Part shown: positions 1-64,000 of the stretch, piece by piece
How positions within the stretch are numbered: position 1 is the first letter of the stretch
Layout of the letters: each line of letters begins with the position of its first letter
IMG/VR virus record: IMGVR_UViG_3300036770_004143
Span: 1-64,000 of that record
Length of the DNA: 64,000 nt
Strand: one strand, 5' to 3'
Program-made: the position numbers and the translations under genes
Notes under the pieces: model-generated
The model's database searches: none
The model's input: only the letters and a program-made list of their open reading frames with translations
Told to the model about the DNA's origin: nothing

Positions 1-238
1 AACAACTAATAGGTAATCCTTTTTCTTTACCAAAATTAATCCAGACTGGTGTTGATAGGCTGTAAAAACCCCTTGCCATATAATCTTCAAACTTAATAGC
101 AAACCCATCAATTTTTAAATATTCTTCCGCTTTATTTGCAATATCTTTAATCCTTTGCTCGGGGGTTTCATTTATATACCCCCTTGATAAGAAAAGCCTA
201 CTCTCATCATTTAACCAATAATATTTTTCTTTATTCAT
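1..238 (-). CDS. nrdA: Ribonucleotide reductase class I alpha subunit, N-terminal part (runs off window)
   Basis: Manual translation from ATG at 238: MNKEKYYWLNDESRLFLSRGY...FYSLSTPVWINFGKEKGLPISC, with the STP..N.G....SC motif of R1. Directly downstream of nrdB. Confidence 0.85.
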   Translation of the reverse strand, partial: MNKEKYYWLNDESRLFLSRGYINETPEQRIKDIANKAEEYLKIDGFAIKFEDYMARGFYSLSTPVWINFGKEKGLPISC

Positions 239-249
239 TTTTTTGTTTT

Positions 250-1956
250 TTAAAATAAATCATCTTCTGTTATGCTCTTGCTCTTTTTATTATAATCAAC
301 TGATTTCTTATAAAAAAAATCTCCCTCCTTTGTTGATAAAATCTCCACATCAAACCATAATGTCTTCTCAATCTCTGTAAAATCAACTTCAAATACTGAT
401 TTCATCCCAATTCTATTTAATGAATTATTAAATCTATTTTGAATGAAATGTTTAATTGTATCTTTTGATAAAAAACTTAATTCACCATTCTCAAATATCC
501 AATCCAATATTCCACATTCAGCTGCATATGCTTTATGACAAGCTGACACAATCAACGCTTCAAATTCTTCGTCAAACCATTCTGGATTTTCTTCTTTGAT
601 AATGTTGATAAGTTCTGATCCAAAATTACCATGGATTTCTTCCTCCTTTGAGGTAGCTTCAACCACATTTGAAATACCTTTGAATAGATTTTTCTCCTTG
701 TTGAAGGACATCATAATCAAGAACTGACTAAATAAACTTACATGTTCAATAAACAAGGAAAATAATAATACAGACTTTGTGTACATTTTATTCTCTTTAC
801 TCCTTGTCCCATCTAAATATTTTGCCAAATAACTGATTCTATTCTTTATAGCAGGAATTTCAATAACAGTCTGGAACTCATTCTCCAATCCAAGAATTCT
901 TAATAATTGAGCATAAGCATCCTTATGACGAACTTCCGAGTTTCCTGAAATTAAAACTTTGTCATTATATCTAGTCACAATACATCCAGTAGGAACTGTA
1001 ACACAATAGATGTTACCATCATAATCTTCAATGGTAGGTTTATCAGTTATAGAAGAAAAGGTGTTAGTTTTTACAAAACTTACATTGTATATATCTTTAT
1101 CATTAGTTATATCAACTACATACCCAGCAAAAATACCTATAACTTGCAAATTATCTGCAAACAATTTACTAATAGTTTGGTGTTTAATAACATAATCACC
1201 ATTCTGAGTGTCACTATCAAGTTTAGACCCCTCCAATTTTGTTAATTCATAAATAAAAGAATTGCACCACTTTTCAGATTTATCTGATAAATCAATACAA
1301 TCAAAGTTTCCAATATTAATTTTATCATCCAAACTCAACTCATCCACACCCTCATTAACAAATTTACCAGAAAAAGGCAATTTCATATCACTACTAAATT
1401 TACCAATATCTTTTATAGCCTTCTTTATAATATTACCACTCCTTGTTTTGTAGTAGATATTATGGTTGGGGGTTAGTAATGCATTATATGTTTGGTTCTC
1501 AATCCTATGCATCTTTCCCTTGTAAGGTTCATTGATAATATTACTTGGTAAAACAGATGTCATTGTATTGGTTTCTAAATCATATTGAATAACCTCTGTA
1601 TTATTATCAATATCCTTAAAGTTAACCCAACCTTTTGGTGTTAATATTTCAGTTCCCTCACCATGACATTCGGCAAAAGTCATACCAACATCACCAATTT
1701 CAGTTATTGGCATCCTCTTATACAAGTCAGCCCAGAATGTTTTTACATTTACCTCAATTTGAGCAATTGCCAACATTGACCTTTTAATAACCTCCCTCTC
1801 CTCATTTGATATCTTTGTTTTATAATCATCAATATCAGTTGTGAAATTGAATTCAGAGTGTATCCAGTATGAGTGTCTAATTGCATCCTTATATGCTAAT
1901 AAGGATGGATATTCATAAGGCAAAATGTTTATCCTCTTTTCAAAAATGTTCTTCAT
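250..1956 (-). CDS. nrdB: Ribonucleotide reductase class I beta subunit containing an intein
   Basis: Ferritin-like R2 motifs (QIE, E-VRH, IEHVSLFSQF, EEEIH, C-terminal DFF...Y), interrupted by a 243-aa insert. Confidence 0.92.
   Translation of the reverse strand: MKNIFEKRINILPYEYPSLLAYKDAIRHSYWIHSEFNFTTDIDDYKTKISNEEREVIKRSMLAIAQIEVNVKTFWADLYKRMPITEIGDVGMTFAECHGEGTEILTPKGWVNFKDIDNNTEVIQYDLETNTMTSVLPSNIINEPYKGKMHRIENQTYNALLTPNHNIYYKTRSGNIIKKAIKDIGKFSSDMKLPFSGKFVNEGVDELSLDDKINIGNFDCIDLSDKSEKWCNSFIYELTKLEGSKLDSDTQNGDYVIKHQTISKLFADNLQVIGIFAGYVVDITNDKDIYNVSFVKTNTFSSITDKPTIEDYDGNIYCVTVPTGCIVTRYNDKVLISGNSEVRHKDAYAQLLRILGLENEFQTVIEIPAIKNRISYLAKYLDGTRSKENKMYTKSVLLFSLFIEHVSLFSQFLIMMSFNKEKNLFKGISNVVEATSKEEEIHGNFGSELINIIKEENPEWFDEEFEALIVSACHKAYAAECGILDWIFENGELSFLSKDTIKHFIQNRFNNSLNRIGMKSVFEVDFTEIEKTLWFDVEILSTKEGDFFYKKSVDYNKKSKSITEDDLF
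940..1668 (-). mobile_element. cis intein in nrdB (243 aa) with degenerate LAGLIDADG remnant
   Basis: Begins CHGEGTEILTPKGW, block B LTPNH, ends YCVTVPTGCIVTRYNDKVLISGN/S. Excision restores FAE-SEVRH. Confidence 0.9.
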
Positions 1957-2033
1957 ATATTTTTTTTTATTGGTTAAGATAAATATGAAACCAGGTTATA
2001 AAAGTATTCAATTTTGATTATAAAATCAAATTT

Positions 2034-2492
2034 TTATAAAAAATTGTCATTGCTATTTTTCTTAACCAATAACTCCTTAATCCTTTCTTTCTTACGTTCC
2101 ACTTGTTGTTCCTCAAACCCTAGGAATGTTGCTGTTGTATCGGTATCAATTTCAAGCATTTCATTATCAAACTTGCAATTCTCAAACACAATACCATCTT
2201 TACCAATCCTTGACTTGGTTATTGCCACAGTTGCCAAATTCATCTCTTTCTGTTGCAAACTCTTTGCAATACTAATAATAACATGGCCAACCTGGGCTTT
2301 CTTTATTGACCCCCCCATTTGGTCATTTGTTACCACATTTGCAGAAATAGATGAGTTGTGTGTGTAAATGTCATTGGCATAAAACATATGGGTGTCATCA
2401 ACAGTAATGTCAATTGTATCCTCTTCACCTACCAATTCAATTGATTCAATTTCATCTAAAATAAAATCATTCTTGTTTAAAATTTGTTCCAT
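2034..2492 (-). CDS. Split-intein C-part (46 aa, 2355-2492) fused to the C-terminal fragment of a DnaB/gp41-like helicase
   Basis: ...DTIDITVDDTHMFYANDIYTHN/SS followed by helicase motifs (SIKKAQVGHVII, ITKSRIGKDG). Confidence 0.9.
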   Translation of the reverse strand: MEQILNKNDFILDEIESIELVGEEDTIDITVDDTHMFYANDIYTHNSSISANVVTNDQMGGSIKKAQVGHVIISIAKSLQQKEMNLATVAITKSRIGKDGIVFENCKFDNEMLEIDTDTTATFLGFEEQQVERKKERIKELLVKKNSNDNFL

Positions 2493-3699
2493 TTTTTAAA
2501 AAATTTAAGCAGTTATTTATTACAAAATCTTTATTACTCATATATTCAGATTCCTTGACCCTTTTAACAATATAACCTTTTTTAACCAAAAAATCATCTC
2601 TATTGCTATCTATCTTTTTTTGTTCATCTTTTGAATGCCAGTAATCCCCATCAAATTCTATTATTTTATTACCTAATTTAAAATCAACACTTATTATAGT
2701 CATATTATTCTCCCAAACATAAAAAACATACTCATTATTTAGTTCGTAAAAATAACAATTTAACCTATCATCATTTTCTAATTTAGAAAAAATACCCCAA
2801 AATAAATCTTGTGAAATTTTTGAATACTTATCTTTGAATACAGAGATTTTTGCCATCAAAAATTCTTTATACTTAATCTCCCCATCAAATTCCCCGTATT
2901 TTTCAATAAAAAATTCTTTGCTTTGTGAAAATTTTATCTTGGATATAAAGTCATCATATCTAATTTTACCATCAATATCACCATATCTATCTATAAATGA
3001 GTTTAAAGTTGTTTTAACCATACTAACACAATACTCATTCCAAAATTTCAACCCCTCTGTCTCCCCATGTTTATCAATATAATATGTCAAACTAAACCTA
3101 TATGATTGCCTTTGATTCCTATCATACCATTTCTTATAACCTAATTCAACACCATATCTATTTTGATATTCAGGTAATGTCCTCCCATTCCTATATGGTC
3201 TAATTTTTTTGTTTTTAGCCATAGTTGCAATTTTGGAATTTAATGTGTTTTCCCATCTTTTTCTACCCTCTTCTTCGCCATATCTCTCTATTGCTGGTTT
3301 TAAGCCATATGAAACAGCTTTTTTATTTCTTTGTTCCCATTTTTTTGTGCCAAGATCAATTCCATATTTTTTTATAAAGTTATTTTTATCCATCTTAACT
3401 TTATCTTTATATTCATCTTGTTTTATTTTCCAATTATCCCCGTATCTTATTTTACAAGCATACTCACTAATGGCATCATTTTTTAACTTTCTAACAATAA
3501 CACCTAACCTACCTAACCATTTAGATTCAACATTGTTTAATATGAAATCACTTATATTTAGTAATCTATTTTTTATAGAATTAGTATCATAATATTCTAT
3601 AATTTTATAAATTTCACAATATTGATTTTTAGTTATCAAATGTTTAACTTCTTTAATTTTCTTATAATTAAGAAATTGTTCAATAGTAATTACCCCCAT
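2467..3699 (-). CDS. Free-standing putative homing endonuclease with a Vsr/DUF559-like C-terminal nuclease domain
   Basis: C-terminal VDFKLGNKIIEFDGDYWH...D..RD...GYIVKRV; repeated (K/R)YG...G...W/Y units; lies between the two split-intein halves. Confidence 0.8.
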   Translation of the reverse strand: MGVITIEQFLNYKKIKEVKHLITKNQYCEIYKIIEYYDTNSIKNRLLNISDFILNNVESKWLGRLGVIVRKLKNDAISEYACKIRYGDNWKIKQDEYKDKVKMDKNNFIKKYGIDLGTKKWEQRNKKAVSYGLKPAIERYGEEEGRKRWENTLNSKIATMAKNKKIRPYRNGRTLPEYQNRYGVELGYKKWYDRNQRQSYRFSLTYYIDKHGETEGLKFWNEYCVSMVKTTLNSFIDRYGDIDGKIRYDDFISKIKFSQSKEFFIEKYGEFDGEIKYKEFLMAKISVFKDKYSKISQDLFWGIFSKLENDDRLNCYFYELNNEYVFYVWENNMTIISVDFKLGNKIIEFDGDYWHSKDEQKKIDSNRDDFLVKKGYIVKRVKESEYMSNKDFVINNCLNFLKNGTNFKQE

Positions 3700-3751
3700 C
3701 TAATTTTATTTTAATATAAATATCACAAATGTTAAATAAGTTAGATGGGGG
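3693..3751 (-). promoter_or_regulatory. RNA hairpin sequestering the endonuclease start codon, with a TATTTATA motif in the loop
   Basis: 11-bp perfect inverted repeat CCCCCATCTAA (3693-3703) / TTAGATGGGGG (3741-3751); one arm contains the ATG; motif at 3715-3722. Confidence 0.7.
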
Positions 3752-3756
3752 CACAA

Positions 3757-5082
3757 TTATTTTTTAATAAAAAGTGTATTACCAACAGACAATCCACTGT
3801 CAATGGATAAGAAACCCCCACCTAATGTTGGAAATTTGTGTTTTGCTGACACTTTTATTTCCTTTCCATTTTTTGTCTTAATTCTATAAACAGGCTGTTT
3901 CTCAATAGGGAATACATAACTAATTTCTTTATATCCTTTATGTGTTAGAATATTATCTCCAACAACAACATCCTTTATTTGAATCAATCCTTTATTCTCA
4001 ATATCCACAATAGTATCTAAAGAAACACAGCGATTTCCTTGTGTACCTAACCATCCAGCAATATTTAATTCATGACACATAGCCTCAAAGTGTCTAATAA
4101 CTGATCCTTCATTCTTCCACTCATCATTACCTTGTCTATCTGGAACAACACAATCAATATAATCCAAAACAACCAAATCAAGTTTAATACCATCAGCAAT
4201 AATCTTTCTAATTTGATTCTTAATTTGATTCATTGTCAATGTGTCAGATGGCAATTTCTTTAAAATCAACTTATTTGTATGAGTTTCTTTTATATTATTA
4301 ACAGTTTCATAAACAACATCCTTATGATTTGGTAATTCATCTGGGGATATTTTTGTCCAAAGAGTAATGTGTTTTCTCTGAATAATTTTTGGATTATCTT
4401 CAAAAAAGATATGTAGAACATTATAATTGTTATTGAATGCTGTGTTTGCAACCAAGGTCAATAGAGTTGATTTACCAATACCTGGACCTGCAAATATAAT
4501 ACCAACCTCACCTTTGGCTAACCCCCCCTTTAAGAGAACGTCTATGCCCTTTACACCCATTGGTATGGGGTGTCTATAATCCTCATCCAATACACCCACC
4601 AAGTCATTAAAAACCTCAAAACCGTTTGATTCCTTAACACCAACTTGCAAGGCATATCTTAATAACTCCTCAAGTTGATCATAAGATTCAAAGTCACCCT
4701 CATTAATGACTTTCTGTGCCTTTTCCAAAACAATCTTAACTTCTTCTTGTTTGCAGAATTTAAGTGCTTTTTCTTGAACAAGTTCAACACCATCTAATGG
4801 CGCTGAACTTATTTTAGTTATAGTGTCAATCACAATCTTCAATGCCAATTCTTGTGATATTTCAGATTTGGCAATCATATTTAGTGTTTCAAAGTTTGGG
4901 GCTGCATCATATTTCTTATGATACTCCTTAATCATTTGTATGATTAACTTAAAATACTTATTCTCAAAATAAGATATTTTAATAAAATCTAATATGGCTC
5001 TTGCAAATTCCTTATCTAAAATAATCTGATTGATTAATTGCAACTGGAACGTCTGACCCAGGTAATCAAAATTCTTTGACAT
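3757..5082 (-). CDS. DnaB/gp41-like replicative helicase N-terminal fragment fused to split-intein N-part (90 aa, 3760-4029)
   Basis: Walker A AGPGIGKST, Walker B LVVLDYID, GTQGNR, then CVSLDT...SAKHKFPT...GLSVGNTLFIKK-stop. Confidence 0.92.
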   Translation of the reverse strand: MSKNFDYLGQTFQLQLINQIILDKEFARAILDFIKISYFENKYFKLIIQMIKEYHKKYDAAPNFETLNMIAKSEISQELALKIVIDTITKISSAPLDGVELVQEKALKFCKQEEVKIVLEKAQKVINEGDFESYDQLEELLRYALQVGVKESNGFEVFNDLVGVLDEDYRHPIPMGVKGIDVLLKGGLAKGEVGIIFAGPGIGKSTLLTLVANTAFNNNYNVLHIFFEDNPKIIQRKHITLWTKISPDELPNHKDVVYETVNNIKETHTNKLILKKLPSDTLTMNQIKNQIRKIIADGIKLDLVVLDYIDCVVPDRQGNDEWKNEGSVIRHFEAMCHELNIAGWLGTQGNRCVSLDTIVDIENKGLIQIKDVVVGDNILTHKGYKEISYVFPIEKQPVYRIKTKNGKEIKVSAKHKFPTLGGGFLSIDSGLSVGNTLFIKK

Positions 5083-5093
5083 AAAAATAAAGA

Positions 5094-5552
5094 TTAATGG
5101 TTAGATAATAAATTTTTCTCTAAATACTGATGTGTTAAGTTTTGGTTGATTAGGATATTTGTCAAATCCTTCAATGAATCTTTAATGAAATGGCGAATAT
5201 CAACAGTATATCTAACCTTTGGTGGATATAACTTCCCATCAACTATTCTATGGGATACAACTTGGTCTCCAATTTTTACATAAATGTTGAATAATTCAGC
5301 TTCATCTGTTGATGAGGTCTCCATAATTGAAGGGTCATACAAAATACTCTCTTTGTTCTCAACAAGATACCCAATTGATTTCATCTTTAAGTATTGTGTC
5401 AAATCCTCTGAAAAATACTTGACAAACTCATAGAGTTCAAAAGAATCCTTAGCATCAGGATTGATACCCTTAATGTTTAAAAACCTCTGAACAATAATGT
5501 TGTTGTTCAATGTTAGCAAAAACTCCACCTTTGTTGTTTCACTCTGTCTCAT
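5094..5552 (-). CDS. Hypothetical protein in replication operon
   Basis: 152-aa ORF, co-oriented and tightly packed. Confidence 0.7.
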   Translation of the reverse strand: MRQSETTKVEFLLTLNNNIIVQRFLNIKGINPDAKDSFELYEFVKYFSEDLTQYLKMKSIGYLVENKESILYDPSIMETSSTDEAELFNIYVKIGDQVVSHRIVDGKLYPPKVRYTVDIRHFIKDSLKDLTNILINQNLTHQYLEKNLLSNH

Positions 5553-5569
5553 AATAGTTTTTTTTGTTG

Positions 5570-6568
5570 TTAAAATTTTTTCTCTTTTCTACTTAATTTC
5601 ATAAATGGCTTAACAAAATCAACCCAAGCATCATCCCTTTTTGGTAAGAATTTAAAAAACCCATCATCCCTCATTAACTTCAATAAGTTTGTATAACTCC
5701 TATCAGTTGGGTCTAATCTCTCACTATAAATTTCATAAACCATTGTCTTGCCTTCATCTGTGATTAACGGATTTCTTAAATCAATTATTTTTCCTGTCTT
5801 CTCAAAAAACTCATCCCCAACCAAACCAGATTTGCTAATTCCAGATAATAGATTACTCAATGTCTTGCTCTTTGTTTTTTCAAACAATACTTTTGCCTCA
5901 TCTAAAACTTCTTGTAAGGTATAATCTCTCTTATCAAAATTAGGAAAAAATGTCTTTAATTTCTTCTCACCAAAATTTGTGATGCCATAAATGTTGTCAG
6001 ATGTATCACCAATCAATACTTTGTAAAGATAAACATTATTATGCGGAATATCAATGTTTTTGAAATGAATTAAATCCCCTTTTTTGGAATATGTTTTTGA
6101 TACAGGGGAAAATAACATAACATTCTCACCAATCAACTGGGTCAAATCCTTATCCCCAGAAAAAATAATCATATTCTCATCCTTTGCAATATGAGTGTAT
6201 TGTGCAATCAAATCATCTGCCTCATTTTGGTCAACTTGGCATTGTCTTACAAAAACTTCCTCAAGATATTCTTTAACCCTTTCCCTTTGGTATAGGTAAG
6301 ATTCATATTTATGATCATCCAAAGAAATTCTACGATTCTCTTTGTATCTTGGATAGATGTTTTTTCTTATTAGTGAGTTTTCATTCCCATCCCAGAATAC
6401 AACAACTTTATCATGATTATGTTTCTCAAGAAATAATCTAATTGTATTTAGAAAATGGAAAACCCCACCAATATGTTTGCCTTCAGAATAAAATTCACGA
6501 ACGCCATGAAAACCAATTGTAAATAAATTGTTTCCATCTATTAGTAGGGTTTTCTTCATATTATTCAA
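5570..6568 (-). CDS. 5'-3' exonuclease / flap endonuclease (T4 RNase H-like)
   Basis: LLIDGNN, VFWDG, YKENR, EADDLIA, SGDKD, GDTSDNI motifs. Confidence 0.9.
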   Translation of the reverse strand: MNNMKKTLLIDGNNLFTIGFHGVREFYSEGKHIGGVFHFLNTIRLFLEKHNHDKVVVFWDGNENSLIRKNIYPRYKENRRISLDDHKYESYLYQRERVKEYLEEVFVRQCQVDQNEADDLIAQYTHIAKDENMIIFSGDKDLTQLIGENVMLFSPVSKTYSKKGDLIHFKNIDIPHNNVYLYKVLIGDTSDNIYGITNFGEKKLKTFFPNFDKRDYTLQEVLDEAKVLFEKTKSKTLSNLLSGISKSGLVGDEFFEKTGKIIDLRNPLITDEGKTMVYEIYSERLDPTDRSYTNLLKLMRDDGFFKFLPKRDDAWVDFVKPFMKLSRKEKKF

Positions 6569-7565
6569 AAATTATAGTTTCCTCTTCTTCCTTTTCAGAA
6601 AAAGTAATATCCCCATCCCCAGATAAAATACCATTCCAGTATTGAGAATATTCTTTCTTATACTTTTCAATGGATTCCTTTGTATCTGGCAAATAACCTT
6701 GTGGAACCGCCAATATCTTTCCATCTTTATATGCTATACCAGTGACATGGTTCTTCAATATGGATACTTTTGTCCTAATTGCATAGGAAACAGTCCTTCC
6801 ATTCTTTGTTGCTGTTATATGGTTAATACCAGCATTCTTCTGATTTCCAAATAAGAATATTAATGAAGATGCCAACCATAAAGCCTCACCACCTTTTGCT
6901 TTGATTGTTGGTTGTCCAAATGGCGAATCTGGTAATTCTACCCAAGGTTGATTGATTACTACCATTGTGTTATGGTAGGGGTATTCTTCTTTCTTTGATT
7001 TTGAAATCCTTGAATGTAATCCCATTCCAACCTTATCTGCAAGAACTGCTGCATTATGCATTTTACCCCCCTTGCCATCATAAGTCATCTTGCAAGGTAT
7101 TGATCCAATACTATCAATTAAGAATAAAACAGAATATGGTAAATCCCCCTTTTCCTGGGCATCCAGAATCTCATTGATGAAATCTGTCATCTGTTCAATA
7201 TAATCAAATGAATCATTAAAGATAAAATCACCATCCCATTCACCCTCATCATTAAGTTCAGCATTCAATCCCAATTCAACAGCATGGGTCCAATTCCACT
7301 TCTTTTCTGTAATAATGAATATAGGTAAATGACCTTTCTTTTGGGCGTCGGCTGCTGCCAATATCATTGCTGTTGTCTTACTTGTATTGGAATGTCCTAA
7401 GAACATATTAATACCACCCATTACTGGACCAGGAACACCACAAGCATTATAAAAAGCATCACCACATGAATAATAATCCTCTGGTTTATATTTTGTTTTT
7501 GTAGAAAACTTTTCCTTGATAGCATCCACACTGGTTTTTGCTACCTTTTTCTTTATTCCTGCCAT
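6561..7565 (-). CDS. RecA/UvsX-like recombinase
   Basis: P-loop-like GHSNTSKT, LIDSIG, VINQ, KGGEAL, KNH motifs; sits between SSB and exonuclease. Confidence 0.8.
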   Translation of the reverse strand: MAGIKKKVAKTSVDAIKEKFSTKTKYKPEDYYSCGDAFYNACGVPGPVMGGINMFLGHSNTSKTTAMILAAADAQKKGHLPIFIITEKKWNWTHAVELGLNAELNDEGEWDGDFIFNDSFDYIEQMTDFINEILDAQEKGDLPYSVLFLIDSIGSIPCKMTYDGKGGKMHNAAVLADKVGMGLHSRISKSKKEEYPYHNTMVVINQPWVELPDSPFGQPTIKAKGGEALWLASSLIFLFGNQKNAGINHITATKNGRTVSYAIRTKVSILKNHVTGIAYKDGKILAVPQGYLPDTKESIEKYKKEYSQYWNGILSGDGDITFSEKEEEETIIFE

Positions 7566-7587
7566 ATATTTTTTTTGATTTTAAAAG

Positions 7588-7640
7588 AGAGATTTTTTGC
7601 TCAAAGTATTGTTTTATGGTACTTTTTGCAAAAAATCTCT
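7588..7640. promoter_or_regulatory. Long imperfect hairpin between SSB and recombinase genes
   Basis: AGAGATTTTTTGC...GCAAAAAATCTCT 13-bp arms plus an inner AAAGTA/TACTTT stem. Confidence 0.55.
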
Positions 7641-7650
7641 TTTAGGTTAA

Positions 7651-8508
7651 TTAAAATGGTAATTCATCATCACTATACTCCTCTTCAACAACAACACTTG
7701 TTTGTTGAACTGTTGCATTTTTAGCAACAGTTGCCCCACCAAATGATGCCTCTGAATTTGAACTATTCAGATAAACATATTTACCTTGGGAATCATCCCA
7801 TCTTGGGGATTCACCTCTTGAAATTGCTTCAAGATATTCTAATGGTTTCCTGCTATAAACATCTCTCCATGTTGATTCATCATTTGCCCATTTCTTTGCA
7901 AGATTCACATCTGTTGATAATGGTGTTGGGTCATCATACATGATTGTTGAAACAGTTGTGTATTCCTTACCTTTTGGACTTTTTGATTTAACTAATTCAA
8001 TAATTAAATCTCTTCCTGTATCCATATCAGATATATCCCCCTTGTTTCTAAAGATTGGAATAATCTTATCAAGAATACCATCTTTCTTGTAATTGTGCTT
8101 GAACCTCCAATATTTTGGCCCATCTTGTTCATTGTCACGGTCAATTACCTTAACAACATAGAATAATTTGGCTTTATAATCTTTTGCCAATTCGTCATCA
8201 TCCTTTCTCTTTGTTGCTTTTAGTGCATTATACACATCAGCCAATGGAGATGCTTCATTGTCATTTCCTGCTGGGTCATAAATCTTTTGGTAGTAACCAC
8301 CAACTTGTAATTCATGAAACCAAGCCTCCTTAAAAACAGATGACCCATCTGTTGTAGGTAAAATCCTAATCCTTCTTTGCCCTGTACTTTCTTTGTCATT
8401 TAACAATAATGTAAAATAACGTTTCATTCTGTCTTCCTGTGATAATTTTTGGGAATCCCCTTTTTGGTTTTTTTCATACTGCGCCATTATGGCATCTAAA
8501 TTCGACAT
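7651..8508 (-). CDS. Single-stranded DNA-binding protein (gp32-like)
   Basis: RIRILP, VIDRD, GRDL motifs; acidic tail ending DDELPF; start taken at MSNLDAI. Confidence 0.8.
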   Translation of the reverse strand: MSNLDAIMAQYEKNQKGDSQKLSQEDRMKRYFTLLLNDKESTGQRRIRILPTTDGSSVFKEAWFHELQVGGYYQKIYDPAGNDNEASPLADVYNALKATKRKDDDELAKDYKAKLFYVVKVIDRDNEQDGPKYWRFKHNYKKDGILDKIIPIFRNKGDISDMDTGRDLIIELVKSKSPKGKEYTTVSTIMYDDPTPLSTDVNLAKKWANDESTWRDVYSRKPLEYLEAISRGESPRWDDSQGKYVYLNSSNSEASFGGATVAKNATVQQTSVVVEEEYSDDELPF

Positions 8509-8565
8509 ATTATATAGTTTTTGTTTACAATGCTTCAACTCTACAATGATAGGTAAGTTTAAAGG

Positions 8566-8593
8566 AAAAAAAAAGGGGTGTTACCCCCTTTTT
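8566..8593. terminator. Rho-independent terminator (bidirectional-looking)
   Basis: A9-GGGGTG-TTA-CCCCC-T5. Confidence 0.65.
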
Positions 8594-8613
8594 CTAAAAA
8601 AAATATTAATTAC

Positions 8614-9342
8614 TTAAAATCTATTTTTATACCCTTGATTACTATTAAAATCATCATCTTCACCTTCATCATCTGTTGGGAAAAAAGTATCTTTAATCTC
8701 ATTTGGATTAATATTTGTAACATCATCAGATGTCAAAACATATTCATTTTTTCCACTCTTTTCCATTTCAACTTGTTTATCATCAAAAAATTGGGATAAC
8801 TTTTGATTAAAAGGATAAGAATCATATGTCCTTAATTCAAGTTTTTCCTCTGGAGTTTTTTCTCTATATTTTTCCACTTTGGAATCTATGGCATTCAATT
8901 TATCAAAAATACCATCCATTGTTGCCAACTTCTGCTCCAATTTATCAATCTGGGCAAACAAATTATCAAAATATTCATTCTGTTTTGTTTCCATGTTCTT
9001 CTGGCTTGAAACCAAATCTGTAATATCCAATTCTTCTGAATCTTCATCACCTTCTTTACTATCACCCTCATCATCAATAACTGTAACATCATCATCAGCT
9101 TCAACATCTATTGGTTGGGGATTTGCAGCACTTAAAGGGTCTTCACCCCCACCTGGAGGTATTGGAGAAACTTCACCTGGGGGTGTCATAGGTGCATTAG
9201 GCATTGGTGCAGCATTGGGGTCTGACATAGGGTCACCTAAAGGTGGTGGGGGTGCATCCTGCTCTGTAATATACCTATTTATTTTGTGGTATCTATTAAT
9301 TTCATTTAATATTCTCTGATCTATTTTCATTTTATTAATCAT
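8614..9342 (-). CDS. Hypothetical protein, Pro-rich and acidic with coiled coil (possible head internal or scaffold protein)
   Basis: 242-aa ORF; N-terminal ILNE...ITEQ; low-complexity region. Confidence 0.6.
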   Translation of the reverse strand: MINKMKIDQRILNEINRYHKINRYITEQDAPPPPLGDPMSDPNAAPMPNAPMTPPGEVSPIPPGGGEDPLSAANPQPIDVEADDDVTVIDDEGDSKEGDEDSEELDITDLVSSQKNMETKQNEYFDNLFAQIDKLEQKLATMDGIFDKLNAIDSKVEKYREKTPEEKLELRTYDSYPFNQKLSQFFDDKQVEMEKSGKNEYVLTSDDVTNINPNEIKDTFFPTDDEGEDDDFNSNQGYKNRF

Positions 9343-9541
9343 TTAACAATTCTTTTATACCCCCATGAGTTTTAACCTTAACTTGTCTATTCACTGTTTT
9401 AGTTTCAGTTCTTTCTATTAAACCATCTTTCTCCTTAACAACATAGCATTCTCCTGTAATTAAGTCACATACTTCTTTTGACCCATCATCCAATGTTTGT
9501 TGTGTTGTTGATTTTAAGTAGTTATTCAAATTTTCAATCAT
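9335..9541 (-). CDS. Hypothetical protein
   Basis: 68-aa ORF preceded by TATTTATA motif (9558-9565), overlaps next gene. Confidence 0.6.
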   Translation of the reverse strand: MIENLNNYLKSTTQQTLDDGSKEVCDLITGECYVVKEKDGLIERTETKTVNRQVKVKTHGGIKELLND

Positions 9542-9593
9542 GTCAATTTATTTTACATATAAATATATCAATATTTTGAATTATCAAAATAAT

Positions 9594-12500
9594 TTACTCC
9601 AATTTTGGGTGTAAAATTAATTTTGTATAATTTGTCCACCAATATTTAATATTTAATAATTTGTTTTCATTTGAAACTATACCCCCAATTATATCATTCT
9701 CTTCAATTTTTTGATTTCCCTTGCTAAAATTGGAACTATTTTCAATTGAATCTCTAATAGTTTTTTCAGTTATTTTGTAAATATTTGCTTCTGTTTGCCC
9801 AGATTCTGCAATAAACTTAAAGCCAGTATAAGGAATTTTATTAGGGTTTCTATCTATCTTTAAACTCACAGCTATTGTATATGTATCTCCTGAATTAACC
9901 TTAACATCAAAAAATGAAATAACTGGTGCACTATCTAGTATATATAATCTCACCAAGGTATCTTCTATGGTTTTATTCATTGCATCCAAATATAATAATT
10001 CTTTTGGATTATTTGCCTCAAAAAACATATCAAGAACATATGGTAAAGTATATTCTGGTTCTGCTGGTGTTCTTACAATTTTAATATTATTATAGGTATA
10101 TTCACACACTCTATTTAATTTAGCACCCTCTGACTTATTCCTAGCACTAACATATAATTCCTTTTGGTCTTCTGTAAGTTTTGCTGGGGGTGTCAAAGCC
10201 TTTAATGATGCATTTGCATCTGCAAATTTTTTATCCAATTTGGCATAAAATTTATTCTTATATAATCTATCAAAATTTTGGGCAGCATCAAGGTTTGTAT
10301 TATTACTTAAAGCCTGATTATATAACCAATCTATAATATAAAATTTAACAAAACTTTCACTTTTGTCACCCTCCAAACTAGAAAATTTAGTCATAAAAGG
10401 AATTACATAAATACTCATAAATTGAATATATAATTCAATTGATTTGAAAATAGCAAAAGGTGTTTTTATCTTATCATTTTCATTACTAGTTGCACAAAAG
10501 TATAATGGTTGTCCTCCATTATAAGATGAAATTTCCCCCTTATTATAAGTTAACCACACATTTCCAAAATTATTATGATTTGCCTTAAAACCATCTTTTT
10601 CATAAGATGCCAAATAACTAATAAGGTATATATAGTCTGCCAATTTCTTATCTGGAACCAATGAATTTATCATTGTATGAATTTGTGTGGCTGATGAATA
10701 AACTATTAATTCTTCTGTAGTTTGTTCATATTCAGAATAACCTGAATATAAGTAGTTACTACACTCACTTGAATTTGTTTGTTTTGAACCTTGTGTTTGT
10801 GTGTTATTTGTTGCAGTAGCTTCTTCATTTTTATCATTAACAATAGATTTTGCAAAATTGCTTTCAATCTTTGTTAATAAGTTCTCATTAATACTTGTGA
10901 GGTATGTATCTGTGCTTGGAGGTGAATAAATACTTTGTCTAACACCTGTGAATGTTGTTTCAAATGAACCTGGTGCAATATTATGTGAAACTTCTGTAAT
11001 AAAATAAGGACCCCCAAACATAGGAACATGTTCCAAATTGAAATACATTGTTGGTTGTATCAATGCATTGCCCATACAGTTAATTGTTGACTTGTAACTC
11101 AAGTTCTTATACAAATTAAATAATGACACACTTTGTGTTGCCACCCCCCTATTTGATGATGAATTTCTTAAAGCCTCCTGTTGAATTAATGATTCAAGAG
11201 TTGCTGTACCACTATTCTGATCAACTTGTATGCCATAGAATATTGCTTGATTTCTAATCCCTGCATCTACCAAGAAACTAACACATTTATTTGATTGTGA
11301 CCAATCTTTCTTATTTGTCTGGTCCTCCAAGAAAGGTATCTTAGATGGTTTTAACATATCAATAGCATCATCACCATATCTAAAATCTTTTGGTCCAGCT
11401 GGGGTTGTTGACCCCCTACCAGAATATATACAAACAAGTTTTGGTCCTGATTTTCTATAATCAACATCAGAATAATTCCCCCAGACATCATTTGCTATTT
11501 CTGTTGCAGTACCAATAACTTCATTAATATCATCATTTGCTGATAATGCCCCATAAAAATTAACATAAGATGGCATTGGCAAAACATTAAAATTATTTTT
11601 AACCAAAATTCCACCAATAAAATTAAAGACAGGGGTTTTTAAGTTTGTTCTTGTTCCAATAAAAATCTTCTTTAAATCAAAAATATCAACATAATACAAA
11701 TCACCTATGTTCCTATTACCCCTATCCAAGAATATTACATCTTCAAATAATGTACGAGTTGTATATTCACTACCAGATATCCATTTATCATTTATGGCTT
11801 TAAATGTTTCATATAAATCATATTTTGAAAACTTGCTATCCAATCCTGAATTTATCTCATTAATTTCAACAATATCAATATTATTTATTTCCCTCTCCAA
11901 TAAGGATAATGTCTGATTCACATTGTCTTCCAAGAATGTATCCAATGCTTTTTGGTTATTATCCATCAGTATTAAGAATTGTTCCCTTGTAATGTTTGGA
12001 TTTTTTAATTTTTGTGTTGCATATATCTTTATTGGTTTTGCAAGTGCAATGATATTCTCTGATGAAAACTCAATATTATTATCAATAAAGAAATCTGTAA
12101 TATATGAACCAGTATTCTTATATGTCAAAGATTCAATGGTGGAGAATCCAACATGTAATCTTAATGTTTCCCAAGCAGGGGCATTTGTTAATTCTGATGA
12201 TTGAAGTGATATGTTATTTGGTAAAGTGTTTGCAACATATCCTTTGAACCTTTTCTGATTCTCTATGGTTGACCTCCCCCCTAAATGACTTATCAATGAA
12301 TTATATTCATATCTATCATATTGTGTTGGATTTCCATACTTAAACAAAACATCATAACTCAAAAACCCATCCAAAAATTCTCTAATATTTTGGAATTGAT
12401 AATCTGCTGTTTTATTGTAAAAATCAGTATCATTCAAATTACTATAATTAGATGGGACTTCCATCAAATTTCTATATAATAATTGGAAATTTCTATATGC

Positions 12501-15500
12501 TGCCACAGGATTTCCATATTCCAATCCAACCAAATTTATCTGATCTTTGTTTTCATTTATGTCATAAATTGATTTGCTAAAATCCAAAAACTCATTCTCA
12601 AATAAATTTAATGTGTCATAATCAAAAACAGAAAACATATCCTCAATTGAGGCATAATCCCCAGAACTTAAGATTGAAAATGAACTAATGTCTTTCTTTC
12701 TATTCAAATATTCTGTCGGTAAAGGCTTTTTCAAGTTTTTAAATGTAAATGAATTAAATGTATCTTGCATTGTGACATTAACAGCACCATTATGTGCAAC
12801 ATCCAATAATTCATCCAAAGAAGAATAATAAATATCTGAACTATTTTTTAAAAAATTATTATCAGTAATATTATTATTTGTTGATGGTAAAATATAATAT
12901 TTTGATGTTAAACTAAAGTTAACATCCTCACAATAATCACTAAATGTGGAACTATCATATATATTTTTTGGCACTAAAGTTGTATAACAATTAAATGTCA
13001 ATCCACTCTTTTCAAAACTAAATGATTTAAGCACTTTTAAACCCCTCTTTTCATTTACATTCAATTCATTATTTGTAAATCCAGAGAATAAATCATACCC
13101 ATTCAAGAATGCATTGTAATCATTCATCATAACTGGATAAAACCCAACATTCACATTATTATCAGATTTAAGGGATATAGTTTGATTTCCATTTATGATA
13201 TACTGGAAATTTTCATTTGCATTATAATTTGACTTATAATCAAAGTCTTTCCATACATCATCCAAAAAGTCATCCCCTGTCTTAACATAATTCTTATATC
13301 TATGCCAAATGGATCCATATTTCAATATCCAAGCATATGGTAACTTATGTAAAGCAGAGTACTTTATGAAGGTTGAAAAAACGTGTCCATTCTTCTCACT
13401 TTGCCCCCTGGTGATAAAAAAATCAGTAAGTGGGGATAAGGGTAGGCTATTCAAAAAAAGATAAGCAGAAGCAATATATGGATGTTTTTCACCTATCCTC
13501 CACTTGCTAACTCCAAGTTGGATTGCATTTGTAAAGATAGGTGTGTTAATTAATGCTCTAAATTGGTTTGATGAAAAATTATCCTGGAATATTTGCCCAT
13601 ATGTTGCCCCACCTTGTGATGCAAAAAACTTAAATGGTCTATTTGTTACAACCTGATTATATTCCTTAAAATTTGTAATCACATTCCTTTTTTGATTGAA
13701 AAGAATTGTATTCTTTGTATCAAATTTATTTGGAAATAAATTGATTAAATTATCATTAACCCATATTGGATCTGTAAAAGGATATGTGAAATTTATGCTA
13801 TTTTCAGTTGGTGCTTTCTGTATTACATCTGTAATTGTTTTGACATTACCCTCATTCAAATTATTTGAGAACTTATCTGTTGTTAATTTAAATTCACTTA
13901 TATCATATATCTTGCTTGGGGTATCTAATAAGTCACTTATATACCTTGAATTTGGTACTCCATCCAGATATTTATTATACCTTTCTGAAACACCTCCTGA
14001 CATTTCTTCCAGAAATTCCTTATAGTTATCATAATCCAACCCCCCTTCTGAAAATAATATATTCTTTAATTGTTGGATAAAAATTATGGAATTTGTCTTT
14101 AATGTATTACTTATATTCTTAAATTCATTTTCCTTTATCAATAAACCAATTCTTTTATCCTTTTCATAAATGGCTGAAAACCCTGAATGGTATGATGCTA
14201 AAACAAGTCTATCCCATAATTCATAAAAGAATTTAACATTTGTTGTTAACTCATATGGTAAAGTGGCAAAGGGGTATTCTATTGTATTTGGAACATAACT
14301 ATTCCTAATTGTCTTATCTAAATCAAGTGCATCCTTTGGGGAGGGGGTTTCCAAACGTTTGGAATAACCATTTATATATTCCTCAACAAATTCAACTTCA
14401 GGCCATTTACTATAATTAAATCCCTTTGTAGCATTAACAATAGATGGGTCTCCTGGATATATTAATTCATATTTATTTGCTTCCTTCTTATCATTTGTAT
14501 AAAACACAGAAGGCCAAGGAAATACAATTTTATCATTTTCATTATCATCACGTTGACTATTATCATCAACTGCAATTTTATCATTACCTAATACTGCATT
14601 TTTTCTATCAGTATCAAGTCTAACATTCCAGGCTGAACTATGAACATCTTCCATCAATCTAAGGAATCCTTCTGTTGTTGCCATAATTACTGCAACAACA
14701 TTTTTAATTGTTGGCTTAAACCCAATTCCTGTTTCCTTTTTCTCAATCTTTAATGCCAACTCCTCTGATAAGGCTTTTTCAAGTGCATTTAATTCATTAA
14801 TGAATTTTGATTCCATTATATTCCTTTCATTAATAAAATTTGTAATATTGAAAACTGGAGTGGTTTTTGATTCACCTGATAATGTATATTTGTAATATAT
14901 AGTACTTTCAATTCTACTACGGCAAATTTCTTCAGTTAAATTTTCAACTTCAATTGGCGAAATGGATTTGTTCTTTGATTTATAAGTCTCACACCAATTA
15001 ATATCAGGATTGGTAACATGAAACAAATCATAATTTATATTGTTAGCAATAGGTAATGTTCCATAAATTCCAAAAGTGGGATTATCATTTAATTCAGCTG
15101 TATATTTTGATATTATGGTTTTTAAATCACTTTCAACCAAAAATAACCTTCCATCCTTAATATTGTCAATCAATTCTTTTTTAACACCAAATATAACATC
15201 AGTTGCATTATTTAAAATAATTGGTCTTGTATCCAAGTATTTGTTAAACCAAGACCTAAGATTACCCCTAATTTCCTGGTAATAATTGGCAAGAAATTTC
15301 TTATACCTTTTCCCATCTGTTAACTTCTGAACATCAACCTTATTCAATGAGTTCAAGACATTCTGCTCAAACATCTCAAGTTTGTATGTTAATTCAGTTA
15401 ATGTTAATTCAGGAAAATTAGCATCAATTAAACCCTTTGATTTATAATCCTTATATACTTCTATTATCTTCTGATAACCAAGTTGGGTATTCACCTCAAA

Positions 15501-16367
15501 ATTAGTTGTATCCTCAAGTGAAACTTGAGTTTGATTATCTGTTTGAGTAATTATATTATTGACTTGAGATGCTGTTAAATTTGAAACGTTTGTAATATTT
15601 GATTGACTTATCTTATATTTTTTTGAATACATATTTGGACAAGCAATCAAATGCCCAACACTTATGTCAGATAACACATTATACTTAAATCCAAGAAACT
15701 CCAAAGTAACTGTATAATCTCCATTATTTGCATTATAAGATGCATTAAACTTCAATAAAACTAATTCATACCTAACAGCCTTTCCATAATATCCTTTAAT
15801 GGTCAAATAAAATGGGGGGTAAGGTAAATTGAAGAATGCTGCATATGGTGATTCATTTCCTAAACTAAACAATGCTCTCCCTTGAACATCTTCCATAATA
15901 ACTGTAACGGTTGGTACAAAAGATGAATTTGTCCTAATAGCAATACTCTTTATACCAAATAATGTATTATCTTCAATATTAGTAGCATAATTTAATGTAT
16001 AAGTTTCATTGTTCTCCTTTACTTGTTTGGAGTTCTGTTGATTTTTCCCTCCATTTTCAGTTAAAGAATCTTTTCCAGTAATTTCATCATAATATCCAGA
16101 TGTAAAATAATTATCTTTAGTATTTGGTTTCAAGAAATTTAATGTAGCAATATTCACATTCCTAACATTATCATTAACTGGACCCCCAACCAATAGTTTT
16201 GTTCTTGGAATCAACTTTGTTTCCAGATTGGCATACATAACAAAGTCTTCAGGTATTACTGCCCTGTCAATAACTTCCCCAGTATTTGTAATTACCTTGT
16301 TGGGGTCTATATATATAACATTCTGATAATCATATATAACATGTACATCACCTTGCTCATTTGCCAT
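9594..16367 (-). CDS. Very large virion protein, probable baseplate hub
   Basis: 2257 aa in tail module; hub-like segment MGNALIQPTMYFNL...GPYFITEVSHNI...FETTFTGVR. Confidence 0.6.
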   Translation of the reverse strand: MANEQGDVHVIYDYQNVIYIDPNKVITNTGEVIDRAVIPEDFVMYANLETKLIPRTKLLVGGPVNDNVRNVNIATLNFLKPNTKDNYFTSGYYDEITGKDSLTENGGKNQQNSKQVKENNETYTLNYATNIEDNTLFGIKSIAIRTNSSFVPTVTVIMEDVQGRALFSLGNESPYAAFFNLPYPPFYLTIKGYYGKAVRYELVLLKFNASYNANNGDYTVTLEFLGFKYNVLSDISVGHLIACPNMYSKKYKISQSNITNVSNLTASQVNNIITQTDNQTQVSLEDTTNFEVNTQLGYQKIIEVYKDYKSKGLIDANFPELTLTELTYKLEMFEQNVLNSLNKVDVQKLTDGKRYKKFLANYYQEIRGNLRSWFNKYLDTRPIILNNATDVIFGVKKELIDNIKDGRLFLVESDLKTIISKYTAELNDNPTFGIYGTLPIANNINYDLFHVTNPDINWCETYKSKNKSISPIEVENLTEEICRSRIESTIYYKYTLSGESKTTPVFNITNFINERNIMESKFINELNALEKALSEELALKIEKKETGIGFKPTIKNVVAVIMATTEGFLRLMEDVHSSAWNVRLDTDRKNAVLGNDKIAVDDNSQRDDNENDKIVFPWPSVFYTNDKKEANKYELIYPGDPSIVNATKGFNYSKWPEVEFVEEYINGYSKRLETPSPKDALDLDKTIRNSYVPNTIEYPFATLPYELTTNVKFFYELWDRLVLASYHSGFSAIYEKDKRIGLLIKENEFKNISNTLKTNSIIFIQQLKNILFSEGGLDYDNYKEFLEEMSGGVSERYNKYLDGVPNSRYISDLLDTPSKIYDISEFKLTTDKFSNNLNEGNVKTITDVIQKAPTENSINFTYPFTDPIWVNDNLINLFPNKFDTKNTILFNQKRNVITNFKEYNQVVTNRPFKFFASQGGATYGQIFQDNFSSNQFRALINTPIFTNAIQLGVSKWRIGEKHPYIASAYLFLNSLPLSPLTDFFITRGQSEKNGHVFSTFIKYSALHKLPYAWILKYGSIWHRYKNYVKTGDDFLDDVWKDFDYKSNYNANENFQYIINGNQTISLKSDNNVNVGFYPVMMNDYNAFLNGYDLFSGFTNNELNVNEKRGLKVLKSFSFEKSGLTFNCYTTLVPKNIYDSSTFSDYCEDVNFSLTSKYYILPSTNNNITDNNFLKNSSDIYYSSLDELLDVAHNGAVNVTMQDTFNSFTFKNLKKPLPTEYLNRKKDISSFSILSSGDYASIEDMFSVFDYDTLNLFENEFLDFSKSIYDINENKDQINLVGLEYGNPVAAYRNFQLLYRNLMEVPSNYSNLNDTDFYNKTADYQFQNIREFLDGFLSYDVLFKYGNPTQYDRYEYNSLISHLGGRSTIENQKRFKGYVANTLPNNISLQSSELTNAPAWETLRLHVGFSTIESLTYKNTGSYITDFFIDNNIEFSSENIIALAKPIKIYATQKLKNPNITREQFLILMDNNQKALDTFLEDNVNQTLSLLEREINNIDIVEINEINSGLDSKFSKYDLYETFKAINDKWISGSEYTTRTLFEDVIFLDRGNRNIGDLYYVDIFDLKKIFIGTRTNLKTPVFNFIGGILVKNNFNVLPMPSYVNFYGALSANDDINEVIGTATEIANDVWGNYSDVDYRKSGPKLVCIYSGRGSTTPAGPKDFRYGDDAIDMLKPSKIPFLEDQTNKKDWSQSNKCVSFLVDAGIRNQAIFYGIQVDQNSGTATLESLIQQEALRNSSSNRGVATQSVSLFNLYKNLSYKSTINCMGNALIQPTMYFNLEHVPMFGGPYFITEVSHNIAPGSFETTFTGVRQSIYSPPSTDTYLTSINENLLTKIESNFAKSIVNDKNEEATATNNTQTQGSKQTNSSECSNYLYSGYSEYEQTTEELIVYSSATQIHTMINSLVPDKKLADYIYLISYLASYEKDGFKANHNNFGNVWLTYNKGEISSYNGGQPLYFCATSNENDKIKTPFAIFKSIELYIQFMSIYVIPFMTKFSSLEGDKSESFVKFYIIDWLYNQALSNNTNLDAAQNFDRLYKNKFYAKLDKKFADANASLKALTPPAKLTEDQKELYVSARNKSEGAKLNRVCEYTYNNIKIVRTPAEPEYTLPYVLDMFFEANNPKELLYLDAMNKTIEDTLVRLYILDSAPVISFFDVKVNSGDTYTIAVSLKIDRNPNKIPYTGFKFIAESGQTEANIYKITEKTIRDSIENSSNFSKGNQKIEENDIIGGIVSNENKLLNIKYWWTNYTKLILHPKLE

Positions 16368-16368
16368 A

Positions 16369-16409
16369 TTGAACTACCCACAAACTATAGATTTGCGGGA
16401 TTCTGAAAT
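16369..16409 (-). ncRNA. 3' part of TnpB omegaRNA / IS200-IS605 right end
   Basis: On the - strand: hairpin CCCGCAAA-TCTATAG-TTTGTGGG followed by TAGTTCAA; the predicted guide begins TATGGCAAATGAG. Confidence 0.6.
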
Positions 16410-17585
16410 TTAAGTATTCAGAATTTTGGAAGTTTCATTGGTTGTGCCAATTAAAGTTGGTCTTATTTCACCTCCACTTCTGTAATCGTCAGTCCCTGAC
16501 GATATAAGTTTATATCCTTCATTAAGGATGTTTTTACTAGCATTTAAATCTCTATCTAATTTTGTATGACAAGATGGACAAGTCCATTCCCTCATATCTA
16601 ATTTTAGATTTTGATTAATATATCCACAACAGTTGCAAGTTTTTGAACTAGGGAAGAACCTATCAATTTTGACAATCTGCTTATCATTCCATTCTGCTTT
16701 ATAGGTTAAAAGTTCTATGAACTTTGACCAACTAACATCAGAAATGTGTTTTGCAAGTTTATGATTCTTTATCATTCCTTTAATATTTAAATCTTCCAAT
16801 ATGATTGTATCATATTTTTTGATTAACTCTGTGGAAACTTTGTGCAAATTATCTAAACGAGAATTGGCTATCTTCTTATAAATAGTTGCAACTTTTAATT
16901 TTTGTTTTTGGTATCTATTACTACCTTTTATTTTTCTAGTTAAATGTTGTTGATTTTGTTTTAATTTTCTTGCATAAGTTTTAGTATATCTATTATTTTT
17001 ATATATAAACCCTTCAGATGTGACTAAAAAATCTTTAATACCTAAATCAATCCCAATTGTTTTTCCTGTTTTAGGTGTAGCAGTATGTGTTGTTTCTACC
17101 AAGATTGAAACAAAATATTCATTTGTTGGTGTTTTTGATATGGTGCATTGTTTAATTTTACCAGTGAAACTTTGGGATAAAATAAAATCAATAGGTTCTT
17201 TAAATTTTGGTATTCTTAATTTTCCATTTTCTATTTTAACAAATTGTGGAATTTTAAAACTATTTTTTACATGTTTGGACTTAAATCTTGGAAATTTGGT
17301 TCTTTTCTTAAAGAATCCATTATAAGCATCATCAAGATTTTTTAATGATGTTTGTAATGACTGTGAATTAATTTCATTTAACCAGGAATATTGTTCTTGT
17401 CTCTTTAATTCAGTTAATGATTTTGCATTGTCGTAGTAATTAATAGTTTGTTTGTTTGTCTCATATTCCTGTTTTCTTTCATTAAGAAAATAATTATAAA
17501 TAAACCTTATAGCACCAAAATGCTTATTTAAAAGCACTTTTTGGTCTTCATTAGGAATGATTTTATATTTGTATGTTTTTAACAT
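16410..17585 (-). mobile_element. tnpB: Solo TnpB RNA-guided endonuclease (IS200/IS605 family)
   Basis: HTH N-terminus (KTYKYKIIP...FG..RFIYN), RuvC GIDLG / LEDL / DRDLNA, Zn finger CNCCG...CPSC; no tnpA nearby. Confidence 0.92.
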
Positions 17586-17605
17586 CTTTTTAAAATTCAA
17601 TATAT

Positions 17606-17929
17606 TTATTTTCCATAATAAAAGAAATAATTTTCTACTGCATTTTTATAATCTAATAAAGATGTCTCCAATGGAAAGGGTATTTTTAGCATAGCCCCAT
17701 CATATATGTTATTTTCAAGACCACCATGCTCTGGATTTGCTGCCAAAATAAGCCAGCCAAAGAAGGGGGTTTGATAATATTGCTGTGACACCTTATCCAA
17801 TCTGCTAACATTTTTCTTATAAAAGAAAACATTATCACTTGACTTGGATGGTATCTTGACAAAAGGTACAACTTTCTGCTCACCATTAAATGTGAATTGT
17901 GAATATCTATTATAATATTTTAAACTCAT
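17606..17929 (-). CDS. Baseplate wedge protein (gp53/LysM-like)
   Basis: RLDKVSQQYY...WLILAANP...LKIP pattern; position in tail module. Confidence 0.65.
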   Translation of the reverse strand: MSLKYYNRYSQFTFNGEQKVVPFVKIPSKSSDNVFFYKKNVSRLDKVSQQYYQTPFFGWLILAANPEHGGLENNIYDGAMLKIPFPLETSLLDYKNAVENYFFYYGK

Positions 17930-20900
17930 CTCATTAATTTATTTTTAACTAGAATAAATCCATCACTATTTTTATTCCATGTAGTTTTATTGCTATCATA
18001 ATTATTAACACCATTCAAAGTTAATATTGCATTTTTAGTGTCATTATCAGGAGATTCAACTATCTCATATTGACTTATATAACCTACTGTACCATTTGGC
18101 TTAATCTCTTTTAACTCAACAAGCATATCATTTATATATTTAGTTAAGTTTGTTAAGAACTTAATAGTAACTTCTTTATGTTTATTATTATATCTAATCA
18201 ACTTCTCACCCCAATAACTCTTAAATATCTTTGATATCTTTTCATTGTTTGAAATGAAGTTTTTATCAGGATTAATTGATTTTAAAAGAATTTGTTTTTC
18301 AAAATTTTCTAAACCATTTTTATCTCTAAATGCTCCATATAATAATAAATAGAGTAAACTATCTTGATCACTTGAAAATATATCCTTTGGATTATCTATA
18401 TTTATTTTTAAATACGGCAAGAAATTTGTTTCAATACGTTGTGCAATTCCAGATAATACATCCTGTATTCCAGTTAATGAATTAAGTAATTTATAAACAA
18501 AGAAATTTCCAGTTTTATCAACATACCCATCATAACCAAAATATGAATTGTGAGTTGAAATCACAAATAATGCTTTACTTAAAACCTTTTGATATTTCTC
18601 CTGAGCATCAAGAATTGCTTTTGTTAGAATGTTAATATTGTTATTAACCTTAACCATTTCATTATCAATATATAACTGATAATTATTTGACACATCAAAC
18701 TTTATAGTCTTTTCAGAACTAAATTCTTCATTTATTTGTTCAATAAATCCATCAGAATTAGTCTTTATATTATCTTTAATTATTTTTACATAATCATCTA
18801 TTGTTTTTTGATAATCTGTTGGAACACCCAATAACTTAAATTCACCTCCTGTTGTTGGGTTGTAAACCCCATTAACATTATTCAATGATTTTAATATCAA
18901 AGAAACCAATTCAATATTATATGCTTTTGAATTTTCTTGAATAACTGAATTAATTGTATTAACATAAGCAGTGGAGGCTTCAACTAGTTCTGTTGCCAAA
19001 GTAATATAATTCAATGTGGTTGCTGTAGTGTTAATTTCACCTATTGTCTTATATGCATTTACAACTTTAATATCATCAAAATTCTCAGTCTTACCTTTTT
19101 CCTTTTCTCTTATAAAATCCAATATTTTCTCATCCATATCATCCAAACTATTGTCAGTCTTATCAGCCCTTGCATCATAAACCTCTGTGTTTGCATAATA
19201 ATTAAATGACAAAGCATTTTGTAATTTATCAACAGCATTACTCAATCCACTTGCACCAACAAACTTGAAACTCAAAGTAACCTTTGCAATCATAGGTTGA
19301 AATCCAATCCCTTCAGGATTTATATCCCAATGTAATGGATCATAACTAATAGCTAAATTATCAGGTATAATCTTTGTATGAAAGAAATCCCCTACCCTCA
19401 ATACCAAAACTGGAGGTACGCCAAATGCTGTGTTTCTTGCATCCTTAAACTCCCTCACACCACCTTCCCTTATGGTAGGTATGGTATCCCCAGGTCTAAC
19501 ACATTGTTGAAGAAATGTCAATCTACCATTCAAACCTTCTGGGGTTGTGGAATGGAAAGCTGGACTAAAATATTTTAATTTTTCCTTTATGTTATTATAT
19601 ATGAATGGGTTTGTTTCCTCTATGGTCTCAAAATAATCACATTCTGTTAAAAGTTTTTGTAAAACCCTTTTTGATACATTCTTATATAATTTATTTTCTG
19701 TTGTTGTAATTTCTTTTTCAATCTTTTGTTTTGTTACCTTAACTTCAGATTCATTTGTTACCAATGTTGGTTCAACCTTTGGTGCAACACTTTTTTGAAT
19801 GGCATTAACATCTTTTATGGCAACTCTTCTACAAGCCATAGCTTGAACACTTGTTATAGCATTTTCTGTAAAAGCACTACAATTTGCAACAGAAATAGAT
19901 GATTTACCAGTTGTTGAATTGGCAACAACTCCTGTTTCCTCACCAAGAATATTTGTCTTTATGGTAAAGTTTTTTGACTTTATATTGTTTGTTAAATAAG
20001 TTGTAACACTACTACTACGTCTTTGACTTAATGCTTTGTTATAACTAATAGATGCTGGTTTTGATGCAGATGAGTTAAGTGTTAATTCAATAGTATTCCC
20101 CTCATTCTGTGCAAGAAACTCATTACATTCAGTTATGAAGTTATTAAGATATGCAAAATTATCTTTTACATGTAAATCCATAAAACTTTTTAATTGTGCT
20201 TGAGTATATAATGTTGATGCAGTATATGAATTAAATGCACTAACATAATCAGCATTACTTGATTTTGGAACATCATTATCAAAATAAAATGCATACTCCT
20301 TATACTTGTCAAATCTTGTATCTTTTTTATCTGGGGGTGTATCAACTTGTGATGGATTTATTGGGTCAACATTTGTAACCACTGTTCTCTTGATATAACT
20401 AACATCATCTTTAATAGATGTGCTTTCCTTAACAATTTTTTGAATTTCCTCAAGTTCAGATAATGTCATTGTGTTATATATCTTTGCTAAATCATATATG
20501 TCATATTTCAAACATCCAGCAAAAAAAGATGATAATATACCATTAATAACCTCTGAATTATTCTCTTTCTCTAAAATCCTATTTGTAATTAAATTTAACA
20601 CAGATGGATGATCCACAACAATTGAAAACTCCAATGACCCTGTTCTTGTTGTATTTTTATAGGTGAAAACAGGCTCTGGTCTTCCCAAAAACTCATTTGA
20701 ATTCCAAGTGGATGATGATGAATCTGTAACCTTTAAATCATATGGTGGAAACCACATTAACCTTCCCCCATTTGGACCTTTCTCACATTCTGGCAAATCC
20801 AAAAACTTATTTGTTGTTCTCCATGCCAAATTCTCAATTGATAACATATATTTCTTTGAATCATTTCCCTTCCTTGGGGCAATGCTCAAATCATATGTTT

Positions 20901-22602
20901 TATTGATAACTGAACCTTTTAATCTCCTTCCTTCATTTGTAATACCACTTGTCTTTTGCAAACGGTCATATGACATATAAGGTGAATCCTTTGTAAATAA
21001 TCTACAATATTCTTGGAATGAACCCCCAACCAAATTCTGTGGGTCTTGATATTTATATGCCTTAACTCTTGAACCTTTTGTTATTTCCTTATACCCATCA
21101 TTAAAAACCTTGCTAACTTGATCCATAGCATTACCCACATGTTTTAACCTATTTGCCCCATTTGGCTGTGAGTTAATTATCCTTTGTGTATCATCCAATA
21201 TCGAACCATCCTTAAAATCATAATTGGTTGATTCTGTTCCATCAAAAGTGGTTTGTTTTGTTCCATTATCCCCAAATATCTCACCACCTTTCCCTGCACT
21301 CTTTCCTGCATTATTCTTATATTTTGGTGAAACCCATGTTAAACCCCCTTCAATACCACCACCATCAATATCACTTTTTCCATTAAATCCAATGGCTGGA
21401 TTGAAGTTTTCACCCTCATATACCTTTGAAACCTCTGTTGAACTATATACACTCTTTTGAATGCGCCTTCCAAATTGGTCAATTGGTAAATCATCTTCTG
21501 GTGAAAGAATGTCAATAATGTCCAAATTATCATTTCCTACATAATAGGTACTCTTGTTATTTGTGAATAAATCCAAAAATGAACCTATTATGCCACTTCT
21601 TTCATAATTTGGCTTGTATAAATTCTTATTAATATTTTTATATAAGACTGACCGTTGACCAGCTCCCATATTATCATAAAATAATTGTGAACCTGTTTTC
21701 TTCTGTTGGAATAATCCACCAAGAAAACCCTTATCTCCTTTACCATTTAAACTTATTGATTCATCAAAATAACTTCCAATAATAGTTGGAAATGGTAATT
21801 CACCACCAACAAACTCCAATGCCAATTGTGCTGCACCAACAAGCAAATTATTTGGCTTTGTTATACTCCAGTTTGGTTGAATAATTGGATTTGGTCCTAT
21901 TATGAGATTATATACATCAAAGGGGTCATTCAAACTTGCAATAGTCTGGTCAAACTTCTTTATGATGTCATATCTTGTTGTTAACTTTGCAACCCTTTCA
22001 TTAAAATAATTTGTTAAAGTCTTTGCACCCAATCTTGTAATATAAGAATCCGCAGATAAATTCGATTTGGTTTCAGCAGTATCCGTAAGTATGCCAAATG
22101 CTGTATATTTAGAGGGTTTGAAACTATTAACACCTACACCCCAATAATATAATATCCCCTTCTTTGCTAAATTTGCATCAAACCACTCATCATCATTCTC
22201 AATATAAATTGCTGAATCGGTTAAATCATCTTTTGTTGTGTAAAAATTCTCAAACAAATTTTTATTTAAACTTTCTCTATTAATCTTTAATGCAACAGAA
22301 TTTTTTATACTATATTCACCATAATTTGTTTTTTTATTATTTAATACATTTACATCTTGTGTTTGAATATAACCACCAACTCTACCATATTGGTTTTTGC
22401 CATATAACTCATTTGCATATATTGGCTGGTCAATTAATTTGTCAGGAGAATCCACAACATTTAATATCTTTGAAAAAGGTGATACCTCATAGTTAAATGG
22501 GGGACTATTACCAAGAGGAGTTTTCTTGTATGGAACTAAATTTTTTGTTATTAAAAACTTCCTAAAATTCTCACTATTTCCAAAATCTAAGGGACTTCTC
22601 AT
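17926..22602 (-). CDS. Large baseplate / tube-initiator-like protein with an inserted OmpA-like domain
   Basis: W...LGRPEPVFTYKNTTR tube-initiator-like segment; FYFDND...SAS...YNKALSQRR...RRV OmpA-like motif; follows tape measure. Confidence 0.55.
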   Translation of the reverse strand: MRSPLDFGNSENFRKFLITKNLVPYKKTPLGNSPPFNYEVSPFSKILNVVDSPDKLIDQPIYANELYGKNQYGRVGGYIQTQDVNVLNNKKTNYGEYSIKNSVALKINRESLNKNLFENFYTTKDDLTDSAIYIENDDEWFDANLAKKGILYYWGVGVNSFKPSKYTAFGILTDTAETKSNLSADSYITRLGAKTLTNYFNERVAKLTTRYDIIKKFDQTIASLNDPFDVYNLIIGPNPIIQPNWSITKPNNLLVGAAQLALEFVGGELPFPTIIGSYFDESISLNGKGDKGFLGGLFQQKKTGSQLFYDNMGAGQRSVLYKNINKNLYKPNYERSGIIGSFLDLFTNNKSTYYVGNDNLDIIDILSPEDDLPIDQFGRRIQKSVYSSTEVSKVYEGENFNPAIGFNGKSDIDGGGIEGGLTWVSPKYKNNAGKSAGKGGEIFGDNGTKQTTFDGTESTNYDFKDGSILDDTQRIINSQPNGANRLKHVGNAMDQVSKVFNDGYKEITKGSRVKAYKYQDPQNLVGGSFQEYCRLFTKDSPYMSYDRLQKTSGITNEGRRLKGSVINKTYDLSIAPRKGNDSKKYMLSIENLAWRTTNKFLDLPECEKGPNGGRLMWFPPYDLKVTDSSSSTWNSNEFLGRPEPVFTYKNTTRTGSLEFSIVVDHPSVLNLITNRILEKENNSEVINGILSSFFAGCLKYDIYDLAKIYNTMTLSELEEIQKIVKESTSIKDDVSYIKRTVVTNVDPINPSQVDTPPDKKDTRFDKYKEYAFYFDNDVPKSSNADYVSAFNSYTASTLYTQAQLKSFMDLHVKDNFAYLNNFITECNEFLAQNEGNTIELTLNSSASKPASISYNKALSQRRSSSVTTYLTNNIKSKNFTIKTNILGEETGVVANSTTGKSSISVANCSAFTENAITSVQAMACRRVAIKDVNAIQKSVAPKVEPTLVTNESEVKVTKQKIEKEITTTENKLYKNVSKRVLQKLLTECDYFETIEETNPFIYNNIKEKLKYFSPAFHSTTPEGLNGRLTFLQQCVRPGDTIPTIREGGVREFKDARNTAFGVPPVLVLRVGDFFHTKIIPDNLAISYDPLHWDINPEGIGFQPMIAKVTLSFKFVGASGLSNAVDKLQNALSFNYYANTEVYDARADKTDNSLDDMDEKILDFIREKEKGKTENFDDIKVVNAYKTIGEINTTATTLNYITLATELVEASTAYVNTINSVIQENSKAYNIELVSLILKSLNNVNGVYNPTTGGEFKLLGVPTDYQKTIDDYVKIIKDNIKTNSDGFIEQINEEFSSEKTIKFDVSNNYQLYIDNEMVKVNNNINILTKAILDAQEKYQKVLSKALFVISTHNSYFGYDGYVDKTGNFFVYKLLNSLTGIQDVLSGIAQRIETNFLPYLKINIDNPKDIFSSDQDSLLYLLLYGAFRDKNGLENFEKQILLKSINPDKNFISNNEKISKIFKSYWGEKLIRYNNKHKEVTIKFLTNLTKYINDMLVELKEIKPNGTVGYISQYEIVESPDNDTKNAILTLNGVNNYDSNKTTWNKNSDGFILVKNKLMR

Positions 22603-22645
22603 TATCTTTTATATATAAATATAATTAGTTGGGGTTTTAATGTTA

Positions 22646-24445
22646 TTATTTATTTGGTTCACTAATAGTTATTAGACTACCAAAATAATTATCTTTTGAA
22701 TTTAATATAACTTTATCTACTTGACCCATTGGTTTAACCACACCAGTTGCATCCATCATCTTATGAATAACATCTATTTTAAGGTTGAACTCTGTATTGT
22801 TAATCTTTGTAGTTTCTTTCTCCTTCATATATGTCAAAATCTGGTTATTCTTATCATAATCTGCCCCACCAGTTCCACCTGTACTTGTTGGTGCAATTGC
22901 TCCAACACCAGTTGTAACCATATTTTTGCTAAAATTTGAAAGATTATCCAAACCACTTTTAATCCAACTATCATTAAACCCACCTTTTTCAGCTGCTTTT
23001 GAAAAATGCTCCACAATCTTATCCATACTTGGTATAAAGTTTGTTATTAATTTTTCCATTCCTGTTGTAAAGTTTGTTGTATTTTTAAACAAATCAGTAA
23101 AATCTGTGTAAGTATTTTTCAAGAAAGACCTCATATCTTTCATCTCTGGAACTAATTCATACAAAGTATCATAAACTGGCTCAACAAATTTTCCTCTTGT
23201 TTCTTCTTGAAATTCAGCAATACCAGGTGTTCCAACTGCGCCAAACAAAATCTTATATTTTATTGCTTGAACATCATTCTTTATAATATCTGTAATACTC
23301 ATTGATTCTCTTGCAAGGTCTTCCATTGTCTTTGGTTTTTCATTTGACAAGTCTTGCAATTTACTTATTTGTTTATCTGTTAATTCTGAAACTTTTTTTG
23401 CAATTGACTCCCCTGTTTTTTCATCCTTAACATTAATAACATATTCACCCTTATCATTCAAATAAGATAAATTGGCAATAAACATTTTCTGATCATCTGT
23501 AATATCAAATTTAAAATCTATCTCTGCTGCTCTCTCATTAAATTCTCTAAGTGCAATTGCCATCTTCTTAACCTTATCTGCACCAAGACCTGTGGCATCA
23601 CCAAGTTCCTTGAACATTCCCATTGCAGATGGATTTATTTCAATTCTACCTGTTTCTGCATTTAACTCTGTGAACATCTCACCAGCCTTTGCAATACTAT
23701 TTATAAGACCTTGTGGATTATTTAATGAACTATTCATCAATGCAAATGGATCAGCCAAATCACCCATAAAAACTCCCAACCTTTGAAATGCTGCTGCTGT
23801 ATCAACAGCACCTTGAATATCAAAAACCTTATCAGCAAATGATTGAATAGATTGCATATCAACTTTAAGCATTGCAGCAGTTGCAGCCATCTTTGAAAAA
23901 CCAAGAACACCCTCCTTAAAATTAAATCTATTTAATAAATCAACATTAGTAACAACCTCTTTCATCACAACTTTTGCATTCATGCCAATACTATTGACAT
24001 AACTTATTGATTTTTCAACCTCCCCACCAACTTTAGCAATTGATATACCTACATCAGAAAAATTCTTAGTAAGCGTACCAAAACTTTCCCCCAATAAATC
24101 TGATGTAGCATATAATTTTTCATAAACATCAGGTGAGAAAATAACAGTTCTTGCAAGAGCTGTACTTGTTTGCTCAACCATTTGAACAATATCACCAATA
24201 TCACCACCCAATCTTCTAACAAGTGGTGCTGCATCTGCAATAACTCCCTTAAACTCATTAACCCTTGACCTGCCAAGAAGAAAACTTTTACTTAAATTAG
24301 AAGATTCAACATCTAAAGCAACCAAAGCACCAGTAAAGTTTGTCATCTCTTTTATTTGTTCCTTTAGGAAATTAGGATCAAGACCAAAAAGTTTCTGTTG
24401 TACCCCATCTACACCACCTAATATTGCATCATAAAGTCCTGCCAT
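22646..24445 (-). CDS. Probable tape measure protein
   Basis: Helical Ala/Gly/Lys-rich 599 aa, immediately after tube and chaperone genes. Confidence 0.55.
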   Translation of the reverse strand: MAGLYDAILGGVDGVQQKLFGLDPNFLKEQIKEMTNFTGALVALDVESSNLSKSFLLGRSRVNEFKGVIADAAPLVRRLGGDIGDIVQMVEQTSTALARTVIFSPDVYEKLYATSDLLGESFGTLTKNFSDVGISIAKVGGEVEKSISYVNSIGMNAKVVMKEVVTNVDLLNRFNFKEGVLGFSKMAATAAMLKVDMQSIQSFADKVFDIQGAVDTAAAFQRLGVFMGDLADPFALMNSSLNNPQGLINSIAKAGEMFTELNAETGRIEINPSAMGMFKELGDATGLGADKVKKMAIALREFNERAAEIDFKFDITDDQKMFIANLSYLNDKGEYVINVKDEKTGESIAKKVSELTDKQISKLQDLSNEKPKTMEDLARESMSITDIIKNDVQAIKYKILFGAVGTPGIAEFQEETRGKFVEPVYDTLYELVPEMKDMRSFLKNTYTDFTDLFKNTTNFTTGMEKLITNFIPSMDKIVEHFSKAAEKGGFNDSWIKSGLDNLSNFSKNMVTTGVGAIAPTSTGGTGGADYDKNNQILTYMKEKETTKINNTEFNLKIDVIHKMMDATGVVKPMGQVDKVILNSKDNYFGSLITISEPNK

Positions 24446-24471
24446 AAAATATAATTTATATATATAAATAG

Positions 24472-24504
24472 AATAAGGGATGATTTTTTACATCATCCCT
24501 TATT
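24472..24504 (-). terminator. Hairpin after chaperone extension ORF
   Basis: AATAAGGGATGA / TCATCCCTTATT 12-bp inverted repeat. Confidence 0.55.
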
Positions 24505-24660
24505 ATTATTGTTGTTAACATCCTCTGTCCATTTGCTTATCAAAAATTTCCGAAGAAATATTGGCATAATCAAGAACTCAGAATATGAAACATGTAAAAG
24601 TTTTTTTAAATAATAAAATTCTGTTGATTGTGATAACCTATAATCCGAAGAAAGGGCGAA
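24493..24660 (-). CDS. Tail assembly chaperone C-terminal extension, probably reached by +1 frameshift
   Basis: Open in the +1 frame overlapping the chaperone 3' end; SYSEFLIMPIFLRKFLI resembles gp51/GT-type extensions; no convincing start of its own. Confidence 0.55.
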   Translation of the reverse strand, partial: FALSSDYRLSQSTEFYYLKKLLHVSYSEFLIMPIFLRKFLISKWTEDVNNNNNKG

Positions 24661-25387
24661 AGAACTCCACCCCAAACCCAGCATTCACTGTGGTCACATC
24701 TCCTGATGGGGTCTTGATGTCTTTTTTCATATTAAGTTTAGGTTCATTTTCAACCAAATATCTACGAACAAATTTTGAATCAGCAATTGGCATATTCTCC
24801 ACATATTTAACAATATTTGTCTTATCAACATCACCATTAATTTCAACAATCTCCCTGGATAACCTTAATGTAACTCTTGGTGCTACCCTAGTAGGGGGAT
24901 AATTATCAATTATTTCATTTACCTCCAATATTTCACCATATGTCAAAGGTTTTAGTTTAACCACATCACCACTCTTAGGTAATGTAACAGTATATGTTCC
25001 ATCATCATTTGGTTTATTGCCAGGTTCAATACTTAACTCACTCAAATCAACAGTTGCTTTAAAAGATTTCCCTGTTTTTGGGTCAGTAACTGAAAGTTCA
25101 ATATCCGAACCAAAAGAAGTATTTCTCAAAAAGATTAAAATTGCTTCTATATCACTTTCAATCATATCCTCTGGTCTTATATCATATTCATATATTTTGT
25201 TCTTTAAAAGTTGTAATGTAAAATTCTTGCTATTACCTAACAATAGATTCTCATCAGCTGCTGTTAAATAACCAACCTTAACTGCTTTCTTCTTGTTTTT
25301 GTAAAATATGCCACCAGAAGGTAATTGAACCACATCGTGGGGTAAATCAAAATTTGATTGCCCATATTCTTTAGATTTATCTTCCAT
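24638..25387 (-). CDS. Tail/baseplate assembly chaperone (gp26-like)
   Basis: VVQLPSGG..Y, LTAADE, D..AILIFLR..SFG, LKPLTYG, ends VEFFRPFF; between tube and tape measure. Confidence 0.7.
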   Translation of the reverse strand: MEDKSKEYGQSNFDLPHDVVQLPSGGIFYKNKKKAVKVGYLTAADENLLLGNSKNFTLQLLKNKIYEYDIRPEDMIESDIEAILIFLRNTSFGSDIELSVTDPKTGKSFKATVDLSELSIEPGNKPNDDGTYTVTLPKSGDVVKLKPLTYGEILEVNEIIDNYPPTRVAPRVTLRLSREIVEINGDVDKTNIVKYVENMPIADSKFVRRYLVENEPKLNMKKDIKTPSGDVTTVNAGFGVEFFRPFFGL

Positions 25388-25441
25388 ATATTTTATTTTA
25401 AAAATAGATTTAAATTGAATAAAAGAAAATAGTTAAATAAA

Positions 25442-25481
25442 AAATCCATATGTAAATGTTAATACATAAACATATGGATTT
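25442..25481 (-). terminator. Hairpin downstream of tail tube gene
   Basis: AAATCCATATGT / ACATATGGATTT inverted repeat followed by a U-run on the - strand. Confidence 0.5.
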
Positions 25482-25504
25482 AATCCTAAATATACTTAAT
25501 AATC

Positions 25505-25993
25505 TTAATAAACTAATATACACCTATCTGGTTGAATACTAACACTAATACCTGCAATATTGTCTGAACTATAGCTTAAACTTCCAAAGTCAACACTAGT
25601 CAATATACAACCTTCAAGTAACCATTTTTCAATAACAACCCCTGTTGGGTCAAGCATTTCCAATGTTAAATTCTGTTTATAACCACTTGCATAACCCATC
25701 CTGCCTGTAACTGATTCAGCATGTAATCTAACCCATTCCATTAAGGCTTGTGAAGCTGATGGACCAATTGGATCCCTAAACTTAACACTAATAGGATCCC
25801 ATTTAAATCTTCCTGACACAAATGTTGATGTATTCAAGAACTGTATTTCTGTTGAACCTATGCTAATCTTGGGTCTTGCTGCTGTTTCAACAAACCATTC
25901 ATTTATACCCATACTTGCTGGAAACCTCAAGATGAACCTATTTTCCCTTTTTGGTTCGTAAGGTAACGGCATTTTCATTAATAAGTCCGCCAT
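25505..25993 (-). CDS. Tail tube protein (gp19-like)
   Basis: EPKRENRF, GRFKWDPISV, YK....LEMLDPTG...EKWLLEG...VDFGSLSY. Confidence 0.85.
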   Translation of the reverse strand: MADLLMKMPLPYEPKRENRFILRFPASMGINEWFVETAARPKISIGSTEIQFLNTSTFVSGRFKWDPISVKFRDPIGPSASQALMEWVRLHAESVTGRMGYASGYKQNLTLEMLDPTGVVIEKWLLEGCILTSVDFGSLSYSSDNIAGISVSIQPDRCILVY

Positions 25994-26208
25994 ATTTTAT
26001 TTTTTTAATTTTTATTATTTTTATTTATTGTTTTTATATAACAAATATAATTACTTATAATAAATATAGGAAATATAAAAATATATTAAAATATTTCAAC
26101 TTTTTGAAAAAATAGTTCAAAAAACACTATTTACTTTTTTTATTGAGTGGTTTAATTTTGTATTATTATATTACTATTATTAATAATAATATTATATATT
26201 ATATGTAA

Positions 26209-27030
26209 TTATTTATCTTGATTAACTCTTTCTTTTTCTCCTTTATTAGTTGAATATATTGTTAATCCTTTTCTTTTAACTTTATCTCTCATAACTTCAA
26301 TGTTTTTAGGATCATCATCAGAAAATCCTATTGTAAAATTAAGTATATCACCTTTTTCTCCAAACATATCATTTTTAAAGTAAAATGCTTTTTTAACTTT
26401 CTCTGAAATTGATTCACAATAATCATAAAATTCATTTAATGCTTTTACTTTCTCAATTTCAGGATTTGCTGCGCTACCAGATCCAAATGATACTGGATAA
26501 AACCTACACATATCAAGATATTCATCAATGATATCATCATATTCTGTTTCTGATGAAACCAAATCTCTATATTTTTGTAGATTTTTAATTAATTTTTGTT
26601 CATCAATTCCATGAAAACCATTTGTTATATATTTCTTAACACCTTTTTTTAAGGTTTCTGGATTATGTCCCCTTGCTGTAATAATGGAAAAAATTGAACC
26701 ATTATTAATTGCTTCCTCAAAATCATCAAATGCTGGTCCTTTCTTTGCTATAAGCACATCAGATAAGAAACCTTCATCTCCTTCAACTCTAAATTGTCTA
26801 AATGGATTTTCAGCATACCCAACAATAGTTGTTCCTCTATACTTAAAGTCATTCTTCCCAACTTCTGATCTATATTTGGCAAAATCATGGGTTGACATAC
26901 CAACTTCATCACCAACATCATCAATTAAGATGATTTCAGTTGGCATAAAAACAATATTGTCATCCCAATCAAATGCATAATATTTCATATCAGGTGTACC
27001 TTTTTCATAAAAATCTTCAAGTAAATTCAT
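26209..27030 (-). CDS. HAD-superfamily phosphatase-like protein
   Basis: AFDWDDNI (DxD), ITARG, K, GFSDDD motifs. Confidence 0.6.
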   Translation of the reverse strand: MNLLEDFYEKGTPDMKYYAFDWDDNIVFMPTEIILIDDVGDEVGMSTHDFAKYRSEVGKNDFKYRGTTIVGYAENPFRQFRVEGDEGFLSDVLIAKKGPAFDDFEEAINNGSIFSIITARGHNPETLKKGVKKYITNGFHGIDEQKLIKNLQKYRDLVSSETEYDDIIDEYLDMCRFYPVSFGSGSAANPEIEKVKALNEFYDYCESISEKVKKAFYFKNDMFGEKGDILNFTIGFSDDDPKNIEVMRDKVKRKGLTIYSTNKGEKERVNQDK

Positions 27031-27068
27031 AATAATTTTTTTAATATAAATATCATTAATTAATTAAA

Positions 27069-27956
27069 TTAAAATTCTTCAATAATAATTGGAAGGTTTT
27101 CTGATTTAAATTTCCAAAACTCTGCCATAAATTGTGCTCTAAACTTATATTTTGGGTCTGTATGATACCCAGATTCATAAACACATTTACATATGCTTTC
27201 ATATAACTGTTTCTTTGGTAATTTATAATTTGCTTTCTTACATTCATAATATCTTCCAGAATTTAATACTTTTGCCCAAGCCTCTATTCCTTCCTTAGTA
27301 GTTTTTGCACTCATAAACTTTGCTTTCATAGTTACATTTTTTCCTCTAATCACTTCATAGGTTCTATATGTGACAGAACCATACCCCTTAAATGCCTTCA
27401 TTCCCCCCGCATTTGCGTGCAGTCGCCATAAGTTGGTCTCAATGCCATTAGTGGTTGCCTCAATGATAAAGAATGAATAGAGCATAGATATGGGGAATTC
27501 AGTCAATAGATGTAAATTCATTAACATACTCTCATAATGAAATGCCATCCACATTCTTCTCATCTGAACTAATGTTGCATTTTCCAAATTTCTAAAACCA
27601 TTAGTTTTTAGATGTTTTCTTAAAGCAGTCTTGTCCATATTCCGGATGTCATAGACATATGACCTTTTCCCATAAGAATCCTCATTAATTATTGTAACAC
27701 CTTCAAGTGCATCATTCTCTGGCACAATTTTTTCTGCCGTATCAACTTTCACTTTAATAGGCTCAATAACCTTTTCAATAAAAACGGTTTCAATTTTTGT
27801 TTGTGCTGGTTCAATATTTGGAATGATTGATTGGGTTGTGTATCTAAATTTGTTTGGAGAATTAACTAACCCCAAGAAAAATGAAAAAAGTAAACCAAAT
27901 ACAATATAGATTGGTAGATTATTTCTTTCTTTTGTTTTTTTAATATTTGTTTTCAT
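27069..27956 (-). CDS. Membrane-anchored GH73/glucosaminidase-like peptidoglycan hydrolase
   Basis: N-terminal TM segment (IYIVFGLLFSFFLGLV); IIEAT...ANAGGMK...GYHTDPKY matching GH73 LES..NxFGIK..GYATDP.Y. Confidence 0.6.
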   Translation of the reverse strand: MKTNIKKTKERNNLPIYIVFGLLFSFFLGLVNSPNKFRYTTQSIIPNIEPAQTKIETVFIEKVIEPIKVKVDTAEKIVPENDALEGVTIINEDSYGKRSYVYDIRNMDKTALRKHLKTNGFRNLENATLVQMRRMWMAFHYESMLMNLHLLTEFPISMLYSFFIIEATTNGIETNLWRLHANAGGMKAFKGYGSVTYRTYEVIRGKNVTMKAKFMSAKTTKEGIEAWAKVLNSGRYYECKKANYKLPKKQLYESICKCVYESGYHTDPKYKFRAQFMAEFWKFKSENLPIIIEEF

Positions 27957-28020
27957 CTGTTGATTTTTATATATTAAAAAAATAAAAATATGTAAACAAT
28001 AAGTAAATGAATGTATAATA

Positions 28021-28058
28021 AAAAACCCCCAAATCTAATTAAAGAAATGGGGGTTTTT
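28021..28058 (-). terminator. Rho-independent terminator after sheath gene
   Basis: AAAAACCCCCA...TGGGGGTTTTT. Confidence 0.7.
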
Positions 28059-28073
28059 ATTAAAACTTATTCA

Positions 28074-31000
28074 TTATATATCTTCAAATGAAGCACCAGT
28101 AGGTGTTATCACAAATTCAAGACTTATGAATTCTAATGACCTTGTAGGTTTAATATAAATTTTACCACTCATTGTATTCCTATCAATATCCTCTGGGTCA
28201 TTTGAAACTGTAACACGGAAATCGGTAAGACCCCTATCCCTTCTAATACCATCTAGGATTGGATTTACTGTATCCAAAAACTGTTGGCGGACTATCTGGT
28301 CATTTTGTTCAAAAAGTAGCCTCACAGCAACCGCAGAGATTAATTTACGTGCTTGTAGTAATAACCTACGAACATTAATTCTATTTAATGCTGATTCTCT
28401 AACTTGCAAGGTTTTATTTCCCCAAATTACAGTATTCACATCAGAGAATGTTGCAATTGGATTTATTCTTCCTTGATATAAAGTATCTCTATCATCTTGA
28501 GTTAATTTTAATCTTGCTTTAACTGAATTAACTAAACCCCTATTATAACCTGCTGATGCAAACCAAGGGAAAGCCACATTGTCAGTTAATGCCAAGTTTC
28601 TACAAACTTCTGCTGTTGGTGGAATATATACTTGTGTATTATTCACTTGGTCTCTAACCAAAATCCAAGGATAATAAGTTGCTGTATAATTTGAATCAAT
28701 GTTTGTTTCCTCCAATGATACAATGGATTCTTGGGGGTAAATAACATCATTCACATTTGTTGTTAAAAGATTTGCATCAGGTGTTGTAACAATATAAATG
28801 GAGTCTGCTCTATCTGATTCAACCATATCAATCGCATTTTCAACCAAGTTGCTATTATTTACATAATCTATGCCTGGGGTAACAAACACATTTATGTTTG
28901 TTGATTCTGGATTTTGGAATGTTAAAATTCCTTTATAATATGCATAATAATCTGTTGTTGCAAAATCAATAGTACCATCACCTTCTGTTATCTCCTTAAA
29001 CGTTCCTTGACCAGTTGCAGCAGCATATTTGCCAGGAATAGATAATGCTCCCCTCATATAGTCTGTTCCACCAATTTGATAAGAATCCCCATTTGTTCTT
29101 TTTTCAGAATAAACATCCCAACCATCAAATCCACCTTCAAACATCAATGTGAACTTTCTTGAATATAGGTAATAGTATGGGCTTGTATTGTCCTCTGGTT
29201 CAACATTAAAACTTCCTGTACCAACCTCAAAAGCCGTTTGACCACTTGTTGTGTAAGCATTTGCAATGGTAACAACTGTTGCACCTGAATCCATATGGAA
29301 ACCTTTTGTAACCACATTCCATTCTGATCCATCTGCAATAATGCTATTTGGATTTTGTTTTCCCTTATAATTTAATAATGAATTATCATATCCATAACTT
29401 GTTGAGAAACCAAGATATGTCCTTTTAACATTGTCAGCAGGAACAGCATTTGATGATGCAAACGGTTCATTATATACCACCTCATTATTGAAATAATATT
29501 TTGTCTTATATAAAACAGTAGGTGATAATTTTGTTCCATACTTTCTGTGGGGATAACCCATAAAACCACATGGGATTGCATCAGATGGGAATTCATCTCC
29601 CATTTCAAGCATAATATATTTTGAAATTAGATTATATTTACCATCACTTGTTCCAATCTTCTTACCAATGAAAGAATTTTGTGTTTCATCCAATGTGCAA
29701 TTTGTGTATTTTTCTAATACAACTGGTGCAGTATCTGAGTCATAAAAACTTCTAACCAATACATCAAATGTTCTATTTTTGAATGACATATTAATGATTG
29801 AAATCTTCACTTCTGTATTTGCATTATTTCCATCAGAAATTGAAATAAATTTGAATAAATTATAAACCTTATTTCCTCTCAATTCAGAAACCACAAATGG
29901 TGTCTTTGGTGATTGATATTTTTCAAGATACCATCCAATTGAGGTTGAAGGGTTTGTTGTTGTTCTTGCTGATGGTAGATAGGTTAAATTGGTTTTCAAT
30001 CCTCTAATATACCCAAGTTTATATGCTTGGTTCAATAAGGTTGGATAATGCTCTTCAACAAAAATTGGAACATCATTTCTATCTTTTCCAAAATTATCTG
30101 TTCCCAACACATTTGTTAAGTAATTTGAATTTGTTGGTCTTAATGAAACATTAAATGTAAAGTTTGAATTGCCTGTTGTATTCCCACTTAAAACAAAGTT
30201 TCCAAATGGATCACCACTCATTGTTGTGCTATTTGCTCCATCAATTGTTAAAGTATTACCTGTTAAGGAATAAATTTGACCATGATTGGTGGATGAATAA
30301 CTTGTGATACCTCTTGACCTAATGGTTGCAACAACCATATCACTATAACCTGTATAGGCTGTTCCAGAGAATACATAAGTGTTTCCTGTAACTGTTCCTG
30401 TAAATGACCCAGCAACTTGATTCCAAGCAGATGTGTTATAATAGAATGAAAATCCATTATAAATATTAGTGTCTGGTTCATTTGTGAATGTTGCATAATT
30501 CCAAACATCATTTTCATCAACTGGTGTTCCATTTGAATTTAATGCAACTGGCGTTCCAAAGTAGTTATAACTTGTTAATCCTGATTGTGTTGAACCTGTG
30601 ATTGTGTTATATGCTGATACTGGGATTGAACCATAAGTTGATGTCTGACCTGTTAAGGTGTTTGAACTTGCCACATTATTTGCAAATGCTTTTAAATCAT
30701 CATAGAAAGTTGATACTACGCCTGTGCTATTTGTATAAGTGTCAGATGAGAATGTTGCAAGAGTCATTCCATTTGGATAGCTTCCTGAAATACTAAATGT
30801 CCCAGTTGTACCTGTTGTTCCTGTAAATGAAATGGAAAATGTTGAACTACTACCACTTAAACCAATAGTTGAATTATTTACATTTGCAATGGTTGTTATT
30901 GACCATGATGGACCAGCATCATAACCAGATAATCCAAGAACTCTTGTAACATACATTTGATTTGATTGCTGTAAATATGATTTTGCAATATATGCAGATT

Positions 31001-31223
31001 CATATTTTGGTATTTGTGTGTTAATATACTTTTCAGGTGATGTGCCACCAAAAAAAGTTTGAAATTCATCATAACTTGTGATAAAGATAGGCTCAAATGC
31101 GGGGCCTTTGATTGTCTCACCAACCATTCCTAATGTAGTAACACCAATACTCTGTGAAACAAAACTTAAATCTGTTTCAGAGGTATATACACCAGGAGAT
31201 ACGAATACTTTTTGATTTGCCAT
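28074..31223 (-). CDS. Contractile tail sheath protein (gp18-like)
   Basis: FVSPGVYTSETD N-terminus; PWFASAGYNRG, RINPI, WGNKTLQ, RINVRRL, LFEQND, PTRSLEFI. Confidence 0.95.
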   Translation of the reverse strand: MANQKVFVSPGVYTSETDLSFVSQSIGVTTLGMVGETIKGPAFEPIFITSYDEFQTFFGGTSPEKYINTQIPKYESAYIAKSYLQQSNQMYVTRVLGLSGYDAGPSWSITTIANVNNSTIGLSGSSSTFSISFTGTTGTTGTFSISGSYPNGMTLATFSSDTYTNSTGVVSTFYDDLKAFANNVASSNTLTGQTSTYGSIPVSAYNTITGSTQSGLTSYNYFGTPVALNSNGTPVDENDVWNYATFTNEPDTNIYNGFSFYYNTSAWNQVAGSFTGTVTGNTYVFSGTAYTGYSDMVVATIRSRGITSYSSTNHGQIYSLTGNTLTIDGANSTTMSGDPFGNFVLSGNTTGNSNFTFNVSLRPTNSNYLTNVLGTDNFGKDRNDVPIFVEEHYPTLLNQAYKLGYIRGLKTNLTYLPSARTTTNPSTSIGWYLEKYQSPKTPFVVSELRGNKVYNLFKFISISDGNNANTEVKISIINMSFKNRTFDVLVRSFYDSDTAPVVLEKYTNCTLDETQNSFIGKKIGTSDGKYNLISKYIMLEMGDEFPSDAIPCGFMGYPHRKYGTKLSPTVLYKTKYYFNNEVVYNEPFASSNAVPADNVKRTYLGFSTSYGYDNSLLNYKGKQNPNSIIADGSEWNVVTKGFHMDSGATVVTIANAYTTSGQTAFEVGTGSFNVEPEDNTSPYYYLYSRKFTLMFEGGFDGWDVYSEKRTNGDSYQIGGTDYMRGALSIPGKYAAATGQGTFKEITEGDGTIDFATTDYYAYYKGILTFQNPESTNINVFVTPGIDYVNNSNLVENAIDMVESDRADSIYIVTTPDANLLTTNVNDVIYPQESIVSLEETNIDSNYTATYYPWILVRDQVNNTQVYIPPTAEVCRNLALTDNVAFPWFASAGYNRGLVNSVKARLKLTQDDRDTLYQGRINPIATFSDVNTVIWGNKTLQVRESALNRINVRRLLLQARKLISAVAVRLLFEQNDQIVRQQFLDTVNPILDGIRRDRGLTDFRVTVSNDPEDIDRNTMSGKIYIKPTRSLEFISLEFVITPTGASFEDI

Positions 31224-31274
31224 TATTATTTTTTATTTATTCATATAAATATCTAAAAAATAATCAAAAAACTA

Positions 31275-31838
31275 TCACTCCTTTATTAATCTAATGGGGA
31301 AACCATCTTTTTTCCACATGCCGCCTTTCCCAAATTCATATCCAGAAAACAAAAACACATATTTGCACAAATTTTCATCAATGGATTCTTGTGTGAAATA
31401 TGGTGATAATAAATCTGTTGCAAAGTTTCCATCCATATGCCTAAACCCTGTTGGCTTTGCATTAAAACCAAATTCATCCGTTCCGCCAACATTAATGGTT
31501 GTTTCAATCCCTTCCATATTCTGCGTGATTGCTGTCCATCCATTAATTGATTTTAATTTATGCCCTGCAACATCATTACCATTGGCAAAATTAATTAATA
31601 CATTCCAATCATTATCATTTGGAACTCTCCACCCAGTAGGGGCAATATTTCTATTATCTGTAATAACCCAATAATTATAAAGATAATCATTGTTTTCATT
31701 GATGCAGTATGCCGGGGATGTTAATTCATTCCATTCACTAATATTTGGTACAAATGGAATATCATCACCATTTTTAAATTTTGTTATTGTTGCATTTTCT
31801 GTGGACCAAATTTGAGTTCCAATTTGAATTTCATTCAT
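31275..31838 (-). CDS. Fibrobacter succinogenes major domain (FISUMP) protein
   Basis: IQIGTQIW..EN, YLYNY, APTGWRVPN..DW, AGHKLKS..GW, GFNAKPTGFR, GFPIRLIKE. Confidence 0.8.
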   Translation of the reverse strand: MNEIQIGTQIWSTENATITKFKNGDDIPFVPNISEWNELTSPAYCINENNDYLYNYWVITDNRNIAPTGWRVPNDNDWNVLINFANGNDVAGHKLKSINGWTAITQNMEGIETTINVGGTDEFGFNAKPTGFRHMDGNFATDLLSPYFTQESIDENLCKYVFLFSGYEFGKGGMWKKDGFPIRLIKE

Positions 31839-31843
31839 ATAAA

Positions 31844-32230
31844 TTAAATTATTAATTCCCAATTTAATGCTTCTTCATTCCAATAATAATTATTTCCATC
31901 AGTTGGATAAGGTATTGGTGGATCCCACAAGCAACTAAACTCATCTAATATCCAGCTTGGATATGGTTTTGGTGGAATGAACGCGTCCCTTTGTTCATCA
32001 TAGGTGTATCCAATTCCTGCATAGTTTTTTCTAAATGCTTTGGTTTGGTCTTCTGATGGTGTATTATTATCAGACCTATAATGAACACCACCTCTTGTAT
32101 TGTATGACGTTCTTCTATATTTATCACCTGTTTGTTGGCTAATTTCAAGTTCTCTATCATCATCTTCATCCCTTGAGACAGTAACAAAGACTACAATATT
32201 TTCACTATTTAATAAAGCAAAATGTCCCAT
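31844..32230 (-). CDS. Conserved phage fibre-associated protein
   Basis: MGHFA...RTSYN...RKNYAGIGYTYD...DAFIPPKPYPSW...W.PP..YP pattern, typical downstream of Gly-rich fibre genes. Confidence 0.7.
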   Translation of the reverse strand: MGHFALLNSENIVVFVTVSRDEDDDRELEISQQTGDKYRRTSYNTRGGVHYRSDNNTPSEDQTKAFRKNYAGIGYTYDEQRDAFIPPKPYPSWILDEFSCLWDPPIPYPTDGNNYYWNEEALNWELII

Positions 32231-32266
32231 GATTATGTATTTTTTTATAAAAAATTAATACTATTT

Positions 32267-32506
32267 TTAGTTGGTTTTTAGGTTGGGTTCAACAACTTCA
32301 AATGTTTCAGGTGTGCCAAGTATTTGACTTTCGTCGCAAAAGGTAATATACCAAAAGGGAGGTACATTTAAAGACGCAAATTGCACGTCAACTGCTTGTA
32401 ATGTTGTTCCACCTGGCTTTGGTAAGCCTTCGTTTATTCGGCAAATGTCCTGTGCGTGCAAAACATTAGCCTCATTGGTGTATTTATATCCGTTAATAAA
32501 TGCCAT
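32267..32506 (-). CDS. Hypothetical protein
   Basis: 79-aa ORF overlapping the fibre gene stop. Confidence 0.55.
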
Positions 32507-35500
32507 AATAAGTATTTACGTTGCTTTGAATATTTGTTCTATTTAAGGATTGGTCTATTGACCAAAAAATACTTTCTTGTAAATTTCCATCCATGCCACC
32601 ACCGCCATCACCATAACTACCTAATTGAAAGTTCTGTGAAGCATTTCCTGTTGAAGGTGTTCCAGTTGATGTATTTCCTTGATTTACAGAACCATTATTA
32701 AAATATACTTTTGCCCTATTTGCAACAGTAGCGTTACTTGCATCTAATTCAATAGACAATAGTGTTTGAGTATTTGTAGTTATTGTTTGTGATGTTTGAA
32801 AAGATATAGGCGAAGTAGATGGTAAGCCAGAGGAATTAGTCATAAAAACATTAATAGTATTGTTAGCTAATTTATAAACAGATAAACCTGTCTGAGCTGA
32901 TGTTCCGCCATTATTACCAAACAATGGTTTTTGTCCAGAATTGTTGTACTTTAAAACATTTAAAACAAATGATTTTGTACCATTATGTAAAAAATTAAAT
33001 GAAGCCGTAGATGTTGGGACTGTTAAAATATCATTAGTAGAATCAAAACTTAAAGCAGGTTTATTATTAATCATGATAATTGTACCACTACTTACTATTT
33101 GCGGCTGATTTGCAGCAGTTGTTTGCATTGCATTCCTTGCATTCCCACTTTGGTCATACCACGTTGTCACAAATACATTTTGATTACTACCACCTGTATT
33201 CCAAAAAGTACTAAATGTAACTTGTTGTCCAAGGCTAAGCCCACTTGTTCCAACAGCAGTAACTATAACTGTACTGCTTGCACTTATTGTATTATTCACA
33301 TCAAAAAATACATCACCTTCTGCACCACTTGTACTTGCTCTTACCTTTATTGCACTTCCATTGTATGTTACTCTTAATTTGCGCAAAGAATATGCTACAG
33401 CTGCACTTGGATATGAATCAAGTAATAATGGAGTGTAATCCAATAATGTTACAGTCTCACCTGTTGTTGTTGTTGTTGTTACATTATATGTATTAAAATT
33501 TGCTGCTGAACCTGATAAACTTGTTGGTATAAATGGTCCACTTGCTGTTTGCCCATTGACAGTACAACCTGATGAGAATTGCGCAACATAGGTGTTTGGT
33601 ATTTTAATTACAACAACACCTGACCCACCATTACCACCTACATTTTGGACACCACCACCAGCACTTGTATATGAACCACCACCACCACCACCACCAGTAA
33701 AGTTAGTGCCTGGCAATCCAGCAGCAACCGTATTACCAGAACCATCACCACCACCACCTATTCCTCCTGTTCCTCCAGCACCAACGTATCCACCACCACC
33801 ACCGCCACCACCTCGTGGTGTTAATATTCCAGTAATAGAATTATATAATCCAGCTCCACCATTACCACCGACATTTTGTGTACCAGTTCCACCTGCAGCA
33901 CTTGCGCCTCCGCCTCCACCTCCACCAAAAGTGGCATCTCCACCACCAGGGAATCCCTCAACAGGAGTATATCCACCAATATTTCCAGCTGCACCAGCAG
34001 AATCAAAACCACCACCTCCACCAGATCCACCTGGGCTTGCTGATTGTTGAAACCTTGAACCACCACCACCACCACCTGATGAATTTATGATAAAACTAGA
34101 AGTTGAACCACTAGTACCTCTTAAACTTGATGATGTTGCACCATTACCACCACCACCAACAATTATGGAATATGGTGTTCCTTTTGATAATGTTTGCAAT
34201 GTTAATGATCTGTGGCCTCCAGCTCCGCCACCACCTCCATGACCACTACCACCGCCACCACCACCAGCAACTACAAGGTAATCAACAGATACTGTTGTTG
34301 GAATTGGTGAGGTTGTTGGTGTAACTGTATTTGTTGGTGTTATGGTGTTAGTTGGTGTTATAGTTTGAGTTGGAGTTTCTGTTGGTGTGATTGTGTTGGT
34401 AGGCGTAACTGTATTTGTTGGTGTTATGGTGTTAGTTGGAGTTTCTGTTGGTGTGATTGTGTTGGTAGGCGTAACTGTATTTGTTGGTGTTATGGTGTTA
34501 GTTGGAGTTTCTGTTGGTGTGATTGTGTTGGTAGGCGTAACTGTATTTGTTGGTGTTATGGTGTTAGTTGGAGTTTCTGTTGGTGTGATTGTGTTGGTAG
34601 GTGTAACTGTATTTGTTGGTGTTTCTGTTGGTGTGATTGTGTTGGTAGGCGTAACTGTATTTGTTGGTGTTATGGTGTTAGTTGGAGTTTCTGTTGGTGT
34701 GATTGTGTTGGTAGGCGTAACTGTATTTGTTGGAGTTTCTGTTGGTGTAACTGTATTTGTTGGTGTTATGGTGTTAGTTGGTGTTATGGTGTTAGTAGGT
34801 GTTATGGTGTTAGTTGGAGTTTCTGTTGGTGTGATTGTGTTGGTAGGAGTGATTGTGTTGGTAGGCGTAATAGTTTGGGTTGGAGTTTCTGTTGGTGTGA
34901 TTGTGTTAGTTGGTGTAACTGTATTGGTTGGAGTTTCTGTTGGTGTGATTGTGTTGGTAGGCGTAACTGTATTTGTTGGTGTTATGGTGTTAGTAGGTGT
35001 TATGGTGTTAGTTGGAGTTTCTGTTGGTGTGATTGTGTTGGTAGGAGTGATTGTGTTGGTAGGCGTAATAGTTTGGGTTGGAGTTTCTGTTGGTGTGATT
35101 GTGTTAGTTGGTGTAACTGTATTGGTTGGTGTTTCTGTTGGTGTTATGGTGTTAGTTGGAGTTTCTGTTGGTGTGATTGTGTTGGTAGGCGTAACTGTAT
35201 TTGTTGGTGTTATGGTGTTAGTTGGTGTTATAGTTTGAGTTGGAGTTTCTGTTGGTGTGATTGTGTTGGTAGGCGTAACTGTATTTGTTGGTGTTATGGT
35301 GTTAGTTGGTGTTATAGTTTGAGTTGGAGTTTCTGTTGATGTAACTGTATTGGTAGGTGTAACTGTATTAGTTGGTGTTATAGTTTGAGTTGCATCCGGA
35401 GATGCTCCTGGTGTTTTTGTGGTTGAAGGTGTAATTGTATTTGTTGGAGTTATGGTGTTAGTTGGTGTTATAGTTTGAGTTGGAGTTTCTGTTGGTGTGA

Positions 35501-36485
35501 TTGTATTAGTAGGCGTAACTGTATTTGTTGGAGTTTCTGTTGGTGTGATTGTATTAGTAGGCGTAACTGTATTTGTTGGAGTTTCTGTTGGTGTGATTGT
35601 GTTAGTTGGTGTTTCTGTTGGCTTAAATGTATTGGTAGGTGTTACCGTATTTGTTGGAGTTTCTGTTGGTGTAAATGTATTGGTAGGTGTTACCGTATTT
35701 GTTGTAGTTTCTGTTGGTGTGATTGTGTTGGTAGGCGTAACTGTATTAGTTGGTGTTATAGTTTGAGTTGCATCCGGAGAAGCTCCTGGTGTTTTTGTGG
35801 TTGAAGGTGTAATTGTATTTGTTGGAGTTTCTGTTGGTGTGATTGTGTTGGTAGGTGTCATAGTTTGAGTTGCATCTGGAGACGCTCCTGGTGTTTTTGT
35901 AGTTGAAGGTGTAATTGTATTAGTTGGTGTGATTGTGTTTGTAGGAGTTATAGTAGGTGTTGCTGTTACATCTAAACCACTTGTAATACTAGGTGTTGGT
36001 GTATTAGTAATACTTGGTGTAATTGTTTGAGTTGGTGTTATAGTTTGAGTTGGCGTTTCTGTGCTTGTTGGCGTTATAGTGTTTGAAGGTGTAATAGTTA
36101 CTGTTATTGTTGGAGTTATAGTTTGAGTTGGTGTAACTGTGTTTGTTGGTGTATTTGTAGTAGTAATTGATGGTGTTATAGTATTTGAAGGTGTTATTGA
36201 TGGGGTTACAGTTATTGTTGGAGTAATTGAAGGTGTAACTGTATTTGTTGGCGTATTTGTTGGAGTTGCATCAACTACTTCTGGAACAATTATTTCATAA
36301 TTTGTAAGATATTTTGGAACATATAATGTATATAAACCACTTAATTTACCTGTTTCGGGTCTTGAATAAACATCAAAAGGAATAACATTTTCACCAATAT
36401 TATAAGTGATATTGTTTTGCAATAACGTTACAAAAACAATCTCACCATTTAAATTTACACTTGTTATCCTTAATGCTGATGCCAT
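32493..36485 (-). CDS. Fibre/adhesin-like virion protein: Thr/Pro mucin-like stalk, Gly-rich domain, C-terminal lectin-like beta-sandwich
   Basis: About 650 aa of TPT(N/E/Q)T(I/V) repeats; [13 protein letters not shown]...GGSGVVVI Gly-rich domain; AYSLRKL...[11 protein letters not shown] domain. Confidence 0.75.
34310..36270 (-). repeat. Coding tandem repeat region (12/18-nt units, higher-order 66-nt units)
   Basis: Three perfect 66-nt copies starting at 34371, 34437 and 34503; three copies of [19 protein letters not shown]. Confidence 0.95.
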
Positions 36486-36486
36486 A

Positions 36487-37305
36487 TTAAATTATTTCAT
36501 AAGTCAAATCGTTTATTGGAATTGTTTCAGTTATCTGTACGCTTGGCACTTGGCTTCCTAATTCTGTTTCAAAGACTTGGCTAATTCTATTTATTGCTGG
36601 TTTAACTTCAAATTCTTCTTCATCAATCAAAAACCCCAACATTGTAAAATCATAAGATTGAATATAAAATTTTCTACTATCTGTATTGATTTGAGATTCA
36701 TCTTGAATATTGGTCAATATTATTGGTATATAATGCCCATTTATGGTTGCATATGATTGTCTGGATGAGAACTTTTGCAATACTTTTGTGTTGAATTTAT
36801 TCAAATCTCTAATCCTATTTGTTATTATCTTAACACTAAAATTTATATCAATTGGGACTGGCTGTGGAATTGAATAAATATCCATTCCATTTCTTTGTCC
36901 ATCCCATGTTGGAACGCTTGCAAAATAAAATGGTTTTCTATTTGGTATGGTATAAAGTGTTGCTGGGTTTGATCCGTATTTTGTATCATTCATTCGCACC
37001 AATGTAACAAATGGTGGAAGAGGATTATTATCTTCATCAATAAATGTCCATGTTTCTGTATATTGCGACCAATTCTGTGTGCTAACTATTCTATCTAATG
37101 TTTGTATTATTTTTCCTTGTGAAGTTATTTGCAAATCATTTTTAACAAAATCAAGCATTCCCCTATCCAAATCATCGTGTAATAATGATTTGGGTAAATA
37201 AGTTCCATTTTTGGTTATATTGTCCAATAATTCCTCTCTTCTTTCAAGGAGGGTTTTATCATAAGTTATATCCAAATCTGTTTTTATCTTTTTGGGTAAT
37301 GGCAT
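36487..37305 (-). CDS. Probable tail terminator/completion protein (gp15-like)
   Basis: [12 protein letters not shown]...F..YIPIIL..I.DES....RKFY...F...GFL pattern; next to neck gene. Confidence 0.55.
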
Positions 37306-37306
37306 A

Positions 37307-37480
37307 TTATTTATTTAAATTACTTTCATTATTATGCCAACATTTGTGGCATATATAAGGGTCATCACCACCTTCTGATAATTTCCAAGACCAACCACAA
37401 TTGTCACAAATAACTTTATTTTTTGTTACAATTTCAATAATTCTATTTAATTGTGCTTCTGTTATATGTAGTTTTCTCAT
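37307..37480 (-). CDS. Small Zn-ribbon protein (57 aa, absent from ORF track)
   Basis: MRKLHITEAQLNRIIEIVTKNKVICDNCGWSWKLSEGGDDPYICHKCWHNNESNLNK; ATGA-coupled upstream and fills the gap exactly. Confidence 0.75.
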   Translation of the reverse strand: MRKLHITEAQLNRIIEIVTKNKVICDNCGWSWKLSEGGDDPYICHKCWHNNESNLNK

Positions 37481-37989
37481 AATCCTCTAAATTCATCTTT
37501 ATTCACAAATGTTGCAACAACTGACCTATAAAACGGTTTATAACCTCCATAAGTATGTTTATTATCCATATTTACAATTCCATCATCAATAACAGAATAA
37601 TATCTAACCTTATCTTCTGTAACATAATATCCCAAATAATCACCTTTCAATAGTTCAACATTAAGGTCATCAAGTTGTTTTTGGTAAAATGAGAATTTCA
37701 TATTCCCAGGTTCTTTCTGTTCAACTTTGGAATTTCCAAGTTGTTTTAATGTTGATTCTGTAATTTGAACAACTCCTTTTACTTCAATGGGTGGCATAAA
37801 GACAATTCCATCTTTTGGCGCTTCACCATATATATCATCTTTCTTTGTCTTCTTTCGGTCTATTCTATATAATACGACACTCATGTTCAAGTCACCGCCC
37901 AAATATTCCATTCCCATCTCAATATCCAGATTAAAATCTTCTTCCCCAAAAAACTTACCAATCCTTGATATTGGAACTAATTTTGCCAT
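37477..37989 (-). CDS. Probable neck/head-closure protein (gp14-like)
   Basis: VVLYRID....DDIYGEA....F.PP.E pattern; TATTTATA motif upstream. Confidence 0.55.
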   Translation of the reverse strand: MAKLVPISRIGKFFGEEDFNLDIEMGMEYLGGDLNMSVVLYRIDRKKTKKDDIYGEAPKDGIVFMPPIEVKGVVQITESTLKQLGNSKVEQKEPGNMKFSFYQKQLDDLNVELLKGDYLGYYVTEDKVRYYSVIDDGIVNMDNKHTYGGYKPFYRSVVATFVNKDEFRGL

Positions 37990-38080
37990 GTTTTTAACTT
38001 ATATTAATATAAATATATAGTAGTTAATAAATTGATAATTTGTTTGATTTTTATTATAATTAAAATTATGTAAATTACTT

Positions 38081-39838
38081 ATGGTAAAAAAGAAAATAAC
38101 AAAAGATGATGCTTTAGAAATATTGAAAAATTATAATGGTGATAATAATTATTTAATTAACATCCGTAATTTATCATTTGATAATCCAAATTTCTATTTG
38201 ACAGATAGTCAGATTGAGTATATATCATTATTTAATGAAACAAAACCAAAGGTTGCAAGAAAGTGGGTTGAATTGGATCCTTATTATGCAAAAATGATTG
38301 CTGATGATAAGTTATTGGTTAGAATCCCAGAGAAAATGTGGGTTGAAAAATTATTGGTTGAGAAGGAAAAATCATATCATATTTTTGGTAGATTTTTTGA
38401 AAATGATAGATTAAATCTTTATTGGATTCCAAAGGATGCAATTGTTGTTGATAAAACAAATAAGGATGTTGTGGTTGATTTTGAAAAGTATTCTCATAGA
38501 ATGCCATTTGAACACCAGAAGGAGGCAATTATAAAGTTGCTTGAGAATGATAAATTCATATTGGCAGATGACATGGGTTTGGGTAAGACAAGTTCTGCCA
38601 TTGTGGCTTCAATTGAAGCAAAACCAACTAAAATATTAATAATATGTCCAGCAAGTTTGAAGCAGAATTGGGAAAGAGAAATTAGGAATTACACAGATAA
38701 GCCCATTTATATTTGCGAAGGTAAAAAATATGATGATAATGCTAATTTTGTTATTATTAATTATGATATTTTAAAGAACTTTCATTCATTGAAATCAAAA
38801 GAGGAATCAATTATTCAAAAATCAAAATTTGATTTAATCATATTGGATGAATGTCATCTTGTTAAAAATCCACAAGCATCAAGAACCAAATTAATAAATG
38901 ATATTTGCAAAGATATAAAGAAAATTTGGCTATTAACTGGAACACCATTAACATCACGACCAATTGATTATTTCAATTTATTATCATTGGTTGATAGTCC
39001 TGTTGCAAGAAACTGGATGGCATATGTTAAAAGATATTGTGCTGGGTATCAATTTACTGTTGGGTTTAATAAGGTATGGAATGTGAATGGTGCATCAAAT
39101 CTGGATGAATTAAGGGAGAGAACAGCACCATTATTATTAAGGCGTTTAAAAGAGAATGTGTTAGATTTGCCAGAAAAGATAATAACACCAGTTTATTTAA
39201 CATTAAAATCAAAAGAATATGAGAATGTGATGGGTGAATATTTTGATTGGGTAAAGAACAATCCAAAGGAATCAAAATCATTGAGTGTTCAATTTACTAA
39301 ACTTATGAAAGTTAGGCAAATAATTGCTGATGAAAAGATTAAGAACACCATAGAATTGATTGAGAATACCTTGGAACAAGAAAGGAAGGTGATTGTGTTT
39401 TCAAATTTCACAAACTCATTAGATAAGATATATGAGCATTTTAAGAAAATTGCAGTAAAATTGGATGGAAGTTCAACAATGAAACAAAGACAAGATAGTG
39501 TGGATAAATTTCAAAATGAAGATAATATTAAAGTTTTTGTTGGGAATATAAAGGCTGCAGGTGTTGGTTTAACATTAACACGTGGTGATGTTGTTATCTT
39601 TAATGATTTATCTTTTGTTCCAGCCGATCATAGTCAGGCAGAAGATAGAGCATATAGAATTGGTCAGAAAAATTCTGTATCTGTATTATATCCAATATTT
39701 GAGAATACCATTGAGGGAATTATATATGATATGTTGGATAGGAAGAAAAAGATTATATCAACAGTATTGGGTGATAACTTAATTGAAGGGGATGTTAGTG
39801 AAGATATTTTAACACAAATATTAAATTTTGGAAAATAA
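38081..39838 (+). CDS. SNF2-family helicase/ATPase (SMARCAL1/HARP-like)
   Basis: ADDMGLGKT, ICPASL, DECH, LTGTP, LRRLK, AAGVGLTL, QAEDRAYRIGQ. Confidence 0.92.
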   Translation: MVKKKITKDDALEILKNYNGDNNYLINIRNLSFDNPNFYLTDSQIEYISLFNETKPKVARKWVELDPYYAKMIADDKLLVRIPEKMWVEKLLVEKEKSYHIFGRFFENDRLNLYWIPKDAIVVDKTNKDVVVDFEKYSHRMPFEHQKEAIIKLLENDKFILADDMGLGKTSSAIVASIEAKPTKILIICPASLKQNWEREIRNYTDKPIYICEGKKYDDNANFVIINYDILKNFHSLKSKEESIIQKSKFDLIILDECHLVKNPQASRTKLINDICKDIKKIWLLTGTPLTSRPIDYFNLLSLVDSPVARNWMAYVKRYCAGYQFTVGFNKVWNVNGASNLDELRERTAPLLLRRLKENVLDLPEKIITPVYLTLKSKEYENVMGEYFDWVKNNPKESKSLSVQFTKLMKVRQIIADEKIKNTIELIENTLEQERKVIVFSNFTNSLDKIYEHFKKIAVKLDGSSTMKQRQDSVDKFQNEDNIKVFVGNIKAAGVGLTLTRGDVVIFNDLSFVPADHSQAEDRAYRIGQKNSVSVLYPIFENTIEGIIYDMLDRKKKIISTVLGDNLIEGDVSEDILTQILNFGK

Positions 39839-39840
39839 TA

Positions 39841-39871
39841 TTTGTTTTTTGGGATTTAAATTATACCTTTG
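39841..39871 (+). promoter_or_regulatory. Bacteroidota housekeeping-sigma promoter
   Basis: TTTG (39841-44), 19 nt, TACCTTTG (39864-71). Confidence 0.75.
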
Positions 39872-39901
39872 CAAAATATTTATAACAAAAACCAAAGCAA
39901 A

Positions 39902-40135
39902 ATGAAAGAAAGTATTATTAAAACATCAGACTTATTTAATTGGATTTCTGAAAAGGAACAACTTATAAATGCTGAAATGGGTGCATTTGAAAAAACAGAT
40001 GCCATTATGGTTCAGAAACTTACATCTTTGCAAAAAGAGTTGGAGTTGTTGAGAGAGTTGAATGCTTTTATTGACCACAATTACCAAGAAGAAACATTCA
40101 TATTTGAAAATGAACTCTTTGAAGTTAATGCCTAA
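39902..40135 (+). CDS. Hypothetical coiled-coil protein
   Basis: ATG at 39902 downstream of promoter, followed by a terminator. Confidence 0.65.
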   Translation: MKESIIKTSDLFNWISEKEQLINAEMGAFEKTDAIMVQKLTSLQKELELLRELNAFIDHNYQEETFIFENELFEVNA

Positions 40136-40138
40136 CTT

Positions 40139-40170
40139 AAAACCCCCAACCATAAAGATTGGGGGTTTTT
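40139..40170. terminator. Bidirectional terminator between convergent units
   Basis: AAAACCCCCAA-CCATAAAGA-TTGGGGGTTTTT. Confidence 0.75.
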
Positions 40171-40172
40171 CA

Positions 40173-40757
40173 TTATACTATTATTTGACCTTTTATAACT
40201 CCAGGCTTAATCATATCTCTTAATTCATTAAATGAATATTGTTCTAATTCTGTATATCTTATATATAAATTCTCACCAACTTCTAAGCCTTCTGGTAATG
40301 AAGTTATTTTTGTTCCACTTATATTCAAATCACCCCCAACTTTCAACCCTTTTGGTAATGAGGTAATTTCTAATCCTTCTAAATTTAAATACCCTTTAAC
40401 ATTTAATCCTTCCGGTATTGATGTTATTTTTGATTGAAAAAGGGTTAAACTATTCCCAACTTTTAAGCCTTGTGGTAATGATTTTATTTTTGAATAATGT
40501 AAATACAAATCATCACCAACTTCCAATCCTTCTGGTAATGATATTATTTTTGAATATGATAAATCTAAAGTACCACTAACTTTTAATCCTTTTGGTAATG
40601 ATTTTATTTTTGAATCAAATAAATCCAAATCACCTTTAACATTTAAATCTTTTTCTGTTAATTGAATTTTACTCTTCACTTTCCACAAGAATGGAGGGTT
40701 ACAATTTTCCTTTCCTTGAAGGAAATCAAATATTCTTTTTAGTACTTCTTTTTCCAT
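40173..40757 (-). CDS. LRR array protein 8 (6 repeats)
   Basis: 20-aa ITSLPEGLKVGGxLxLxxSx repeats with conserved caps. Confidence 0.85.
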   Translation of the reverse strand: MEKEVLKRIFDFLQGKENCNPPFLWKVKSKIQLTEKDLNVKGDLDLFDSKIKSLPKGLKVSGTLDLSYSKIISLPEGLEVGDDLYLHYSKIKSLPQGLKVGNSLTLFQSKITSIPEGLNVKGYLNLEGLEITSLPKGLKVGGDLNISGTKITSLPEGLEVGENLYIRYTELEQYSFNELRDMIKPGVIKGQIIV

Positions 40758-41239
40758 TATCTAATTATTTCTCCTTTTATAAATCCAGGTTTAATCATTT
40801 CCCTTAATTCTTCATCTGAATATTTTATTAATGGTGTGTACTTTATATACAAAATCTTACCAACTTCCAATCCTTTTGGTAATGAGGTTATGGCATCACA
40901 ACCAATTATGTTTAATTCACCACCAACTTTTAAATTATCTGGCAATGAGGTTATTTTTTTTTGGGCTCTTAAATCCAAACTACCCCCAACTTCTAATCCT
41001 TCTGGTAATGATGTTATTTTTGTTTTATATAAATGCAAATAACCACTAATTTTCAATCCTTTTGGTAGTGATTTTATTTTTGATTTATACAAATCCAAAT
41101 TACCTTTGAAATTTAAATCTTCTTCTGTTAATGGGTAATTAAGCATAATTTTCCATGTTAGAGTTCTTTTATATTTTGGTATTTTATTTTCCTTCTCTTC
41201 AAGAAAATCAAATATTCTTTTTAGTGCTTGTTTTTCCAT
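40757..41239 (-). CDS. LRR array protein 7 (4 repeats)
   Basis: Same caps and repeats. Confidence 0.85.
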   Translation of the reverse strand: MEKQALKRIFDFLEEKENKIPKYKRTLTWKIMLNYPLTEEDLNFKGNLDLYKSKIKSLPKGLKISGYLHLYKTKITSLPEGLEVGGSLDLRAQKKITSLPDNLKVGGELNIIGCDAITSLPKGLEVGKILYIKYTPLIKYSDEELREMIKPGFIKGEIIR

Positions 41240-41242
41240 TAT

Positions 41243-41644
41243 CTAATATATATTTCCATTTATATAACCAGGTTTTATCATTTCTCTTAATTCATCATCT
41301 GAAAGTTTTTCTAATTTTGATCCTCTAGTAAATAAATCACCCTCTAATTTCAAACCTTTTGGCAATAATGTTATTGATGTGTATCTTAAATACAAATCGC
41401 CACCAATTTTCAATCCTTCTGGTAATGAGGTTATTGCTGATCCAAATAATAACAAATTTCCCATAACTTTTAACCCTTCTGGTAGTGAAGTTATATTTGA
41501 ATTATGTAAATCTAAATCACCTTCAATATTTAAATCATCTTCTATTAATGGTATATCATGCCTCAATTTCCATAATAATGGTGGATTACAATTTTCCTTC
41601 TCTTCAAGAAAATCAAATATTCTTTTTAGTTGTTCTTTTTTCAT
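41243..41644 (-). CDS. LRR array protein 6 (3 repeats)
   Basis: Same caps and repeats. Confidence 0.85.
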   Translation of the reverse strand: MKKEQLKRIFDFLEEKENCNPPLLWKLRHDIPLIEDDLNIEGDLDLHNSNITSLPEGLKVMGNLLLFGSAITSLPEGLKIGGDLYLRYTSITLLPKGLKLEGDLFTRGSKLEKLSDDELREMIKPGYINGNIY

Positions 41645-42126
41645 TATATTAATATTTCTCCATGTATAAATCCAGGATAAACCATTTCTCTTAATTCATC
41701 CTCATAATCATCATTATAATCATAGTCATCAGCTAATGGAGTTCCAATTAAGTCCAAATCACCGCCAACTTCCAATCCTTTTGGTAATGATTTTATATCT
41801 GTATATACTATATTCAAATCACCGCCAACTTCTAATCCTTCTGGTAGTGATGTTATTTTTGTATTAGCCAAAGACAAATCACCCCCAACTTTCAACCCTT
41901 TTGGTAATAACATTATCTTTGAAATGGATAAATCTAAATCACCTTCAACTTTCAACCCTTCTGGCAATGAAGTTATATTTGATTGAAACAAATTCAAATT
42001 GCCTTTAACATTTAAATCTTCTTCTATTAATGGTTCATTATTTTTAAATTTCCATAAAAATGGTGCTCTATGCTCTCCCTTCTCTTCAAGGAAATCAAAT
42101 ATTCTTTTTAGTGCTTCTTTTTCCAT
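41644..42126 (-). CDS. LRR array protein 5 (4 repeats)
   Basis: Same caps and repeats. Confidence 0.85.
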   Translation of the reverse strand: MEKEALKRIFDFLEEKGEHRAPFLWKFKNNEPLIEEDLNVKGNLNLFQSNITSLPEGLKVEGDLDLSISKIMLLPKGLKVGGDLSLANTKITSLPEGLEVGGDLNIVYTDIKSLPKGLEVGGDLDLIGTPLADDYDYNDDYEDELREMVYPGFIHGEILI

Positions 42127-42653
42127 TATCTAATTATTTTTCCTTTTATAAATCCAGGTTTAATCATTTCTCTTAATTCCTCTTCAGTGTATTTAGTTAA
42201 ACTTGTGAGTTTTACATTTACACCACCATCAACTTTCAATCCTTTTGGTAATGATGTCAAATTTTTACACATTATTAAAAATAAATTCTTGCCAACATAT
42301 AATCCTTCTGGTAATGATGTTATATTTGTATAATCTAAATGCAAATCCTTCCCAACTTTCAATCCTTCTGGTAATGATTTAATATTTGAATGTTCTAAAT
42401 CCAAATCACCGCCAACTTCTAAACCTTTTGGCAATGATTCTATTTTTGAACCATATAAATCCAAATTACCACCAACTACTAGTCCTTCTGGCAATGAGGT
42501 TATATCTGAATTTAAGAGACTCAAAGTCCCTTCAACATTTAATTCTTCTTTGGTTAATGGTATATCATTTTTCAACTTCCACATAAATGGTGCAATATGT
42601 TCTCCCTTTGCTTCAAGGAAATCAAATATTCTTTTTAGTGCTTCTTTTTTCAT
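42126..42653 (-). CDS. LRR array protein 4 (5 repeats)
   Basis: Same caps and repeats. Confidence 0.85.
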   Translation of the reverse strand: MKKEALKRIFDFLEAKGEHIAPFMWKLKNDIPLTKEELNVEGTLSLLNSDITSLPEGLVVGGNLDLYGSKIESLPKGLEVGGDLDLEHSNIKSLPEGLKVGKDLHLDYTNITSLPEGLYVGKNLFLIMCKNLTSLPKGLKVDGGVNVKLTSLTKYTEEELREMIKPGFIKGKIIR

Positions 42654-43237
42654 GTCCTATATATCTTTCCTTTTATAACTCCAGGTTTTATCATTTCTCT
42701 TAATTGTTTATTTGTGTATTTTTTTAATGGTGTGTTATATATATGTAAATTACCACCAACTTTCAAGTCTTCTGGTAATGAGGTTATATTTGAATATGCT
42801 AAATTCAAATAACCACCAACTTTCAAACCTTTTGGTAATGAGGTTATATTTGAATATGATAAATACAAATTACCTCTAACTATTAACCCTTCTGGTAATG
42901 ATTTTATTTTTGAATAATGTAAATACAAATCATCACCAACTTCCAATCCTTCTGGTAATGATATTATTTCTGAATATGATAAATCCAAATAACCAAAAAC
43001 TTTCAAGCCTTCTGGTAATGAGGTTATGTTTGAATCATTTAAATTTAAATTCCCCTCAACCTCTAATCCTTCTGGCAATGAGGTTAGAATTGTTCTTCTT
43101 AAATCCAAAGTACCACTAACTTTCAAATCTTCTTTTGTTAATGGTATATTATTAATTAATTTCCATTTAACTGGTGCATTTTGCTCTCCTTTCTCTTCAA
43201 GGAAATCAAATATTCTTTTTAGTGCTTCTTTTTTCAT
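42650..43237 (-). CDS. LRR array protein 3 (6 repeats)
   Basis: Same caps and repeats. Confidence 0.85.
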   Translation of the reverse strand: MKKEALKRIFDFLEEKGEQNAPVKWKLINNIPLTKEDLKVSGTLDLRRTILTSLPEGLEVEGNLNLNDSNITSLPEGLKVFGYLDLSYSEIISLPEGLEVGDDLYLHYSKIKSLPEGLIVRGNLYLSYSNITSLPKGLKVGGYLNLAYSNITSLPEDLKVGGNLHIYNTPLKKYTNKQLREMIKPGVIKGKIYRT

Positions 43238-43641
43238 CTCCTATATATCTTTCCTTTTATAACTCCAGGTTTTATCATTTCTATTAATTGTTTATTTGTG
43301 TATTTTTTTAATGGTGTGTTATTTATATGTAAATTCCCACCAACTTTCAATCCTTCTGGTAGTGAGGTTATTTTTGAACCCATTAAAAATAAAGCACCTT
43401 CAACTGTTAAATCATTTGGTAATGAGGTTATGTCTGTTAAATATAAATTCAAATAACCACCAACTTTCAATCCTCTTGGTAATGAGGTTATTTTTGAGTA
43501 ATGTAAATTCAAATCACCTTTAACATTTAAATCTTCTTCTATTAATGGTTCATTATTTTTAAATTTCCATAAAAATGGTGCTCTATGCTCTTCCTTCTCT
43601 TCAAGGAAATCAAATATTCTTTTTAGTGCTTGTTTTTCCAT
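43234..43641 (-). CDS. LRR array protein 2 (3 repeats)
   Basis: Same caps and repeats. Confidence 0.85.
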   Translation of the reverse strand: MEKQALKRIFDFLEEKEEHRAPFLWKFKNNEPLIEEDLNVKGDLNLHYSKITSLPRGLKVGGYLNLYLTDITSLPNDLTVEGALFLMGSKITSLPEGLKVGGNLHINNTPLKKYTNKQLIEMIKPGVIKGKIYRR

Positions 43642-44045
43642 TATCTAACTATATCATATTTTATAAATCCAGGTTTAATCATTTCCCTTAATTCTTCACC
43701 TGAATATTTTGTTAATGGTGTTCCATAAATATACAAATCACCCCCAACTTCCAATCCTTTTGGTAATGTTTGTATTGGCAAAAAAGCTAATAGTAAATTA
43801 TTCCCAACTTTCAATCCTTCTGGTAATGTTTCTATATTTAATTGTATTAAATCTAATGTCCCCCCAACTTTCAATCCTTTTGGTAATGAAGTTATGTTTG
43901 TTCCTGATAAATCCAAATTGCCTTTAACATTTAATTCTTCTTCTCTTAATGGTATATCATGCATCAATTTCCATAATAATGGTGGATTACAATTTTCCTT
44001 CTCTTCAAGAAAATCAAATATTATTTTTAGTACAGTATTATCCAT
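43641..44045 (-). CDS. LRR array protein 1 (3 repeats)
   Basis: Start taken at MDNTVLKIIFDFLEEK by alignment with paralogs. Confidence 0.85.
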   Translation of the reverse strand: MDNTVLKIIFDFLEEKENCNPPLLWKLMHDIPLREEELNVKGNLDLSGTNITSLPKGLKVGGTLDLIQLNIETLPEGLKVGNNLLLAFLPIQTLPKGLEVGGDLYIYGTPLTKYSGEELREMIKPGFIKYDIVR

Positions 44046-44053
44046 TATCTTAA

Positions 44054-44070
44054 TATTTATATTATAAATA
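44054..44070. promoter_or_regulatory. Palindromic pair of TATTTATA motifs serving the divergent LRR array and SOD
   Basis: TATTTATA-T-TATAAATA; each copy is 17-18 nt upstream of the start codon on its own strand. Confidence 0.6.
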
Positions 44071-44079
44071 TAATCTTTT

Positions 44080-44769
44080 ATGAAAATACTGGAAACAATC
44101 AAAGAAGAAATAATATCAAGAATACATAAAGATAATGTTGATTTCTTAATTCAAGAAATGAAAAAAGTTGGCATTGAAAAACTTCCTTATTCATATGCTT
44201 CATTAAAACCTTTTGTTGATGAAAAGACAATGAATATTCATTATAATAAACATTATATTGGTTATGTGGATAAATTGAATAAAGCATTAAAGAACACAAA
44301 ATCAAATGGTGATTTAAAGCAAATCATATCAAATATAAGCAAATATGATGATAAGATTAGGAATAATGCTGGTGGTGCATTTAATCATGCTTTATTCTGG
44401 AATATGTTAACCCCCACCAAAAAGAATGTTCCAAGTGAATTAAAAACAAAAATAAATGCAAGTTTTGGGACATTTAATGCTTTCAAGAAAAAGTTTGAGG
44501 AGGTTGCAAAAGACCATTTTGGATCCGGATGGGTCTGGCTTGTTGCAACCAAAAATAATAGATTAAAAGTAATAAGCACACCAAACCAGGATAATCCCCT
44601 TATGAATGTGATTAAGGATGGGGGTTTTCCAATATTGGGATTGGATTTATGGGAACATGCTTATTATCTAAAATATCAAAACAAAAGGGATGAATATATT
44701 CATAACTTTTGGGATTATGTAAATTGGGATTTTGTTCTTGAATTATATCAAAATGCAAATGATAAGTAG
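44080..44769 (+). CDS. sodA: Fe/Mn superoxide dismutase (Mn-type signature) with N-terminal extension
   Basis: LPYSY..L.P, H..KH..YV, NNAGGAFNH.LFW, FGSGWVWL, NQD, DLWEHAYYL.YQN.R. Confidence 0.9.
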   Translation: MKILETIKEEIISRIHKDNVDFLIQEMKKVGIEKLPYSYASLKPFVDEKTMNIHYNKHYIGYVDKLNKALKNTKSNGDLKQIISNISKYDDKIRNNAGGAFNHALFWNMLTPTKKNVPSELKTKINASFGTFNAFKKKFEEVAKDHFGSGWVWLVATKNNRLKVISTPNQDNPLMNVIKDGGFPILGLDLWEHAYYLKYQNKRDEYIHNFWDYVNWDFVLELYQNANDK

Positions 44770-44808
44770 CCAAAAGAATAGTTTCTTATATTTATATATA
44801 AAAGAAAT

Positions 44809-45927
44809 ATGTCAGTAATAGCCGAGCCGGAAAGAACACAAATTTATACAAGAATTCGTCATTTACTTGGTGCTCCATTAAGGGGTGTTGAAATAACTGA
44901 TGAAATGATGGATTCATTAATGGAACTTTCTGTTCAAGATTATGAACAGTATGTTTTGGATTGGTTGACAGAAAGCCAATGGGTTAATCTTGTCAATCTT
45001 AATATGAGTGAAAAATCTGTTGCAAATGCTTTAATTACAAGAACAATGGATTTTGAAAAACAATATGAATATTCCTATTCAAAGATTGTTGGATTGCAAT
45101 CTGGGGGTCCTTGGGTTTTACAAAAGGATTATTTTACATTGGAAAAAAACCAACAAGTTTATGAAATTCCAGCAGGAAGAGAAATAAATGAATTATTATG
45201 GTTTAGCAATCAGCCTTGGACAGCATTTGGTTTAGGTGGTGCTGGTGGCTTTGGATTTGGTGGGATTGGTCTTGGTGCATCAGATGCAGGTTTTGCCCAA
45301 ATGGGAAATCAAGGATCATATTTTATGATGTCAGGTTTTGACTACCTTGTTAGGATGCAAAGTGCAAATGTATTAACAAGGATATTAGGGGGTTCATTAA
45401 CTTATAGAATTACAGGTTTGCCAGATGGCAAAAAAGCAATACATATCTATAATACACCTGGCGGCAAATTTAATTGGGGAAATTACTCCTCATATGTTGG
45501 AAAACAAGTTTGGTATTGGTATTATGATGTGGATGGTGATAGCCGTGGGAAATGTTTGGAAGATAATCCAGATATTATAAAATTACCATCTGATGTTCCA
45601 TTGGCAGAACTAACTTGGGATAAGTTAAACCAACCAGCAAAACATTGGGTAAGAAGGTGGTTTACAGCCTATGTGAAGGAGAGTTTGGGTAGAGTTAGGG
45701 GAAAGTATAGTGGAGCAATAAAAGCCCCAGATTCAGAACTTAAATTGGATTATGAATCATTAATTAGTGAAGGTAAAGATGAAAAATCAAAACTTGAAGA
45801 AGAATTGAAACTAAGATTAGAAAGGTTAAGACCTGAAAAACAAATGGAAAAAGAAGCATTACTTGCAGAAAATTTAAACAAACAATTAAAGTTTACTGCA
45901 ATGCCAAGACAAATATATGTGATTTAA
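44809..45927 (+). CDS. Probable neck/adaptor protein (gp13-like)
   Basis: LLGAP...VEITDEM N-terminus; WVRRW..A.VKE.LG.VRGKY...P...L....L.SEG..E...L C-terminus; TATTTATA at 44789-44796. Confidence 0.65.
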   Translation: MSVIAEPERTQIYTRIRHLLGAPLRGVEITDEMMDSLMELSVQDYEQYVLDWLTESQWVNLVNLNMSEKSVANALITRTMDFEKQYEYSYSKIVGLQSGGPWVLQKDYFTLEKNQQVYEIPAGREINELLWFSNQPWTAFGLGGAGGFGFGGIGLGASDAGFAQMGNQGSYFMMSGFDYLVRMQSANVLTRILGGSLTYRITGLPDGKKAIHIYNTPGGKFNWGNYSSYVGKQVWYWYYDVDGDSRGKCLEDNPDIIKLPSDVPLAELTWDKLNQPAKHWVRRWFTAYVKESLGRVRGKYSGAIKAPDSELKLDYESLISEGKDEKSKLEEELKLRLERLRPEKQMEKEALLAENLNKQLKFTAMPRQIYVI

Positions 45928-45928
45928 T

Positions 45929-45959
45929 TTTGATTATTTAAAATTTTAATTTATCTTTG
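45929..45959 (+). promoter_or_regulatory. Bacteroidota housekeeping-sigma promoter
   Basis: TTTG (45929-32), 19 nt, TATCTTTG (45952-59). Confidence 0.7.
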
Positions 45960-45971
45960 AAATAAAAAACA

Positions 45972-46304
45972 ATGGCAATAATAAAAACAATCCCAATTCA
46001 GAAGGTCATAAATGGTGCATTTGTCAATACATCAGATATGTCCATTGTATCAGAAACAGAATATTCCACATCTGGTGAGAGTTTTATTATTGTTAGGGCA
46101 ATACCCCAATGTAAATTATTCCTGCATTCAAAGAATACAGATAATGTAACTGTAAAAGCAATGACCACTGTTATTGTTGTTCCAGACAATAATAAAATTG
46201 ATGAGGAATATGATGAAATAACATTAGAGAAAGGTGCATGTGTTGAGTTCAAGCATTGTTCAGGAACTTGGTATATTGTAAGTTCTGATGGGTTAAAAGG
46301 TTAA
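45972..46304 (+). CDS. Hypothetical beta-rich protein
   Basis: 110-aa ORF after promoter. Confidence 0.65.
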   Translation: MAIIKTIPIQKVINGAFVNTSDMSIVSETEYSTSGESFIIVRAIPQCKLFLHSKNTDNVTVKAMTTVIVVPDNNKIDEEYDEITLEKGACVEFKHCSGTWYIVSSDGLKG

Positions 46305-46325
46305 TTAAATAACAAAATAGTAAAT

Positions 46326-46637
46326 ATGATATCAACAATTAAAACAATCAAAAACCGTTTGACCAAAATATTTTGGAGAAATTTTGGTAAAAGAAAGCCA
46401 ACCCTCAATCAAGGGCATCAACCTCCATATATGTTAAATCCAATCACTAGAACCTGGTATGATGCTAATGATAGAGAGGTTAATGAACCAAAACATTACA
46501 CAGATGAAAGAACATTTGGTACTAATGACTATGAAGATTTTATAAAATATTTAGGGGATAGCAAAACAAACTGGAATTTAAAAAGTAAAGGTTTCTATGA
46601 CTTATATGCTAAATATGGTCTTAAAATGAGAAAGTAA
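46326..46637 (+). CDS. Hypothetical protein
   Basis: 103-aa ORF followed by a terminator. Confidence 0.6.
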   Translation: MISTIKTIKNRLTKIFWRNFGKRKPTLNQGHQPPYMLNPITRTWYDANDREVNEPKHYTDERTFGTNDYEDFIKYLGDSKTNWNLKSKGFYDLYAKYGLKMRK

Positions 46638-46640
46638 AAG

Positions 46641-46674
46641 AAAACCCCCAACCTTGATTAGATTGGGGGTTTTT
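46641..46674. terminator. Bidirectional terminator
   Basis: AAAACCCCCAA...TTGGGGGTTTTT between convergent genes. Confidence 0.75.
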
Positions 46675-46678
46675 AATT

Positions 46679-49357
46679 TTAAACATTATCATATATTAAG
46701 TTTGGGTTCACATCTATTTTTTCCCAAAACTTAACCTCATCTTCGGATATAAGCATAACCTCATTTAAATCATCTTGATTCTTCTCCTCATAAGGAATAC
46801 CATTAATCAATGTGCATTCTTCTTTTGTGAAGAATTGTCTATCTGCTGGGTCTTTTATTAAAATTCTATCCCTAATCTCTGGGCTAAAAGCAACCAATAA
46901 TGGAGTTATCCTTTTATTAAAAGTTACAACAGCCCGTGGCACATTATATTCACCAGTCAAGTCAGGGGTTTTTTCAAACACATTCTGATCAATATAATAG
47001 CAATTTAATTTAATACCATCCTTTGTCTTTGACACATCACCATGTGATTGTTTTGTCCCATTATTTACATAGTAAATTATATCCCCAAGATTAACATGTA
47101 GTTTCTCCTTTATGATTAATTCCATATGCGCCATCTTACTTGTAGTACTCCCAGCCTTATTTAAGGTTTTTGATTTCTTTATATAATCTTGGACACTTTG
47201 CCTAACCCTTGCTTTGTTTGCAATTTCAATTAGGGGAATTTCTTTATTATAAATCTTTTCAAAATAATTATAATATTCCTCAATAAATTCTTTTCCTTTC
47301 CCTTCAAGTAATAACTTAACCCCAACGTCAATAAACCTTTCAATGTATTGTGGAAGTTTCTTTGATTTGATTGAATTACCTGTCAACTTTATTTTGCCAT
47401 CATTTTTCATAATAGCATAGTTTTTTCTTGCAAAATTTACACAAGATGCCCAATGACCATCTAAATCCAGAGCCATCTCTTTTTTCATATATAAGTCATT
47501 GTATTCTGCAACATCAGCATATATACCTTTATAAACCTTATCTAGTTTAACTTTCCAGTTATTACCCTTACCAACATATTCCCTATTCTCAAAATCATCT
47601 GGTGCTGAAAAGTTGACACCATCTGTATCACAAACTAATGGAACATAACCCCTATCCATAAAGAATTTAATCATATGTCTTAAATATAGTCTCCCTGTGC
47701 AAGTTATCTCTTCACCCTTATCCATTTCAGCCCAGGGGAAAACTAATGGTGCAGATAATGAACCAAACAAAGAGTTGATGAAAATCTTTATTGGTAATTG
47801 CTTATTATCATAAGTTGCTGAAATTTTCTTGTCTTTGTCCTTCCACTCTTCTGCCAAATTCTTATAATCTATCCTTGCATTTCTAAAAAACTTTAACATA
47901 CCTTTCAAAACACCAGTTATATCACAAGAGGGGAATACGTCATGTGCCAATTGTATGGATGGATATAGGGATGAAAAGTCAAGTTTTATAATATTCTTTG
48001 AATACCCCACTTTAACTAACCTAGATAATCCCCCAACAAAGTTTCTCTTACCCTCACTTTGGGGTATGGCTAACTGATTATTATATGACCAAGCCAACAT
48101 CAACACCTTCCATAAACCTGCTGTACCCATTGTATAAATCCTTTCAAAAGGTAATGGGACCATTTTTGCCAATAAAAATGATGCTTGACTAAATTCTGAA
48201 TCAACTCTCATTGTTTCTTCCAAGTCATCATCAAGATATGCTTCAACAAGTTTATCACCTGTAATTCTTTTATATACTTTTGGAAATCTAATATCAAGAT
48301 CAGGATAATCTGATGCTAATTTATATTTACCATTATTAACATTTAAGAAATATTCTTCTTTATCTTGATACATTTTACCAATCTTTGTGTGTTCAATATA
48401 CACACGATCTTCATCTTCTGCATTTATATATTTTGTAATATATTTAAGACCAGCAGATTTTATATCACTATTAATTGCTTGTGCCCTTCTTACAGAGTGA
48501 ATTACATCAATAACATTATAACCCCAAATAGAGGTCTGTGTGTAATTCTCAACATCACCACCTAATTTCAACATAGAATCCCTTCTTGTATAGGATTTTG
48601 TTGGATTCAATGACTTACAAGCAGTTGGTGCATGTATCTTTAATATCTCACATCTTTTGAAAATCCACTCCCAGTCAAACGTTGATGAATTATAACCTGA
48701 TATAATTGTTGGTTTTATTTCATCAATAACTTTAAAGAACTCAATAATACCATTTGCCTCATCCTCTGGATTGATACATTCTATAATCTTAGAATAACCT
48801 TTATTGGTTTTAATACCAATCATAAATATTCTACCATCTGTAGGCTCTAATGCTGTGGTTTCTAAGTCAAATACAAGTCTTGTTATATCATCATAAGATT
48901 CAAAACCTTTAAATAATCTTTTACCTTTGGATATGAGATATTGGTCAACTGGGGGCAACATAATCATTTTAGTTCTCCCAATTTCACTCTTTGGATCCAA
49001 TCCACCCTCTTTAAAGAACGCATTTAAATGTCTATAACCCTTTAATGATTGAACCAAGAACTTCATTCCATTTTCCAATCTTGGATGGTCATCTGTTCTT
49101 AATTTTGTTATCATAATTCCATGTTTAGTCATAGCTTCCTTTTGTAAAGCCTTTGACTTATTATAGAAATTTAATGAATTTAAATTCCCAACCCAACAGA
49201 ATGCTGTGAAAGTATCTCTTGAAATTTGTTTACCTTTATTTGGGACTTCCTTTATTTTATATATGTCATTTGACATAAAATCATATTCCAAAGCAACAAT
49301 ATGCTCCTCTGGATCTGTTCCATTAAGGAATTCCTCAATATCTTGAGTTGATATCAT
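46679..49357 (-). CDS. Family B DNA polymerase
   Basis: Exo DLETT and YNSSTFD; Pol LDFSSLYPS, KIFINSLFG, CDTDG, KNYA. Confidence 0.95.
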   Translation of the reverse strand: MISTQDIEEFLNGTDPEEHIVALEYDFMSNDIYKIKEVPNKGKQISRDTFTAFCWVGNLNSLNFYNKSKALQKEAMTKHGIMITKLRTDDHPRLENGMKFLVQSLKGYRHLNAFFKEGGLDPKSEIGRTKMIMLPPVDQYLISKGKRLFKGFESYDDITRLVFDLETTALEPTDGRIFMIGIKTNKGYSKIIECINPEDEANGIIEFFKVIDEIKPTIISGYNSSTFDWEWIFKRCEILKIHAPTACKSLNPTKSYTRRDSMLKLGGDVENYTQTSIWGYNVIDVIHSVRRAQAINSDIKSAGLKYITKYINAEDEDRVYIEHTKIGKMYQDKEEYFLNVNNGKYKLASDYPDLDIRFPKVYKRITGDKLVEAYLDDDLEETMRVDSEFSQASFLLAKMVPLPFERIYTMGTAGLWKVLMLAWSYNNQLAIPQSEGKRNFVGGLSRLVKVGYSKNIIKLDFSSLYPSIQLAHDVFPSCDITGVLKGMLKFFRNARIDYKNLAEEWKDKDKKISATYDNKQLPIKIFINSLFGSLSAPLVFPWAEMDKGEEITCTGRLYLRHMIKFFMDRGYVPLVCDTDGVNFSAPDDFENREYVGKGNNWKVKLDKVYKGIYADVAEYNDLYMKKEMALDLDGHWASCVNFARKNYAIMKNDGKIKLTGNSIKSKKLPQYIERFIDVGVKLLLEGKGKEFIEEYYNYFEKIYNKEIPLIEIANKARVRQSVQDYIKKSKTLNKAGSTTSKMAHMELIIKEKLHVNLGDIIYYVNNGTKQSHGDVSKTKDGIKLNCYYIDQNVFEKTPDLTGEYNVPRAVVTFNKRITPLLVAFSPEIRDRILIKDPADRQFFTKEECTLINGIPYEEKNQDDLNEVMLISEDEVKFWEKIDVNPNLIYDNV

Positions 49358-49389
49358 AAGTATGTAATTTAAGGTTAAAGATTAAACTA

Positions 49390-49764
49390 TTAATTGAACT
49401 TCTTAATAAATGAGTCCAAAATAATAATAGTTAATTCTTCCCTTAAAGGCAATATGAGGTCTCCATCTTCATTTCTAATTAAGAATTCTCCTTTATATAT
49501 ACCTGGTGTGTTGGTCTCTCTTTTTTTGAATTGATAATATATATAATACTCTATGGTGGGGGTTGGTTCTGTTGTTTCTTTTGCAACTAAATAAGCCTCT
49601 GCATTTGTGATTTTATATGAATTATTCTTTGTATCAATCATAGAAAATAATATGGATGAAGATTCCAAATCTTCCATAAATTTCTTATAATCTGATCTAC
49701 CATCTTTTATAGGTTCAACTTTTAATATAGGTAAATCTGCATTTTTTTTTATATAAAAATTCAT
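49390..49764 (-). CDS. Hypothetical protein, possibly a BppU-like Ig-fold virion protein
   Basis: FYIKK....P.L...IYYQF....T...G.YKGEF.I......LP pattern. Confidence 0.5.
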   Translation of the reverse strand: MNFYIKKNADLPILKVEPIKDGRSDYKKFMEDLESSSILFSMIDTKNNSYKITNAEAYLVAKETTEPTPTIEYYIYYQFKKRETNTPGIYKGEFLIRNEDGDLILPLREELTIIILDSFIKKFN

Positions 49765-49810
49765 ATTATCTTTATTAATAAATATATGAAAAATATAAAT
49801 TCAAAAAAAC

Positions 49811-49842
49811 GTTGCCTAAAATATTTTGTTTGGTTATACTTG
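49811..49842 (+). promoter_or_regulatory. Candidate Bacteroidota-type promoter for the receptor gene
   Basis: GTTG, 20 nt, TATACTTG (one mismatch per box). Confidence 0.45.
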
Positions 49843-49891
49843 TAAAGTCTTATTTAAAATAAATTAATTTTTTTCACAAAACAATTTTACT

Positions 49892-52800
49892 ATGAAAAAC
49901 ATTTTTAAAACGTTGCTATTCACATTTGCAACGTTAACAATTAGTTATGGCCAAGTAACAACTTCAGCCATATCAGGAACAATCAAAGATGCAAGTAATG
50001 AGGTGCTTATTGGTGCAACAATTGAAGCAGTTCATTTACCATCTGGAACAAGTTATGGTACATCCACAGATGTTGATGGTACATATAGGATTTCAGGAAT
50101 GCGCATTGGTGGTCCTTATAGCATCACAGTTAGCTATGTAGGTTATGCCACAAAAACCCAATCAAATGTCATTTTGAACTTGGGGTCAACAGCAAATCTA
50201 AGTTATTCACTTGATGTGGTTGAATATGGTTTGACTGAAGTTACTATTAATGCAAACAAAAGTGGTATTTTTTCATCTAATAGAACAGGTGCTGCCACAC
50301 AGTTTAATTCAACTATGATTAATAGTTTACCAACAATTGGAAGAACAATTGATGATATCACAAAATATAATGCTTATGGAAATGGGCGTTCATTTGGTGG
50401 TCAAGATAGCCGTTTTAACAACTTCACAATTGATGGTTCTGTATTCAACAATGGCTTTGGTCTTGGGTCTTCTGCTGCTGCTGGTGGTAGAACAGGAACA
50501 ACAGCAATCTCCATTGATGCACTTGAAGAAGTGCAATTGAATATTGCCCCCTTTGATGTTAGACAATCAGGGTTTGTTGGTGCTGGTGTAAATGCTGTAA
50601 CCCGCTCTGGAACAAATGATATTGAAGGATCATTCTATCGTTTGTTTAGGTCAAGTGATTTAGTTGGTAAAATAGTAAATGGTGTTAAACTACCTACAAT
50701 CTTTGTTGATGAAAAAACAACAGGGTTTAGGATTGGTGCACCAATTATTAAGAACAAGTTGTTTATCTTTGCAAATGCTGAACAATTTGTTGGGTCAACT
50801 CCAGCATTAAGTTGGCAAACAAACAAGCCTGGTGCAACAGGCAATGTATCAAGAGTAACTGAAAGTGATTTGAAGGATTTGGCTTCATTTATGAAAACAA
50901 ACTTTAATTATGAGTTGGGACAACTTGATAATTTTAACAATGATGTAAAGAGTACAAAAGGGCTTATTCGTTTGGATTATAACATTAATCAAAAACATAA
51001 AGCGTCTTTAAGGTATTCTCATCATAATTCTGAATCTGAACAACTTATTAGTTCATCAAATAGTTCTAATACTGCAGGTAATGGAAATAGACAAAACTCT
51101 GCCTTTGCAATTTCAGGGGAAAACACAGGTTATCTTATTCAAGATAATACAAGGTCAGTAGCATTTGAATTGAATTCAGTTCTAACATCAAAAATATCAA
51201 ACAATTTTATTGCAACTTACAATAAGCAAATTGAAGATAGAAAATATAGAACAGATTTATTCCCAACTGTGGACATTTTAAAAGATGGTACAACTTATAC
51301 AACAGTTGGTTTTGACCCCTTTACACCAAATAATAAATTGAATTATAGTACATTGAATTTGACAAACAATTTTAATTTACTATCTGGAAAACATTATTTC
51401 ACTTTTGGTGTAGGTTATGAGTATTTCCAATCAAATAATGTGTTCTTCCCAGCATCAAATGGTGTCTATGTATATAACTCTATTGATGACTTCAAGAAAG
51501 CAGCATTACAATTCAAAAATGACCCAAACAATCCACTTTCACCAGTTACTGTTAATCGTTACAATTTAAGATATTCATTACTACCAGGGGGTATTGAGCC
51601 AATGCAAACCTTAAAAGTTTCAACATTAAGTGCTTATGTTCAAGATGAATATACATTAACTGAAAAGTTAAAAATAACTGCAGGTTTAAGAGGCGATGTT
51701 GTTATGTATGACAATTCAACAGCAGCAGATTTCTATAATCCAGTTGTTGGTGGTTTGACATTCACAGATAAAAATGGCCAACCTACTAAGATTAACACAA
51801 ATAAATTCCCAAGCAGAGCATTATTGTTATCCCCAAGATTAGGATTCAACTATGATGTGGATGGTGAGAGAACAACCCAAGTTAGGGGTGGAACAGGAAT
51901 ATTTGTTTCTCGTATTCCACAAGTATTAGTTTCAAATCAATTAGGTAATAATGGTGTAAATACAGCTGTAATCAATGTAACAAATACAACAGCATACCCA
52001 TTCACAACTGACCCAAGCAGATTTGCACCAACAACAACAGATATTACAAGTTTACGTCCTTATGTTATTAATGCGTCAAGTCAGGATTTGAAATACCCAT
52101 CAGTATGGAAATCAAATATTGCTGTTGACCACAAATTACCTTTTGGGTTAGTTGCTACATTAGAAGGTGTATATGGTAAGACATTATCTGGTTTAAGATA
52201 TATTGATGCTAACTTAAAAGCACCAGATAGATATTTGGCAGATGAAAGACCACGTTTCCCAGCATCAGGTGTAACAAGTTCAGGTTCTGGTGCAACAAAT
52301 ACAGTTGCTGTTGCAAGATTCTTAAACCCAACCATTGCAAATGCGTTTGTTCTTACAAATACAGATAGAGGTTATTCTTATGCTTTAACTGCAAAGATTG
52401 AAAAACCAGCAGTTAATGGTTTAGGTGGTATGATTGGTTATACCAATGCAAAATCCACTGACCTCCAATCAGTTGGTAGCACAGTTCAAGCAAATGCCCC
52501 TACTGTTGGCGGACAAAACTTCTTAACGCCTTCCTTTACAGATAATGATTTACGTCATAGATTTGTTGGATATGTTAACTATAGAATAAATTATGGTGGC
52601 AAGTTTGGAGGTTCAACAGAAGTTACATTAGGTGCAACATCTGCAAGTGGAAGCAAATTAAGTTATATTTATGGAAATGATTTAAATGGTGATGGTCAGA
52701 TTAATGATTTGATTTATATACCACAAAATGCCACAGAATTGACATTTGCAACACTTACAGCAGGTGGTAAGACTTTCACCCCAGAACAACAACAAGTAGC

Positions 52801-53215
52801 ATTAGATGCTCTTATTTCAAGCGATGAATACCTTAACTCACGTAGAGGAACATATGCACAAAGAAATGGTGGATTTTTTCCTTGGTTAACAAGAGTTGAT
52901 TTATCAGCAGTTCAAGAAGTTTATGTTAATGTTAATGGTAAGTTAAATAGATTACAATTTAGAGCAGATATTCTTAACTTTGGAAATATGTTAAACAATG
53001 CTTGGGGTGTAGGGTATTCCACAACATCTGGTAGTTTTGGCACAGCAAGTCCTTTGACAGTTGCATCAGTTTCAGCAGCAGGTGTGCCAACATATAGAAT
53101 GGCAACAAGAGTTGTTGATGGTGCTACACAATTACTTGACAAGACATTTGTTAAGACAATTAGTGTTGGAAATGCTTGGCAGGCTCAATTAGGGTTAAGG
53201 TATTTCTTTAATTAA
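49892..53215 (+). CDS. TonB-dependent outer-membrane receptor (Oar-like, N-terminal carboxypeptidase-regulatory-like domain)
   Basis: Sec signal peptide; ISGTIKD..LIGATI..; plug NFTIDG...[11 protein letters not shown]...[21 protein letters not shown]; YVQDE; SPRLGFNYD; C-terminal beta-signal QLGLRYFFN. Confidence 0.9.
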
Positions 53216-53360
53216 TAAACAAGTGGTGTCCTCAATATAAGGTTGGGGGCATCTTTTAAAATTTTTAGATTATTTAAAATACAATAAAATATTTAAATCT
53301 TGCCAAAACAAAAAATAAAATAGAGATTTGGCAACTTATAAAAAATTCAAGAATTAGGGG

Positions 53361-53398
53361 AAAGGGGTAGAATACTACCCCTTTTTTTATTATATTTG
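53361..53398 (+). terminator. Terminator followed by a TAnnTTTG box for metK
   Basis: AAAGGGGTAG-AATA-CTACCCCTTTTTTT, then TATATTTG (53391-98). Confidence 0.65.
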
Positions 53399-53428
53399 TA
53401 TTCATTACATAACTTAAAACAAAAAAAT

Positions 53429-54562
53429 ATGAGATTAATAACATCAGAGAGTGTTTCTTGTGGGCATCCAGATAAGGTTGCTGATCAGATTTCAGATGCC
53501 ATTTTGGATGCTTACCTTACATTAGACCCCAATGCAAAGGTTGCAGTTGAAACAATGGTAAAAGACAATTGTGTGGTATTAGGGGGTGAAATTACTAGCA
53601 CTCATACAATTAATTATGAGAACATTATCAAAGCTGTGATTGAAGATATTGGCTACCATGATGCTAATCATGGGTTTTATTTCAATAATATCACTATAAT
53701 TAATTTGATTGGAAAACAAAGTCCTGAAATTAATTCTGCTGTTTTACAGAATGGTGAAGAATCTTTGGGGGCAGGCGATCAAGGTTTTATGACAGGATTT
53801 GCAACAAATGAAACAGAAACATATATGCCAATTGGTATGTATGTTGCAAAGAAATTGGCAGATTATGTTTATAGTCTTGATTTAGGTCCAGATATTAAAA
53901 CACAAGTGACAATTGAAGAATGGCCTGATTTTAAAAGAATCCATACCATTTTGGTTTCTACAATGCATAGGACATTTACCTTGGAAGAGTTGAGGACAAA
54001 ACTCACTAAATTCATCTATGATAATAATATGGAACTTCAAGATGATATATTTGCACTTATTGACAAGGAAACAAAAATTGTTATAAATCCAGCTGGTTCT
54101 TGGCATGTTGGTGGTCCAGTTGCAGATTGTGGTGTTACAGGAAGAAAGATTGTGGTTGACCAATATGGACCATATAACCCTGTTGGTGGGGGTGCATTTA
54201 GTGGAAAAGACCCAAGCAAGGTAGATAGAAGTGGTGCTTATTTAGCAAGGTATATTGCAAAAAACATTGTAGCAGCAGGGTTTGCAGATAAATGTGCTGT
54301 TGAAATTGCTTATATGATTGGCGTTGCTAAACCAGCATCACTAAACATAAACACATTTGGGCAATATTCTAATGAATGGTTAGAGGATATTGTTAGTAGG
54401 ATATTCCCAATGACACCATCTAGCATTATTGATCATTTTAATTTGAAAAGACCAATCTATCTTGATTCATCAAGAGGTCATTTTGGAAATGATATAATGC
54501 CTTGGGAAAAATTGGATATGGTTTATGAGTTAAAGCAATTAGCGGCTATTCATAAGGTTTAG
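53429..54562 (+). CDS. metK: S-adenosylmethionine synthetase
   Basis: TSESVSCGHPDKVADQISD, GAGDQG, KTQVT, G.TGRKIVVDQYG, GGGAFSGKDPSKVDRS, GHFG. Confidence 0.97.
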   Translation: MRLITSESVSCGHPDKVADQISDAILDAYLTLDPNAKVAVETMVKDNCVVLGGEITSTHTINYENIIKAVIEDIGYHDANHGFYFNNITIINLIGKQSPEINSAVLQNGEESLGAGDQGFMTGFATNETETYMPIGMYVAKKLADYVYSLDLGPDIKTQVTIEEWPDFKRIHTILVSTMHRTFTLEELRTKLTKFIYDNNMELQDDIFALIDKETKIVINPAGSWHVGGPVADCGVTGRKIVVDQYGPYNPVGGGAFSGKDPSKVDRSGAYLARYIAKNIVAAGFADKCAVEIAYMIGVAKPASLNINTFGQYSNEWLEDIVSRIFPMTPSSIIDHFNLKRPIYLDSSRGHFGNDIMPWEKLDMVYELKQLAAIHKV

Positions 54563-55702
54563 ATAATTGTCAATAAAATCCTGGGGGTAGTTAGACTTTT
54601 TCATAGTTCTAACTACCTCATTTATTTTATCTTCATCTGATAACCTTGGATTTGAACTAACACCATCCTCTATTGGCCAACCATTTAAATCTGATACTGG
54701 TAATTTATATTCTTTATTGTCTTTCTTTGATGTGATGTTTTTGACCTTCTCCCAAATTACAGCCAACAAAGTACTATCATGCCACTTGTATATCATACCT
54801 TTATAACCCATTTTCTCCAACATATTTGACATATATATCACCTGCATTTGGTATGGTACATTATCACTCCCATACATTTTAGCAGCAATATCATATAAGT
54901 TTAATGGATCTTTATTGAAGGGATATAAATCTTTCAAATCAACTTTTGCTGTATATAATGTACCAGAAACAATCCTTTCTTTTTGATTTAAATTTGTATA
55001 AAAGAATAATCTATTTTTCCCCCACCATTGCTCTGAACTTGTGTATGAATGTTTTCCAAAATGAGATGGATCTAAGTATTCCAAATCTGGTTCACCAAAA
55101 TGATATAACTTAACATAATCACCTTCTGTTTCCAATTGGGAAAGCCAAAAGTCATTAAATAATACTTTATTTGGTTTTTCTGGCAAATTATTTACATCTC
55201 CCTTTATAGTTGATTCTAATAATTGCTTCACCTCTGGATGAGATAAAAATAAATCAATATCTTTTTTTATTCTTTTTGAATCACAAATTGTTGCTTTTTT
55301 AAGAAAACGTTTTGGTATTTTATTGTATTCCTTATGCCAAATTTCTATTCTATAATCTTCTGGTAAATCTAGTAATTTTTTATCATACCAATCTTGCATT
55401 CTTTGATTTACATCTTCCTCTGTTGATAGTCCATTTGAATCTAAATATAGATTGTCTATTTTAACATAGGCATGGACAATAGTTGAATCCTCCAATTCAC
55501 CCTCATCATAATCATAAATTAAATCAGCCAATATTAAATAATATCTAATATTTCTATCTGGGTATTGTTTTTTTAATTTAACAATAAGATTATCCGCAAA
55601 ATAATTACAGAACCCATCTTGATAATTATATTCATTACTTGTGTTCCACTTTGGTTCAAGTTCTTCCCTTAATATTTCTTTTATTGATTGGATTAGTTTC
55701 AT
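54539..55702 (-). CDS. Hypothetical two-domain protein; C-half possibly ADP-ribosyltransferase-like
   Basis: N-terminal IKEILREE; G.C...HAYV...LDS papain-like hint; LYH...LDP..FG...FFYT...G.LY...V. Confidence 0.45.
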   Translation of the reverse strand: MKLIQSIKEILREELEPKWNTSNEYNYQDGFCNYFADNLIVKLKKQYPDRNIRYYLILADLIYDYDEGELEDSTIVHAYVKIDNLYLDSNGLSTEEDVNQRMQDWYDKKLLDLPEDYRIEIWHKEYNKIPKRFLKKATICDSKRIKKDIDLFLSHPEVKQLLESTIKGDVNNLPEKPNKVLFNDFWLSQLETEGDYVKLYHFGEPDLEYLDPSHFGKHSYTSSEQWWGKNRLFFYTNLNQKERIVSGTLYTAKVDLKDLYPFNKDPLNLYDIAAKMYGSDNVPYQMQVIYMSNMLEKMGYKGMIYKWHDSTLLAVIWEKVKNITSKKDNKEYKLPVSDLNGWPIEDGVSSNPRLSDEDKINEVVRTMKKSNYPQDFIDNYLNLMNSR

Positions 55703-55728
55703 ATACATAAATATATCATAATCACATT

Positions 55729-56985
55729 TTAACCAATATTAAGTTGCCCTGTAATTCTATCACACCAACCTTTTGATGTTGAATATGGCCAAACAACCCA
55801 ATATTTTGGCTGTTTTGTTGTTTGAAAATCTCTCCATATCTTGCAATATTTATCTGGGTCGTTCATCATTGAATTAATCTCATTCTTATCAGCATCCCTT
55901 CTATATAATGTTTCATCATTCTCATCATGGAATGCAACCACCCAATATTCATAATCTTTTTCTGGAACTGAACTATATTGGACATCAATGCAATGCCGGA
56001 ATATAATGGAAAAACTATTCTCCCATTCTTCTTCTGTCTTATATTCCTCCTTAACTGGGGGATTTTTCTTATCTATTGTCCATTGTTGAACTGCACGTTT
56101 TGCAAAATGAATTCCAGCATATTTTTCATAATCCCTTAATGTTCTAACTGGACCAAACCCATATAATCCATCATGACCCTCTTGTTCCACACCATCCACA
56201 CCAAACAATCTCTTATTTAAATAATGTGCCCTATCATTACGTTTAACCCATTCCTTATCATCATCCCATTGTTTAACCTTTCCCTTTCTTGTATATTCAT
56301 GATATATGATTGGAAAGTGGGGGTGAAACAAATCATAACCCCAAGTATAAGCCCTAACTGCAATGGATATCTCCTCACCATGAAAATAATATTCTGGATT
56401 ATGTTGAACCTCCTTTGCAAATTGCCCCAATGTGAAACAATAATGTGCTGAATAAAATCTTGCTGGAATTGGTTTTTGTAATGTCTTCCATTCATCAATT
56501 GTTTCCGGCATAAAAAATACATTCCCCTCTGGTGCAAACCTATCAAAAACCATCCTCCAAGGGTCTTGCACCCTCCCTGCTGGATCATTTGTTGGTTCAT
56601 AAGAACAAGCATAGGAAGTTAATAAAGGCTTCTTATAGCCATCTTTCTGTAACCCCTTAATTATTTTTATTAATGTGTCATCCCAATCTTGATTGAAACG
56701 CATATGTGAATCAAGTTGAAGGGTATATTCCTCATTATTATACAATTGCTGAAGTTTATTCCTTGCCCAACAAGCACCTTTTGATTCAGCATAAGGAATA
56801 TCCAATATTTTAAATCTTTTATCTTTTCTCCACTTATCAAGATTATCAAAACCATCCTCATCAGCATATTGTCTTGCAATGGCAAAAACAAGGTTCTTTG
56901 GTTTTTTTGCTTTATCCAGAATATCTTCAATGGTTTTAACTAGTTCAGGGTCACGATAACTTGCAATTTGAACAAATATTTTCAT
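55729..56985 (-). CDS. GT60-like polypeptide N-acetylglucosaminyltransferase
   Basis: IFVQIASYRDPEL..TI, SKGACWAR, LQLDSHMRF..DWD, F.GEE....RAYTWGYD...P....YH.Y. Confidence 0.8.
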   Translation of the reverse strand: MKIFVQIASYRDPELVKTIEDILDKAKKPKNLVFAIARQYADEDGFDNLDKWRKDKRFKILDIPYAESKGACWARNKLQQLYNNEEYTLQLDSHMRFNQDWDDTLIKIIKGLQKDGYKKPLLTSYACSYEPTNDPAGRVQDPWRMVFDRFAPEGNVFFMPETIDEWKTLQKPIPARFYSAHYCFTLGQFAKEVQHNPEYYFHGEEISIAVRAYTWGYDLFHPHFPIIYHEYTRKGKVKQWDDDKEWVKRNDRAHYLNKRLFGVDGVEQEGHDGLYGFGPVRTLRDYEKYAGIHFAKRAVQQWTIDKKNPPVKEEYKTEEEWENSFSIIFRHCIDVQYSSVPEKDYEYWVVAFHDENDETLYRRDADKNEINSMMNDPDKYCKIWRDFQTTKQPKYWVVWPYSTSKGWCDRITGQLNIG

Positions 56986-57031
56986 ATATATTTTTAATAA
57001 AATAATAAGCGTTTATACAAAAAATTAAACC

Positions 57032-59389
57032 TTAATTCTCCCTTCTTAAATCACCAGCATAATGGTCAAATCTATGATGTTCAACAGGGGTTAATAACAA
57101 TATGCTAGGCTTGATAACATTCTTAATTGTTTCTTGATACATAAAAGACATCCATGTATTTTCAAAAGGGTGGGCAAATTTTGTATCAATAAACATTTTT
57201 TTATTCCCAGCCTTTGTTATAAAATGCGTCCAGTTGCAATAATAAATCTCACCATCAGCATAAGGCAAACCATCAAGAGATTTTATATTATTGAATTTTG
57301 TTCTTGGTGCATTTGGATCCAATCCATGTACTGGAAGATTTGGTTTCTCTGGCCAATTCTTAATTCTAAAGTCTTGGGGAACATTATACCAACTCCATTG
57401 TGTTGAATTATCCCCATAGAATTCACTAAAATTAATCTTTAAAAAATCATAACTTTCCTTCTGGATGATATTCAAACATTTATCATATAAGTTGGGGGAA
57501 TATCTATTGAACCCATTTCTACATACCTCATTTGGCTTGTTATAGAAATTCATATCATCCTCGGAGAATATCATAACATCCAAATCACTTGCATCAAAAT
57601 GCTCCGCAATAAACTGCCTTCCACCACATATCCCCAGATTATCTTTCTTTATATGCTCAAATCCATATTCCTCACATAATTCAATATATCTTGGTGTTGT
57701 TGTTAAATCTGTTGAATTATCCAATAAAAACTTGCTTGTCTTATGGATAAAATTGGCATCATAGTCCAACATAGATTTTATCAACGTTTCAAACTGGTTG
57801 GGTGAATTAAACCCAATAACATATAAGCCAACTTTTGAAGTATCCAAAGGCGTGCTACTTATCATCTTATTTTCTGATTTTATCTCTAATGTGTTATTCT
57901 TTAAATCCTCAAAAAACTTTCCAAACAACCCATCACCCCCAATTTCAAAATAATTAATCAAATCAGAATGTTTATAACACATAATGCTAAATATGGATTC
58001 CTCTGTCCCCATATAACCCTCTTGCAAAGTGGATGTCAATATATTATAATATATTGAATTAATATCACTTATGGTATTCTTTGGTCCACCAAAAAATCCA
58101 CCCCTTGCCACCTTATTAACCTTATCACCAACAAGTGAAACCATTTTGTTATATTCAAACCCATGTATTTCTGTTGTTGTTTCATAAGGAAAACACACAA
58201 AGCTAAATTTTGATATATATTTTGACAAATTATTCAAAACCTTATCATGAGTGAAATACCCTGGATGAACCGTATTTGTTAAACCAGCATCAATCCAAAA
58301 CATATATTCTGAATCAAATGGATCCATAATCTTTGCATCATGCAACAAGAACATCTTGGACATAACTAGGGGGTTATAGTATTCTAATTTTGCTTGTGTG
58401 GATTCTTCTAACCATCCAGCTTGTTGATACCAGTGGGGGTTTGTTCTTATTTTTTGGATTAAATTAAAGTAATTATTATTTTTGAACCAATCTAAATCTT
58501 TTTCAATAAAAAAAGTATTTTCTTCATTTCTATGTGTAAAAACAAACTCTTTTAATTTAGCATCACCAAATATAATTAGGTTATTTTCAACATCTAATAA
58601 TTGTTTAAATTTATCCAAATAATGATTATAAGAACGATTCCAACCATCACCCAATGAATCTCTTTTTATATCCCATAATCCAGTTACTAGTGTAACATTC
58701 CTTTTTTCTTGAGTAAAATCCATTATATTATTTCTAATTTTATCTAAATCCCAAAAAGCTAATGTTTTTCTATTCCCATTGTCAAAATTATCCACTATAA
58801 CATCTTCCTCTAAATAAATCTCAGGATTAGGTAAATTAAATGGATTAGACATTAAATTAACAGGATAAAACCTGCCGTATTCAACACCTTCATTTTCTCT
58901 ATGAATATCATCTTTTTTACAAGGAAACCATTTTTCACCTATTTTTTTAGCCCAAGTTGTACTTAAAAGATATTTACATTTTGAGTTCAAAATGTTTTTT
59001 ATGATTTTAACCCCATCTTCAATTGGCATATGACCAATAACGTCTCTAACAATTAGCAAATCACCATTAGGTATTTTATCATTTATTATGTCAAATTCTA
59101 TAAATTTTATTCTATTATTAGAATATCTTTCATTATTATAATCAATTGCTTTTTTTACAATGTCACCACCAGTATAACTTTCAAAATTAAAAACAATCTC
59201 CTTCATCCAGTTAAAGTCACCACAAGGGATGTCAACAACTGACTTTATGTTTTTATCTTTTATTAGTCTTTTTATATTTTCTCTAAGTTTTTGAGTTTCT
59301 AATAAAGTACTACCTGGTCCTGATTTACTTTCAGTGCTACCAAAACCATTATTATCATATATATTATTAAAAATATCTTTATAATTCAT
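57032..59389 (-). CDS. Tri-domain fusion: SAM methyltransferase + HtrL/YibB-like glycosyltransferase + GT-A domain
   Basis: SGPGS...VVDIPCGDFNW; VTLVTGLWDI...WIDAG...GGFFGG...GTEESI; NLGICGGR...FSEDDM. Confidence 0.7.
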   Translation of the reverse strand: MNYKDIFNNIYDNNGFGSTESKSGPGSTLLETQKLRENIKRLIKDKNIKSVVDIPCGDFNWMKEIVFNFESYTGGDIVKKAIDYNNERYSNNRIKFIEFDIINDKIPNGDLLIVRDVIGHMPIEDGVKIIKNILNSKCKYLLSTTWAKKIGEKWFPCKKDDIHRENEGVEYGRFYPVNLMSNPFNLPNPEIYLEEDVIVDNFDNGNRKTLAFWDLDKIRNNIMDFTQEKRNVTLVTGLWDIKRDSLGDGWNRSYNHYLDKFKQLLDVENNLIIFGDAKLKEFVFTHRNEENTFFIEKDLDWFKNNNYFNLIQKIRTNPHWYQQAGWLEESTQAKLEYYNPLVMSKMFLLHDAKIMDPFDSEYMFWIDAGLTNTVHPGYFTHDKVLNNLSKYISKFSFVCFPYETTTEIHGFEYNKMVSLVGDKVNKVARGGFFGGPKNTISDINSIYYNILTSTLQEGYMGTEESIFSIMCYKHSDLINYFEIGGDGLFGKFFEDLKNNTLEIKSENKMISSTPLDTSKVGLYVIGFNSPNQFETLIKSMLDYDANFIHKTSKFLLDNSTDLTTTPRYIELCEEYGFEHIKKDNLGICGGRQFIAEHFDASDLDVMIFSEDDMNFYNKPNEVCRNGFNRYSPNLYDKCLNIIQKESYDFLKINFSEFYGDNSTQWSWYNVPQDFRIKNWPEKPNLPVHGLDPNAPRTKFNNIKSLDGLPYADGEIYYCNWTHFITKAGNKKMFIDTKFAHPFENTWMSFMYQETIKNVIKPSILLLTPVEHHRFDHYAGDLRREN

Positions 59390-59392
59390 ATC

Positions 59393-60022
59393 CTATTTTT
59401 TTATTTTACAAACCCATACAGCATTAGAAAACTCATTTGGTTTGTAAGATTCTAAATTATTTTCAAGTACAGATTCATTAATATCTTCTTCGGTTATTTC
59501 GCACCAATTCCAAATTTTATCTTTAATTTCAGTTTCATACACTTCTTTATTAACTGAATAGTCGTGCGCTAAAATATAATCACCTGATTTTATTTTTTTT
59601 GATAAAACTTTAAATTCCCCTATTTTCCAACCACCATCACACAATACAATAGTAACACCATCTTTTTGAATAAAATCTACAACTTCTTGTTTTACACTTG
59701 ACCAATCATCACTAAAAATATTTTCAACTCTCACATCAATACCTTTTTCAATTATTTGATTATACCAGGGTCTTTCAGAAATATCATAAGACAATATTTT
59801 TGTATCCAAATTTAATTCATCTGAAATTATTTTTAAAAACTCTGTAAAACCCCCCAAAGCTGTACCTATTTCTAAAATCCTACTTGGTTTAACGTCATTT
59901 AAAAAATTATAAAATAGTTGATAGGCATGATGGCTTTGTTGTGCTGTACACCCCATAAATGCAGATAAACTATCACCATCAATCAAGTTTGTAAATCTAG
60001 TTATTCTTTCTTGTATATTCAT
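59393..60022 (-). CDS. Class I SAM-dependent methyltransferase (CmcI/Methyltransf_24-like)
   Basis: ILEIGTALGG, SYDI, LCDGG, GDYILAHD. Confidence 0.75.
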   Translation of the reverse strand: MNIQERITRFTNLIDGDSLSAFMGCTAQQSHHAYQLFYNFLNDVKPSRILEIGTALGGFTEFLKIISDELNLDTKILSYDISERPWYNQIIEKGIDVRVENIFSDDWSSVKQEVVDFIQKDGVTIVLCDGGWKIGEFKVLSKKIKSGDYILAHDYSVNKEVYETEIKDKIWNWCEITEEDINESVLENNLESYKPNEFSNAVWVCKIKK

Positions 60023-60024
60023 AA

Positions 60025-60738
60025 TTAAAATCTTCTATGTAATTTATTTGTTTTATCATGGAATTCAAAACAATCTGGCAAATAATGTCTAAAACTATCC
60101 CAATCCCATTTCATATTAGCTTCTAACGCTGAAACCCCAATGTCAAAACCATCAGGGTAATTCCTAATGTTATTGTGTACTGAATACCATAAAAATTCTT
60201 CCCATCGTCTAACAAAATATCTAAATTTCCAATTATTCCTAAAAACCAAAAATTGTTCATTAACTACATGAGCTTCATCCCACTTATCATGTTCAAATAC
60301 ATTATAGTCATACATTTTTCGATCAAAAAAACAATTACTCATATCTTTTTTATAATCACCAATTTTAGATGGTCTTTCAAATAAAAAATCTAAATCATTT
60401 TTTTCCATATGATTAAATAAATTAAACAATTTATCTTCGGAAAAATTTTCAGTCATTCTCCAATCAGCATCATTATATATAATATAATCATATCCTTTAT
60501 CTAAACAATATTTTAAAGATAAAACTTTTAAATTTAAAAAAAATGAAAATCCTGGATTACCATCATCATACTTGTCTAACTCAAATAAATCTAAATTGAC
60601 TTTGGGTCCAACAATGCAATTTTCATTTGTTGTTATATTAAAAGATGCTGTACAAGATTCACTATATTTACTATAACTCTCTGTAGCATTATCCAAGTAT
60701 GGTTGGCCAACTGCTAATGTTGTAAAAATATATTTCAT
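60025..60738 (-). CDS. Putative GT-A glycosyltransferase
   Basis: TTLAVG..Y N-terminus, LK, YIIYNDAD (DxD); cluster context. Confidence 0.55.
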   Translation of the reverse strand: MKYIFTTLAVGQPYLDNATESYSKYSESCTASFNITTNENCIVGPKVNLDLFELDKYDDGNPGFSFFLNLKVLSLKYCLDKGYDYIIYNDADWRMTENFSEDKLFNLFNHMEKNDLDFLFERPSKIGDYKKDMSNCFFDRKMYDYNVFEHDKWDEAHVVNEQFLVFRNNWKFRYFVRRWEEFLWYSVHNNIRNYPDGFDIGVSALEANMKWDWDSFRHYLPDCFEFHDKTNKLHRRF

Positions 60739-61721
60739 TAGGCTTCAACAATTTTTTCTAAAAAACTAAGTGTATAATCAAAATCATAATACTCAGGTAG
60801 TTTATTATCAACAAAGATAGGGGTTTCAATATATTGTCTATATAGTGACTCATTATTATCAATTTCTTTTACCAAGGCTAAAAAATCATTCAAATCTGTA
60901 AAATTATGCAAATTAATGAAACTTTCAGGATTGAAACCTTCTTCTAAAATATATTTATTACCAAAGAATATAGGTATTGCTCCACTAAAAAACGCATGAT
61001 ATATTTTTTCTTGTAAAATGTAATCAGTGTTGGTATAATGTATTGAGATATTAAATTTATATTTTTCAAAAAATCCAATTTTTTCCCTATACGTTAACCC
61101 ATCTATACGACCATTATATATTGAATTTTGCCATTGGTATTTATTTAATGCGCCATTACCATGTAAATTTTGCCTCCATGGTCCAGAGGAGGTAACTTCT
61201 TTGTATTCAGATAATTTGTCAAAAACTTGCCCTCTAAATTCATTATTTGATGCTTGAGTGATTGAGCAAAACCCAATGTTTCTTTTAGATATTAAATCAA
61301 AATTTCTTTTTTTAGTTAACCAGCTATGTGGGCTATCAACCAATCTTGATTCATCAAATAAAGTCCAAACATCAAGAACACCAGAAGGTTGTCTCAAATA
61401 TCTTTCATGTTCAAATTTATTATAACCTAATGCCCATTGATTATTATGTAAAAGTAATGGTTGGTTAAAATCGGCAACTTCACCTGAAATATATACAAAT
61501 TTTTTGTTTTCATCAGATTGATGGTGTTTTGTTGGTAGCTGGCCTGTGTAGGTATCAATTTGGTTTTCATTATAATTCAAATCAGATTGTATAATAATAT
61601 CAGGATTTATTGGGTCAATAATTATATTATATTTTTTTGATAAAATAAATTTAATATAATTCATCCAACTATGTTGCCCTATATTTGGAAACCCTTGTCT
61701 AGTAATTCTAATTGTTTTCAT
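60738..61721 (-). CDS. GT10 alpha-1,3-fucosyltransferase-like protein
   Basis: YISGE, KYKFNISI...DYILQEKIYHAFFSGAIPIFFG, FNPESFIN. Confidence 0.8.
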   Translation of the reverse strand: MKTIRITRQGFPNIGQHSWMNYIKFILSKKYNIIIDPINPDIIIQSDLNYNENQIDTYTGQLPTKHHQSDENKKFVYISGEVADFNQPLLLHNNQWALGYNKFEHERYLRQPSGVLDVWTLFDESRLVDSPHSWLTKKRNFDLISKRNIGFCSITQASNNEFRGQVFDKLSEYKEVTSSGPWRQNLHGNGALNKYQWQNSIYNGRIDGLTYREKIGFFEKYKFNISIHYTNTDYILQEKIYHAFFSGAIPIFFGNKYILEEGFNPESFINLHNFTDLNDFLALVKEIDNNESLYRQYIETPIFVDNKLPEYYDFDYTLSFLEKIVEA

Positions 61722-62412
61722 TTAATAAGTTTGTTAGTTTAATTGTATTTTCAGTATATGGCCCATTATCATGTATAATGCAGGCATTTAAATTTAATAA
61801 TGAAATTTTATTATCTTCAATAATTATACTATCTTTTGTATCCAAAGTACTAAAGAAGAAATCACACTCTTGGTCAATAATAATATCGTCATTTAATAAA
61901 TATTGAATTGTCCATCTTCCTTGGTCATCAATCCCAGTTTGATATTCTTTTTCAATAATGTCTTTAAGGTGGTAAACAATCTTATCTGTGTACCCAAAAT
62001 AAGTGCCTGAGTTCAAATATTTAGAATCGTTTATGGATCTTTTATTGTCATATAAATGCGTATAATTTGTTGGAGGCCATAAACCTTTTTCTGCACCCAT
62101 AATAATATTGCAATTTAATAGTGTAAATTTATCAATAATATCATTTGGTGGTTTGATAAAGTTTGTATCTGTCGCATCTAAAAATAAAATATATTCATAT
62201 TTGCCAATAATATTTAATTCTATATATTCTAAAACCTTTACTGTTTTATAGTAAAATAATTTATCATAGTAAGACCCATTAGTTATTAATCCTGAGTTTC
62301 TAACAATATGAATGTTATCAATAGGAAAATATTTTATGGCGTTTTTGTAAAATGTTGGCTCATAATAATCAGGATAATCAAATAGTGCTGTGATTAATGC
62401 TATTTTATTCAT
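61708..62412 (-). CDS. PLOD/LH3-type glycosyltransferase domain protein
   Basis: ILFLDATD, IIMGAEKGLWP, YLNSGTYFGY, DDQ, IIIDQECDFF, IIHDNG. Confidence 0.75.
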   Translation of the reverse strand: MNKIALITALFDYPDYYEPTFYKNAIKYFPIDNIHIVRNSGLITNGSYYDKLFYYKTVKVLEYIELNIIGKYEYILFLDATDTNFIKPPNDIIDKFTLLNCNIIMGAEKGLWPPTNYTHLYDNKRSINDSKYLNSGTYFGYTDKIVYHLKDIIEKEYQTGIDDQGRWTIQYLLNDDIIIDQECDFFFSTLDTKDSIIIEDNKISLLNLNACIIHDNGPYTENTIKLTNLLNENN

Positions 62413-62413
62413 G

Positions 62414-63052
62414 TTAATTATTATTAATTTGTTTATAAAATTCATTTATAAGATTCTCATCACTCATATATATTTTGTCTTCACCAAAAAACTTAAATGG
62501 TATTTCATTTTCCCAAAAAAATATCAATTCGTTTCCTTTTGAATTTTCAATAATTTTATTTGAATCATCATAAACTTCAATAAATGAAAATTTGGGATAA
62601 ATACAAACCATATTATTACTAATATCAATAATTTGTTTATGATGAGCATTTCCTCTATATTTATTACCCCATAAAAAAGAAAATTCATTAAATTTTGATG
62701 GTACTGCAACATATCCTTTATGTGATATTTTGGGTAATAGTTCTAACAAATCTGTTGGAGTTATTATATCTTCCAAAGTATGAGAACAAATGCTATAATC
62801 AAATTTACCATACTTGTTAACGTACTCTAATAATTCAATCCAAGTAGTTTTATCTTGTATGTTAAAGTTAAAAAATTTTACATCATCTTTTTTTATTTCA
62901 ACAATATCCGCAACAAATTTACATTCAGGATATGACCAAAATTGTAATGATGCGCCAATATCAATAGTTTTTAAATTATTATCAGATATTATTTTTTTAA
63001 CTTCATCTATTAATTGTTTAACGGATTTGTTGTATTGCCAATGTGTTATCAT
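62414..63052 (-). CDS. Class I SAM-dependent methyltransferase-like protein
   Basis: IDIGAS, FDYSICSHTLEDI, GYVAVP. Confidence 0.65.
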   Translation of the reverse strand: MITHWQYNKSVKQLIDEVKKIISDNNLKTIDIGASLQFWSYPECKFVADIVEIKKDDVKFFNFNIQDKTTWIELLEYVNKYGKFDYSICSHTLEDIITPTDLLELLPKISHKGYVAVPSKFNEFSFLWGNKYRGNAHHKQIIDISNNMVCIYPKFSFIEVYDDSNKIIENSKGNELIFFWENEIPFKFFGEDKIYMSDENLINEFYKQINNN

Positions 63053-63659
63053 AATTTTTATTTAAGAAAAATATATCTTGTTGAATTAACTCATATGTTA
63101 TTGGGTGATTTATATTACCAATAAGTTCCACAGGTTTAAACCCCAAATTATCCATATATTCGTAAACAAATTCTTTTGCTGGTGAATTTTTATTATATTC
63201 AACCAAAGAGATTTCCATTAAAATACCCTTAGCTTTTTTGAATATATCTATTCCCCCATTTATAATATCAATCTCAGACCCTTGGACATCAATTTTTATT
63301 AAATCAAATGTTTTATTTAAAAATATATTAGAAATTGTTTTAGTTTGTTTTTTTTTAATAATGATTTGATCATCATCATAAAAAGATGTGTTCTCTCGAT
63401 AAATTGAATTACCTGTACACCTTGGTTCGTTTTTTCTAATGTAAAAATCAACTTGTTTTGCAACGTCACTTAATAAATCTATTGAGTAGTCAACCCCCAA
63501 AGTACGCAATACATCTTCACAAGTTTCATTACCCTCAATCAAATAATAATAAGCATTTGGAAATACAATCATACTTTCTTTATAAAACTGACCAACATTA
63601 GCACCTATATCTAAAATTGATTTAGGTTCAAAATAATCTTTAATTTTTTCTAAACCCAT
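63018..63659 (-). CDS. FkbM-family methyltransferase
   Basis: ILDIGANVG, IEGN, LIKIDVQGSE..I..G, LMEIS, QQDIFF. Confidence 0.85.
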   Translation of the reverse strand: MGLEKIKDYFEPKSILDIGANVGQFYKESMIVFPNAYYYLIEGNETCEDVLRTLGVDYSIDLLSDVAKQVDFYIRKNEPRCTGNSIYRENTSFYDDDQIIIKKKQTKTISNIFLNKTFDLIKIDVQGSEIDIINGGIDIFKKAKGILMEISLVEYNKNSPAKEFVYEYMDNLGFKPVELIGNINHPITYELIQQDIFFLNKNYDNTLAIQQIR

Positions 63660-63665
63660 AATGAA

Positions 63666-64000
63666 TTAAAAAATTACTACCCCAGTTCCGGTTAAATGAC
63701 CTAAATGTGAAATATCTATTTTATTAATATCAATAAACTTCCAAAAAGTAATCATTTCTTCATTTAATTTTATGTCATCTAGTAAAAGATAACCTTTGTA
63801 ATTTATTTCCTTTAAATAATTGAAAAAAGTTTTCTCAAATGTTCCATCATGGAAAGTATCAAGCAAAATATATCTTGAACTTAATATTAAATCTAAATAT
63901 TCTGGTTTTAATATGTCATCAATATATACATTAATATTTGTAGGGGTAACTGTTAAAGTTAATTGATTATGTAAATTAAATGTATTAATTTTATTACTTG
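63666..64000 (-). CDS. Methyltransf_24-like methyltransferase, C-terminal part (start outside window)
   Basis: Frame open to the window edge; LDTFHDG..E, GYLLLDDI, GH.TGTG. Confidence 0.65.
   Translation of the reverse strand, partial: SNKINTFNLHNQLTLTVTPTNINVYIDDILKPEYLDLILSSRYILLDTFHDGTFEKTFFNYLKEINYKGYLLLDDIKLNEEMITFWKFIDINKIDISHLGHLTGTGVVIF

Follow-up and report, generated by a model that had tools for sequence, protein, structure and literature searches.

The helicase locus of the window (the whole 64-kb stretch of DNA that was analysed) is very likely a functional 'fractured' replicative helicase gene belonging to an uncultured freshwater phage of roughly 270 kb. What the data show directly is how the locus is built, its homologies and conservation, the purifying selection on it and its polymorphism within the population; the splicing itself, the target of the nuclease and the control of its timing are inferred. 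The category of the locus is unchanged by our analysis: earlier publications already cover its arrangement as well as its intein group and nuclease family.

We propose that minus-strand transcription would lead to two polypeptides, one composed of the helicase N-extein and a positively charged 90-aa IntN, the other of a negatively charged 46-aa IntC and the helicase C-extein. The intein halves would associate and fold as a single HINT domain, and class-1 protein trans-splicing via Cys1, the block-B His, the penultimate His, the terminal Asn and Ser+1 would then yield a 457-aa DnaB-like helicase with the predicted junction GTQGNR-SSISANVV. The selfish cassette between the two halves would encode an EDxHD (Vsr-like) homing endonuclease.

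Layout of the helicase locus

In the ORF listing the locus comprises three minus-strand ORFs, encoding the N-fragment, the nuclease and the C-fragment in that order. Their parts are as follows (the slash marks the insertion site here and below).

3757..5082, minus strand: N-fragment ORF, 441 aa, ending in IntN (CVSLDT...SAKHKFPT...LFIKK, then stop)
4030..5082, minus strand: helicase N-extein, 351 aa, N-terminal domain and RecA-like core, up to the Q-G-N-R motif
3760..4029, minus strand: IntN, 90 aa, Cys1 present, block B SAKH
3757..3759, minus strand: TAA stop of the N-fragment, the first of three in-frame stops ahead of the nuclease ATG
2467..3699, minus strand: nuclease ORF, 410 aa plus stop, a free-standing homing endonuclease gene
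2467..2492, minus strand: overlap of the nuclease and IntC ORFs, 26 nt, the nuclease 3' end lying over the IntC start in a different frame
2034..2492, minus strand: C-fragment ORF, 152 aa, beginning with IntC (...MFYANDIYTHN/SSISANVV)
2355..2492, minus strand: IntC, 46 aa, ending in THN
2034..2354, minus strand: helicase C-extein, 106 aa plus stop, first residue Ser+1
2462..3760, minus strand: cassette, 1299 nt, absent from the contiguous mini-intein relative L001 (blastn)
2355..4029, minus strand: composite element (IntN, cassette and IntC), 1675 nt, missing in intein-less alleles (blastn against L003)

A sequence-only reading of this DNA had described a helicase N-fragment ending in a 90-aa IntN, a 410-aa nuclease ORF next to it and a separate ORF that opens with a 46-aa IntC and carries the remainder of the helicase, and had recognised in them the 'fractured gene' layout of gp41-type split inteins. 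The three ORFs agree with this description in every part, and both the layout and the domain matches correspond to fractured genes as defined by Dassa et al. (2009, PMC2677866). In fractured genes the 3' end of the nuclease overlaps the downstream IntC ORF by 6-69 bp (Dassa et al. 2009, PMC2677866), a range that includes the 26 nt found at 2467-2492. The ATG of the IntC ORF is its only usable start, with a stop codon two codons upstream. The splice-site codons can be read off directly: Arg-1 at 4032-4030, Cys1 at 4029-4027, the terminal Asn at 2357-2355 and Ser+1 at 2354-2352. Upstream of the locus lie an ORF of 152 aa and a gene for RNase H.

The N-extein matched Pfam DnaB_C (E 1.1e-12) and the DnaB-like helicase family PHROG 19 (E 2e-47). 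It is 94% identical to the intein-less relative P0003, and the C-extein is 95% identical to the C-terminal part of the same protein; the two exteins add up to 351 + 106 = 457 aa, which is exactly the length of P0003. Intein-less relatives, likewise 457 aa long, read GTQGNR/SAISSQVV across the insertion site. Among 50,697 GenBank phages, megablast of the locus returned no match and tblastn found helicases of only 24-28% identity, so that the host and its biology have no cultured relative as an anchor.

The nuclease cassette and its leader

The nuclease matched Pfam DUF559 and MTES_1575 and has 570 homologs. Its two regions and the elements of its leader are listed below.

2830..3468, minus strand: N-terminal part of the nuclease (about aa 78-290), made up of seven helical-hairpin repeats, repeat motif YG-x3-G-x3-W/Y
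2491..2820, minus strand: nuclease catalytic domain (about aa 294-403), EDxHD/Vsr-like
3691..3753, minus strand: RNA hairpin, 13-bp outer stem, nuclease start codon (3699-3697) in the 3' arm
3715..3723, minus strand: ATATTTATA, motif resembling a late-type promoter, placed in the loop of the hairpin and 15 nt ahead of the nuclease ATG

In the catalytic domain, residues E323, D339, E348, H355 and D364 are invariant across 42 homologs. The top PDB fold match was 3R3P, the catalytic domain of I-Bth0305I (probability 1.00, target TM 0.68), and sequence alignment placed D339, H355 and D364 onto D196, H213 and D222 of that structure. Judged by these matches, the predicted nuclease is a member of the EDxHD/Vsr-like family that includes I-Bth0305I (Taylor et al. 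2011, PDB 3R3P) and that was originally described from fractured genes. The two proteins share the catalytic fold with aligned E/D/E/H/D residues as well as a bipartite build in which a DNA-binding part precedes the nuclease. However, I-Bth0305I is intron-encoded, 266 aa long and equipped with two NUMOD motifs, whereas the window nuclease is free-standing inside an intein, has 410 aa and carries seven YG-x3-G-x3-W helical repeats that fall into no Pfam family. Up to E 10, nuclease residues 1-290 gave no Pfam match, to NUMOD or otherwise, and the repeat region matched only PHROG 22677, whose function is unknown. A 42-sequence alignment revealed invariant G/W columns at a spacing of 26-42 residues, and the AF2 model of the repeats is all-helical with a pLDDT of about 90. 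We presume that this seven-repeat N-terminal array is a DNA-binding module.

Comparison with L001 by blastn showed flanks of 90-92% identity, with 11 nt of L001 in place of the 1299-nt cassette. What is new here is that the cassette itself provides, along with the nuclease gene, the stop upstream of it, the hairpin over its start codon, the late-type promoter motif and the start codon of IntC. A hairpin in the 5' leader of the nuclease, often with a phage late promoter element, has been reported for fractured genes (Dassa et al. 2009, PMC2677866). The same feature is present in the window, where the hairpin covers the ATG and ATATTTATA sits in its loop, but the motif differs from the published TATAAATA. 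The hairpin folds with -22.1 kcal/mol (z -4.0). In many relatives (L026-L031, L038, L041, L044, L046) the start codon is also paired with upstream sequence in the minimum free energy fold, each time using different sequences; a strong hairpin is not universal, the leaders of L007, L009 and L021 folding weakly.

Of the 12 copies of ATATTTATA in the window, seven precede a gene start on the same strand by 11-20 nt, where 0.22 would be expected, and the genes preceded by it include the tail sheath gene and a head-tail adaptor-like gene. A close variant of the motif occurs in the nuclease leaders of most relatives. The T4 late consensus TATAAATA was not enriched upstream of window genes (1 of 18 copies). 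A generic sigma-70 scan gave 21 promoter-like sites against 24.8 expected in AT-rich DNA, and no terminators were found. A TTAACA-16-TAAAAT match in the leader was considered as a promoter and set aside, as the sigma-70 scan did not rise above chance. Four short metatranscriptome contigs make up the RNA evidence, in which DNA carry-over is possible.

With its start codon buried in the hairpin and the late motif in the loop, the nuclease should be silent on read-through early transcripts; late transcripts that start inside the hairpin would allow its translation. A similar arrangement is known from Aeh1 mobE in nrdA (Gibb and Edgell, in the summary given by Dassa et al. 2009). According to that summary, mobE is likewise a free-standing nuclease gene splitting an essential phage gene, its translation start is hidden by a hairpin with a late promoter inside, and its 3' end overlaps the downstream piece. 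As portrayed there it differs in encoding an HNH nuclease, in the lack of an intein with pieces that assemble non-covalently, and in its late promoter motif, which is TATAAATA instead of the ATATTTATA of the window.

Allele states and mobility

IMG/VR contains at least 399 loci with the window nuclease family. Nearly all of the best 80 among them have the helicase layout IntN-nuclease-IntC. Syntenic relatives at 65-88% identity share the three-ORF layout, and the junction is always Q-x-x-R/S. Fractured layouts of this kind are already known and occur frequently in phage metagenomes. What is new is that relatives close to identity differ in their allele, which may be intein-less (457 aa), a contiguous mini-intein (586 aa) or fractured. 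One contig of run X5 joins position 4031 to 2349 with 6 nt between them and reads GNR-SSIS, and fractured and intein-less alleles were found together in one sample. These three allele states in near-identical phage genomes supply the pairs of filled and empty sites that the gene-breaking model of 2009 lacked, and such pairs reveal what the cassette contributes, namely the stop, a late promoter gated by the hairpin, the nuclease gene and the codon at which the downstream half starts.

At short range, the exteins (90-96% identity) change more slowly than the intein (77%) and the nuclease (67%). Over long distances the intein halves retain 42-76% identity while the exteins drop to 22-33%. The N-extein tree requires at least 12 changes of state, and P0024 and P0088 have near-identical exteins in different states, the former fractured and the latter intein-less. 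The same nuclease family also occurs in fractured genes for TerL, NrdJ and a GyrB-like protein, as well as at a second site in DnaB. We propose that in mixed infections the nuclease would cut the cassette-free alleles of related phages, and that recombinational repair would copy in the cassette together with the intein halves.

A recent horizontal arrival of the window's own cassette was considered but is not claimed here: compared with L007, nuclease and IntN show lower similarity than the exteins do, at comparable dS. The data for the sub-lineage of the window and L007 fit vertical descent.

Such vertical inheritance might extend to the whole locus, with a nuclease that has been domesticated, for example for the exclusion of competitor phages or the regulation of helicase supply. 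The synonymous divergence from L007 is similar for nuclease, IntN and exteins (dS 0.9-1.6), and vertical co-inheritance therefore fits within this sub-lineage. Across the wider family, however, exclusively vertical inheritance sits poorly with the repeated changes of state on the N-extein tree, with the P0024 and P0088 pair, with intein halves that are much better conserved than the exteins of distant helicases and with a nuclease family that recurs in other fractured genes. We consider domestication unlikely, and favour a cassette that spreads by homing.

It is tempting to speculate, as a tentative possibility, that the helicase locus represents a live and reversible intein-nuclease cycle and that the seven-repeat array is a previously undescribed modular DNA-recognition domain. 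In the reverse half of such a cycle, fractured genes would time and again give rise to contiguous cis-splicing mini-inteins when the cassette is deleted at short direct repeats, a healing that would reverse the gene-breaking step proposed in 2009. Three observations argue for this direction. The contiguous alleles form three separate tips of the N-extein tree, each beside fractured relatives; in the pair L092/L091, which is 95-98% identical, copies of the 7-nt repeat AATATTT flank the 1259-nt cassette; and many fractured alleles among those examined, distant ones included, keep the N-terminal extension of IntC (M-x-x-H-x-L-N-x-x-D-F), while the linkers of the contiguous alleles are short and variable.

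The split intein and the break within it

Both intein halves matched the crystal structure of the gp41-1 intein (6QAZ), IntN with an E value of 6e-13 and IntC with 3.5e-6, and a profile of the contiguous relatives matched it from end to end (E 7.5e-25); taken together, these values exceed a chance match. In the profile alignment the split point of gp41-1 falls on the break of the window. Matches to Pfam Intein_splicing reached 27.2 and 18.0 bits, under the gathering score of 35.8. An AlphaFold model of a contiguous relative's intein, calculated from a 4-sequence alignment, reached a pLDDT of 41, and the assignment of the HINT fold therefore rests on sequence homology. The class-1 nucleophile Cys1 directly follows the Arg of QGNR and is invariant in the relatives; the motifs S-A-K-H in IntN and T-H-N/S at the end of IntC occupy the same columns as in 6QAZ. 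The net charge is about +5 for IntN and about -12 for IntC, and gp41-1 and gp41-8 have likewise been reported to consist of halves with opposite net charges (Dassa et al. 2009, PMC2677866).

The nearest characterised relatives are gp41-8, which was found by Dassa et al. (2009), and gp41-1; both splice efficiently, and gp41-8 was characterised by Carvajal-Vallejos et al. (2012) and Pinto et al. (2020). Against the published gp41-8 halves (Pinto 2020), 43 of 86 residues of IntN (50%) and 22 of 40 residues of IntC (55%) are identical. The window intein shares with gp41-8 a phage DnaB/gp41-like helicase host, a fractured-gene locus, half sizes (89 + 45 aa there, 90 + 46 aa here), Cys1 and Ser+1, and a positive IntN paired with a negative IntC. 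It differs in the lineage of the host helicase and in its upstream genes, a DnaG-like ORF for gp41-8 in place of the 152-aa ORF and RNase H. Towards gp41-1 (PDB 6QAZ/6RIZ), the best match of solved structure, IntN is only about 40% and IntC 54% identical. The break lies in the same loop and the IntC core ...FYANDIxTHN is closely similar, but the host of gp41-1 is a T4-like cyanophage gp41 only 21% identical to the window helicase.

The insertion follows the Arg of Q-x-N-R, at the Q-x-N-R/S site implied by the published flanks of gp41-8, a comparison spanning three residues on either side (LNR/SAY for gp41-8, GNR/SSI here, GNR/SAI in intein-less relatives). The gp41-1 insertion (TRSGY/SSSDV) lies three residues further downstream, and alignment with gp41 of cyanophage S-CAM22 sets TQTTRSGF/GSTDV there against TQGNR/S here. 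The resemblance to gp41-8 that the sequence-only reading had pointed out is borne out by these identities and flanks. Its further suggestion of a new allele probably holds only in the sense of a distinct member at the gp41-8 insertion site, not of a close allele: homology to gp41-8 is evident, yet identity is far under the 89-100% seen among the gp41-1 to gp41-7 proteins, and Dassa et al. (2009, PMC2677866) describe allelic inteins as 'very similar'. As the core of IntC resembles gp41-1 and gp41-8 to the same degree, a cross-reaction with either may occur. Both rank among the fastest ligation tools, and the window adds a natural split intein that is maintained by selection. Together with dozens of graded natural variants and with the natural cis-splicing versions, it forms a panel in which speed, extein tolerance and orthogonality can be compared.

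Could the intein halves serve as affinity domains only, bringing together helicase pieces that assemble non-covalently, without peptide ligation? A precedent exists in Aeh1 NrdA, a phage protein whose gene is split by a nuclease and which works without splicing (PMC3045599). Yet every fractured relative examined retains Cys1, the block-B His, the His-Asn terminus and Ser+1. Mere docking would not require these residues, and their conservation therefore counts against it, as does the efficient splicing of gp41-1 and gp41-8. We regard docking alone as very unlikely and retain trans-splicing as the preferred reading.

It is also conceivable that insertion of the nuclease killed the helicase and that the pieces are pseudogene remnants, with another helicase at work. 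The 64 kb inspected are part of a 270-kb genome, and a second replicative helicase could therefore lie elsewhere; a SNF2-type helicase is located at 38081..39838 of the window. Between the window and L007, however, the exteins gave dN/dS values of 0.05 (N-extein) and 0.02 (C-extein), and IntN one of 0.09 (0.26 for the nuclease). The splicing residues and Walker motifs are all intact, and the arrangement is kept across lineages whose exteins are only 22-33% identical. These observations make decay extremely improbable and speak for a helicase gene that is still in use.

The break itself was followed in independent assemblies, the evidence from runs X1 and X5 consisting of assembler contigs. One contig of run X1 covers 1900-4401 and thereby crosses the stop at 3757-3759; one contig of run X5, an unrelated wastewater study, covers 2301-4144, and none of its best-supported differences listed falls at that stop. 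In total, the junctions are crossed by contigs from three independent studies. The position of the FIKK-stop is identical in seven near-identical IMG/VR contigs (L011-L017), and more than 60 diverged relatives, alike in layout, have a stop at the equivalent position. Two more in-frame stops (TAA and TAG) lie between this stop and the nuclease ATG, and the IntC ORF (start 2492) and the nuclease ORF (start 3699) are in different frames; with three in-frame stops and a change of frame, a contiguous intein cannot be reached by any single base error. An intein that is truly contiguous around an embedded nuclease domain, with the stop as the assembly or sequencing error that the sequence-only reading had allowed for, would agree with the frame shared by the nuclease and N-fragment ORFs (5082-3699 = 1383 = 461 x 3), but is effectively refuted by the extra stops, the separate frame of IntC, the contigs and the dozens of relatives that keep the same stop.

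The fractured helicase gene

The helicase locus lies within a replication gene cluster on the minus strand, together with genes for gp32-like and RecA/UvsX-like proteins, a 5'-3' exonuclease (RNase H type), a 152-aa ORF and NrdB, and the window is the initial 64 kb of a 270,075-bp IMG/VR contig (L011). The helicase pieces and the nuclease, all on the minus strand, are arranged as follows:

3757..5082, minus strand: helicase N-fragment ORF, 441 aa (residues 1-351 N-extein, 352-441 IntN)
2467..3699, minus strand: nuclease ORF, 410 aa
2034..2492, minus strand: C-fragment ORF, 152 aa (IntC of 46 aa ending in THN, then Ser and 105 helicase residues)

The N-extein is DnaB-like (Pfam DnaB_C, PHROG 19) as far as the motif GTQGNR, and the 90-aa IntN begins with Cys. 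ORF listing and reading of the sequence bore out the coordinates, lengths, motifs and junction given in the sequence-only reading, and the fractured helicase, split intein and free-standing nuclease that it described are real and were rightly interpreted. Close intein-less relatives encode helicases of 457 aa (351 + 106), and the intein-less protein P0003 reads GTQGNR/SAISSQVV across the site; judged against these, the predicted spliced product is the right protein. Comparison of the window with a fractured relative (L007) gave dN/dS values of 0.05 for the N-extein, 0.09 for IntN, 0.26 for the nuclease and 0.02 for the C-extein, indicating purifying selection on all four.

The gp41-1 intein crystal structure was matched by both IntN (E 6e-13) and IntC (E 3.5e-6), and a profile of the contiguous relatives gave a full-length match to it (E 7.5e-25), in which the gp41-1 break point aligns with that of the window. 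The possibility raised earlier, that the stop at 3757-3759 is an assembly error, was not borne out: three in-frame stops (TAA, TAA, TAG) lie between IntN and the nuclease ATG, the IntC frame differs from that of the nuclease, and independent contigs cross the junctions. Much of this stretch is also present in public runs of nine or more studies, and we compared four of these runs, as assembler contigs, with it. One contig (run X1) spans 1900-4401, another, from an unrelated wastewater run (X5), spans 2301-4144, and two contigs of run X12 together miss just 20 bases; among the best-supported differences listed for the four runs, none falls at the N-fragment stop. By these comparisons, the locus is neither a chance match nor an artefact.

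The suggested resemblance to gp41-8 held when aligned with the sequence from the Pinto 2020 supplement: identity to gp41-8 is 43/86 (50%) for IntN and 22/40 (55%) for IntC, against about 40% and 19/35 (54%) for gp41-1. IntN carries 14 K/R and 9 D/E and IntC 1 K/R and 13 D/E, the charge pattern published for gp41-1 and gp41-8 (Dassa et al. 2009, PMC2677866). The published native junctions are LNR/SAY for gp41-8 and SGY/SSS for gp41-1. Alignment with gp41 of cyanophage S-CAM22 placed the gp41-1 site (TRSGF/GSTDV) three residues downstream of the window site (TQGNR/S), and the window intein therefore occupies the gp41-8 type of site; like it, gp41-8 is inserted after the Arg of Q-x-N-R, as far as the six comparable gp41-8 flanking residues go. 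With its natural variant series, the window split intein is a candidate tool for protein ligation.

The nuclease family and neighboring inteins

The C-terminus of the nuclease matches DUF559 and MTES_1575 (Pfam), and some of its 570 homologs are labelled very-short-patch-repair endonuclease by their sources. Its AlphaFold model (pLDDT 89.6) has 3R3P as best PDB match (probability 1.00, target TM 0.68), which assigns it to the EDxHD family (PMC3239194). E323, D339, E348, H355 and D364 are invariant in a 42-sequence alignment, and D339, H355 and D364 align with D196, H213 and D222 of I-Bth0305I (alignment to 3R3P). Residues about 78-290 form seven helical hairpins with the signature YG-x3-G-x3-W/Y, whereas I-Bth0305I has NUMOD motifs in their place; this region matched no Pfam family, and its sole PHROG match is unannotated.

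Distant members of the nuclease family occur in other fractured genes, namely TerL (loci L078-L083 and L087), NrdJ (L085), a GyrB-like gene (L089) and a second DnaB site (L084). The upstream piece of the fractured TerL stops after just about 25-30 intein residues, ending in TLRDKNTNEIFDVRIGDLYENLL, an atypically short IntN like that of the published AceL-TerL type. An additional LAGLIDADG intein lies in the downstream piece.

Inteins also occur in nearby reductase genes. The NrdB-like ribonucleotide reductase small subunit of the window (250..1956, minus strand, 568 aa) is interrupted in frame by an intein of about 240 aa (FAE/CHGEGTEILT to VLISGN/SEVRH), which terminates in Gly-Asn, not His-Asn. 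NrdB has 652 aa in two close relatives (L001 and L003), with about 243 nt extra at window position ~1320-1337, and is intein-less (315-317 aa) in more distant ones. The large subunit, NrdA, is fragmented in some close relatives (L004 9481-12905 and L006 9481-11597, compared with L003, L005 and L007) into 283 aa, a gap and then 202 or 423 aa, and is contiguous in others (916-917 aa, with a LAGLIDADG intein). By this comparison, NrdA is a second polymorphic intein/nuclease site adjoining the helicase.

The nuclease cassette and its control elements

The closest relative, L001, encodes a protein (P0001) 96% identical to the window N-fragment; its copy of the intein is a contiguous mini-intein of 129 aa, and the nuclease is absent. 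At the DNA level, 1299 nt of the window (3760..2462) correspond to 11 nt in L001, with flanks 90-92% identical. The cassette contributes the TAA that closes the N-fragment, 57 nt of leader, the nuclease gene and the IntC ATG, located within the 3' end of the nuclease gene but in another frame (26-nt overlap). An invading element was expected to supply such parts (Dassa et al. 2009, PMC2677866), and the cassette content, as read from the two loci, fits this prediction. A cleaner pair is L092 (fractured) and L091 (contiguous), which are 95-98% identical: the 1259-nt cassette of L092 is flanked by a 7-nt direct repeat, AATATTT (3818-3831 and 5077-5090), present as a single copy in L091 (3818-3824). 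The repeat is compatible both with microhomology-mediated deletion and with duplication on insertion.

In the leader, 3753..3691 forms a predicted hairpin (-22.1 kcal/mol, z -4.0) with the nuclease start codon in its 3' arm, and in MFE folds of many relatives, not all, the start codon is likewise paired with an upstream arm of differing sequence. The hairpin loop contains ATATTTATA, near variants of which occur in most relatives' leaders. Seven of its 12 window copies lie 11-20 nt upstream of same-strand gene starts (expected 0.22), and the downstream genes include tail sheath and a head-tail adaptor-like gene. Eight gene starts, that of the tail sheath included, are preceded at 11-20 nt by the form (A)TATTTATA (3715, 22614, 24463, 27045, 31244 and 38008, minus strand; 44053 and 44788, plus strand), which is probably the late promoter of the window phage. 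Its reverse complement is the T4 late consensus TATAAATA, for which the window shows no enrichment. By analogy with mobE, the nuclease gene splitting nrdA of phage Aeh1, we infer a control scheme in which the start codon would be hidden in the hairpin in read-through transcripts and exposed in late transcripts starting within the hairpin.

Short contigs from a metatranscriptome library (X15) match 2341-2514, 2833-3091 and 4530-5003 at 95-100% identity, covering parts of the nuclease gene, the nuclease/IntC overlap and the helicase N-fragment; they are possible evidence of transcription, with DNA carry-over as the alternative.

Allele distribution and spread

The kind of arrangement seen here has been known since 2009 and is plentiful in metagenomes, and IMG/VR contains at least 399 related loci; the window locus adds a new member, in which the intein-nuclease life cycle is well resolved. 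Among the 113 closest classifiable helicase homologs, 81 are intein-less, 28 fractured and 4 contiguous, and two further homologs have a second intein in the P-loop. The N-extein tree requires at least 12 state changes, with the contiguous alleles as three separate tips, each beside fractured alleles. The exteins of P0024 (fractured) and P0088 (intein-less) are almost identical, and run X5 holds both a fractured allele (depth about 70) and an intein-less one (depth about 112), in which 4031 is joined to 2349 to read GNR-SSIS.

The junction Q-x-x-R/S is present in 31/31 non-redundant IMG/VR loci. In those of them whose exteins are down to 22-33% identity with the window, IntN is still 42-60% and IntC 59-76% identical; between closely related loci, the intein diverges more quickly than the exteins do. 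This combination of long-range conservation and faster short-range evolution suggests that the element has spread horizontally from one helicase lineage to another.

Two relatives' helicases from outside the window, P0028 and P0029, have an additional intein within the Walker A loop (GVGK/A to THN/T), which starts with Ala, recalls class-3 inteins in its Trp/Cys/Thr positions and contains a nested domain. Both also end in a split IntN and so have two inteins each, one contiguous and one split.

Elsewhere in the window, a 1107-aa ORF surrounded by phage genes (49892..53215, plus strand) combines a CarboxypepD_reg domain with an outer-membrane beta-barrel (E 1.5e-50), a SusC/TonB-dependent-receptor architecture that is unusual cargo for a phage; its neighbors include SAM synthetase (53396..54562) and glycosyltransferases. 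Together with the 30% G+C and distant helicase matches to Flavobacterium phages, this ORF hints at a Bacteroidota host.

What the first reader, a model, noticed from the sequence alone, without database searches (positions are those of the whole stretch)
3693..3751. Hairpin masks the endonuclease start codon, with a putative late promoter in its loop
Seen: the 57-nt gap holds an 11-bp perfect GC-rich stem in otherwise very AT-rich DNA; its 3' arm contains the endonuclease ATG (TTAG-ATG-GGGG) and the TATTTATA motif sits in the loop. Established: T4-type homing endonucleases such as I-TevI are silenced on early read-through transcripts by such hairpins and released by a late promoter inside them. 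Inference: both helicase halves are made early while the nuclease is delayed. This also supports TATTTAT as the late promoter.
Basis: partly seen in the sequence, partly recalled or inferred. Interest (0 to 1): 0.7.

Follow-up and report, generated by a model that had tools for sequence, protein, structure and literature searches.

The report
Hairpin-masked start of a phage homing endonuclease
A selfish nuclease gene sits inside a phage helicase gene, and an RNA hairpin buries its start codon while a phage promoter motif sits in the hairpin loop; this is a well-supported new example of a control already described for T4-type phages and for this class of split-intein loci.

Summary
All genes here lie on the minus strand.

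**The structure**
- A gp41/DnaB-type helicase gene is "fractured" into three parts: an N-half ending in a gp41-1-like N-intein (3757-5082), a free-standing Vsr/DUF559-type endonuclease (2467-3699), and a C-intein plus C-extein (2034-2492).
- In the 57-nt gap, an 11-bp perfect stem (13 bp with G·U and U-A) pairs 3753..3741 with 3703..3691.
- The endonuclease AUG (3699..3697) lies in the 3' arm. ATATTTATA (3723..3715) lies in the loop.

**Evidence that it works as proposed**
- The fold is -22 kcal/mol, and no shuffle folds as well.
- Opening the start region costs 11-20 kcal/mol on read-through RNA, but about 3 kcal/mol on RNA that starts in the loop.
- ATATTTATA sits 9-25 nt before 46 genes of this 270-kb phage. 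These include the tail sheath, the terminase and the capsid operon, but no replication gene. The endonuclease copy lies at the modal distance.
- In 19 related loci a promoter-bracketing duplex recurs with different arm sequences. It is significant in 10 of 19, against 3 of 59 control genes.

**Status**
- Dassa et al. 2009 and the I-TevI/mobE literature already describe this architecture.
- New here: the motif is TATTTATA rather than TATAAATA, and the AUG itself is masked in a genome with almost no Shine-Dalgarno sites.
- Transcript starts and timing remain untested.

The parts
3757..5082 (-). Helicase N-half: gp41/DnaB-type N-extein (about residues 1-360, ending ...TQGNR) fused to a gp41-1-like N-intein (from Cys361 to the stop).
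   Evidence: Pfam DnaB_C 1.1e-12 and Intein_splicing at 378-420. PDB gp41-1 intein 6qaz residues 14-90 match query 363-440 at E 1.2e-11, and the T4 gp41 helicase 8due matches 16-311. Colinear with the uninterrupted helicase of Flavobacterium phage immuto.
3741..3753 (-). 5' arm of the masking hairpin (core 3751..3741, extended by G3752 and U3753). It starts 3 nt after the N-half stop codon.
3715..3723 (-). ATATTTATA, the promoter-like motif in the hairpin loop, 15 nt before the AUG. Predicted transcript start is about 3705-3712 (inferred, not mapped).
   Evidence: The same 9-mer is position-locked before 46 genes. TATTTAT is kept 10-22 nt before the AUG in 21 of 22 related loci.
3691..3703 (-). 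3' arm of the hairpin. It contains the endonuclease start codon (3699..3697), 4 nt before it and codons 2-3.
2467..3699 (-). Free-standing homing-endonuclease gene (410 aa) with a Vsr/DUF559-type nuclease domain at residues about 335-401.
   Evidence: Pfam DUF559 27.3 bits (cut-off 20.6) and MTES_1575. Weak match to the I-Bth0305I catalytic domain 3r3p, E 0.14. Phage relatives are annotated 'putative VSR endonuclease'. Single copy in the genome.
2034..2492 (-). Helicase C-half: C-intein (about residues 1-46, ending ...THN) plus C-extein. Its first 26 nt overlap the end of the endonuclease ORF.
   Evidence: Intein_splicing 111-155. 6qaz residues 90-128 match query 8-46. The C-extein aligns to immuto helicase 353-405. 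Overlap from the coordinates.

Best explanation
This is a 'fractured' gp41-type helicase gene of an uncultured 270-kb T4-related myophage, probably infecting a Bacteroidota host. A homing-endonuclease cassette sits between the two halves of a split intein. The proposed working is as follows. Transcripts of the replication module read through helicase-N, the endonuclease and helicase-C. On these RNAs the sequence just after the helicase-N stop pairs with the endonuclease start region, so the AUG is locked in a 13-bp stem and the nuclease is not translated. Helicase-C has its own unstructured A/U-rich start inside the end of the nuclease ORF, so it is made, and the two halves are joined by trans-splicing. 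The phage's own single-element promoter ATATTTATA lies in the loop. Transcripts that start there, about 3705-3712, lack the 5' arm, so the AUG is free and the nuclease is made when this promoter class is active, most likely late. Shown here: the anatomy, the thermodynamics, the genome-wide behaviour of the motif, and conservation of the architecture. Inferred: promoter activity, the start site, late timing, and read-through.
For: - **Stem and AUG:**
- **Opening energy:** 11.5-20.3 kcal/mol on read-through RNA against about 2.8 kcal/mol on loop-started RNA.
- **Motif behaviour:** ATATTTATA is position-locked before 46 genes, and 69 of 123 TATTTATA copies lie in the 11.7% of the genome that is intergenic. 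Counts in the 80 nt before starts are 51 sense against 20 antisense. The motif often follows terminator hairpins.
- **Gene classes:** the motif heads the sheath, terminase-portal, the capsid operon, an adaptor-like gene and a peptidase, but no replication gene carries the perfect motif.
- **Cultured relative:** in Flavobacterium phage immuto the same motif precedes the sheath, tail-completion, hub and tape-measure genes, but not the replication genes.
- **Within-genome control:** the endonuclease has by far the strongest promoter-bracketing duplex, -24.7 kcal/mol against -13.2 for the next best. The other strong hairpins are terminators that lie upstream of the motif.
- **Across 19 lineages of the same fractured gp41 locus:** 10 have a duplex with p<0.03 and dG of -13 or lower, always covering the AUG or the first codons. 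Only 3 of 59 control genes reach p<0.03 (Fisher 1.4e-5, Mann-Whitney 1.9e-7). The arm sequences differ between lineages: a C5/G5 core here, and runs such as CUUUUUCACUUUC, GCGGUUAACUUUUU or AUCUUUUUCAU paired with codons 2-6 elsewhere.
- **Natural variants keep the stem:** L004 has C>U giving G·U. The strain in run X26 combines that change with U3692>C, which turns the neighbouring G·U into G-C.
- **Few Shine-Dalgarno sites:** only 8% of genes have an SD-like 4-mer, so access to the AUG region should be the main determinant of initiation.
- **No terminator:** no terminator-like site lies between 5100 and 2000.
- **Precedent:** PMC2988022 and PMC2677866.
Against: - No experimental datum exists. 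Metatranscriptome contigs are short and unstranded, and none covers 3697-3818.
- About half of the related lineages have weak or no significant hairpins (L010, L012, L013, L021, L023, L032, L039, L040).
- Sense folds are only marginally better than antisense folds (mean -2.15 kcal/mol, Wilcoxon p 0.09). In the window itself the antisense strand folds better (-28.9 against -22.1), so RNA on the sense strand is not proven by G·U bias.
- A TATTTAT variant also lies 24 nt before the NrdB gene, and perfect copies precede a superoxide dismutase and an FtsH-like protease, so the motif class is not purely structural.
- The loop-started RNA still pairs its AUG weakly (P unpaired about 0.1).
- The 5' arm starts only 3 nt after the upstream stop codon, so terminating ribosomes could open it.
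Confidence: 0.72

Rival explanations
1. Translational coupling rather than silencing. The hairpin is melted by ribosomes terminating at the helicase-N stop codon 3 nt upstream. The nuclease would then be made at a low, fixed ratio to helicase-N from the same early RNA, and the loop motif would add late expression.
For: The 5' arm begins at 3753 and the stop is at 3759..3757, which is within the reach of a terminating ribosome (established footprint knowledge). L011 has a similar short distance.
Against: In relatives with the strongest hairpins the 5' arm starts about 19-29 nt after the stop (L015, L016, L017, L022) or 11-13 nt after it (L014, L018, L028), mostly out of reach. Closeness to the stop is therefore not the conserved feature, whereas bracketing of the promoter motif is.
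Confidence: 0.12
2. RNA processing or stability element. The stem would be a site for RNase III-type cleavage, or a protective hairpin that separates helicase-N mRNA from downstream RNA, with masking of the AUG incidental.
For: It is a long, perfect stem between two cistrons. Phage T4-type mRNAs are known to be processed (general knowledge; review PMC3014915 was listed but not read).
Against: The 3' arm always includes the AUG or first codons although the arm sequences change. The promoter motif is always inside the loop. Cleavage within the stem would destroy the nuclease start region.
Confidence: 0.07
3. A DNA-level or inherited palindrome without a regulatory role. It could be a cassette boundary or recombination scar of the mobile endonuclease, a cruciform, or an operator for autorepression as in I-TevI.
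For: The antisense strand and the DNA could form the same stem, and in the window the antisense fold is more stable. I-TevI represses its own late promoter through an operator that resembles its homing site.
Against: The gap region has no similarity to the reconstructed intein-less target (local alignment p 0.89 and 0.48). The arms flank only a 37-nt loop, not the cassette. Arm sequences co-vary across lineages while pairing is kept. G·U pairs occur in many of the stems.
Confidence: 0.05
4. The functional promoter is the + strand TATAAATA (the exact T4 late consensus), firing antisense into helicase-N.
For: TATAAATA is present on the + strand at 3715-3722.
Against: Genome-wide the position-locked orientation is TATTTATA in the sense of the downstream gene: 46 copies at 9-25 nt. 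TATAAATA in the sense orientation is scattered and mostly a by-product of A/T-rich leaders. TATAAATA counts in the window equal chance (18 against 16.7 expected).
Confidence: 0.03

Closest known systems
Fractured genes with split inteins and free-standing Vsr-like homing endonucleases (Dassa et al. 2009, NAR 37:2560, PMC2677866), in particular the gp41-1 to gp41-8 loci
   Same: - A gp41-type helicase is broken into two adjacent ORFs at a split intein.
- A Vsr/DUF559-type endonuclease ORF lies between them.
- The endonuclease 3' end overlaps the C-half start by 26 bp here; the paper reports overlaps of 6-69 bp.
- A hairpin covers the endonuclease 5' region and holds a phage late-promoter-like motif. 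The paper reports hairpins in 15 of 16 loci, 10 of them with TATAAATA, and two conserved motifs that complement each other in the stem.
- The intein halves match the solved gp41-1 intein.
   Different: - The motif in the sense orientation is (A)TATTTATA, not TATAAATA.
- The masked element is the AUG and codons 2-3, with no Shine-Dalgarno sequence.
- The genome is a 270-kb, 30% GC phage from freshwater, wastewater and subsurface samples, related to Flavobacterium phage immuto, rather than marine cyanophage-like contigs.
- The intein is not identical to gp41-1 (alignment).
Hairpin plus internal late promoter control of T4 I-TevI (also I-TevII, I-TevIII and segB) and of mobE in Aeromonas phage Aeh1 (Gott et al. 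1988; Gibb and Edgell 2007, 2009; review PMC2988022)
   Same: - The endonuclease gene is embedded in an early or middle transcription unit.
- A stable RNA structure forms only on read-through transcripts and blocks initiation.
- A late promoter is placed so that late transcripts lack the inhibitory 5' sequence.
- Aeh1 mobE also splits an essential replication-related gene (nrdA) into two ORFs.
   Different: - In those cases the structure sequesters a consensus Shine-Dalgarno site about 8 nt before the AUG, the promoter is TATAAATA, and activity was shown by primer extension and reporters.
- Here nothing has been measured, no Shine-Dalgarno sequence exists, and the promoter motif differs.
- No I-TevI-like operator resembling the homing site was found.
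T4 late promoter TATAAATA recognised by gp55
   Same: A single 8-9 bp A/T-only element with no -35 partner, lying close upstream of late structural genes in a T4-related genome that has a gp23-type capsid, a gp18-type sheath and a gp41-type helicase.
   Different: - The central triplet is TTT instead of AAA in the sense orientation.
- The ATG follows only 9-25 nt after the motif.
- A gp55-like sigma factor is only weakly indicated.

Membership tests
Fractured gene (split intein + free-standing endonuclease; Dassa 2009) | One host gene broken into two adjacent same-strand ORFs that together are colinear with an intact homologue | tested here: met
   N-extein aligns to immuto helicase 11-347 and C-extein to 353-405. 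ORFs listed.
Fractured gene (split intein + free-standing endonuclease; Dassa 2009) | The N-half ends with an N-intein and the C-half begins with a C-intein | tested here: met
   Pfam Intein_splicing on both halves. The gp41-1 intein 6qaz matches both halves at residues 14-90 and 90-128. Junctions read ...GNR|C... and ...THN|S.... Splicing activity was not tested.
Fractured gene (split intein + free-standing endonuclease; Dassa 2009) | A free-standing Vsr-like (or GIY-YIG) endonuclease ORF lies between the halves | tested here: met
   DUF559 above the Pfam cut-off at residues 345-401. Relatives are annotated as VSR endonuclease. Nuclease activity was not tested.
Fractured gene (split intein + free-standing endonuclease; Dassa 2009) | The endonuclease 3' end overlaps the start of the C-half (6-69 bp) | tested here: met
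   26-bp overlap, 2467-2492.
Fractured gene (split intein + free-standing endonuclease; Dassa 2009) | An RNA hairpin lies at the endonuclease 5' region | tested here: met
Fractured gene (split intein + free-standing endonuclease; Dassa 2009) | TATAAATA late-promoter element inside the hairpin (10 of 15 published hairpins) | tested here: not met
   The sense strand reads TATTTATA; TATAAATA is on the opposite strand only. A different motif fills the functionally equivalent position.
I-TevI/mobE-type delayed translation of a homing endonuclease | The endonuclease gene lies inside a transcription unit of earlier genes, on the same strand, with no terminator before it | tested here: inconclusive
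   Same strand, and no terminator-like site in 2000-5100. Co-transcription was not observed; RNA contigs are fragmentary.
I-TevI/mobE-type delayed translation of a homing endonuclease | A stable structure sequesters the translation initiation region on long transcripts | tested here: met
   Computed only. AUG P(unpaired) is at most 0.001 and opening costs 11.5-20.3 kcal/mol. The AUG, not a Shine-Dalgarno site, is sequestered.
I-TevI/mobE-type delayed translation of a homing endonuclease | A promoter is placed so that its transcripts lack the inhibitory 5' arm | tested here: inconclusive
   A promoter-like motif lies in the loop at the genome's modal distance from the ATG. Promoter activity and the start site were not measurable with these tools.
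I-TevI/mobE-type delayed translation of a homing endonuclease | The endonuclease protein appears only late in infection | not testable with these tools
   Uncultured phage; no time-course data.
T4-type late promoter (gp55-dependent) | Consensus TATAAATA in the sense orientation upstream of late genes | tested here: not met
   The position-locked motif is ATATTTATA (46 genes). TATAAATA in the sense orientation is not position-locked.
T4-type late promoter (gp55-dependent) | A phage-encoded gp55-family sigma factor | tested here: inconclusive
   The ORF at genome 86991-87725 (+) matches T4 gp55 at E 1.7e-4 and sigma-70 region 2 (TIGR02937) at E 1.3e-3, below the cut-off. It has no PHROG hit and no sigma-factor hit in Pfam.

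The most novel reading that the evidence does not exclude
ATATTTATA may be the late-promoter consensus of a whole clade of T4-related myophages of Bacteroidota: this 270-kb phage, its metagenomic relatives, and Flavobacterium phage immuto. It would be read by a highly diverged gp55-like sigma factor. Because these hosts initiate translation without Shine-Dalgarno pairing, selfish endonucleases in this clade would be timed purely by burying the AUG. The comparative set found here, about 20 lineages with co-varying arms, would be the first evolutionary proof that the hairpin-plus-internal-promoter switch is under selection in fractured genes.
Probability: 0.45. Interest if true: 0.5.

Novelty: new member of a known kind. 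Interest (0 to 1): 0.33.

Why it matters
- **Portability of the timing device.** The same device used by T4 intron and free-standing endonucleases operates in a distant, uncultured phage lineage with a different promoter word and no Shine-Dalgarno sites. This supports the view that mobile nucleases must fit into the host phage's transcription programme to persist.
- **Practical annotation value.** ATATTTATA is a usable marker for annotating late transcription units in this 270-kb phage and in Immutovirus-like Flavobacterium phages.
- **A new natural split intein.** The locus adds a relative of the gp41-1 split intein, a family widely used for protein ligation.
- **Not a new principle.**

Tried and rejected
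- **Metatranscriptome evidence for a start in the loop.** I laid seven RNA runs (X15-X18, X25, X16, X30) and one run of unknown type. They gave only short unstranded Logan contigs, and none crosses 3697-3818. Two end just inside the ORF (X25 3452-3696, X16 3472-3670). Coverage is too sparse to count as evidence.
- **Operator mimicry as in I-TevI.** The gap does not resemble the reconstructed intein-less target site.
- **Sense-versus-antisense folding to prove an RNA-level structure.** Not significant.
- **Sigma-70-type promoter scan.** A TTAACA-16-TAAAAT match lies in the loop, but such matches are no more frequent than in shuffles (52 against 60.8).
- **The enriched word AAACCTGGATTTATAAAAGG.** This is the conserved C-terminal coding end of a paralogous gene family, not a promoter.
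- **Rfam.** Only sub-threshold noise.
- **Near-identity DNA search of cultured phages.** No match.
- **Read-through or frameshift fusing helicase-N to the nuclease.** The two ORFs are in the same frame (57 nt apart) but are separated by three stops, and the gap length is not conserved as a multiple of three in relatives.
- **Literature search for TATTTATA as a phage promoter.** Nothing relevant.
- **gp55 homologue.** Only weak hits.

Full report
**1. What is there**

The first 38 kb of the window are transcribed from the minus strand. Three ORFs are involved.

- **ORF 3757-5082 (441 aa).** It has a DnaB_C/gp41-type helicase domain, and its last ~80 residues are an N-intein. Pfam gives Intein_splicing. 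The solved gp41-1 intein 6qaz residues 14-90 match at E 1.2e-11, and T4 gp41 helicase structures match residues 16-311.
- **ORF 2467-3699 (410 aa).** It carries a DUF559/Vsr-type nuclease domain at its C-terminus. It is weakly similar to the I-Bth0305I catalytic domain. Its phage relatives are annotated 'putative VSR endonuclease'.
- **ORF 2034-2492 (152 aa).** It begins with a C-intein (6qaz residues 90-128) and continues with the helicase C-extein.

The exteins are colinear with the uninterrupted helicase of Flavobacterium phage immuto. That phage's replication module (SSB, RecA-like protein, 5'-3' exonuclease, helicase, NrdB) is syntenic with the window. The locus is therefore a 'fractured gene' in the sense of Dassa et al. 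2009. It shares the typical overlap between the endonuclease end and the C-half start, 26 bp here.

**2. The observation**

- The word CCCCCATCTAA occurs at 3693-3703, and its reverse complement at 3741-3751. It occurs nowhere else in the 270-kb genome.
- On the minus-strand RNA the 5' arm starts 3 nt after the helicase-N stop codon.
- The 3' arm holds the endonuclease AUG (3699..3697).
- The 37-nt loop holds ATATTTATA (3723..3715).
- RNAfold gives a 13-bp stem and -22.1 kcal/mol, with no shuffle as stable.
- The genome has more perfect inverted repeats than random sequence (52 against 12-26). Most are short-loop terminator-like hairpins. A G-C-rich stem with a long loop that straddles a start codon is exceptional.

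**3. Is the loop motif a promoter?**

- I called 301 ORFs crudely. TATTTATA in the sense orientation is found in the 80 nt before 51 starts, against 20 in the antisense orientation.
- Forty-six copies lie 9-25 nt before an ATG, with a mode of 12-15 nt. In 41 of these 46 an A precedes the motif, and an A-rich leader follows.
- Sixty-nine of 123 genomic copies lie in the 11.7% of the genome that is intergenic.
- The motif frequently follows a G-C-rich hairpin with a U-run, the layout of terminator then promoter.
- No upstream partner element is visible. It therefore looks like a single-element promoter, as T4 late promoters are.
- Genes headed by the motif include the tail sheath, the terminase large subunit (with portal directly downstream), the gene directly upstream of the gp23-type capsid gene, an adaptor-like protein, an M23 peptidase, and large virion-type proteins.
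- DNA polymerase, SbcC, SSB, the RecA-like protein, the 5'-3' exonuclease and both helicases lack the motif.
- Exceptions are a superoxide dismutase, an FtsH-like protease and a variant copy before NrdB.
- In cultured Flavobacterium phage immuto, TATTTAT(A) precedes the sheath, tail-completion, hub and tape-measure genes. It precedes none of the annotated replication genes in the first 50 kb.
- The endonuclease copy is 15 nt from its AUG, which is the typical distance.
- 'Promoter, probably late' is thus well supported, but it remains an inference.
- The exact T4 consensus TATAAATA is only the antisense reading and is not position-locked in this genome.
- A possible phage sigma factor is only weakly indicated.

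**4. Does the hairpin mask the start?**

- On RNAs that begin 60-200 nt upstream, the AUG is paired with probability above 0.999. Opening positions -4..+10 costs 11.5-20.3 kcal/mol.
- On RNAs that begin at 3706-3712, opening costs 2.7-2.8 kcal/mol.
- Only 8% of genes have any Shine-Dalgarno-like word, and leaders are 59% A. Accessibility of the start region should therefore dominate initiation.
- Among the 60 genes with a TATTTAT motif near the start, the endonuclease has by far the strongest duplex between the sequence before the motif and the sequence after it: -24.7 kcal/mol against -13.2 for the next best.

**5. Comparative test**

- The endonuclease recovered 80 related viral loci.
- In 22 full-length relatives the host gene and insertion site are the same (...GNR|C...).
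- TATTTAT lies 10-22 nt before the AUG in 21 of the 22.
- I folded each locus, and also computed the duplex between the pre-motif and post-motif segments with shuffled controls. Ten of 19 non-redundant lineages have p<0.03 and dG of -13 kcal/mol or lower. In every one the 3' arm covers the AUG or the first codons.
- Only 3 of 59 control genes reach p<0.03, and only 1 of 59 reaches -13 kcal/mol (Fisher 1.4e-5, Mann-Whitney 1.9e-7).
- The arms differ in sequence and register between lineages, so pairing has been kept through change on both sides.
- The conserved DNA element just after the helicase-N stop is the 5' arm. This matches Dassa's remark that two conserved motifs complement each other in the stem.
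- Close variants keep the stem. One has C>U giving G·U (L004). One strain has that change plus a neighbouring U>C that converts G·U into G-C.
- More distant Vsr-type endonucleases in other contexts (L048, L049) have strong hairpins that sequester a GGAGG site, with TATTTAT or TATAAATA in the loop.
- About half of the lineages show weak or no hairpins, so the feature is frequent but not universal.

**6. Rivals**

- **Termination-coupled opening.** This is possible in this particular lineage, because the stop is 3 nt before the stem. That closeness is not conserved in the relatives.
- **A processing site, a DNA-level palindrome, or an operator.** I cannot exclude these. There is no similarity to the homing target, and the arms flank the promoter rather than the cassette.
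- **An antisense T4-type promoter.** The genome-wide orientation of the motif contradicts this.
- **RNA-level proof through G·U bias.** Not achieved.

**7. Relation to what is known**

- The mechanism is the one established for I-TevI, I-TevII, I-TevIII, segB and Aeh1 mobE.
- Its presence in front of Vsr-type endonucleases of fractured gp41 genes was reported in 2009.
- This locus is a new member of that kind.
- The differences are the promoter word (TATTTATA in the sense orientation), the absence of a Shine-Dalgarno sequence so that the AUG itself is buried, and the phage lineage.
- That lineage is a 270-kb, 30% GC, T4-related phage with a gp23-type capsid and gp18-type sheath. Its closest cultured relatives by sheath and synteny include a Flavobacterium myophage.

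**8. Verdict**

- Transcript starts and timing are the missing experiments.

Noticed in passing
Whole genome G000; in the window e.g. 31224-31251, 27031-27052, 22603-22621, 24446-24470, 37990-38015: ATATTTATA is a position-locked, single-element, promoter-like motif before 46 genes (9-25 nt before the ATG), often just after terminator hairpins. The same word precedes tail genes of cultured Flavobacterium phage immuto (L098). No description of it as a phage promoter was found in the paper library.
   Followed up: partly
G000:C1:86991-87725 (+), outside the window (L095:1456-2190): A 244-aa ORF has weak similarity to the T4 late sigma factor gp55 (E 1.7e-4) and to sigma-70 region 2 (TIGR02937, E 1.3e-3). 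It is a candidate reader of the ATATTTATA motif.
   Followed up: partly
window 250-1956 (-): The ribonucleotide reductase small-subunit gene (568 aa) carries an intein (Intein_splicing hit at residues 114-322) directly downstream of the fractured helicase. A TATTTATC variant lies 24 nt before its ATG.
   Followed up: no
window 5570-8538 and L099:2426-7764: The replication module (SSB, RecA-like protein, 5'-3' exonuclease, helicase, NrdB) is syntenic with Flavobacterium phage immuto. There the helicase is uninterrupted, which makes it a natural intein-less, endonuclease-less comparison allele.
   Followed up: partly
window 16410-17585 (-): A 391-aa ORF gives a very strong transposase match (phrog_506, E 1.7e-132). 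It lies inside the phage genome, between the structural and replication blocks.
   Followed up: no
window 44046-44079: A 34-nt gap separates divergent genes 43641-44045 (-) and a Fe/Mn superoxide dismutase gene at 44080-44769 (+). It holds two back-to-back copies of the motif, one for each direction, forming a compact bidirectional promoter-like arrangement.
   Followed up: no
window 9594-16367 (-): A 2257-aa ORF in the replication block has no PHROG hit.
   Followed up: no
G000 about 151-153 kb and 232 kb (outside the window): A family of paralogous small genes shares a conserved C-terminal coding end (...EMIKPGFIKG...). This produced a spurious 'upstream motif', AAACCTGGATTTATAAAAGG.
   Followed up: partly
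Whole genome G000: Only 24 of 301 ORFs have a Shine-Dalgarno-like 4-mer, and positions -15..-1 are 59% A. This fits a Bacteroidota-type host that initiates translation without Shine-Dalgarno pairing.
   Followed up: partly
L048:2809-2908 and L049:2890-2989: Distant Vsr-type endonuclease genes in other viral contigs have very stable hairpins (z -6.6 and -3.5). These sequester a GGAGG ribosome-binding site, and TATTTAT and/or TATAAATA lie in the loop.
   Followed up: partly
window 3692 and 3751 (run X26 contig): A natural strain variant carries two changes on the RNA strand, C3751>U and U3692>C. They swap a G-C and a neighbouring G·U pair and so keep stem strength. The second change is non-synonymous (Val3 to Ala).
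   Followed up: partly

What the first reader, a model, noticed from the sequence alone, without database searches (positions are those of the whole stretch)
16350..17605. Stripped-down solo TnpB inside the baseplate operon, with a guide matching the start of the hub gene
Seen: intact RuvC D/E/D residues and no tnpA. Only 20 nt separate the upstream stop from the tnpB ATG, leaving little room for a left-end hairpin. The right end (hairpin + TTCAA at 16369) lies 1 nt before the hub ATG, so the guide would be TATGGCAAATGAGCAAGG. Established: TnpB guides derive from the right flank and cut the empty allele. Inference: a transposition-dead TnpB acting as an RNA-guided homing endonuclease against co-infecting relatives; omegaRNA processing could also affect hub translation.
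Basis: partly seen in the sequence, partly recalled or inferred. Interest (0 to 1): 0.6.

Follow-up and report, generated by a model that had tools for sequence, protein, structure and literature searches.

The report
Left-end-less TnpB homing cassette in phage
An intact RNA-guided nuclease gene (TnpB) with its guide RNA, but without the transposon end needed to jump, sits between two tail genes of a large uncultured phage, and its guide matches the same site in related phages that lack it, so it probably spreads like a homing endonuclease.

Summary
There is a 391-aa TnpB (16410-17585, minus strand) with RuvC D180/E264/D346 and the zinc-finger cysteines intact. It lies 20 nt after the stop of the upstream gene. 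A conserved omegaRNA ends in a hairpin plus TTCAA at 16369, 1 nt before the next ATG. No tnpA and no left-end hairpin exist in the 64 kb.

Relatives add four results.
- Sister elements carry a 133-146 nt left end with a hairpin; this copy keeps only a 20-nt remnant.
- Three independent empty sites place TTTAT directly 5' of the guide match, so the TAM is TTTAT.
- 23 fetched TnpB-less alleles carry TTTAT plus a perfect 20/20 guide match in the native overlap of the two tail genes.
- A third "scar" allele keeps the element's footprint but has TCCAA before the target.

The identical cassette sits in two different flank haplotypes, each shared with TnpB-less phages.

Best reading (about 0.55): a TnpA-independent, RNA-guided homing cassette derived from an IS200/IS605 element. 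Cleavage, RNA expression and biased inheritance are not shown. The occupied allele is rare. The "hub" label is unverified.

The parts
16410..17585 (-). tnpB coding sequence, 391 aa. RuvC residues D180 (17048-17046), E264 (16796-16794), D346 (16550-16548); zinc-finger Cys317/320/336/339.
16369..16505 (-). Putative omegaRNA scaffold (about 137 nt). It overlaps the 3' end of tnpB and runs to the right end. It has four helices, including the terminal hairpin at 16399-16377; the 5' limit is approximate.
   Evidence: Covariation: 18 of 28 pairs change on both sides, 91.6% of cells paired against 16-41% when partners are slid. RNAalifold gives 12 of 21 compensatory pairs. Fold z = -3.0. Weak Rfam BTnc005 hit.
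16369..16373 (-). Right-end terminus TTCAA. It occupies the position where a TAM would have to be, which protects the occupied allele.
   Evidence: Family-wide GTAGTTCA+N terminus
16349..16368 (-). Guide-encoding right flank (TATGGCAAATGAGCAAGGTG). It covers the first codons of the 2257-aa gene plus 1 nt upstream.
17586..17605 (-). 20-nt remnant of the tnpB 5' leader. It resembles the last ~23 nt before the ATG in relative L047. The left-end hairpin and the promoter-like box are missing.
17606..17617 (-). Recoded duplicate of the first 12 nt of the target (TATGGAAAATAA). It supplies the last codons and the stop of the 107-aa gene. It differs from the guide at positions 6 and 11, both silent for that gene.
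17618..17622 (-). TTTAT, the inferred TAM and original insertion target. In TnpB-less alleles it lies directly 5' of the guide match.
17606..17929 (-). Upstream gene p107, a LysM-like small baseplate-type protein. In relatives its end overlaps the start of the next gene (ATGGCAAATGA).
9594..16367 (-). Its function is not established.

Best explanation
This is the nuclease half of an IS200/IS605-family element: tnpB, the omegaRNA and the right end.

Proposed history (inferred):
1. The element entered 3' of TTTAT, in the 11-nt overlap between a LysM-like baseplate gene and the next tail gene of a ~270-kb uncultured phage.
2. It then lost its left end (hairpin and own promoter box).
3. It gained a 12-nt recoded copy of the target that restores the upstream gene's native end.

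Proposed mechanism (inferred):
1. TnpA cannot move it.
2. It is transcribed with the tail operon.
3. TnpB would cut its own mRNA into an omegaRNA whose guide is the first ~16-20 nt after the right end.
4. In a cell co-infected by a relative with the native overlap allele (TTTAT + perfect target), the RNP would cut the start of that tail gene.
5. The phage's own recombination proteins (UvsX/RecA-like, gp32-like) would repair the break from the occupied genome and copy the cassette.

The occupied allele is immune, because TTCAA lies before the target and the left copy has seed mismatches. A deletion derivative, the scar allele with TCCAA before the target, is a resistant allele.

Shown here: the anatomy, the TAM, the target distribution, conservation of protein and RNA, and the same cassette in two haplotypes.
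Inferred: expression, cleavage and homing.
For: - Protein intact and close to an active enzyme: ISDra2 TnpB, E = 8e-77, D/E/D and zinc finger conserved.
- Purifying selection in the phage clade: dN/dS 0.15-0.26, catalytic residues kept also in the other left-end-less copies L045 and L050.
- omegaRNA structure supported by covariation.
- Right-end limit fixed by about 27 loci.
- TAM: three independent empty sites have TTTAT immediately 5' of the guide match. These are the window's site, L048 against L292-294, and L045 against L397/L403-406. TTTAT occurs at 0.005 per position.
- Targets exist: 23 fetched alleles carry TTTAT + 20/20 match; occupied alleles have TTCAA and 7 scar alleles have TCCAA there.
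- Left end absent: relatives have 133-146 nt with a hairpin, and nothing like it occurs in the window. No tnpA.
- Spread: the cassette differs at 0 of 1435 nt between the window and L395. Their flanks differ by 1.7% (left) and about 0.45% (right), and each matches a different TnpB-less haplotype.
- The three allele types come from related sample series.
- The phage encodes RecA/UvsX-like and gp32-like proteins.
- Precedent: a TnpB gene drive independent of TnpA in plasmids (bioRxiv 10.1101/2025.02.20.638934), and 'non-restorative homing' proposed for phages (PMC13565253).
Against: - No expression, cleavage or inheritance data.
- The occupied allele is rare: the exact protein occurs in 4 contigs, always at this site. 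Susceptible alleles are many, which is not what an efficient drive predicts.
- The population is highly mosaic, so ordinary recombination could also place one insert in two haplotypes.
- Contigs are metagenome assemblies and may be consensus or chimeric.
- The TAM rests on three sites, not on an assay.
- The 12-nt duplication has no demonstrated mechanism.
- The cassette has lost the promoter-like box that relatives keep. Its right-end hairpin lies 9 nt before the next ATG, which may cost the phage.
Confidence: 0.55

Rival explanations
1. Stranded, functionally neutral IS remnant. The element inserted once, lost its left end, is inherited vertically and is shuffled among haplotypes by the ordinary, very frequent recombination of these phages. 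TnpB does nothing for its spread and will decay or be deleted, as the scar allele shows.
For: The occupied allele is rare and scar alleles are more common. Flanks are mosaic everywhere. The own promoter box is lost. No variation within the cassette means no test of selection in this lineage.
Against: The ORF, catalytic residues, zinc finger and all omegaRNA helices are intact. There are 0 differences in 1435 nt against 0.45-1.7% in the adjacent flanks, which indicates a young, moving insert rather than an old passenger. A perfect TAM+target persists in relatives. Two other left-end-less copies in other phages also keep intact genes.
Confidence: 0.25
2. Retained for the phage's benefit rather than for its own spread. 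It would be an RNA-guided weapon that destroys co-infecting relatives (interference competition without gene conversion), or a regulator or processor of the tail-operon mRNA next to the downstream start codon.
For: The target is the start of a large tail gene of competitors. The right-end hairpin and the TnpB binding site lie 1-9 nt before the ATG. An intron endonuclease of jumbo phage PhiPA3 acts in competition (PMC11620839). TnpB-derived TldR proteins regulate genes (PMC13565253).
Against: The RuvC site is intact, so it is not a TldR-type dead repressor. With close homology on both sides and phage recombinases present, a cut would usually be repaired from the occupied genome, which is homing. 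Nothing here tests regulation.
Confidence: 0.15
3. Still a transposon. A cryptic left end lies inside the upstream gene, and a TnpA encoded elsewhere in the genome or host moves it.
For: Only 64 kb of about 270 kb was inspected. TnpA genes exist next to some more distant relatives (L061-63, L077).
Against: The upstream gene's 3' end is the same in 50+ TnpB-less alleles, so it is not element DNA. The only left-end-like sequence in the window is the right-end hairpin itself. The exact protein is found only at this one site.
Confidence: 0.04

Closest known systems
ISDra2 TnpB-omegaRNA (IS200/IS605; PDB 8BF8, 8EXA, 8H1J)
   Same: Same domain order, RuvC D/E/D and zinc finger (E = 8e-77). The guide RNA overlaps the 3' end of the gene and the right end, and the guide is the right flank. 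A 5-nt T-rich TAM equals the insertion target.
   Different: The TAM inferred here is TTTAT, not TTGAT. There is no left end, no tnpA and a single copy. It sits inside a phage tail operon. The TAM is followed by a 12-nt recoded target duplicate.
TnpB gene drive of IS605 in multicopy plasmids (Mears et al., bioRxiv 10.1101/2025.02.20.638934); 'transposon non-restorative homing' (review PMC13565253)
   Same: The proposed mechanism is the same: TnpB cuts the orthologous empty site on a co-resident replicon, and repair copies the element without TnpA.
   Different: That case is an experimental system with a complete IS in plasmids. This case is a natural, left-end-less cassette in a virulent-type large phage, with susceptible, occupied and resistant alleles seen in metagenomes and no experiment.
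Free-standing homing endonuclease genes of T4-like phages (SegB/F/G, MobE; PMC2330249, PMC2790892)
   Same: A nuclease gene lies between two conserved genes. The target is in the neighbouring gene of relatives that lack it, and the gene's own allele is protected by sequence differences. Spread is expected in co-infection through phage recombination.
   Different: Recognition is by a guide RNA plus TAM instead of by protein. Self/non-self discrimination comes from presence or absence of the insert next to the TAM.
TldR (TnpB-like nuclease-dead repressors, phage-encoded)
   Same: A TnpB relative in a phage that has lost transposon function and keeps a fixed guide.
   Different: TldRs lack RuvC catalytic residues and target promoters. 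This protein keeps D/E/D, and its guide is its own right flank.

Membership tests
TnpB of IS200/IS605 | HTH + RuvC (OrfB_IS605) + zinc-ribbon domain order | tested here: met
   Pfam E = 7e-17, 2e-26 and 4e-24; phrog_506 E = 2e-132
TnpB of IS200/IS605 | RuvC catalytic D-E-D and CxxC...CxxC | tested here: met
   D180/E264/D346 align to ISDra2 D191/E278/D361
TnpB of IS200/IS605 | Structured omegaRNA overlapping the 3' end of the gene and ending at the right end | tested here: met
   Covariation in four helices; conserved terminus GTAGTTCA+N. RNA expression was not tested.
TnpB of IS200/IS605 | TAM equals the insertion target 5' of the element and lies 5' of the guide match in empty sites | tested here: met
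   TTTAT at three independent empty sites
IS200/IS605 transposon (mobile unit) | Left-end subterminal hairpin | tested here: not met
   Only 20 nt (32 nt from the TAM) lie before the ATG, against 133-146 nt with a hairpin in relatives. No left-end-like sequence in the window.
IS200/IS605 transposon (mobile unit) | Y1 TnpA partner in cis or in the genome | tested here: inconclusive
   None in the 64-kb window. The rest of the ~270-kb genome and the host were not examined.
IS200/IS605 transposon (mobile unit) | No target-site duplication | tested here: not met
   A 12-nt (10/12 identical) copy of the target follows the TAM
Free-standing homing endonuclease gene | Target present at the homologous locus of relatives that lack the gene, and absent or altered in the carrier | tested here: met
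   23 alleles with TAM + 20/20 match. The carrier has TTCAA before the target and seed mismatches in the left copy.
Free-standing homing endonuclease gene | Evidence of lateral spread with short co-converted flanks | tested here: inconclusive
   The identical cassette lies in two flank haplotypes, with differences starting 48 nt to the left and 137 nt to the right. Ordinary recombination is not excluded.
Free-standing homing endonuclease gene | Cleavage of the target and super-Mendelian inheritance in mixed infection | not testable with these tools
   Needs an assay
TldR | Loss of RuvC catalytic residues | tested here: not met
   D/E/D intact

The most novel reading that the evidence does not exclude
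A natural RNA-guided gene drive in a phage population, caught with all three allele classes: susceptible overlap allele, driving cassette, and resistant scar. In this reading the 12-nt target duplicate next to the TAM is the footprint of an imprecise homing event that kept the TAM-proximal stub left by TnpB's TAM-distal cut. That would show how a transposon's nuclease module becomes a free-standing homing gene once its left end and TnpA are gone.
Probability: 0.3. Interest if true: 0.8.

Novelty: new variant of a known kind. Interest (0 to 1): 0.62.

Why it matters
TnpB is thought to have evolved to keep transposons from being lost. A TnpA-independent drive has so far been shown only in engineered plasmids and merely proposed for phages. 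This locus offers a natural test case: defined TAM, guide, target, self-protection and a resistant allele. It would let one ask whether RNA-guided nucleases act as homing genes in viruses and how such drives are stopped. It also gives a compact ISDra2-like TnpB with a probable TTTAT TAM.

Tried and rejected
It returned 120 unrelated hits and none with the locus.
- Megablast of the region against GenBank phages gave no match. The DNA polymerase is only about 25% identical to Salinibacter phages and cyanophages, so the host is unknown. Bacteroidota is suggested only by gene content and by TnpB relatives in Algoriphagus and Ichthyobacteriaceae.
- Rfam has nothing at gathering score, only a weak BTnc005 hit.
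- The 2257-aa and 1558-aa proteins have no PDB sequence match.
- The N-terminal 400 aa of the 2257-aa protein folded at pLDDT 43.5 and was not searched.
- The empty site for L044 is not a simple insertion, because a 29-nt leader is missing.
- The flanks of L043 and L047 gave no close TnpB-less relatives.
- L046's relative L288 is also occupied.
- 'Scar allele is ancestral and TnpB inserted into it' was rejected. It would require the flank to mimic by chance both the element's leader (ATATAT before TGAATTT, as in L047) and the conserved right-end terminus. It also leaves the TTTAT-target adjacency in overlap alleles unexplained.
- A sigma-70 promoter or terminator inside the locus was rejected: there are fewer promoter-like sites than in shuffles and no terminator-like sites.
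Full report
**What is there.** On the minus strand the gene order is:
- a 1558-aa gene (17926-22602);
- a 107-aa gene, p107 (17606-17929);
- tnpB (16410-17585);
- a 2257-aa gene (9594-16367).

The tnpB product has the three Pfam domains of IS200/IS605 TnpB. It matches the solved ISDra2 TnpB at E = 8e-77. D180, E264 and D346 align to the catalytic D191, E278 and D361, and both CxxC pairs are present. Twenty nucleotides separate the p107 stop from the tnpB ATG. After the tnpB stop come a hairpin (16399-16377), then TAG, then TTCAA (16373-16369), one T, and the ATG of the next gene. The window holds no second TnpB, no copy of the ends and no TnpA (best tblastn E = 0.3 with three TnpA queries from related loci).

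**Right end, guide and RNA.** In about 27 related loci from viral contigs and bacterial genomes, similarity stops at hairpin + GTAGTTCA plus one base (C most often, then T, then A). The right end here is therefore TTCAA, and the guide begins at 16368 (TATGGCAAATGAGCAAGG...). This sequence occurs once in the window. The 137 nt before the right end fold better than shuffles (z = -3.0). Four helices are supported by covariation:
- 18 of 28 pairs change on both sides;
- 91.6% of cells are paired, against 16-41% when the partners are slid;
- 0 of 500 shuffles reach the observed score.

Rfam has no family at threshold. A weak hit to Bacteroides sRNA BTnc005 covers the 3' half.

**The left end is really missing.** Sister copies with 74-83% protein identity (L043, L044, L046, L047, L048) have 133-146 nt between a TTTAT and the ATG. 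That stretch contains a hairpin of the same type as the right-end hairpin and a promoter-like ATTTAT box about 26 nt before the ATG. The window has neither. Its 20 nt resemble only the last part of that leader, best seen against L047. The only left-end-like sequence in 64 kb is the right-end hairpin itself. The 3' end of p107 is not hidden element DNA, because it is the same in more than 50 alleles without TnpB. Two other phage copies, L045 and L050, also lack the hairpin but keep intact genes.

**Empty sites and the TAM.** Forty viral loci encode p107. Three are the same occupied site. In 36 others the p107 stop overlaps the start of the next gene (ATGGCAAATGA) and no TnpB is present. In these the 18-20 nt guide sequence is preceded directly by TTTAT.

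Two further elements gave true empty sites.
- L048 against L292-294...AATTTAT | CAAATATACTAC..., the same sequence that follows the L048 right end.
- L045 against L397 and L403-406...GTATTTAT | ATATAAAAAGTTG..., against ATAGAAAAAGTTG after the L045 right end.

TTTAT occurs at 0.005 per position in the window, so three exact adjacencies are not chance. The TAM of this clade is inferred to be TTTAT, a type already reported for IS200/IS605-derived elements (PMC13565253). The original insertion was therefore a canonical one, 3' of TTTAT in the gene overlap.

**The duplication and the scar.** In the occupied allele, TTTAT is followed by TATGGAAAATAA. This is a 10/12 copy of the start of the target, and it supplies the last codons and stop of p107. 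Its two differences (guide positions 6 and 11) are silent for p107. After the copy come the 20-nt leader remnant and tnpB. IS200/IS605 elements make no target duplication, so this is secondary. I consider it an illegitimate recombination or imprecise homing product, kept because it restores the native end of p107. This is inference.

A third allele, the scar, has the same recoded copy plus ATATAT and CCAAT, then the ATG, with no TnpB (L004). It is best explained as a deletion between the TGAAT and TCAAT repeats at the two ends of the cassette plus one T-to-C change. The reverse order of events would need several coincidences (see Tried and rejected). In the scar the target is preceded by TCCAA, and in the occupied allele by TTCAA, so neither has a TAM.

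**Population picture.** The exact p107 protein of the window is encoded in many public contigs with all three junctions. Over all fetched loci, 23 have TTTAT plus a 20/20 match, 7 are scars and 5 are occupied, with some redundancy. The exact TnpB protein is on record in 4 contigs, always at this site. One of them, L395 from an ENA assembly, shows no difference from the window across 1435 nt. That span runs from 48 nt left of the junction to 137 nt right of it and includes the whole cassette. The adjacent flanks differ by 1.7% (left) and about 0.45% (right). The window's flanks match the overlap alleles L371 and L372. Those of L395 match the L380 group.

One identical cassette thus sits in two backgrounds that both also exist without it. 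This is what homing predicts, but the population is mosaic throughout, so ordinary recombination is not excluded. Within the phage clade TnpB is under purifying selection (dN/dS 0.15-0.26), with the catalytic residues and cysteines invariant.

**Context.** The surrounding genes form a contractile-tail module:
- sheath (28074-31223);
- gp19-like tube (25505-25993);
- a T4_baseplate-family protein (24638-25387).

The p107 model (pLDDT 71.5) is LysM-like. Its best, weak Foldseek hits are LysM baseplate proteins of P1, A-1(L), phi812 and P2 gpX. 'Baseplate operon' is therefore fair. 'Hub' for the 2257-aa gene is only a guess from synteny. A promoter-like box precedes the 1558-aa gene, and no terminator-like site lies within the locus, so tnpB is probably co-transcribed with the tail genes. 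The phage encodes RecA/UvsX-like, gp32-like and 5'-3' exonuclease proteins just downstream, which is the machinery homing would use. The source contig is about 270 kb. No cultured relative was found.

**Mechanism and rivals.** The most likely reading (0.55) is that the cassette is a TnpA-independent, RNA-guided homing element. It would cut TTTAT + target in co-infecting overlap-allele relatives and be copied in by recombination, with the scar acting as a resistant allele.

Against this reading stand the lack of any functional data and the rarity of the occupied allele. The main rival (0.25) is a stranded, neutral remnant shuffled by ordinary recombination. A phage-beneficial weapon or regulator is possible (0.15) and overlaps with the homing reading. 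Continued TnpA-dependent mobility is very unlikely (0.04).

**Comparison with what is known.** The protein and RNA are ordinary members of the ISDra2-like TnpB family. A TnpB-driven, TnpA-independent gene drive has been shown in plasmids (bioRxiv 10.1101/2025.02.20.638934) and suggested in theory for phages (PMC13565253). Papers found in the library mention phage-borne TnpB genes without this analysis. The library is incomplete, so prior description elsewhere cannot be excluded.

The new elements are:
- loss of the left end;
- the recoded target duplicate that uncouples two overlapping tail genes;
- the three-allele polymorphism.

Noticed in passing
window 40173-44102 (-): Eight tandem paralogous genes (133-195 aa) with 60-nt (20-aa) internal repeats and near-identical sequences at the gene junctions.
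   Followed up: no
window 32493-36485 (-), repeats 34315-35960: A 1330-aa ORF holds about 60 copies of an 18-nt (6-aa) repeat. Local GC is 0.40-0.42 and GC skew reaches +0.70, far from the rest of the window.
   Followed up: partly
window 2467-5082 (-): A DnaB-like helicase has a weak intein-splicing hit at its C-terminus. The adjacent 410-aa gene ends in a DUF559/MTES_1575 endonuclease domain. This may be another mobile nuclease locus.
   Followed up: no
window 49892-56985: A TonB-dependent-receptor-like outer-membrane beta-barrel, a SAM synthetase and a GlcNAc transferase are encoded by the phage.
   Followed up: no
window, upstream of e.g. 22602, 24445, 27030, 31223, 37989, 44080, 44809: A promoter-like box (T/G)ATATTTATAT lies 18-29 nt before many start codons. 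It contains TTTAT, the inferred TAM. Relatives L044 and L045 are inserted exactly after such a box, so these elements land between promoters and genes.
   Followed up: partly
window 16371-16481 (-): Weak Rfam match (E = 0.2) to Bacteroides sRNA BTnc005, including the terminal hairpin. BTnc005 may itself be a TnpB omegaRNA.
   Followed up: no
L048:2855-2860 and 4218-4223: The left end of this sister element starts with CAAATA, the same 6 nt as its right flank and target. This is a short duplicate like the 12-nt one in the window, and could be chance or the same process.
   Followed up: partly
L044:2862-4220: The right end abuts the ATG of the next gene, and the 29-nt leader found in all TnpB-less relatives is missing, so this insertion is not simple either.
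   Followed up: partly
L048:1458-2831 (-): The left neighbour of that element is a Cys-rich 457-aa gene with 197 hits in viral contigs, often two copies per contig. It is possibly a multicopy mobile nuclease-type gene.
   Followed up: no

What the first reader, a model, noticed from the sequence alone, without database searches (positions are those of the whole stretch)
32493..64000. Candidate phage mucin system: Thr/Pro fibre plus polypeptide O-GlcNAc transferase and glycan-building cluster
Seen: a tail-module protein with ~650 aa of nearly pure TPT(N/E/Q)T(I/V) repeats, and at 55.7-64 kb an operon with GT60-like, HtrL-like, GT-A, GT10-like and PLOD-like glycosyltransferases plus five methyltransferase domains, next to metK. 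Established: GT60 enzymes add alpha-GlcNAc to protein hydroxyls (Skp1 hydroxyproline; Thr of trypanosome mucins) and are related to mucin-initiating ppGalNAc-Ts; PLOD GT domains glycosylate collagen. Inference: the phage builds methylated O-glycans on its own fibre, making a stiff protease-resistant stalk or a glycan mimic that could engage the glycan-uptake receptors of a Bacteroidota host. Virion glycosylation is known in a few phages and giant viruses, but I know of no described mucin-type pathway like this. The link between the two loci is inferred, not shown.
Basis: partly seen in the sequence, partly recalled or inferred. Interest (0 to 1): 0.85.

Follow-up and report, generated by a model that had tools for sequence, protein, structure and literature searches.

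The report
Phage mucin-like fibre and glycosylation locus
An uncultivated freshwater jumbo phage encodes a tail fibre with a 663-residue threonine-every-second-residue spacer and a soluble glycosyltransferase/methyltransferase locus whose first enzyme resembles mucin-initiating enzymes; related phages place that enzyme's gene directly after genes for the same kind of fibre, so the phage probably sugar-coats its own fibres, though no biochemistry shows this yet.

Summary
ORF 32493-36485(-) encodes a 1330-aa virion fibre. Residues 73-735 form a strict (Thr-x)n array with 312 Thr, 305 of them in one dipeptide register. At 54.5-64 kb lies a tightly packed minus-strand cluster. It contains a PF11397/GT60 enzyme, a methyltransferase + HtrL-like + GT2-like fusion, GT10-like and PLOD-like transferases and CmcI- and FkbM-type methyltransferases, with metK alongside.

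- All 74 related loci that hold both genes share one frame: GT60, then a variable cassette of 1-10 tailoring genes, then the HtrL-GT2 fusion. Cultured Xanthomonas phages XacN1 and Xoo-sp13 are among them.
- In 20 of 35 dereplicated lineages the gene immediately upstream of GT60, on the same strand, encodes a Thr/Pro-linker fibre protein. The background is 0 of 369 genes elsewhere in the same clade.
- Some of these proteins share the N-terminal domain of the window's fibre.
- The GT60 model (pLDDT 94.7) is closest to mucin-type ppGalNAc-transferases.
- No enzyme has a membrane segment.
- XacN1 virions were already reported to contain periodic acid-Schiff (PAS)-positive glycoproteins.

Best reading: cytoplasmic mucin-type O-glycosylation of the phage's own fibres, with a strain-variable methylated glycan. 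Acceptor, donor sugar and function are untested. I rate it a new variant of known virus-encoded virion glycosylation.

The parts
32493..36485 (-). Fibre gene, 1330 aa: N-terminal domain, (Thr-x)n spacer, glycine-rich domain, C-terminal distal domain
36261..36485 (-). Fibre N-terminal domain (residues 1-75), probable virion-attachment module. Conserved in the same slot in relatives and at the N-termini of GT60-adjacent Thr/Pro proteins of more distant relatives.
   Evidence: 80-93% identity in close relatives; 37-41% identity, E 4e-7 to 5e-6, to L041-44:6078-7985, L048 and L073; 31% identity, E 1e-4, to L074
34281..36269 (-). (Thr-x)n repeat array, residues 73-735. 312 Thr, 305 in one register. 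Proposed O-glycan acceptor.
33591..34280 (-). Glycine-rich domain (Pfam Gly_rich_2, E 4e-20)
   Evidence: The same domain recurs in ORFs beside GT60 in relatives.
32496..33590 (-). Fibre C-terminal domain, about 365 aa. Matches phrog_10356 'virion structural protein'. Probable receptor-binding end.
   Evidence: No Pfam or PDB sequence match.
36487..37305 (-). Conserved 272-aa gene abutting the fibre start; marks the upstream edge of the variable fibre slot
31844..32230 (-). phrog_7759 protein just downstream of the fibre. A paralog sits just upstream of the second GT60 beyond the window end.
31275..31862 (-). Fib_succ_major domain protein between fibre and sheath
   Evidence: E 1.4e-23
28074..31223 (-). 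Tail sheath (1049 aa); anchors the fibre gene to the tail module
53396..54562 (+). S-adenosylmethionine synthetase (metK), probable SAM supply for the methyltransferases
54539..55708 (-). 389-aa protein of unknown function, last gene of the cluster. Conserved only in the window's subclade.
55729..56985 (-). GT60-type (PF11397) glycosyltransferase. Soluble, with a D92-x-H94 motif. Proposed initiating polypeptide HexNAc-transferase.
57032..59389 (-). 785-aa three-domain enzyme: SAM methyltransferase (1-229), HtrL_YibB-like GT-A (230-500), GT2-like GT-A (about 515-775, with an invariant E-D-D motif)
59393..60022 (-). CmcI/rhamnosyl O-methyltransferase-like protein
60025..60738 (-). 237-aa cassette gene, unassigned. 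Possible small GT-A, based on one D-x-D motif only.
60738..61721 (-). GT10 (fucosyltransferase family)-like glycosyltransferase
61708..62445 (-). PLOD-type GT-domain-like glycosyltransferase
62414..63052 (-). 212-aa cassette gene, unassigned. Possible methyltransferase, motif only.
63018..63659 (-). FkbM-family methyltransferase
63666..64000 (-). 3' part of a 184-aa ORF cut by the window end (whole in L004:2766-3320). Possible methyltransferase. Preceded outside the window by a second GT60 paralog (L004:1513-2763, 70% identical to 55729-56985).

Best explanation
The window is the first 64 kb of a roughly 270-kb uncultivated jumbo myophage. It is a distant relative of Xanthomonas phage XacN1 and probably infects Saprospiraceae (Bacteroidota).

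It encodes a soluble, cytoplasmic protein O-glycosylation system whose most likely acceptors are the (Ser/Thr-x)n spacers of the phage's own fibre proteins.

Proposed sequence of events:
1. Late in infection the 1330-aa fibre is made. It has an N-terminal anchor domain, a 663-residue (Thr-x)n spacer, a glycine-rich domain and a distal domain.
2. GT60-type transferases put a first sugar on spacer threonines. There is one copy in the window and a paralog just beyond it. By family analogy the sugar is alpha-GlcNAc from UDP-GlcNAc.
3. The conserved bifunctional HtrL-like/GT2-like enzyme adds the next sugars.
4. A strain-variable cassette extends and O-methylates the glycan. In this phage it holds GT10-like and PLOD-like transferases and CmcI-, FkbM- and other methyltransferases. 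The phage metK supplies SAM.
5. The result is a long, extended, glycan-coated stalk carrying the distal domain.

Shown here: the domain identities, the conserved locus frame, the adjacency to fibre genes in relatives, the shared N-terminal domain, the fold similarity to mucin-type transferases, and the lack of membrane segments.

Inferred: the acceptor, the donor sugar, the order of steps and the biological role.
For: 1. Conserved frame. All 74 loci that hold both genes have a GT60 upstream of the HtrL-GT2 fusion on the same strand. Between them lie 0.6-8.2 kb (1-10 ORFs of at least 150 aa) of differing glycosyltransferases, methyltransferases, a carbamoyltransferase (XacN1) or a sulfotransferase (marine contig L238).
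2. Adjacency to fibre genes. After dereplication at 95% identity, 20 of 35 lineages with enough flank have a Thr/Pro/Ser-rich ORF as the immediate same-strand upstream neighbour of GT60; in the raw per-locus listing such ORFs end 37-92 bp before GT60. No gene among 369 in the sheath loci of the 61-63%-sheath-identity clade is of this kind, and 16 of 711 are overall.
3. Nature of the neighbours. They hit PHROGs annotated 'virion structural protein' and 'tail fiber protein'.
4. Shared modules. The window fibre's N-terminal domain recurs at the N-termini of GT60-adjacent Thr/Pro proteins, and its glycine-rich domain recurs in ORFs beside GT60.
5. GT60 itself. PF11397 at 9e-65. The model has pLDDT 94.7. 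The top 13 PDB fold matches are ppGalNAc-transferases T1, T2, T4 and PGANT9, and T7, T10 and T12 follow further down the list; E is about 1e-10 to 1e-9. D92, H94 and H229 are invariant in 38 homologs.
6. GT60 biochemistry from the literature. Family members make GlcNAc-alpha-Thr on protist mucins and GlcNAc-Hyp on cytoplasmic Skp1. In the Skp1 pathway the next enzyme is a bifunctional two-transferase fusion (PMC8724618, PMC9472816).
7. Solubility. No transmembrane segment or signal peptide in any enzyme or in the fibre, and no flippase, polymerase or lipid-carrier transferase in the cluster.
8. The 785-aa protein matches tandem GT-A enzymes: LH3, K4 chondroitin polymerase, LARGE1, COLGALT1 and mimivirus R699.
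9. XacN1 carries the orthologous core (ORF334 and ORF330). Its virions show at least two PAS-positive bands.
10. The (S/T at i, i+2) register is shared by 72 distinct Thr/Pro proteins of the clade.
Against: No biochemical or proteomic data exist for this phage.

In the window itself the fibre is about 20 kb from the cluster, and no Thr/Pro ORF lies within 10 kb of GT60 in the window's own subclade.

The adjacency in relatives is inherited synteny, so the 20 lineages are not 20 independent events. It may simply reflect the cluster sitting at the edge of the fibre module.

GT60 and the HtrL-GT2 fusion are core genes, present also where the sheath-side fibre slot is nearly or wholly empty. L101/L008 has only a 106-aa stub there, and L089 has nothing, although GT60 status is not known for the L089 contig. 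GT60 presence therefore does not depend on the sheath-slot fibre.

Thr/Pro linkers also occur unglycosylated in many proteins.

The donor sugar cannot be read from sequence.

Only 64 of about 270 kb were examined for alternative substrates.
Confidence: 0.55

Rival explanations
1. The locus glycosylates virion proteins other than the Thr/Pro spacers, for example capsid, sheath or tube subunits as in mycobacteriophages. The (Thr-x)n arrays are then plain extended linkers.
For: GT60 and the HtrL-GT2 fusion are core genes, conserved at 67-100% identity across the clade and 42-48% in Xanthomonas/Stenotrophomonas phages, whereas the fibres are highly variable. The XacN1 glycoprotein bands were not identified. 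Mycobacteriophage glycans are reported on capsid and tail-tube C-termini (as cited in PMC12619734).
Against: This does not explain the immediate same-strand adjacency to Thr/Pro fibre genes in 20 of 35 lineages against a background near zero. It also does not explain the specific fold similarity to mucin-type polypeptide transferases, whose acceptors are Ser/Thr/Pro-rich.
Confidence: 0.2
2. The cluster remodels a host glycan (lipopolysaccharide, capsule, S-layer or outer-membrane glycoprotein) to block superinfection or alter the cell surface, or it makes a soluble glycoconjugate. The fibres are unrelated to it.
For: Variable glycosyltransferase cassettes in jumbo cyanophages have been read as outer-polysaccharide modification systems (PMC7824862). 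HtrL/YibB homologs lie in enterobacterial LPS core loci (my own knowledge, not tested here). A host-derived outer-membrane barrel gene lies next to the cluster.
Against: No enzyme has a membrane segment. The cluster has no flippase, polymerase, ligase or polyprenyl-phosphate transferase. The phage looks lytic, with a replication and structural gene set and no integrase in the window; the only transposase-family gene is a TnpB. The locus is co-oriented with, and abuts, fibre genes in relatives.
Confidence: 0.1
3. The enzymes hypermodify phage DNA with a methylated oligosaccharide to evade restriction.
For: The locus lies beside DNA polymerase and other replication genes in all relatives. Phage glycosyltransferases that build glycans on DNA are known (Pyle et al. 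2024, as cited in PMC12619734).
Against: XacN1 DNA was cut by BssHII, NaeI and SpeI and was sequenced conventionally. No base hydroxymethylase was seen in the window; the only related signal is a weak thymidylate-synthase-like stretch in the RNR fusion. The GT60 fold matches polypeptide transferases, not T4-type DNA glucosyltransferases. Only 64 of about 270 kb were examined.
Confidence: 0.05

Closest known systems
CAZy GT60 polypeptide alpha-GlcNAc-transferases (Dictyostelium Gnt1 and its Golgi paralog, Trypanosoma cruzi TcOGNT1) and the cytoplasmic Skp1 glycosylation pathway
   Same: Same Pfam family (PF11397). Soluble like cytoplasmic Gnt1. The known acceptors are Thr in Thr/Pro-rich mucin repeats or a hydroxyproline. 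In the Skp1 pathway the initiating GT60 is followed by a bifunctional two-transferase fusion, as it is here (PMC8724618, PMC9472816).
   Different: Viral and prokaryotic setting. An extra roughly 100-residue beta-rich C-terminal domain. The second enzyme is an HtrL-like + GT2-like fusion rather than GT2 + GT74; whether HtrL corresponds to GT74 was not resolved. The tailoring cassette is strain-variable. Activity is untested.
Animal mucin-type O-glycosylation (GT27 ppGalNAc-transferases acting on Ser/Thr/Pro tandem repeats)
   Same: These are the best fold matches of the phage GT60. Both have a D-x-H metal motif. The acceptor is a variable-number tandem repeat rich in Thr and Pro.
   Different: Only 11-15% sequence identity. 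No ricin-type lectin domain was identified. The compartment is cytoplasmic, not Golgi. The acceptor has a hydroxy-amino acid at every second position rather than in clusters.
Mycobacteriophage virion glycosylation (Freeman et al. 2023, known to me only through citation in PMC12619734)
   Same: Phage-encoded glycosyltransferases modify the phage's own virion proteins in the bacterial cytoplasm.
   Different: The reported sites there are C-termini of capsid and tail-tube subunits. The enzyme families and hosts differ. No long mucin-like acceptor and no conserved frame around a variable cassette are described. I could not read that paper.
Giant-virus autonomous glycosylation (chlorovirus PBCV-1 capsid glycans; mimivirus fibril glycans and collagen-type transferases such as R699)
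   Same: Virus-encoded soluble multi-domain glycosyltransferase/methyltransferase fusions build methylated glycans on virion proteins or fibrils. Mimivirus R699 is among the top fold matches of the 785-aa enzyme. The XacN1 authors drew the PBCV-1 parallel.
   Different: Those are eukaryotic viruses, with N-linked or other linkages and different acceptors. No homology of the acceptors.
XacN1-group jumbo phages (XacN1 ORF334-ORF330; Xoo-sp13; Stenotrophomonas phages CM1 and RAS14)
   Same: Orthologous GT60 (42-48% identity) in all four. In XacN1 and Xoo-sp13 the orthologous HtrL-GT2 protein (41%) sits in the same frame next to DNA polymerase (checked in these two only). PAS-positive virion proteins in XacN1. 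A giant neighbouring protein carries short Pro/Thr/Ser linkers.
   Different: The cassette holds a NodU-type carbamoyltransferase instead of methyltransferases. There are no long (Thr-x)n arrays, only 60-87-residue linkers. The hosts are Gammaproteobacteria.

Membership tests
CAZy GT60 / Pfam PF11397 polypeptide GlcNAc-transferase | Sequence matches the family model above its curated threshold | tested here: met
   219.9 bits against a cutoff of 21, E 8.8e-65. Also phrog_24687 'glycosyltransferase', 2e-161.
CAZy GT60 / Pfam PF11397 polypeptide GlcNAc-transferase | GT-A fold with a D-x-H/D-x-D metal site, related to GT27 | tested here: met
   Model pLDDT 94.7. Best PDB matches are GT27 ppGalNAc-transferases. 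D92, H94 and H229 are invariant in 38 homologs.
CAZy GT60 / Pfam PF11397 polypeptide GlcNAc-transferase | Lacks the C-terminal ricin-like lectin domain of GT27 | tested here: inconclusive
   No ricin Pfam hit. However, a beta-rich domain at residues about 325-414 is present and its fold was not identified separately.
CAZy GT60 / Pfam PF11397 polypeptide GlcNAc-transferase | Uses UDP-GlcNAc and forms an alpha linkage to a polypeptide Thr or Hyp | not testable with these tools
   Needs an enzyme assay. Only the genomic context points to a polypeptide acceptor.
Mucin-type O-glycosylation system | Acceptor protein with long Ser/Thr/Pro-rich tandem repeats of variable number | tested here: met
   663-residue array, 47% Thr and 18% Pro. 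Array lengths of about 410-720 residues in homologous fibres of relatives.
Mucin-type O-glycosylation system | Dense O-glycans actually present on the repeats | not testable with these tools
   Needs glycoproteomics or lectin/PAS staining of virions or of co-expressed proteins.
Phage-encoded virion glycosylation | Phage glycosyltransferase genes linked to structural genes, with glycoprotein detected in virions | tested here: inconclusive
   Linkage to fibre genes is met in relatives. Virion glycoproteins are shown only for the distant relative XacN1, and the bands were not identified.
Serotype-converting / envelope glycan modification (Gtr-type or O-antigen type) | Membrane-embedded transferase, flippase or lipid-carrier enzymes | tested here: not met
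   No segment reaches a transmembrane-like hydropathy in any cluster protein. No such Pfam families.
Phage DNA glycosylation | A pathway for a hydroxymethylated base plus DNA-specific glycosyltransferases, giving restriction-resistant DNA | tested here: inconclusive
   No clear hydroxymethylase in the 64 kb. XacN1 DNA is cut by three enzymes. The remaining roughly 200 kb of the genome were not examined.

The most novel reading that the evidence does not exclude
A very abundant clade of aquatic jumbo phages runs a cytoplasmic mucin-type O-glycosylation pathway on its own fibres; its GT60 forms more than 7,400 protein clusters at 90% identity. The hydroxy-amino-acid-every-second-residue spacers would be dedicated glycan carriers. 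The variable cassette between the two conserved enzymes would diversify the fibre glycan between strains much as O-antigen loci diversify bacterial surfaces. This would be the first prokaryotic-virus counterpart of mucin biosynthesis and a possible evolutionary link to eukaryotic GT60/GT27 initiation.
Probability: 0.4. Interest if true: 0.85.

Novelty: new variant of a known kind. Interest (0 to 1): 0.68.

Why it matters
If the fibres are glycosylated, this would extend mucin-type protein O-glycosylation from eukaryotic secretory pathways to a virus of bacteria working in the cytoplasm. It would also assign a function to one of the commonest uncharacterised glycosyltransferase families in freshwater viromes.

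The conserved frame with a variable interior implies selection on glycan diversity at the virion surface. That bears on host recognition, on resistance to proteases and grazers, and on how phages stick to or slip through polysaccharide matrices.

The idea is directly testable. XacN1 is cultured, carries the orthologous core enzymes and already shows unidentified PAS-positive virion proteins. The enzymes are soluble and could also serve as tools for making defined glycopeptides in bacteria.

Tried and rejected
- Near-identity DNA search of 24 kb against cultured phages found nothing. The relation to the XacN1 group shows only at protein level.
- PDB sequence searches found nothing useful for GT60, the 212-aa and 237-aa cassette proteins, or the fibre C-terminus.
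- Pfam on excised pieces gave little. The fibre N- and C-terminal domains, the C-terminal third of the 785-aa protein, the 184-aa ORF and a GT60-adjacent Thr/Pro protein gave no hit. The methyltransferase N-terminus gave only sub-threshold hits; PHROGs later confirmed it.
- Late-promoter test. The T4-type TATAAATA motif is not enriched. A motif ATATTTATAT lies 19-28 nt upstream of several start codons, including the sheath gene and the g170-g272-fibre operon. It was not found upstream of the glycosylation cluster or its extension. Co-regulation could therefore be neither shown nor excluded.
- Context of more distant GT60 homologs. Three of four contigs were too short to be informative. One marine contig showed the same frame.
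- I looked for GT60 proteins fused to Thr/Pro segments among 150 representatives. Only one weak case turned up.
- A link between HtrL_YibB and CAZy GT74, the second Skp1 enzyme, was not found in the literature search and is left open.
- The Freeman 2023 paper was not available.
They were re-run without it.
- A simple presence/absence co-variation between the sheath-side fibre and the cassette was considered and dropped. Only two contigs carry both regions (window contig; L008/L101), and both have a cassette.

Full report
**Where the window comes from.** The window matches the first 64 kb of IMG/VR contig 3300036770_004143 (270,075 bp). Both the GT60 gene and the sheath gene map at 100% identity to matching coordinates. 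GC content is about 30%. The window carries a tail module: sheath, gp19-like tube, baseplate hub and two giant ORFs. It also carries replication genes: family B polymerase, DnaB-like helicase, UvsX-like recombinase, SSB and an RNR subunit. No cultured phage is similar at DNA level. At protein level the GT60 has 42-48% identical homologs in Xanthomonas phages XacN1 and Xoo-sp13 and in Stenotrophomonas phages CM1 and RAS14. In XacN1 and Xoo-sp13, the two whose neighbourhoods were examined, the region around the polymerase is syntenic. A phage-borne outer-membrane barrel gene (49892-53215) is 80% identical to a gene in a Saprospiraceae MAG and 71-74% identical to Haliscomenobacter genes, one on a 3-Mb contig. 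This points to a Saprospiraceae (Bacteroidota) host.

**The fibre.** ORF 32493-36485(-) encodes 1330 aa with four parts.
- Residues 1-75 form a small domain conserved in relatives.
- Residues 73-735 form the repeat array.
- Residues 724-961 match Pfam Gly_rich_2 (4e-20).
- Residues 996-1329 match phrog_10356, 'virion structural protein'.

The array is more regular than 'Thr/Pro-rich' suggests. Of 312 Thr, 305 lie in one dipeptide register, and the longest unbroken (T-x)n run is 359 residues. The x positions are P (111), N, I, V, E or Q. The array has 29 acidic and 4 basic residues. The DNA is a nested tandem repeat whose youngest copies are 98% identical. Homologous fibres in close relatives carry arrays of about 410-720 residues.

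The gene occupies a variable slot between a conserved 272-aa gene and the sheath. That slot holds a 1330-aa protein here and 619-, 915- or 1141-aa proteins elsewhere. One relative has only a 106-aa stub and another has nothing. The fibre has no signal peptide or membrane segment. It is the only ORF of this composition in the 64 kb.

**The enzyme cluster.** From the window end down to 54539 the minus strand is tightly packed with short or overlapping junctions. The Pfam assignments are:
- PF11397/GT60 (9e-65)
- HtrL_YibB (1e-18)
- CmcI/rhamnosyl O-methyltransferase (8e-10)
- GT10 (1e-10)
- PLOD-type GT domain (9e-16)
- FkbM (4e-14)
- metK, convergent on the plus strand

The 785-aa protein has three domains. 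The first is a methyltransferase (phrog_3382, 2e-35). The second is the HtrL-like domain. The third is a GT2-like domain with invariant N-S and E-D-D motifs. Its model is confident over the last two domains. The best fold matches are two-domain GT-A enzymes: LH3, K4 chondroitin polymerase, mimivirus R699, LARGE1 and COLGALT1.

Two cassette proteins (60025-60738 and 62414-63052) and the truncated ORF at the window end remain unassigned. The locus continues past the window. The truncated 184-aa ORF is preceded by a second GT60 paralog, 70% identical to the first.

**What relatives show.** GT60 homologs are extremely common in metagenomes. At least 7,451 clusters at 90% identity were scored, and 4,348 representatives at 50% identity have E of 1e-3 or better. 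I fetched 77 IMG/VR loci around GT60 and 80 around the sheath. Three findings stand out.

1. One frame is shared. All 74 loci that hold both genes have GT60 upstream of the HtrL-GT2 fusion on the same strand. The interval is 0.6-8.2 kb and holds 1-10 ORFs of at least 150 aa, and its content differs widely. XacN1 has a NodU-type carbamoyltransferase there. A marine contig has a second GT60, an FkbM methyltransferase and a sulfotransferase. This is a conserved frame around a diversifying interior.

2. GT60 follows fibre genes. In the clade about 70% identical to the window's GT60, the gene immediately upstream of GT60 on the same strand is usually a Thr/Pro/Ser-linker protein; in the raw per-locus listing such ORFs end 37-92 bp before GT60. 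After dereplication this holds for 20 of 35 lineages with enough flank, and for 20 of 30 outside the window's own subclade. Such genes are otherwise rare: 0 of 369 genes in the sheath loci of the 61-63%-sheath-identity clade (which I take to be the same lineages), and 16 of 711 overall, all 16 in the sheath-side slot of the window's subclade. These neighbours are modular. They have small cysteine-containing domains joined by (S/T-x)n linkers, and C-terminal domains that hit 'virion structural protein' and 'tail fiber protein' PHROGs.

3. The two loci share modules. The window fibre's N-terminal domain recurs at 37-41% identity (E 4e-7 to 5e-6) at the N-termini of GT60-adjacent Thr/Pro proteins in L041-44, L048 and L073, and at 31% (E 1e-4) in L074. 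Its glycine-rich domain recurs in ORFs beside GT60. A phrog_7759 protein sits both downstream of the fibre and upstream of the second GT60.

The (S/T at i and i+2) register is common to 72 distinct Thr/Pro proteins. The median is 78% at i+2 against 14% at i+1.

**The initiating enzyme.** With 38 homologs the GT60 model reaches pLDDT 94.7. Mucin-type ppGalNAc-transferases (T1, T2, T4, PGANT9) take the first 13 places in the PDB fold search, and T7, T10 and T12 follow further down. The catalytic domains superpose at about 4-5 angstroms over 245-285 columns. Wall teichoic acid glycosyltransferases, GlfT2 and SpsA also appear lower in the list. D92-x-H94 and H229 are invariant, as in the metal site of that enzyme class. 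Related predicted structures occur in uncultured tailed phages, Megaviridae and Pandoravirus. According to the literature, GT60 enzymes make GlcNAc-alpha-Thr on protist mucins and GlcNAc-Hyp on cytoplasmic Skp1. In the Skp1 pathway the next two sugars come from one bifunctional fusion protein. That parallels GT60 plus the HtrL-GT2 fusion here.

**Interpretation.** The most economical reading is a cytoplasmic protein O-glycosylation system for the phage's own fibres, with the (S/T-x)n spacers as acceptors and a strain-variable, methylated glycan. The arguments in favour are the soluble enzymes, the absence of lipid-carrier machinery, the adjacency and shared modules, the enzyme's fold relatives, and the PAS-positive virion proteins of XacN1.

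Several limits apply. No chemistry has been done. In this phage the two loci are about 20 kb apart. The adjacency is inherited synteny and could reflect only a shared module boundary. The core enzymes persist where the sheath-side fibre is absent.

The rivals are another virion protein as acceptor, host glycan remodelling, and DNA hypermodification. XacN1 DNA is cut by three restriction enzymes, which weakens the DNA rival.

A fully extended 663-residue spacer would span roughly 150-200 nm. This is my estimate from 0.25-0.3 nm per residue, not a measurement.

**Novelty.** Virus-encoded virion glycosylation is known from chloroviruses, mimivirus and mycobacteriophages, and was proposed for XacN1 in 2018. 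Full-text searches found no report of a GT60/mucin-type system tied to Thr/Pro fibres in phages. A 2025 paper on freshwater 'moraphages' with predicted Bacteroidota hosts notes four core glycosyltransferase groups without assigning targets. I did not test whether that lineage overlaps this one. I rate the finding a new variant of a known kind. It is of good interest because the clade is abundant and the hypothesis can be tested in a cultured relative.

Noticed in passing
window 49892-53215 (+): A phage-encoded 1107-aa outer-membrane beta-barrel with a carboxypeptidase-regulatory-like N-domain and a signal peptide. It is 80% identical to a Saprospiraceae MAG gene and 71-74% to Haliscomenobacter genes. 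It is inserted, together with metK, between the glycosylation cluster and the polymerase, and only in the window's subclade.
   Followed up: partly
L004:1513-2763 (contig coordinates 64223-65473, just past the window end): A second GT60 paralog, 70% identical to the one in the window. The window's subclade therefore brackets its cassette with two GT60 genes, whereas most relatives have one.
   Followed up: partly
window 31844-32230 (-) and L004:919-1461: Two paralogs of phrog_7759 (unknown function). One lies directly after the fibre gene and one directly before the second GT60. This is a further, unexplained tie between the two loci.
   Followed up: no
window 16410-17600 (-): An IS605-type TnpB (OrfB_IS605, Cas12f-like TNB domain, HTH) sits between two giant ORFs (2257 and 1558 aa) of unknown function (no PHROG match) that flank it in the tail-module region.
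   Followed up: no
window 40173-44102 (-): A head-to-tail run of eight small ORFs. In relatives the corresponding ORFs are clear paralogs with a shared N-terminal motif, and copy number varies (about 10-12 in L089 and L101). No family match. I did not verify that all eight window ORFs are paralogous.
   Followed up: partly
window 44080-44769 (+): A phage-encoded Fe/Mn superoxide dismutase.
   Followed up: no
window, 19-28 nt upstream of the starts at 3699, 22602, 24445, 27030, 31223, 37989, 44080 and 44809: A conserved AT-rich motif (ATATTTATAT on the coding strand) lies before several genes, including the sheath gene and the operon that contains the fibre. It looks like a promoter element. 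It was not found before the glycosylation cluster.
   Followed up: partly
window 28074-31223 (-), sheath residues about 3-365: The N-terminal third of the unusually long sheath protein shows weak similarity (about 20-25% identity, E about 1e-5) to the fibre's C-terminal domain.
   Followed up: no
L191 (CAZYMK010000348.1) and P0101: Small phage contigs of this clade are deposited in bins labelled Geobacter and 'archaeon'. L191 carries the barrel gene next to GT60 at about 90% DNA identity to the window. These taxonomic labels are probably binning errors.
   Followed up: partly
L001:22186-25323 and L002:21496-25227 (XacN1 ORF325 and its Xoo-sp13 homolog): The giant hypothetical protein encoded near the GT60 locus of the Xanthomonas phages contains 60-87-residue Pro/Thr/Ser linkers. 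It is a candidate for the unidentified PAS-positive virion bands.
   Followed up: partly
window 250-1956 (-): A 568-aa protein whose C-terminal half is an RNR small subunit. The N-terminal half is unassigned apart from a weak thymidylate-synthase-like stretch.
   Followed up: no
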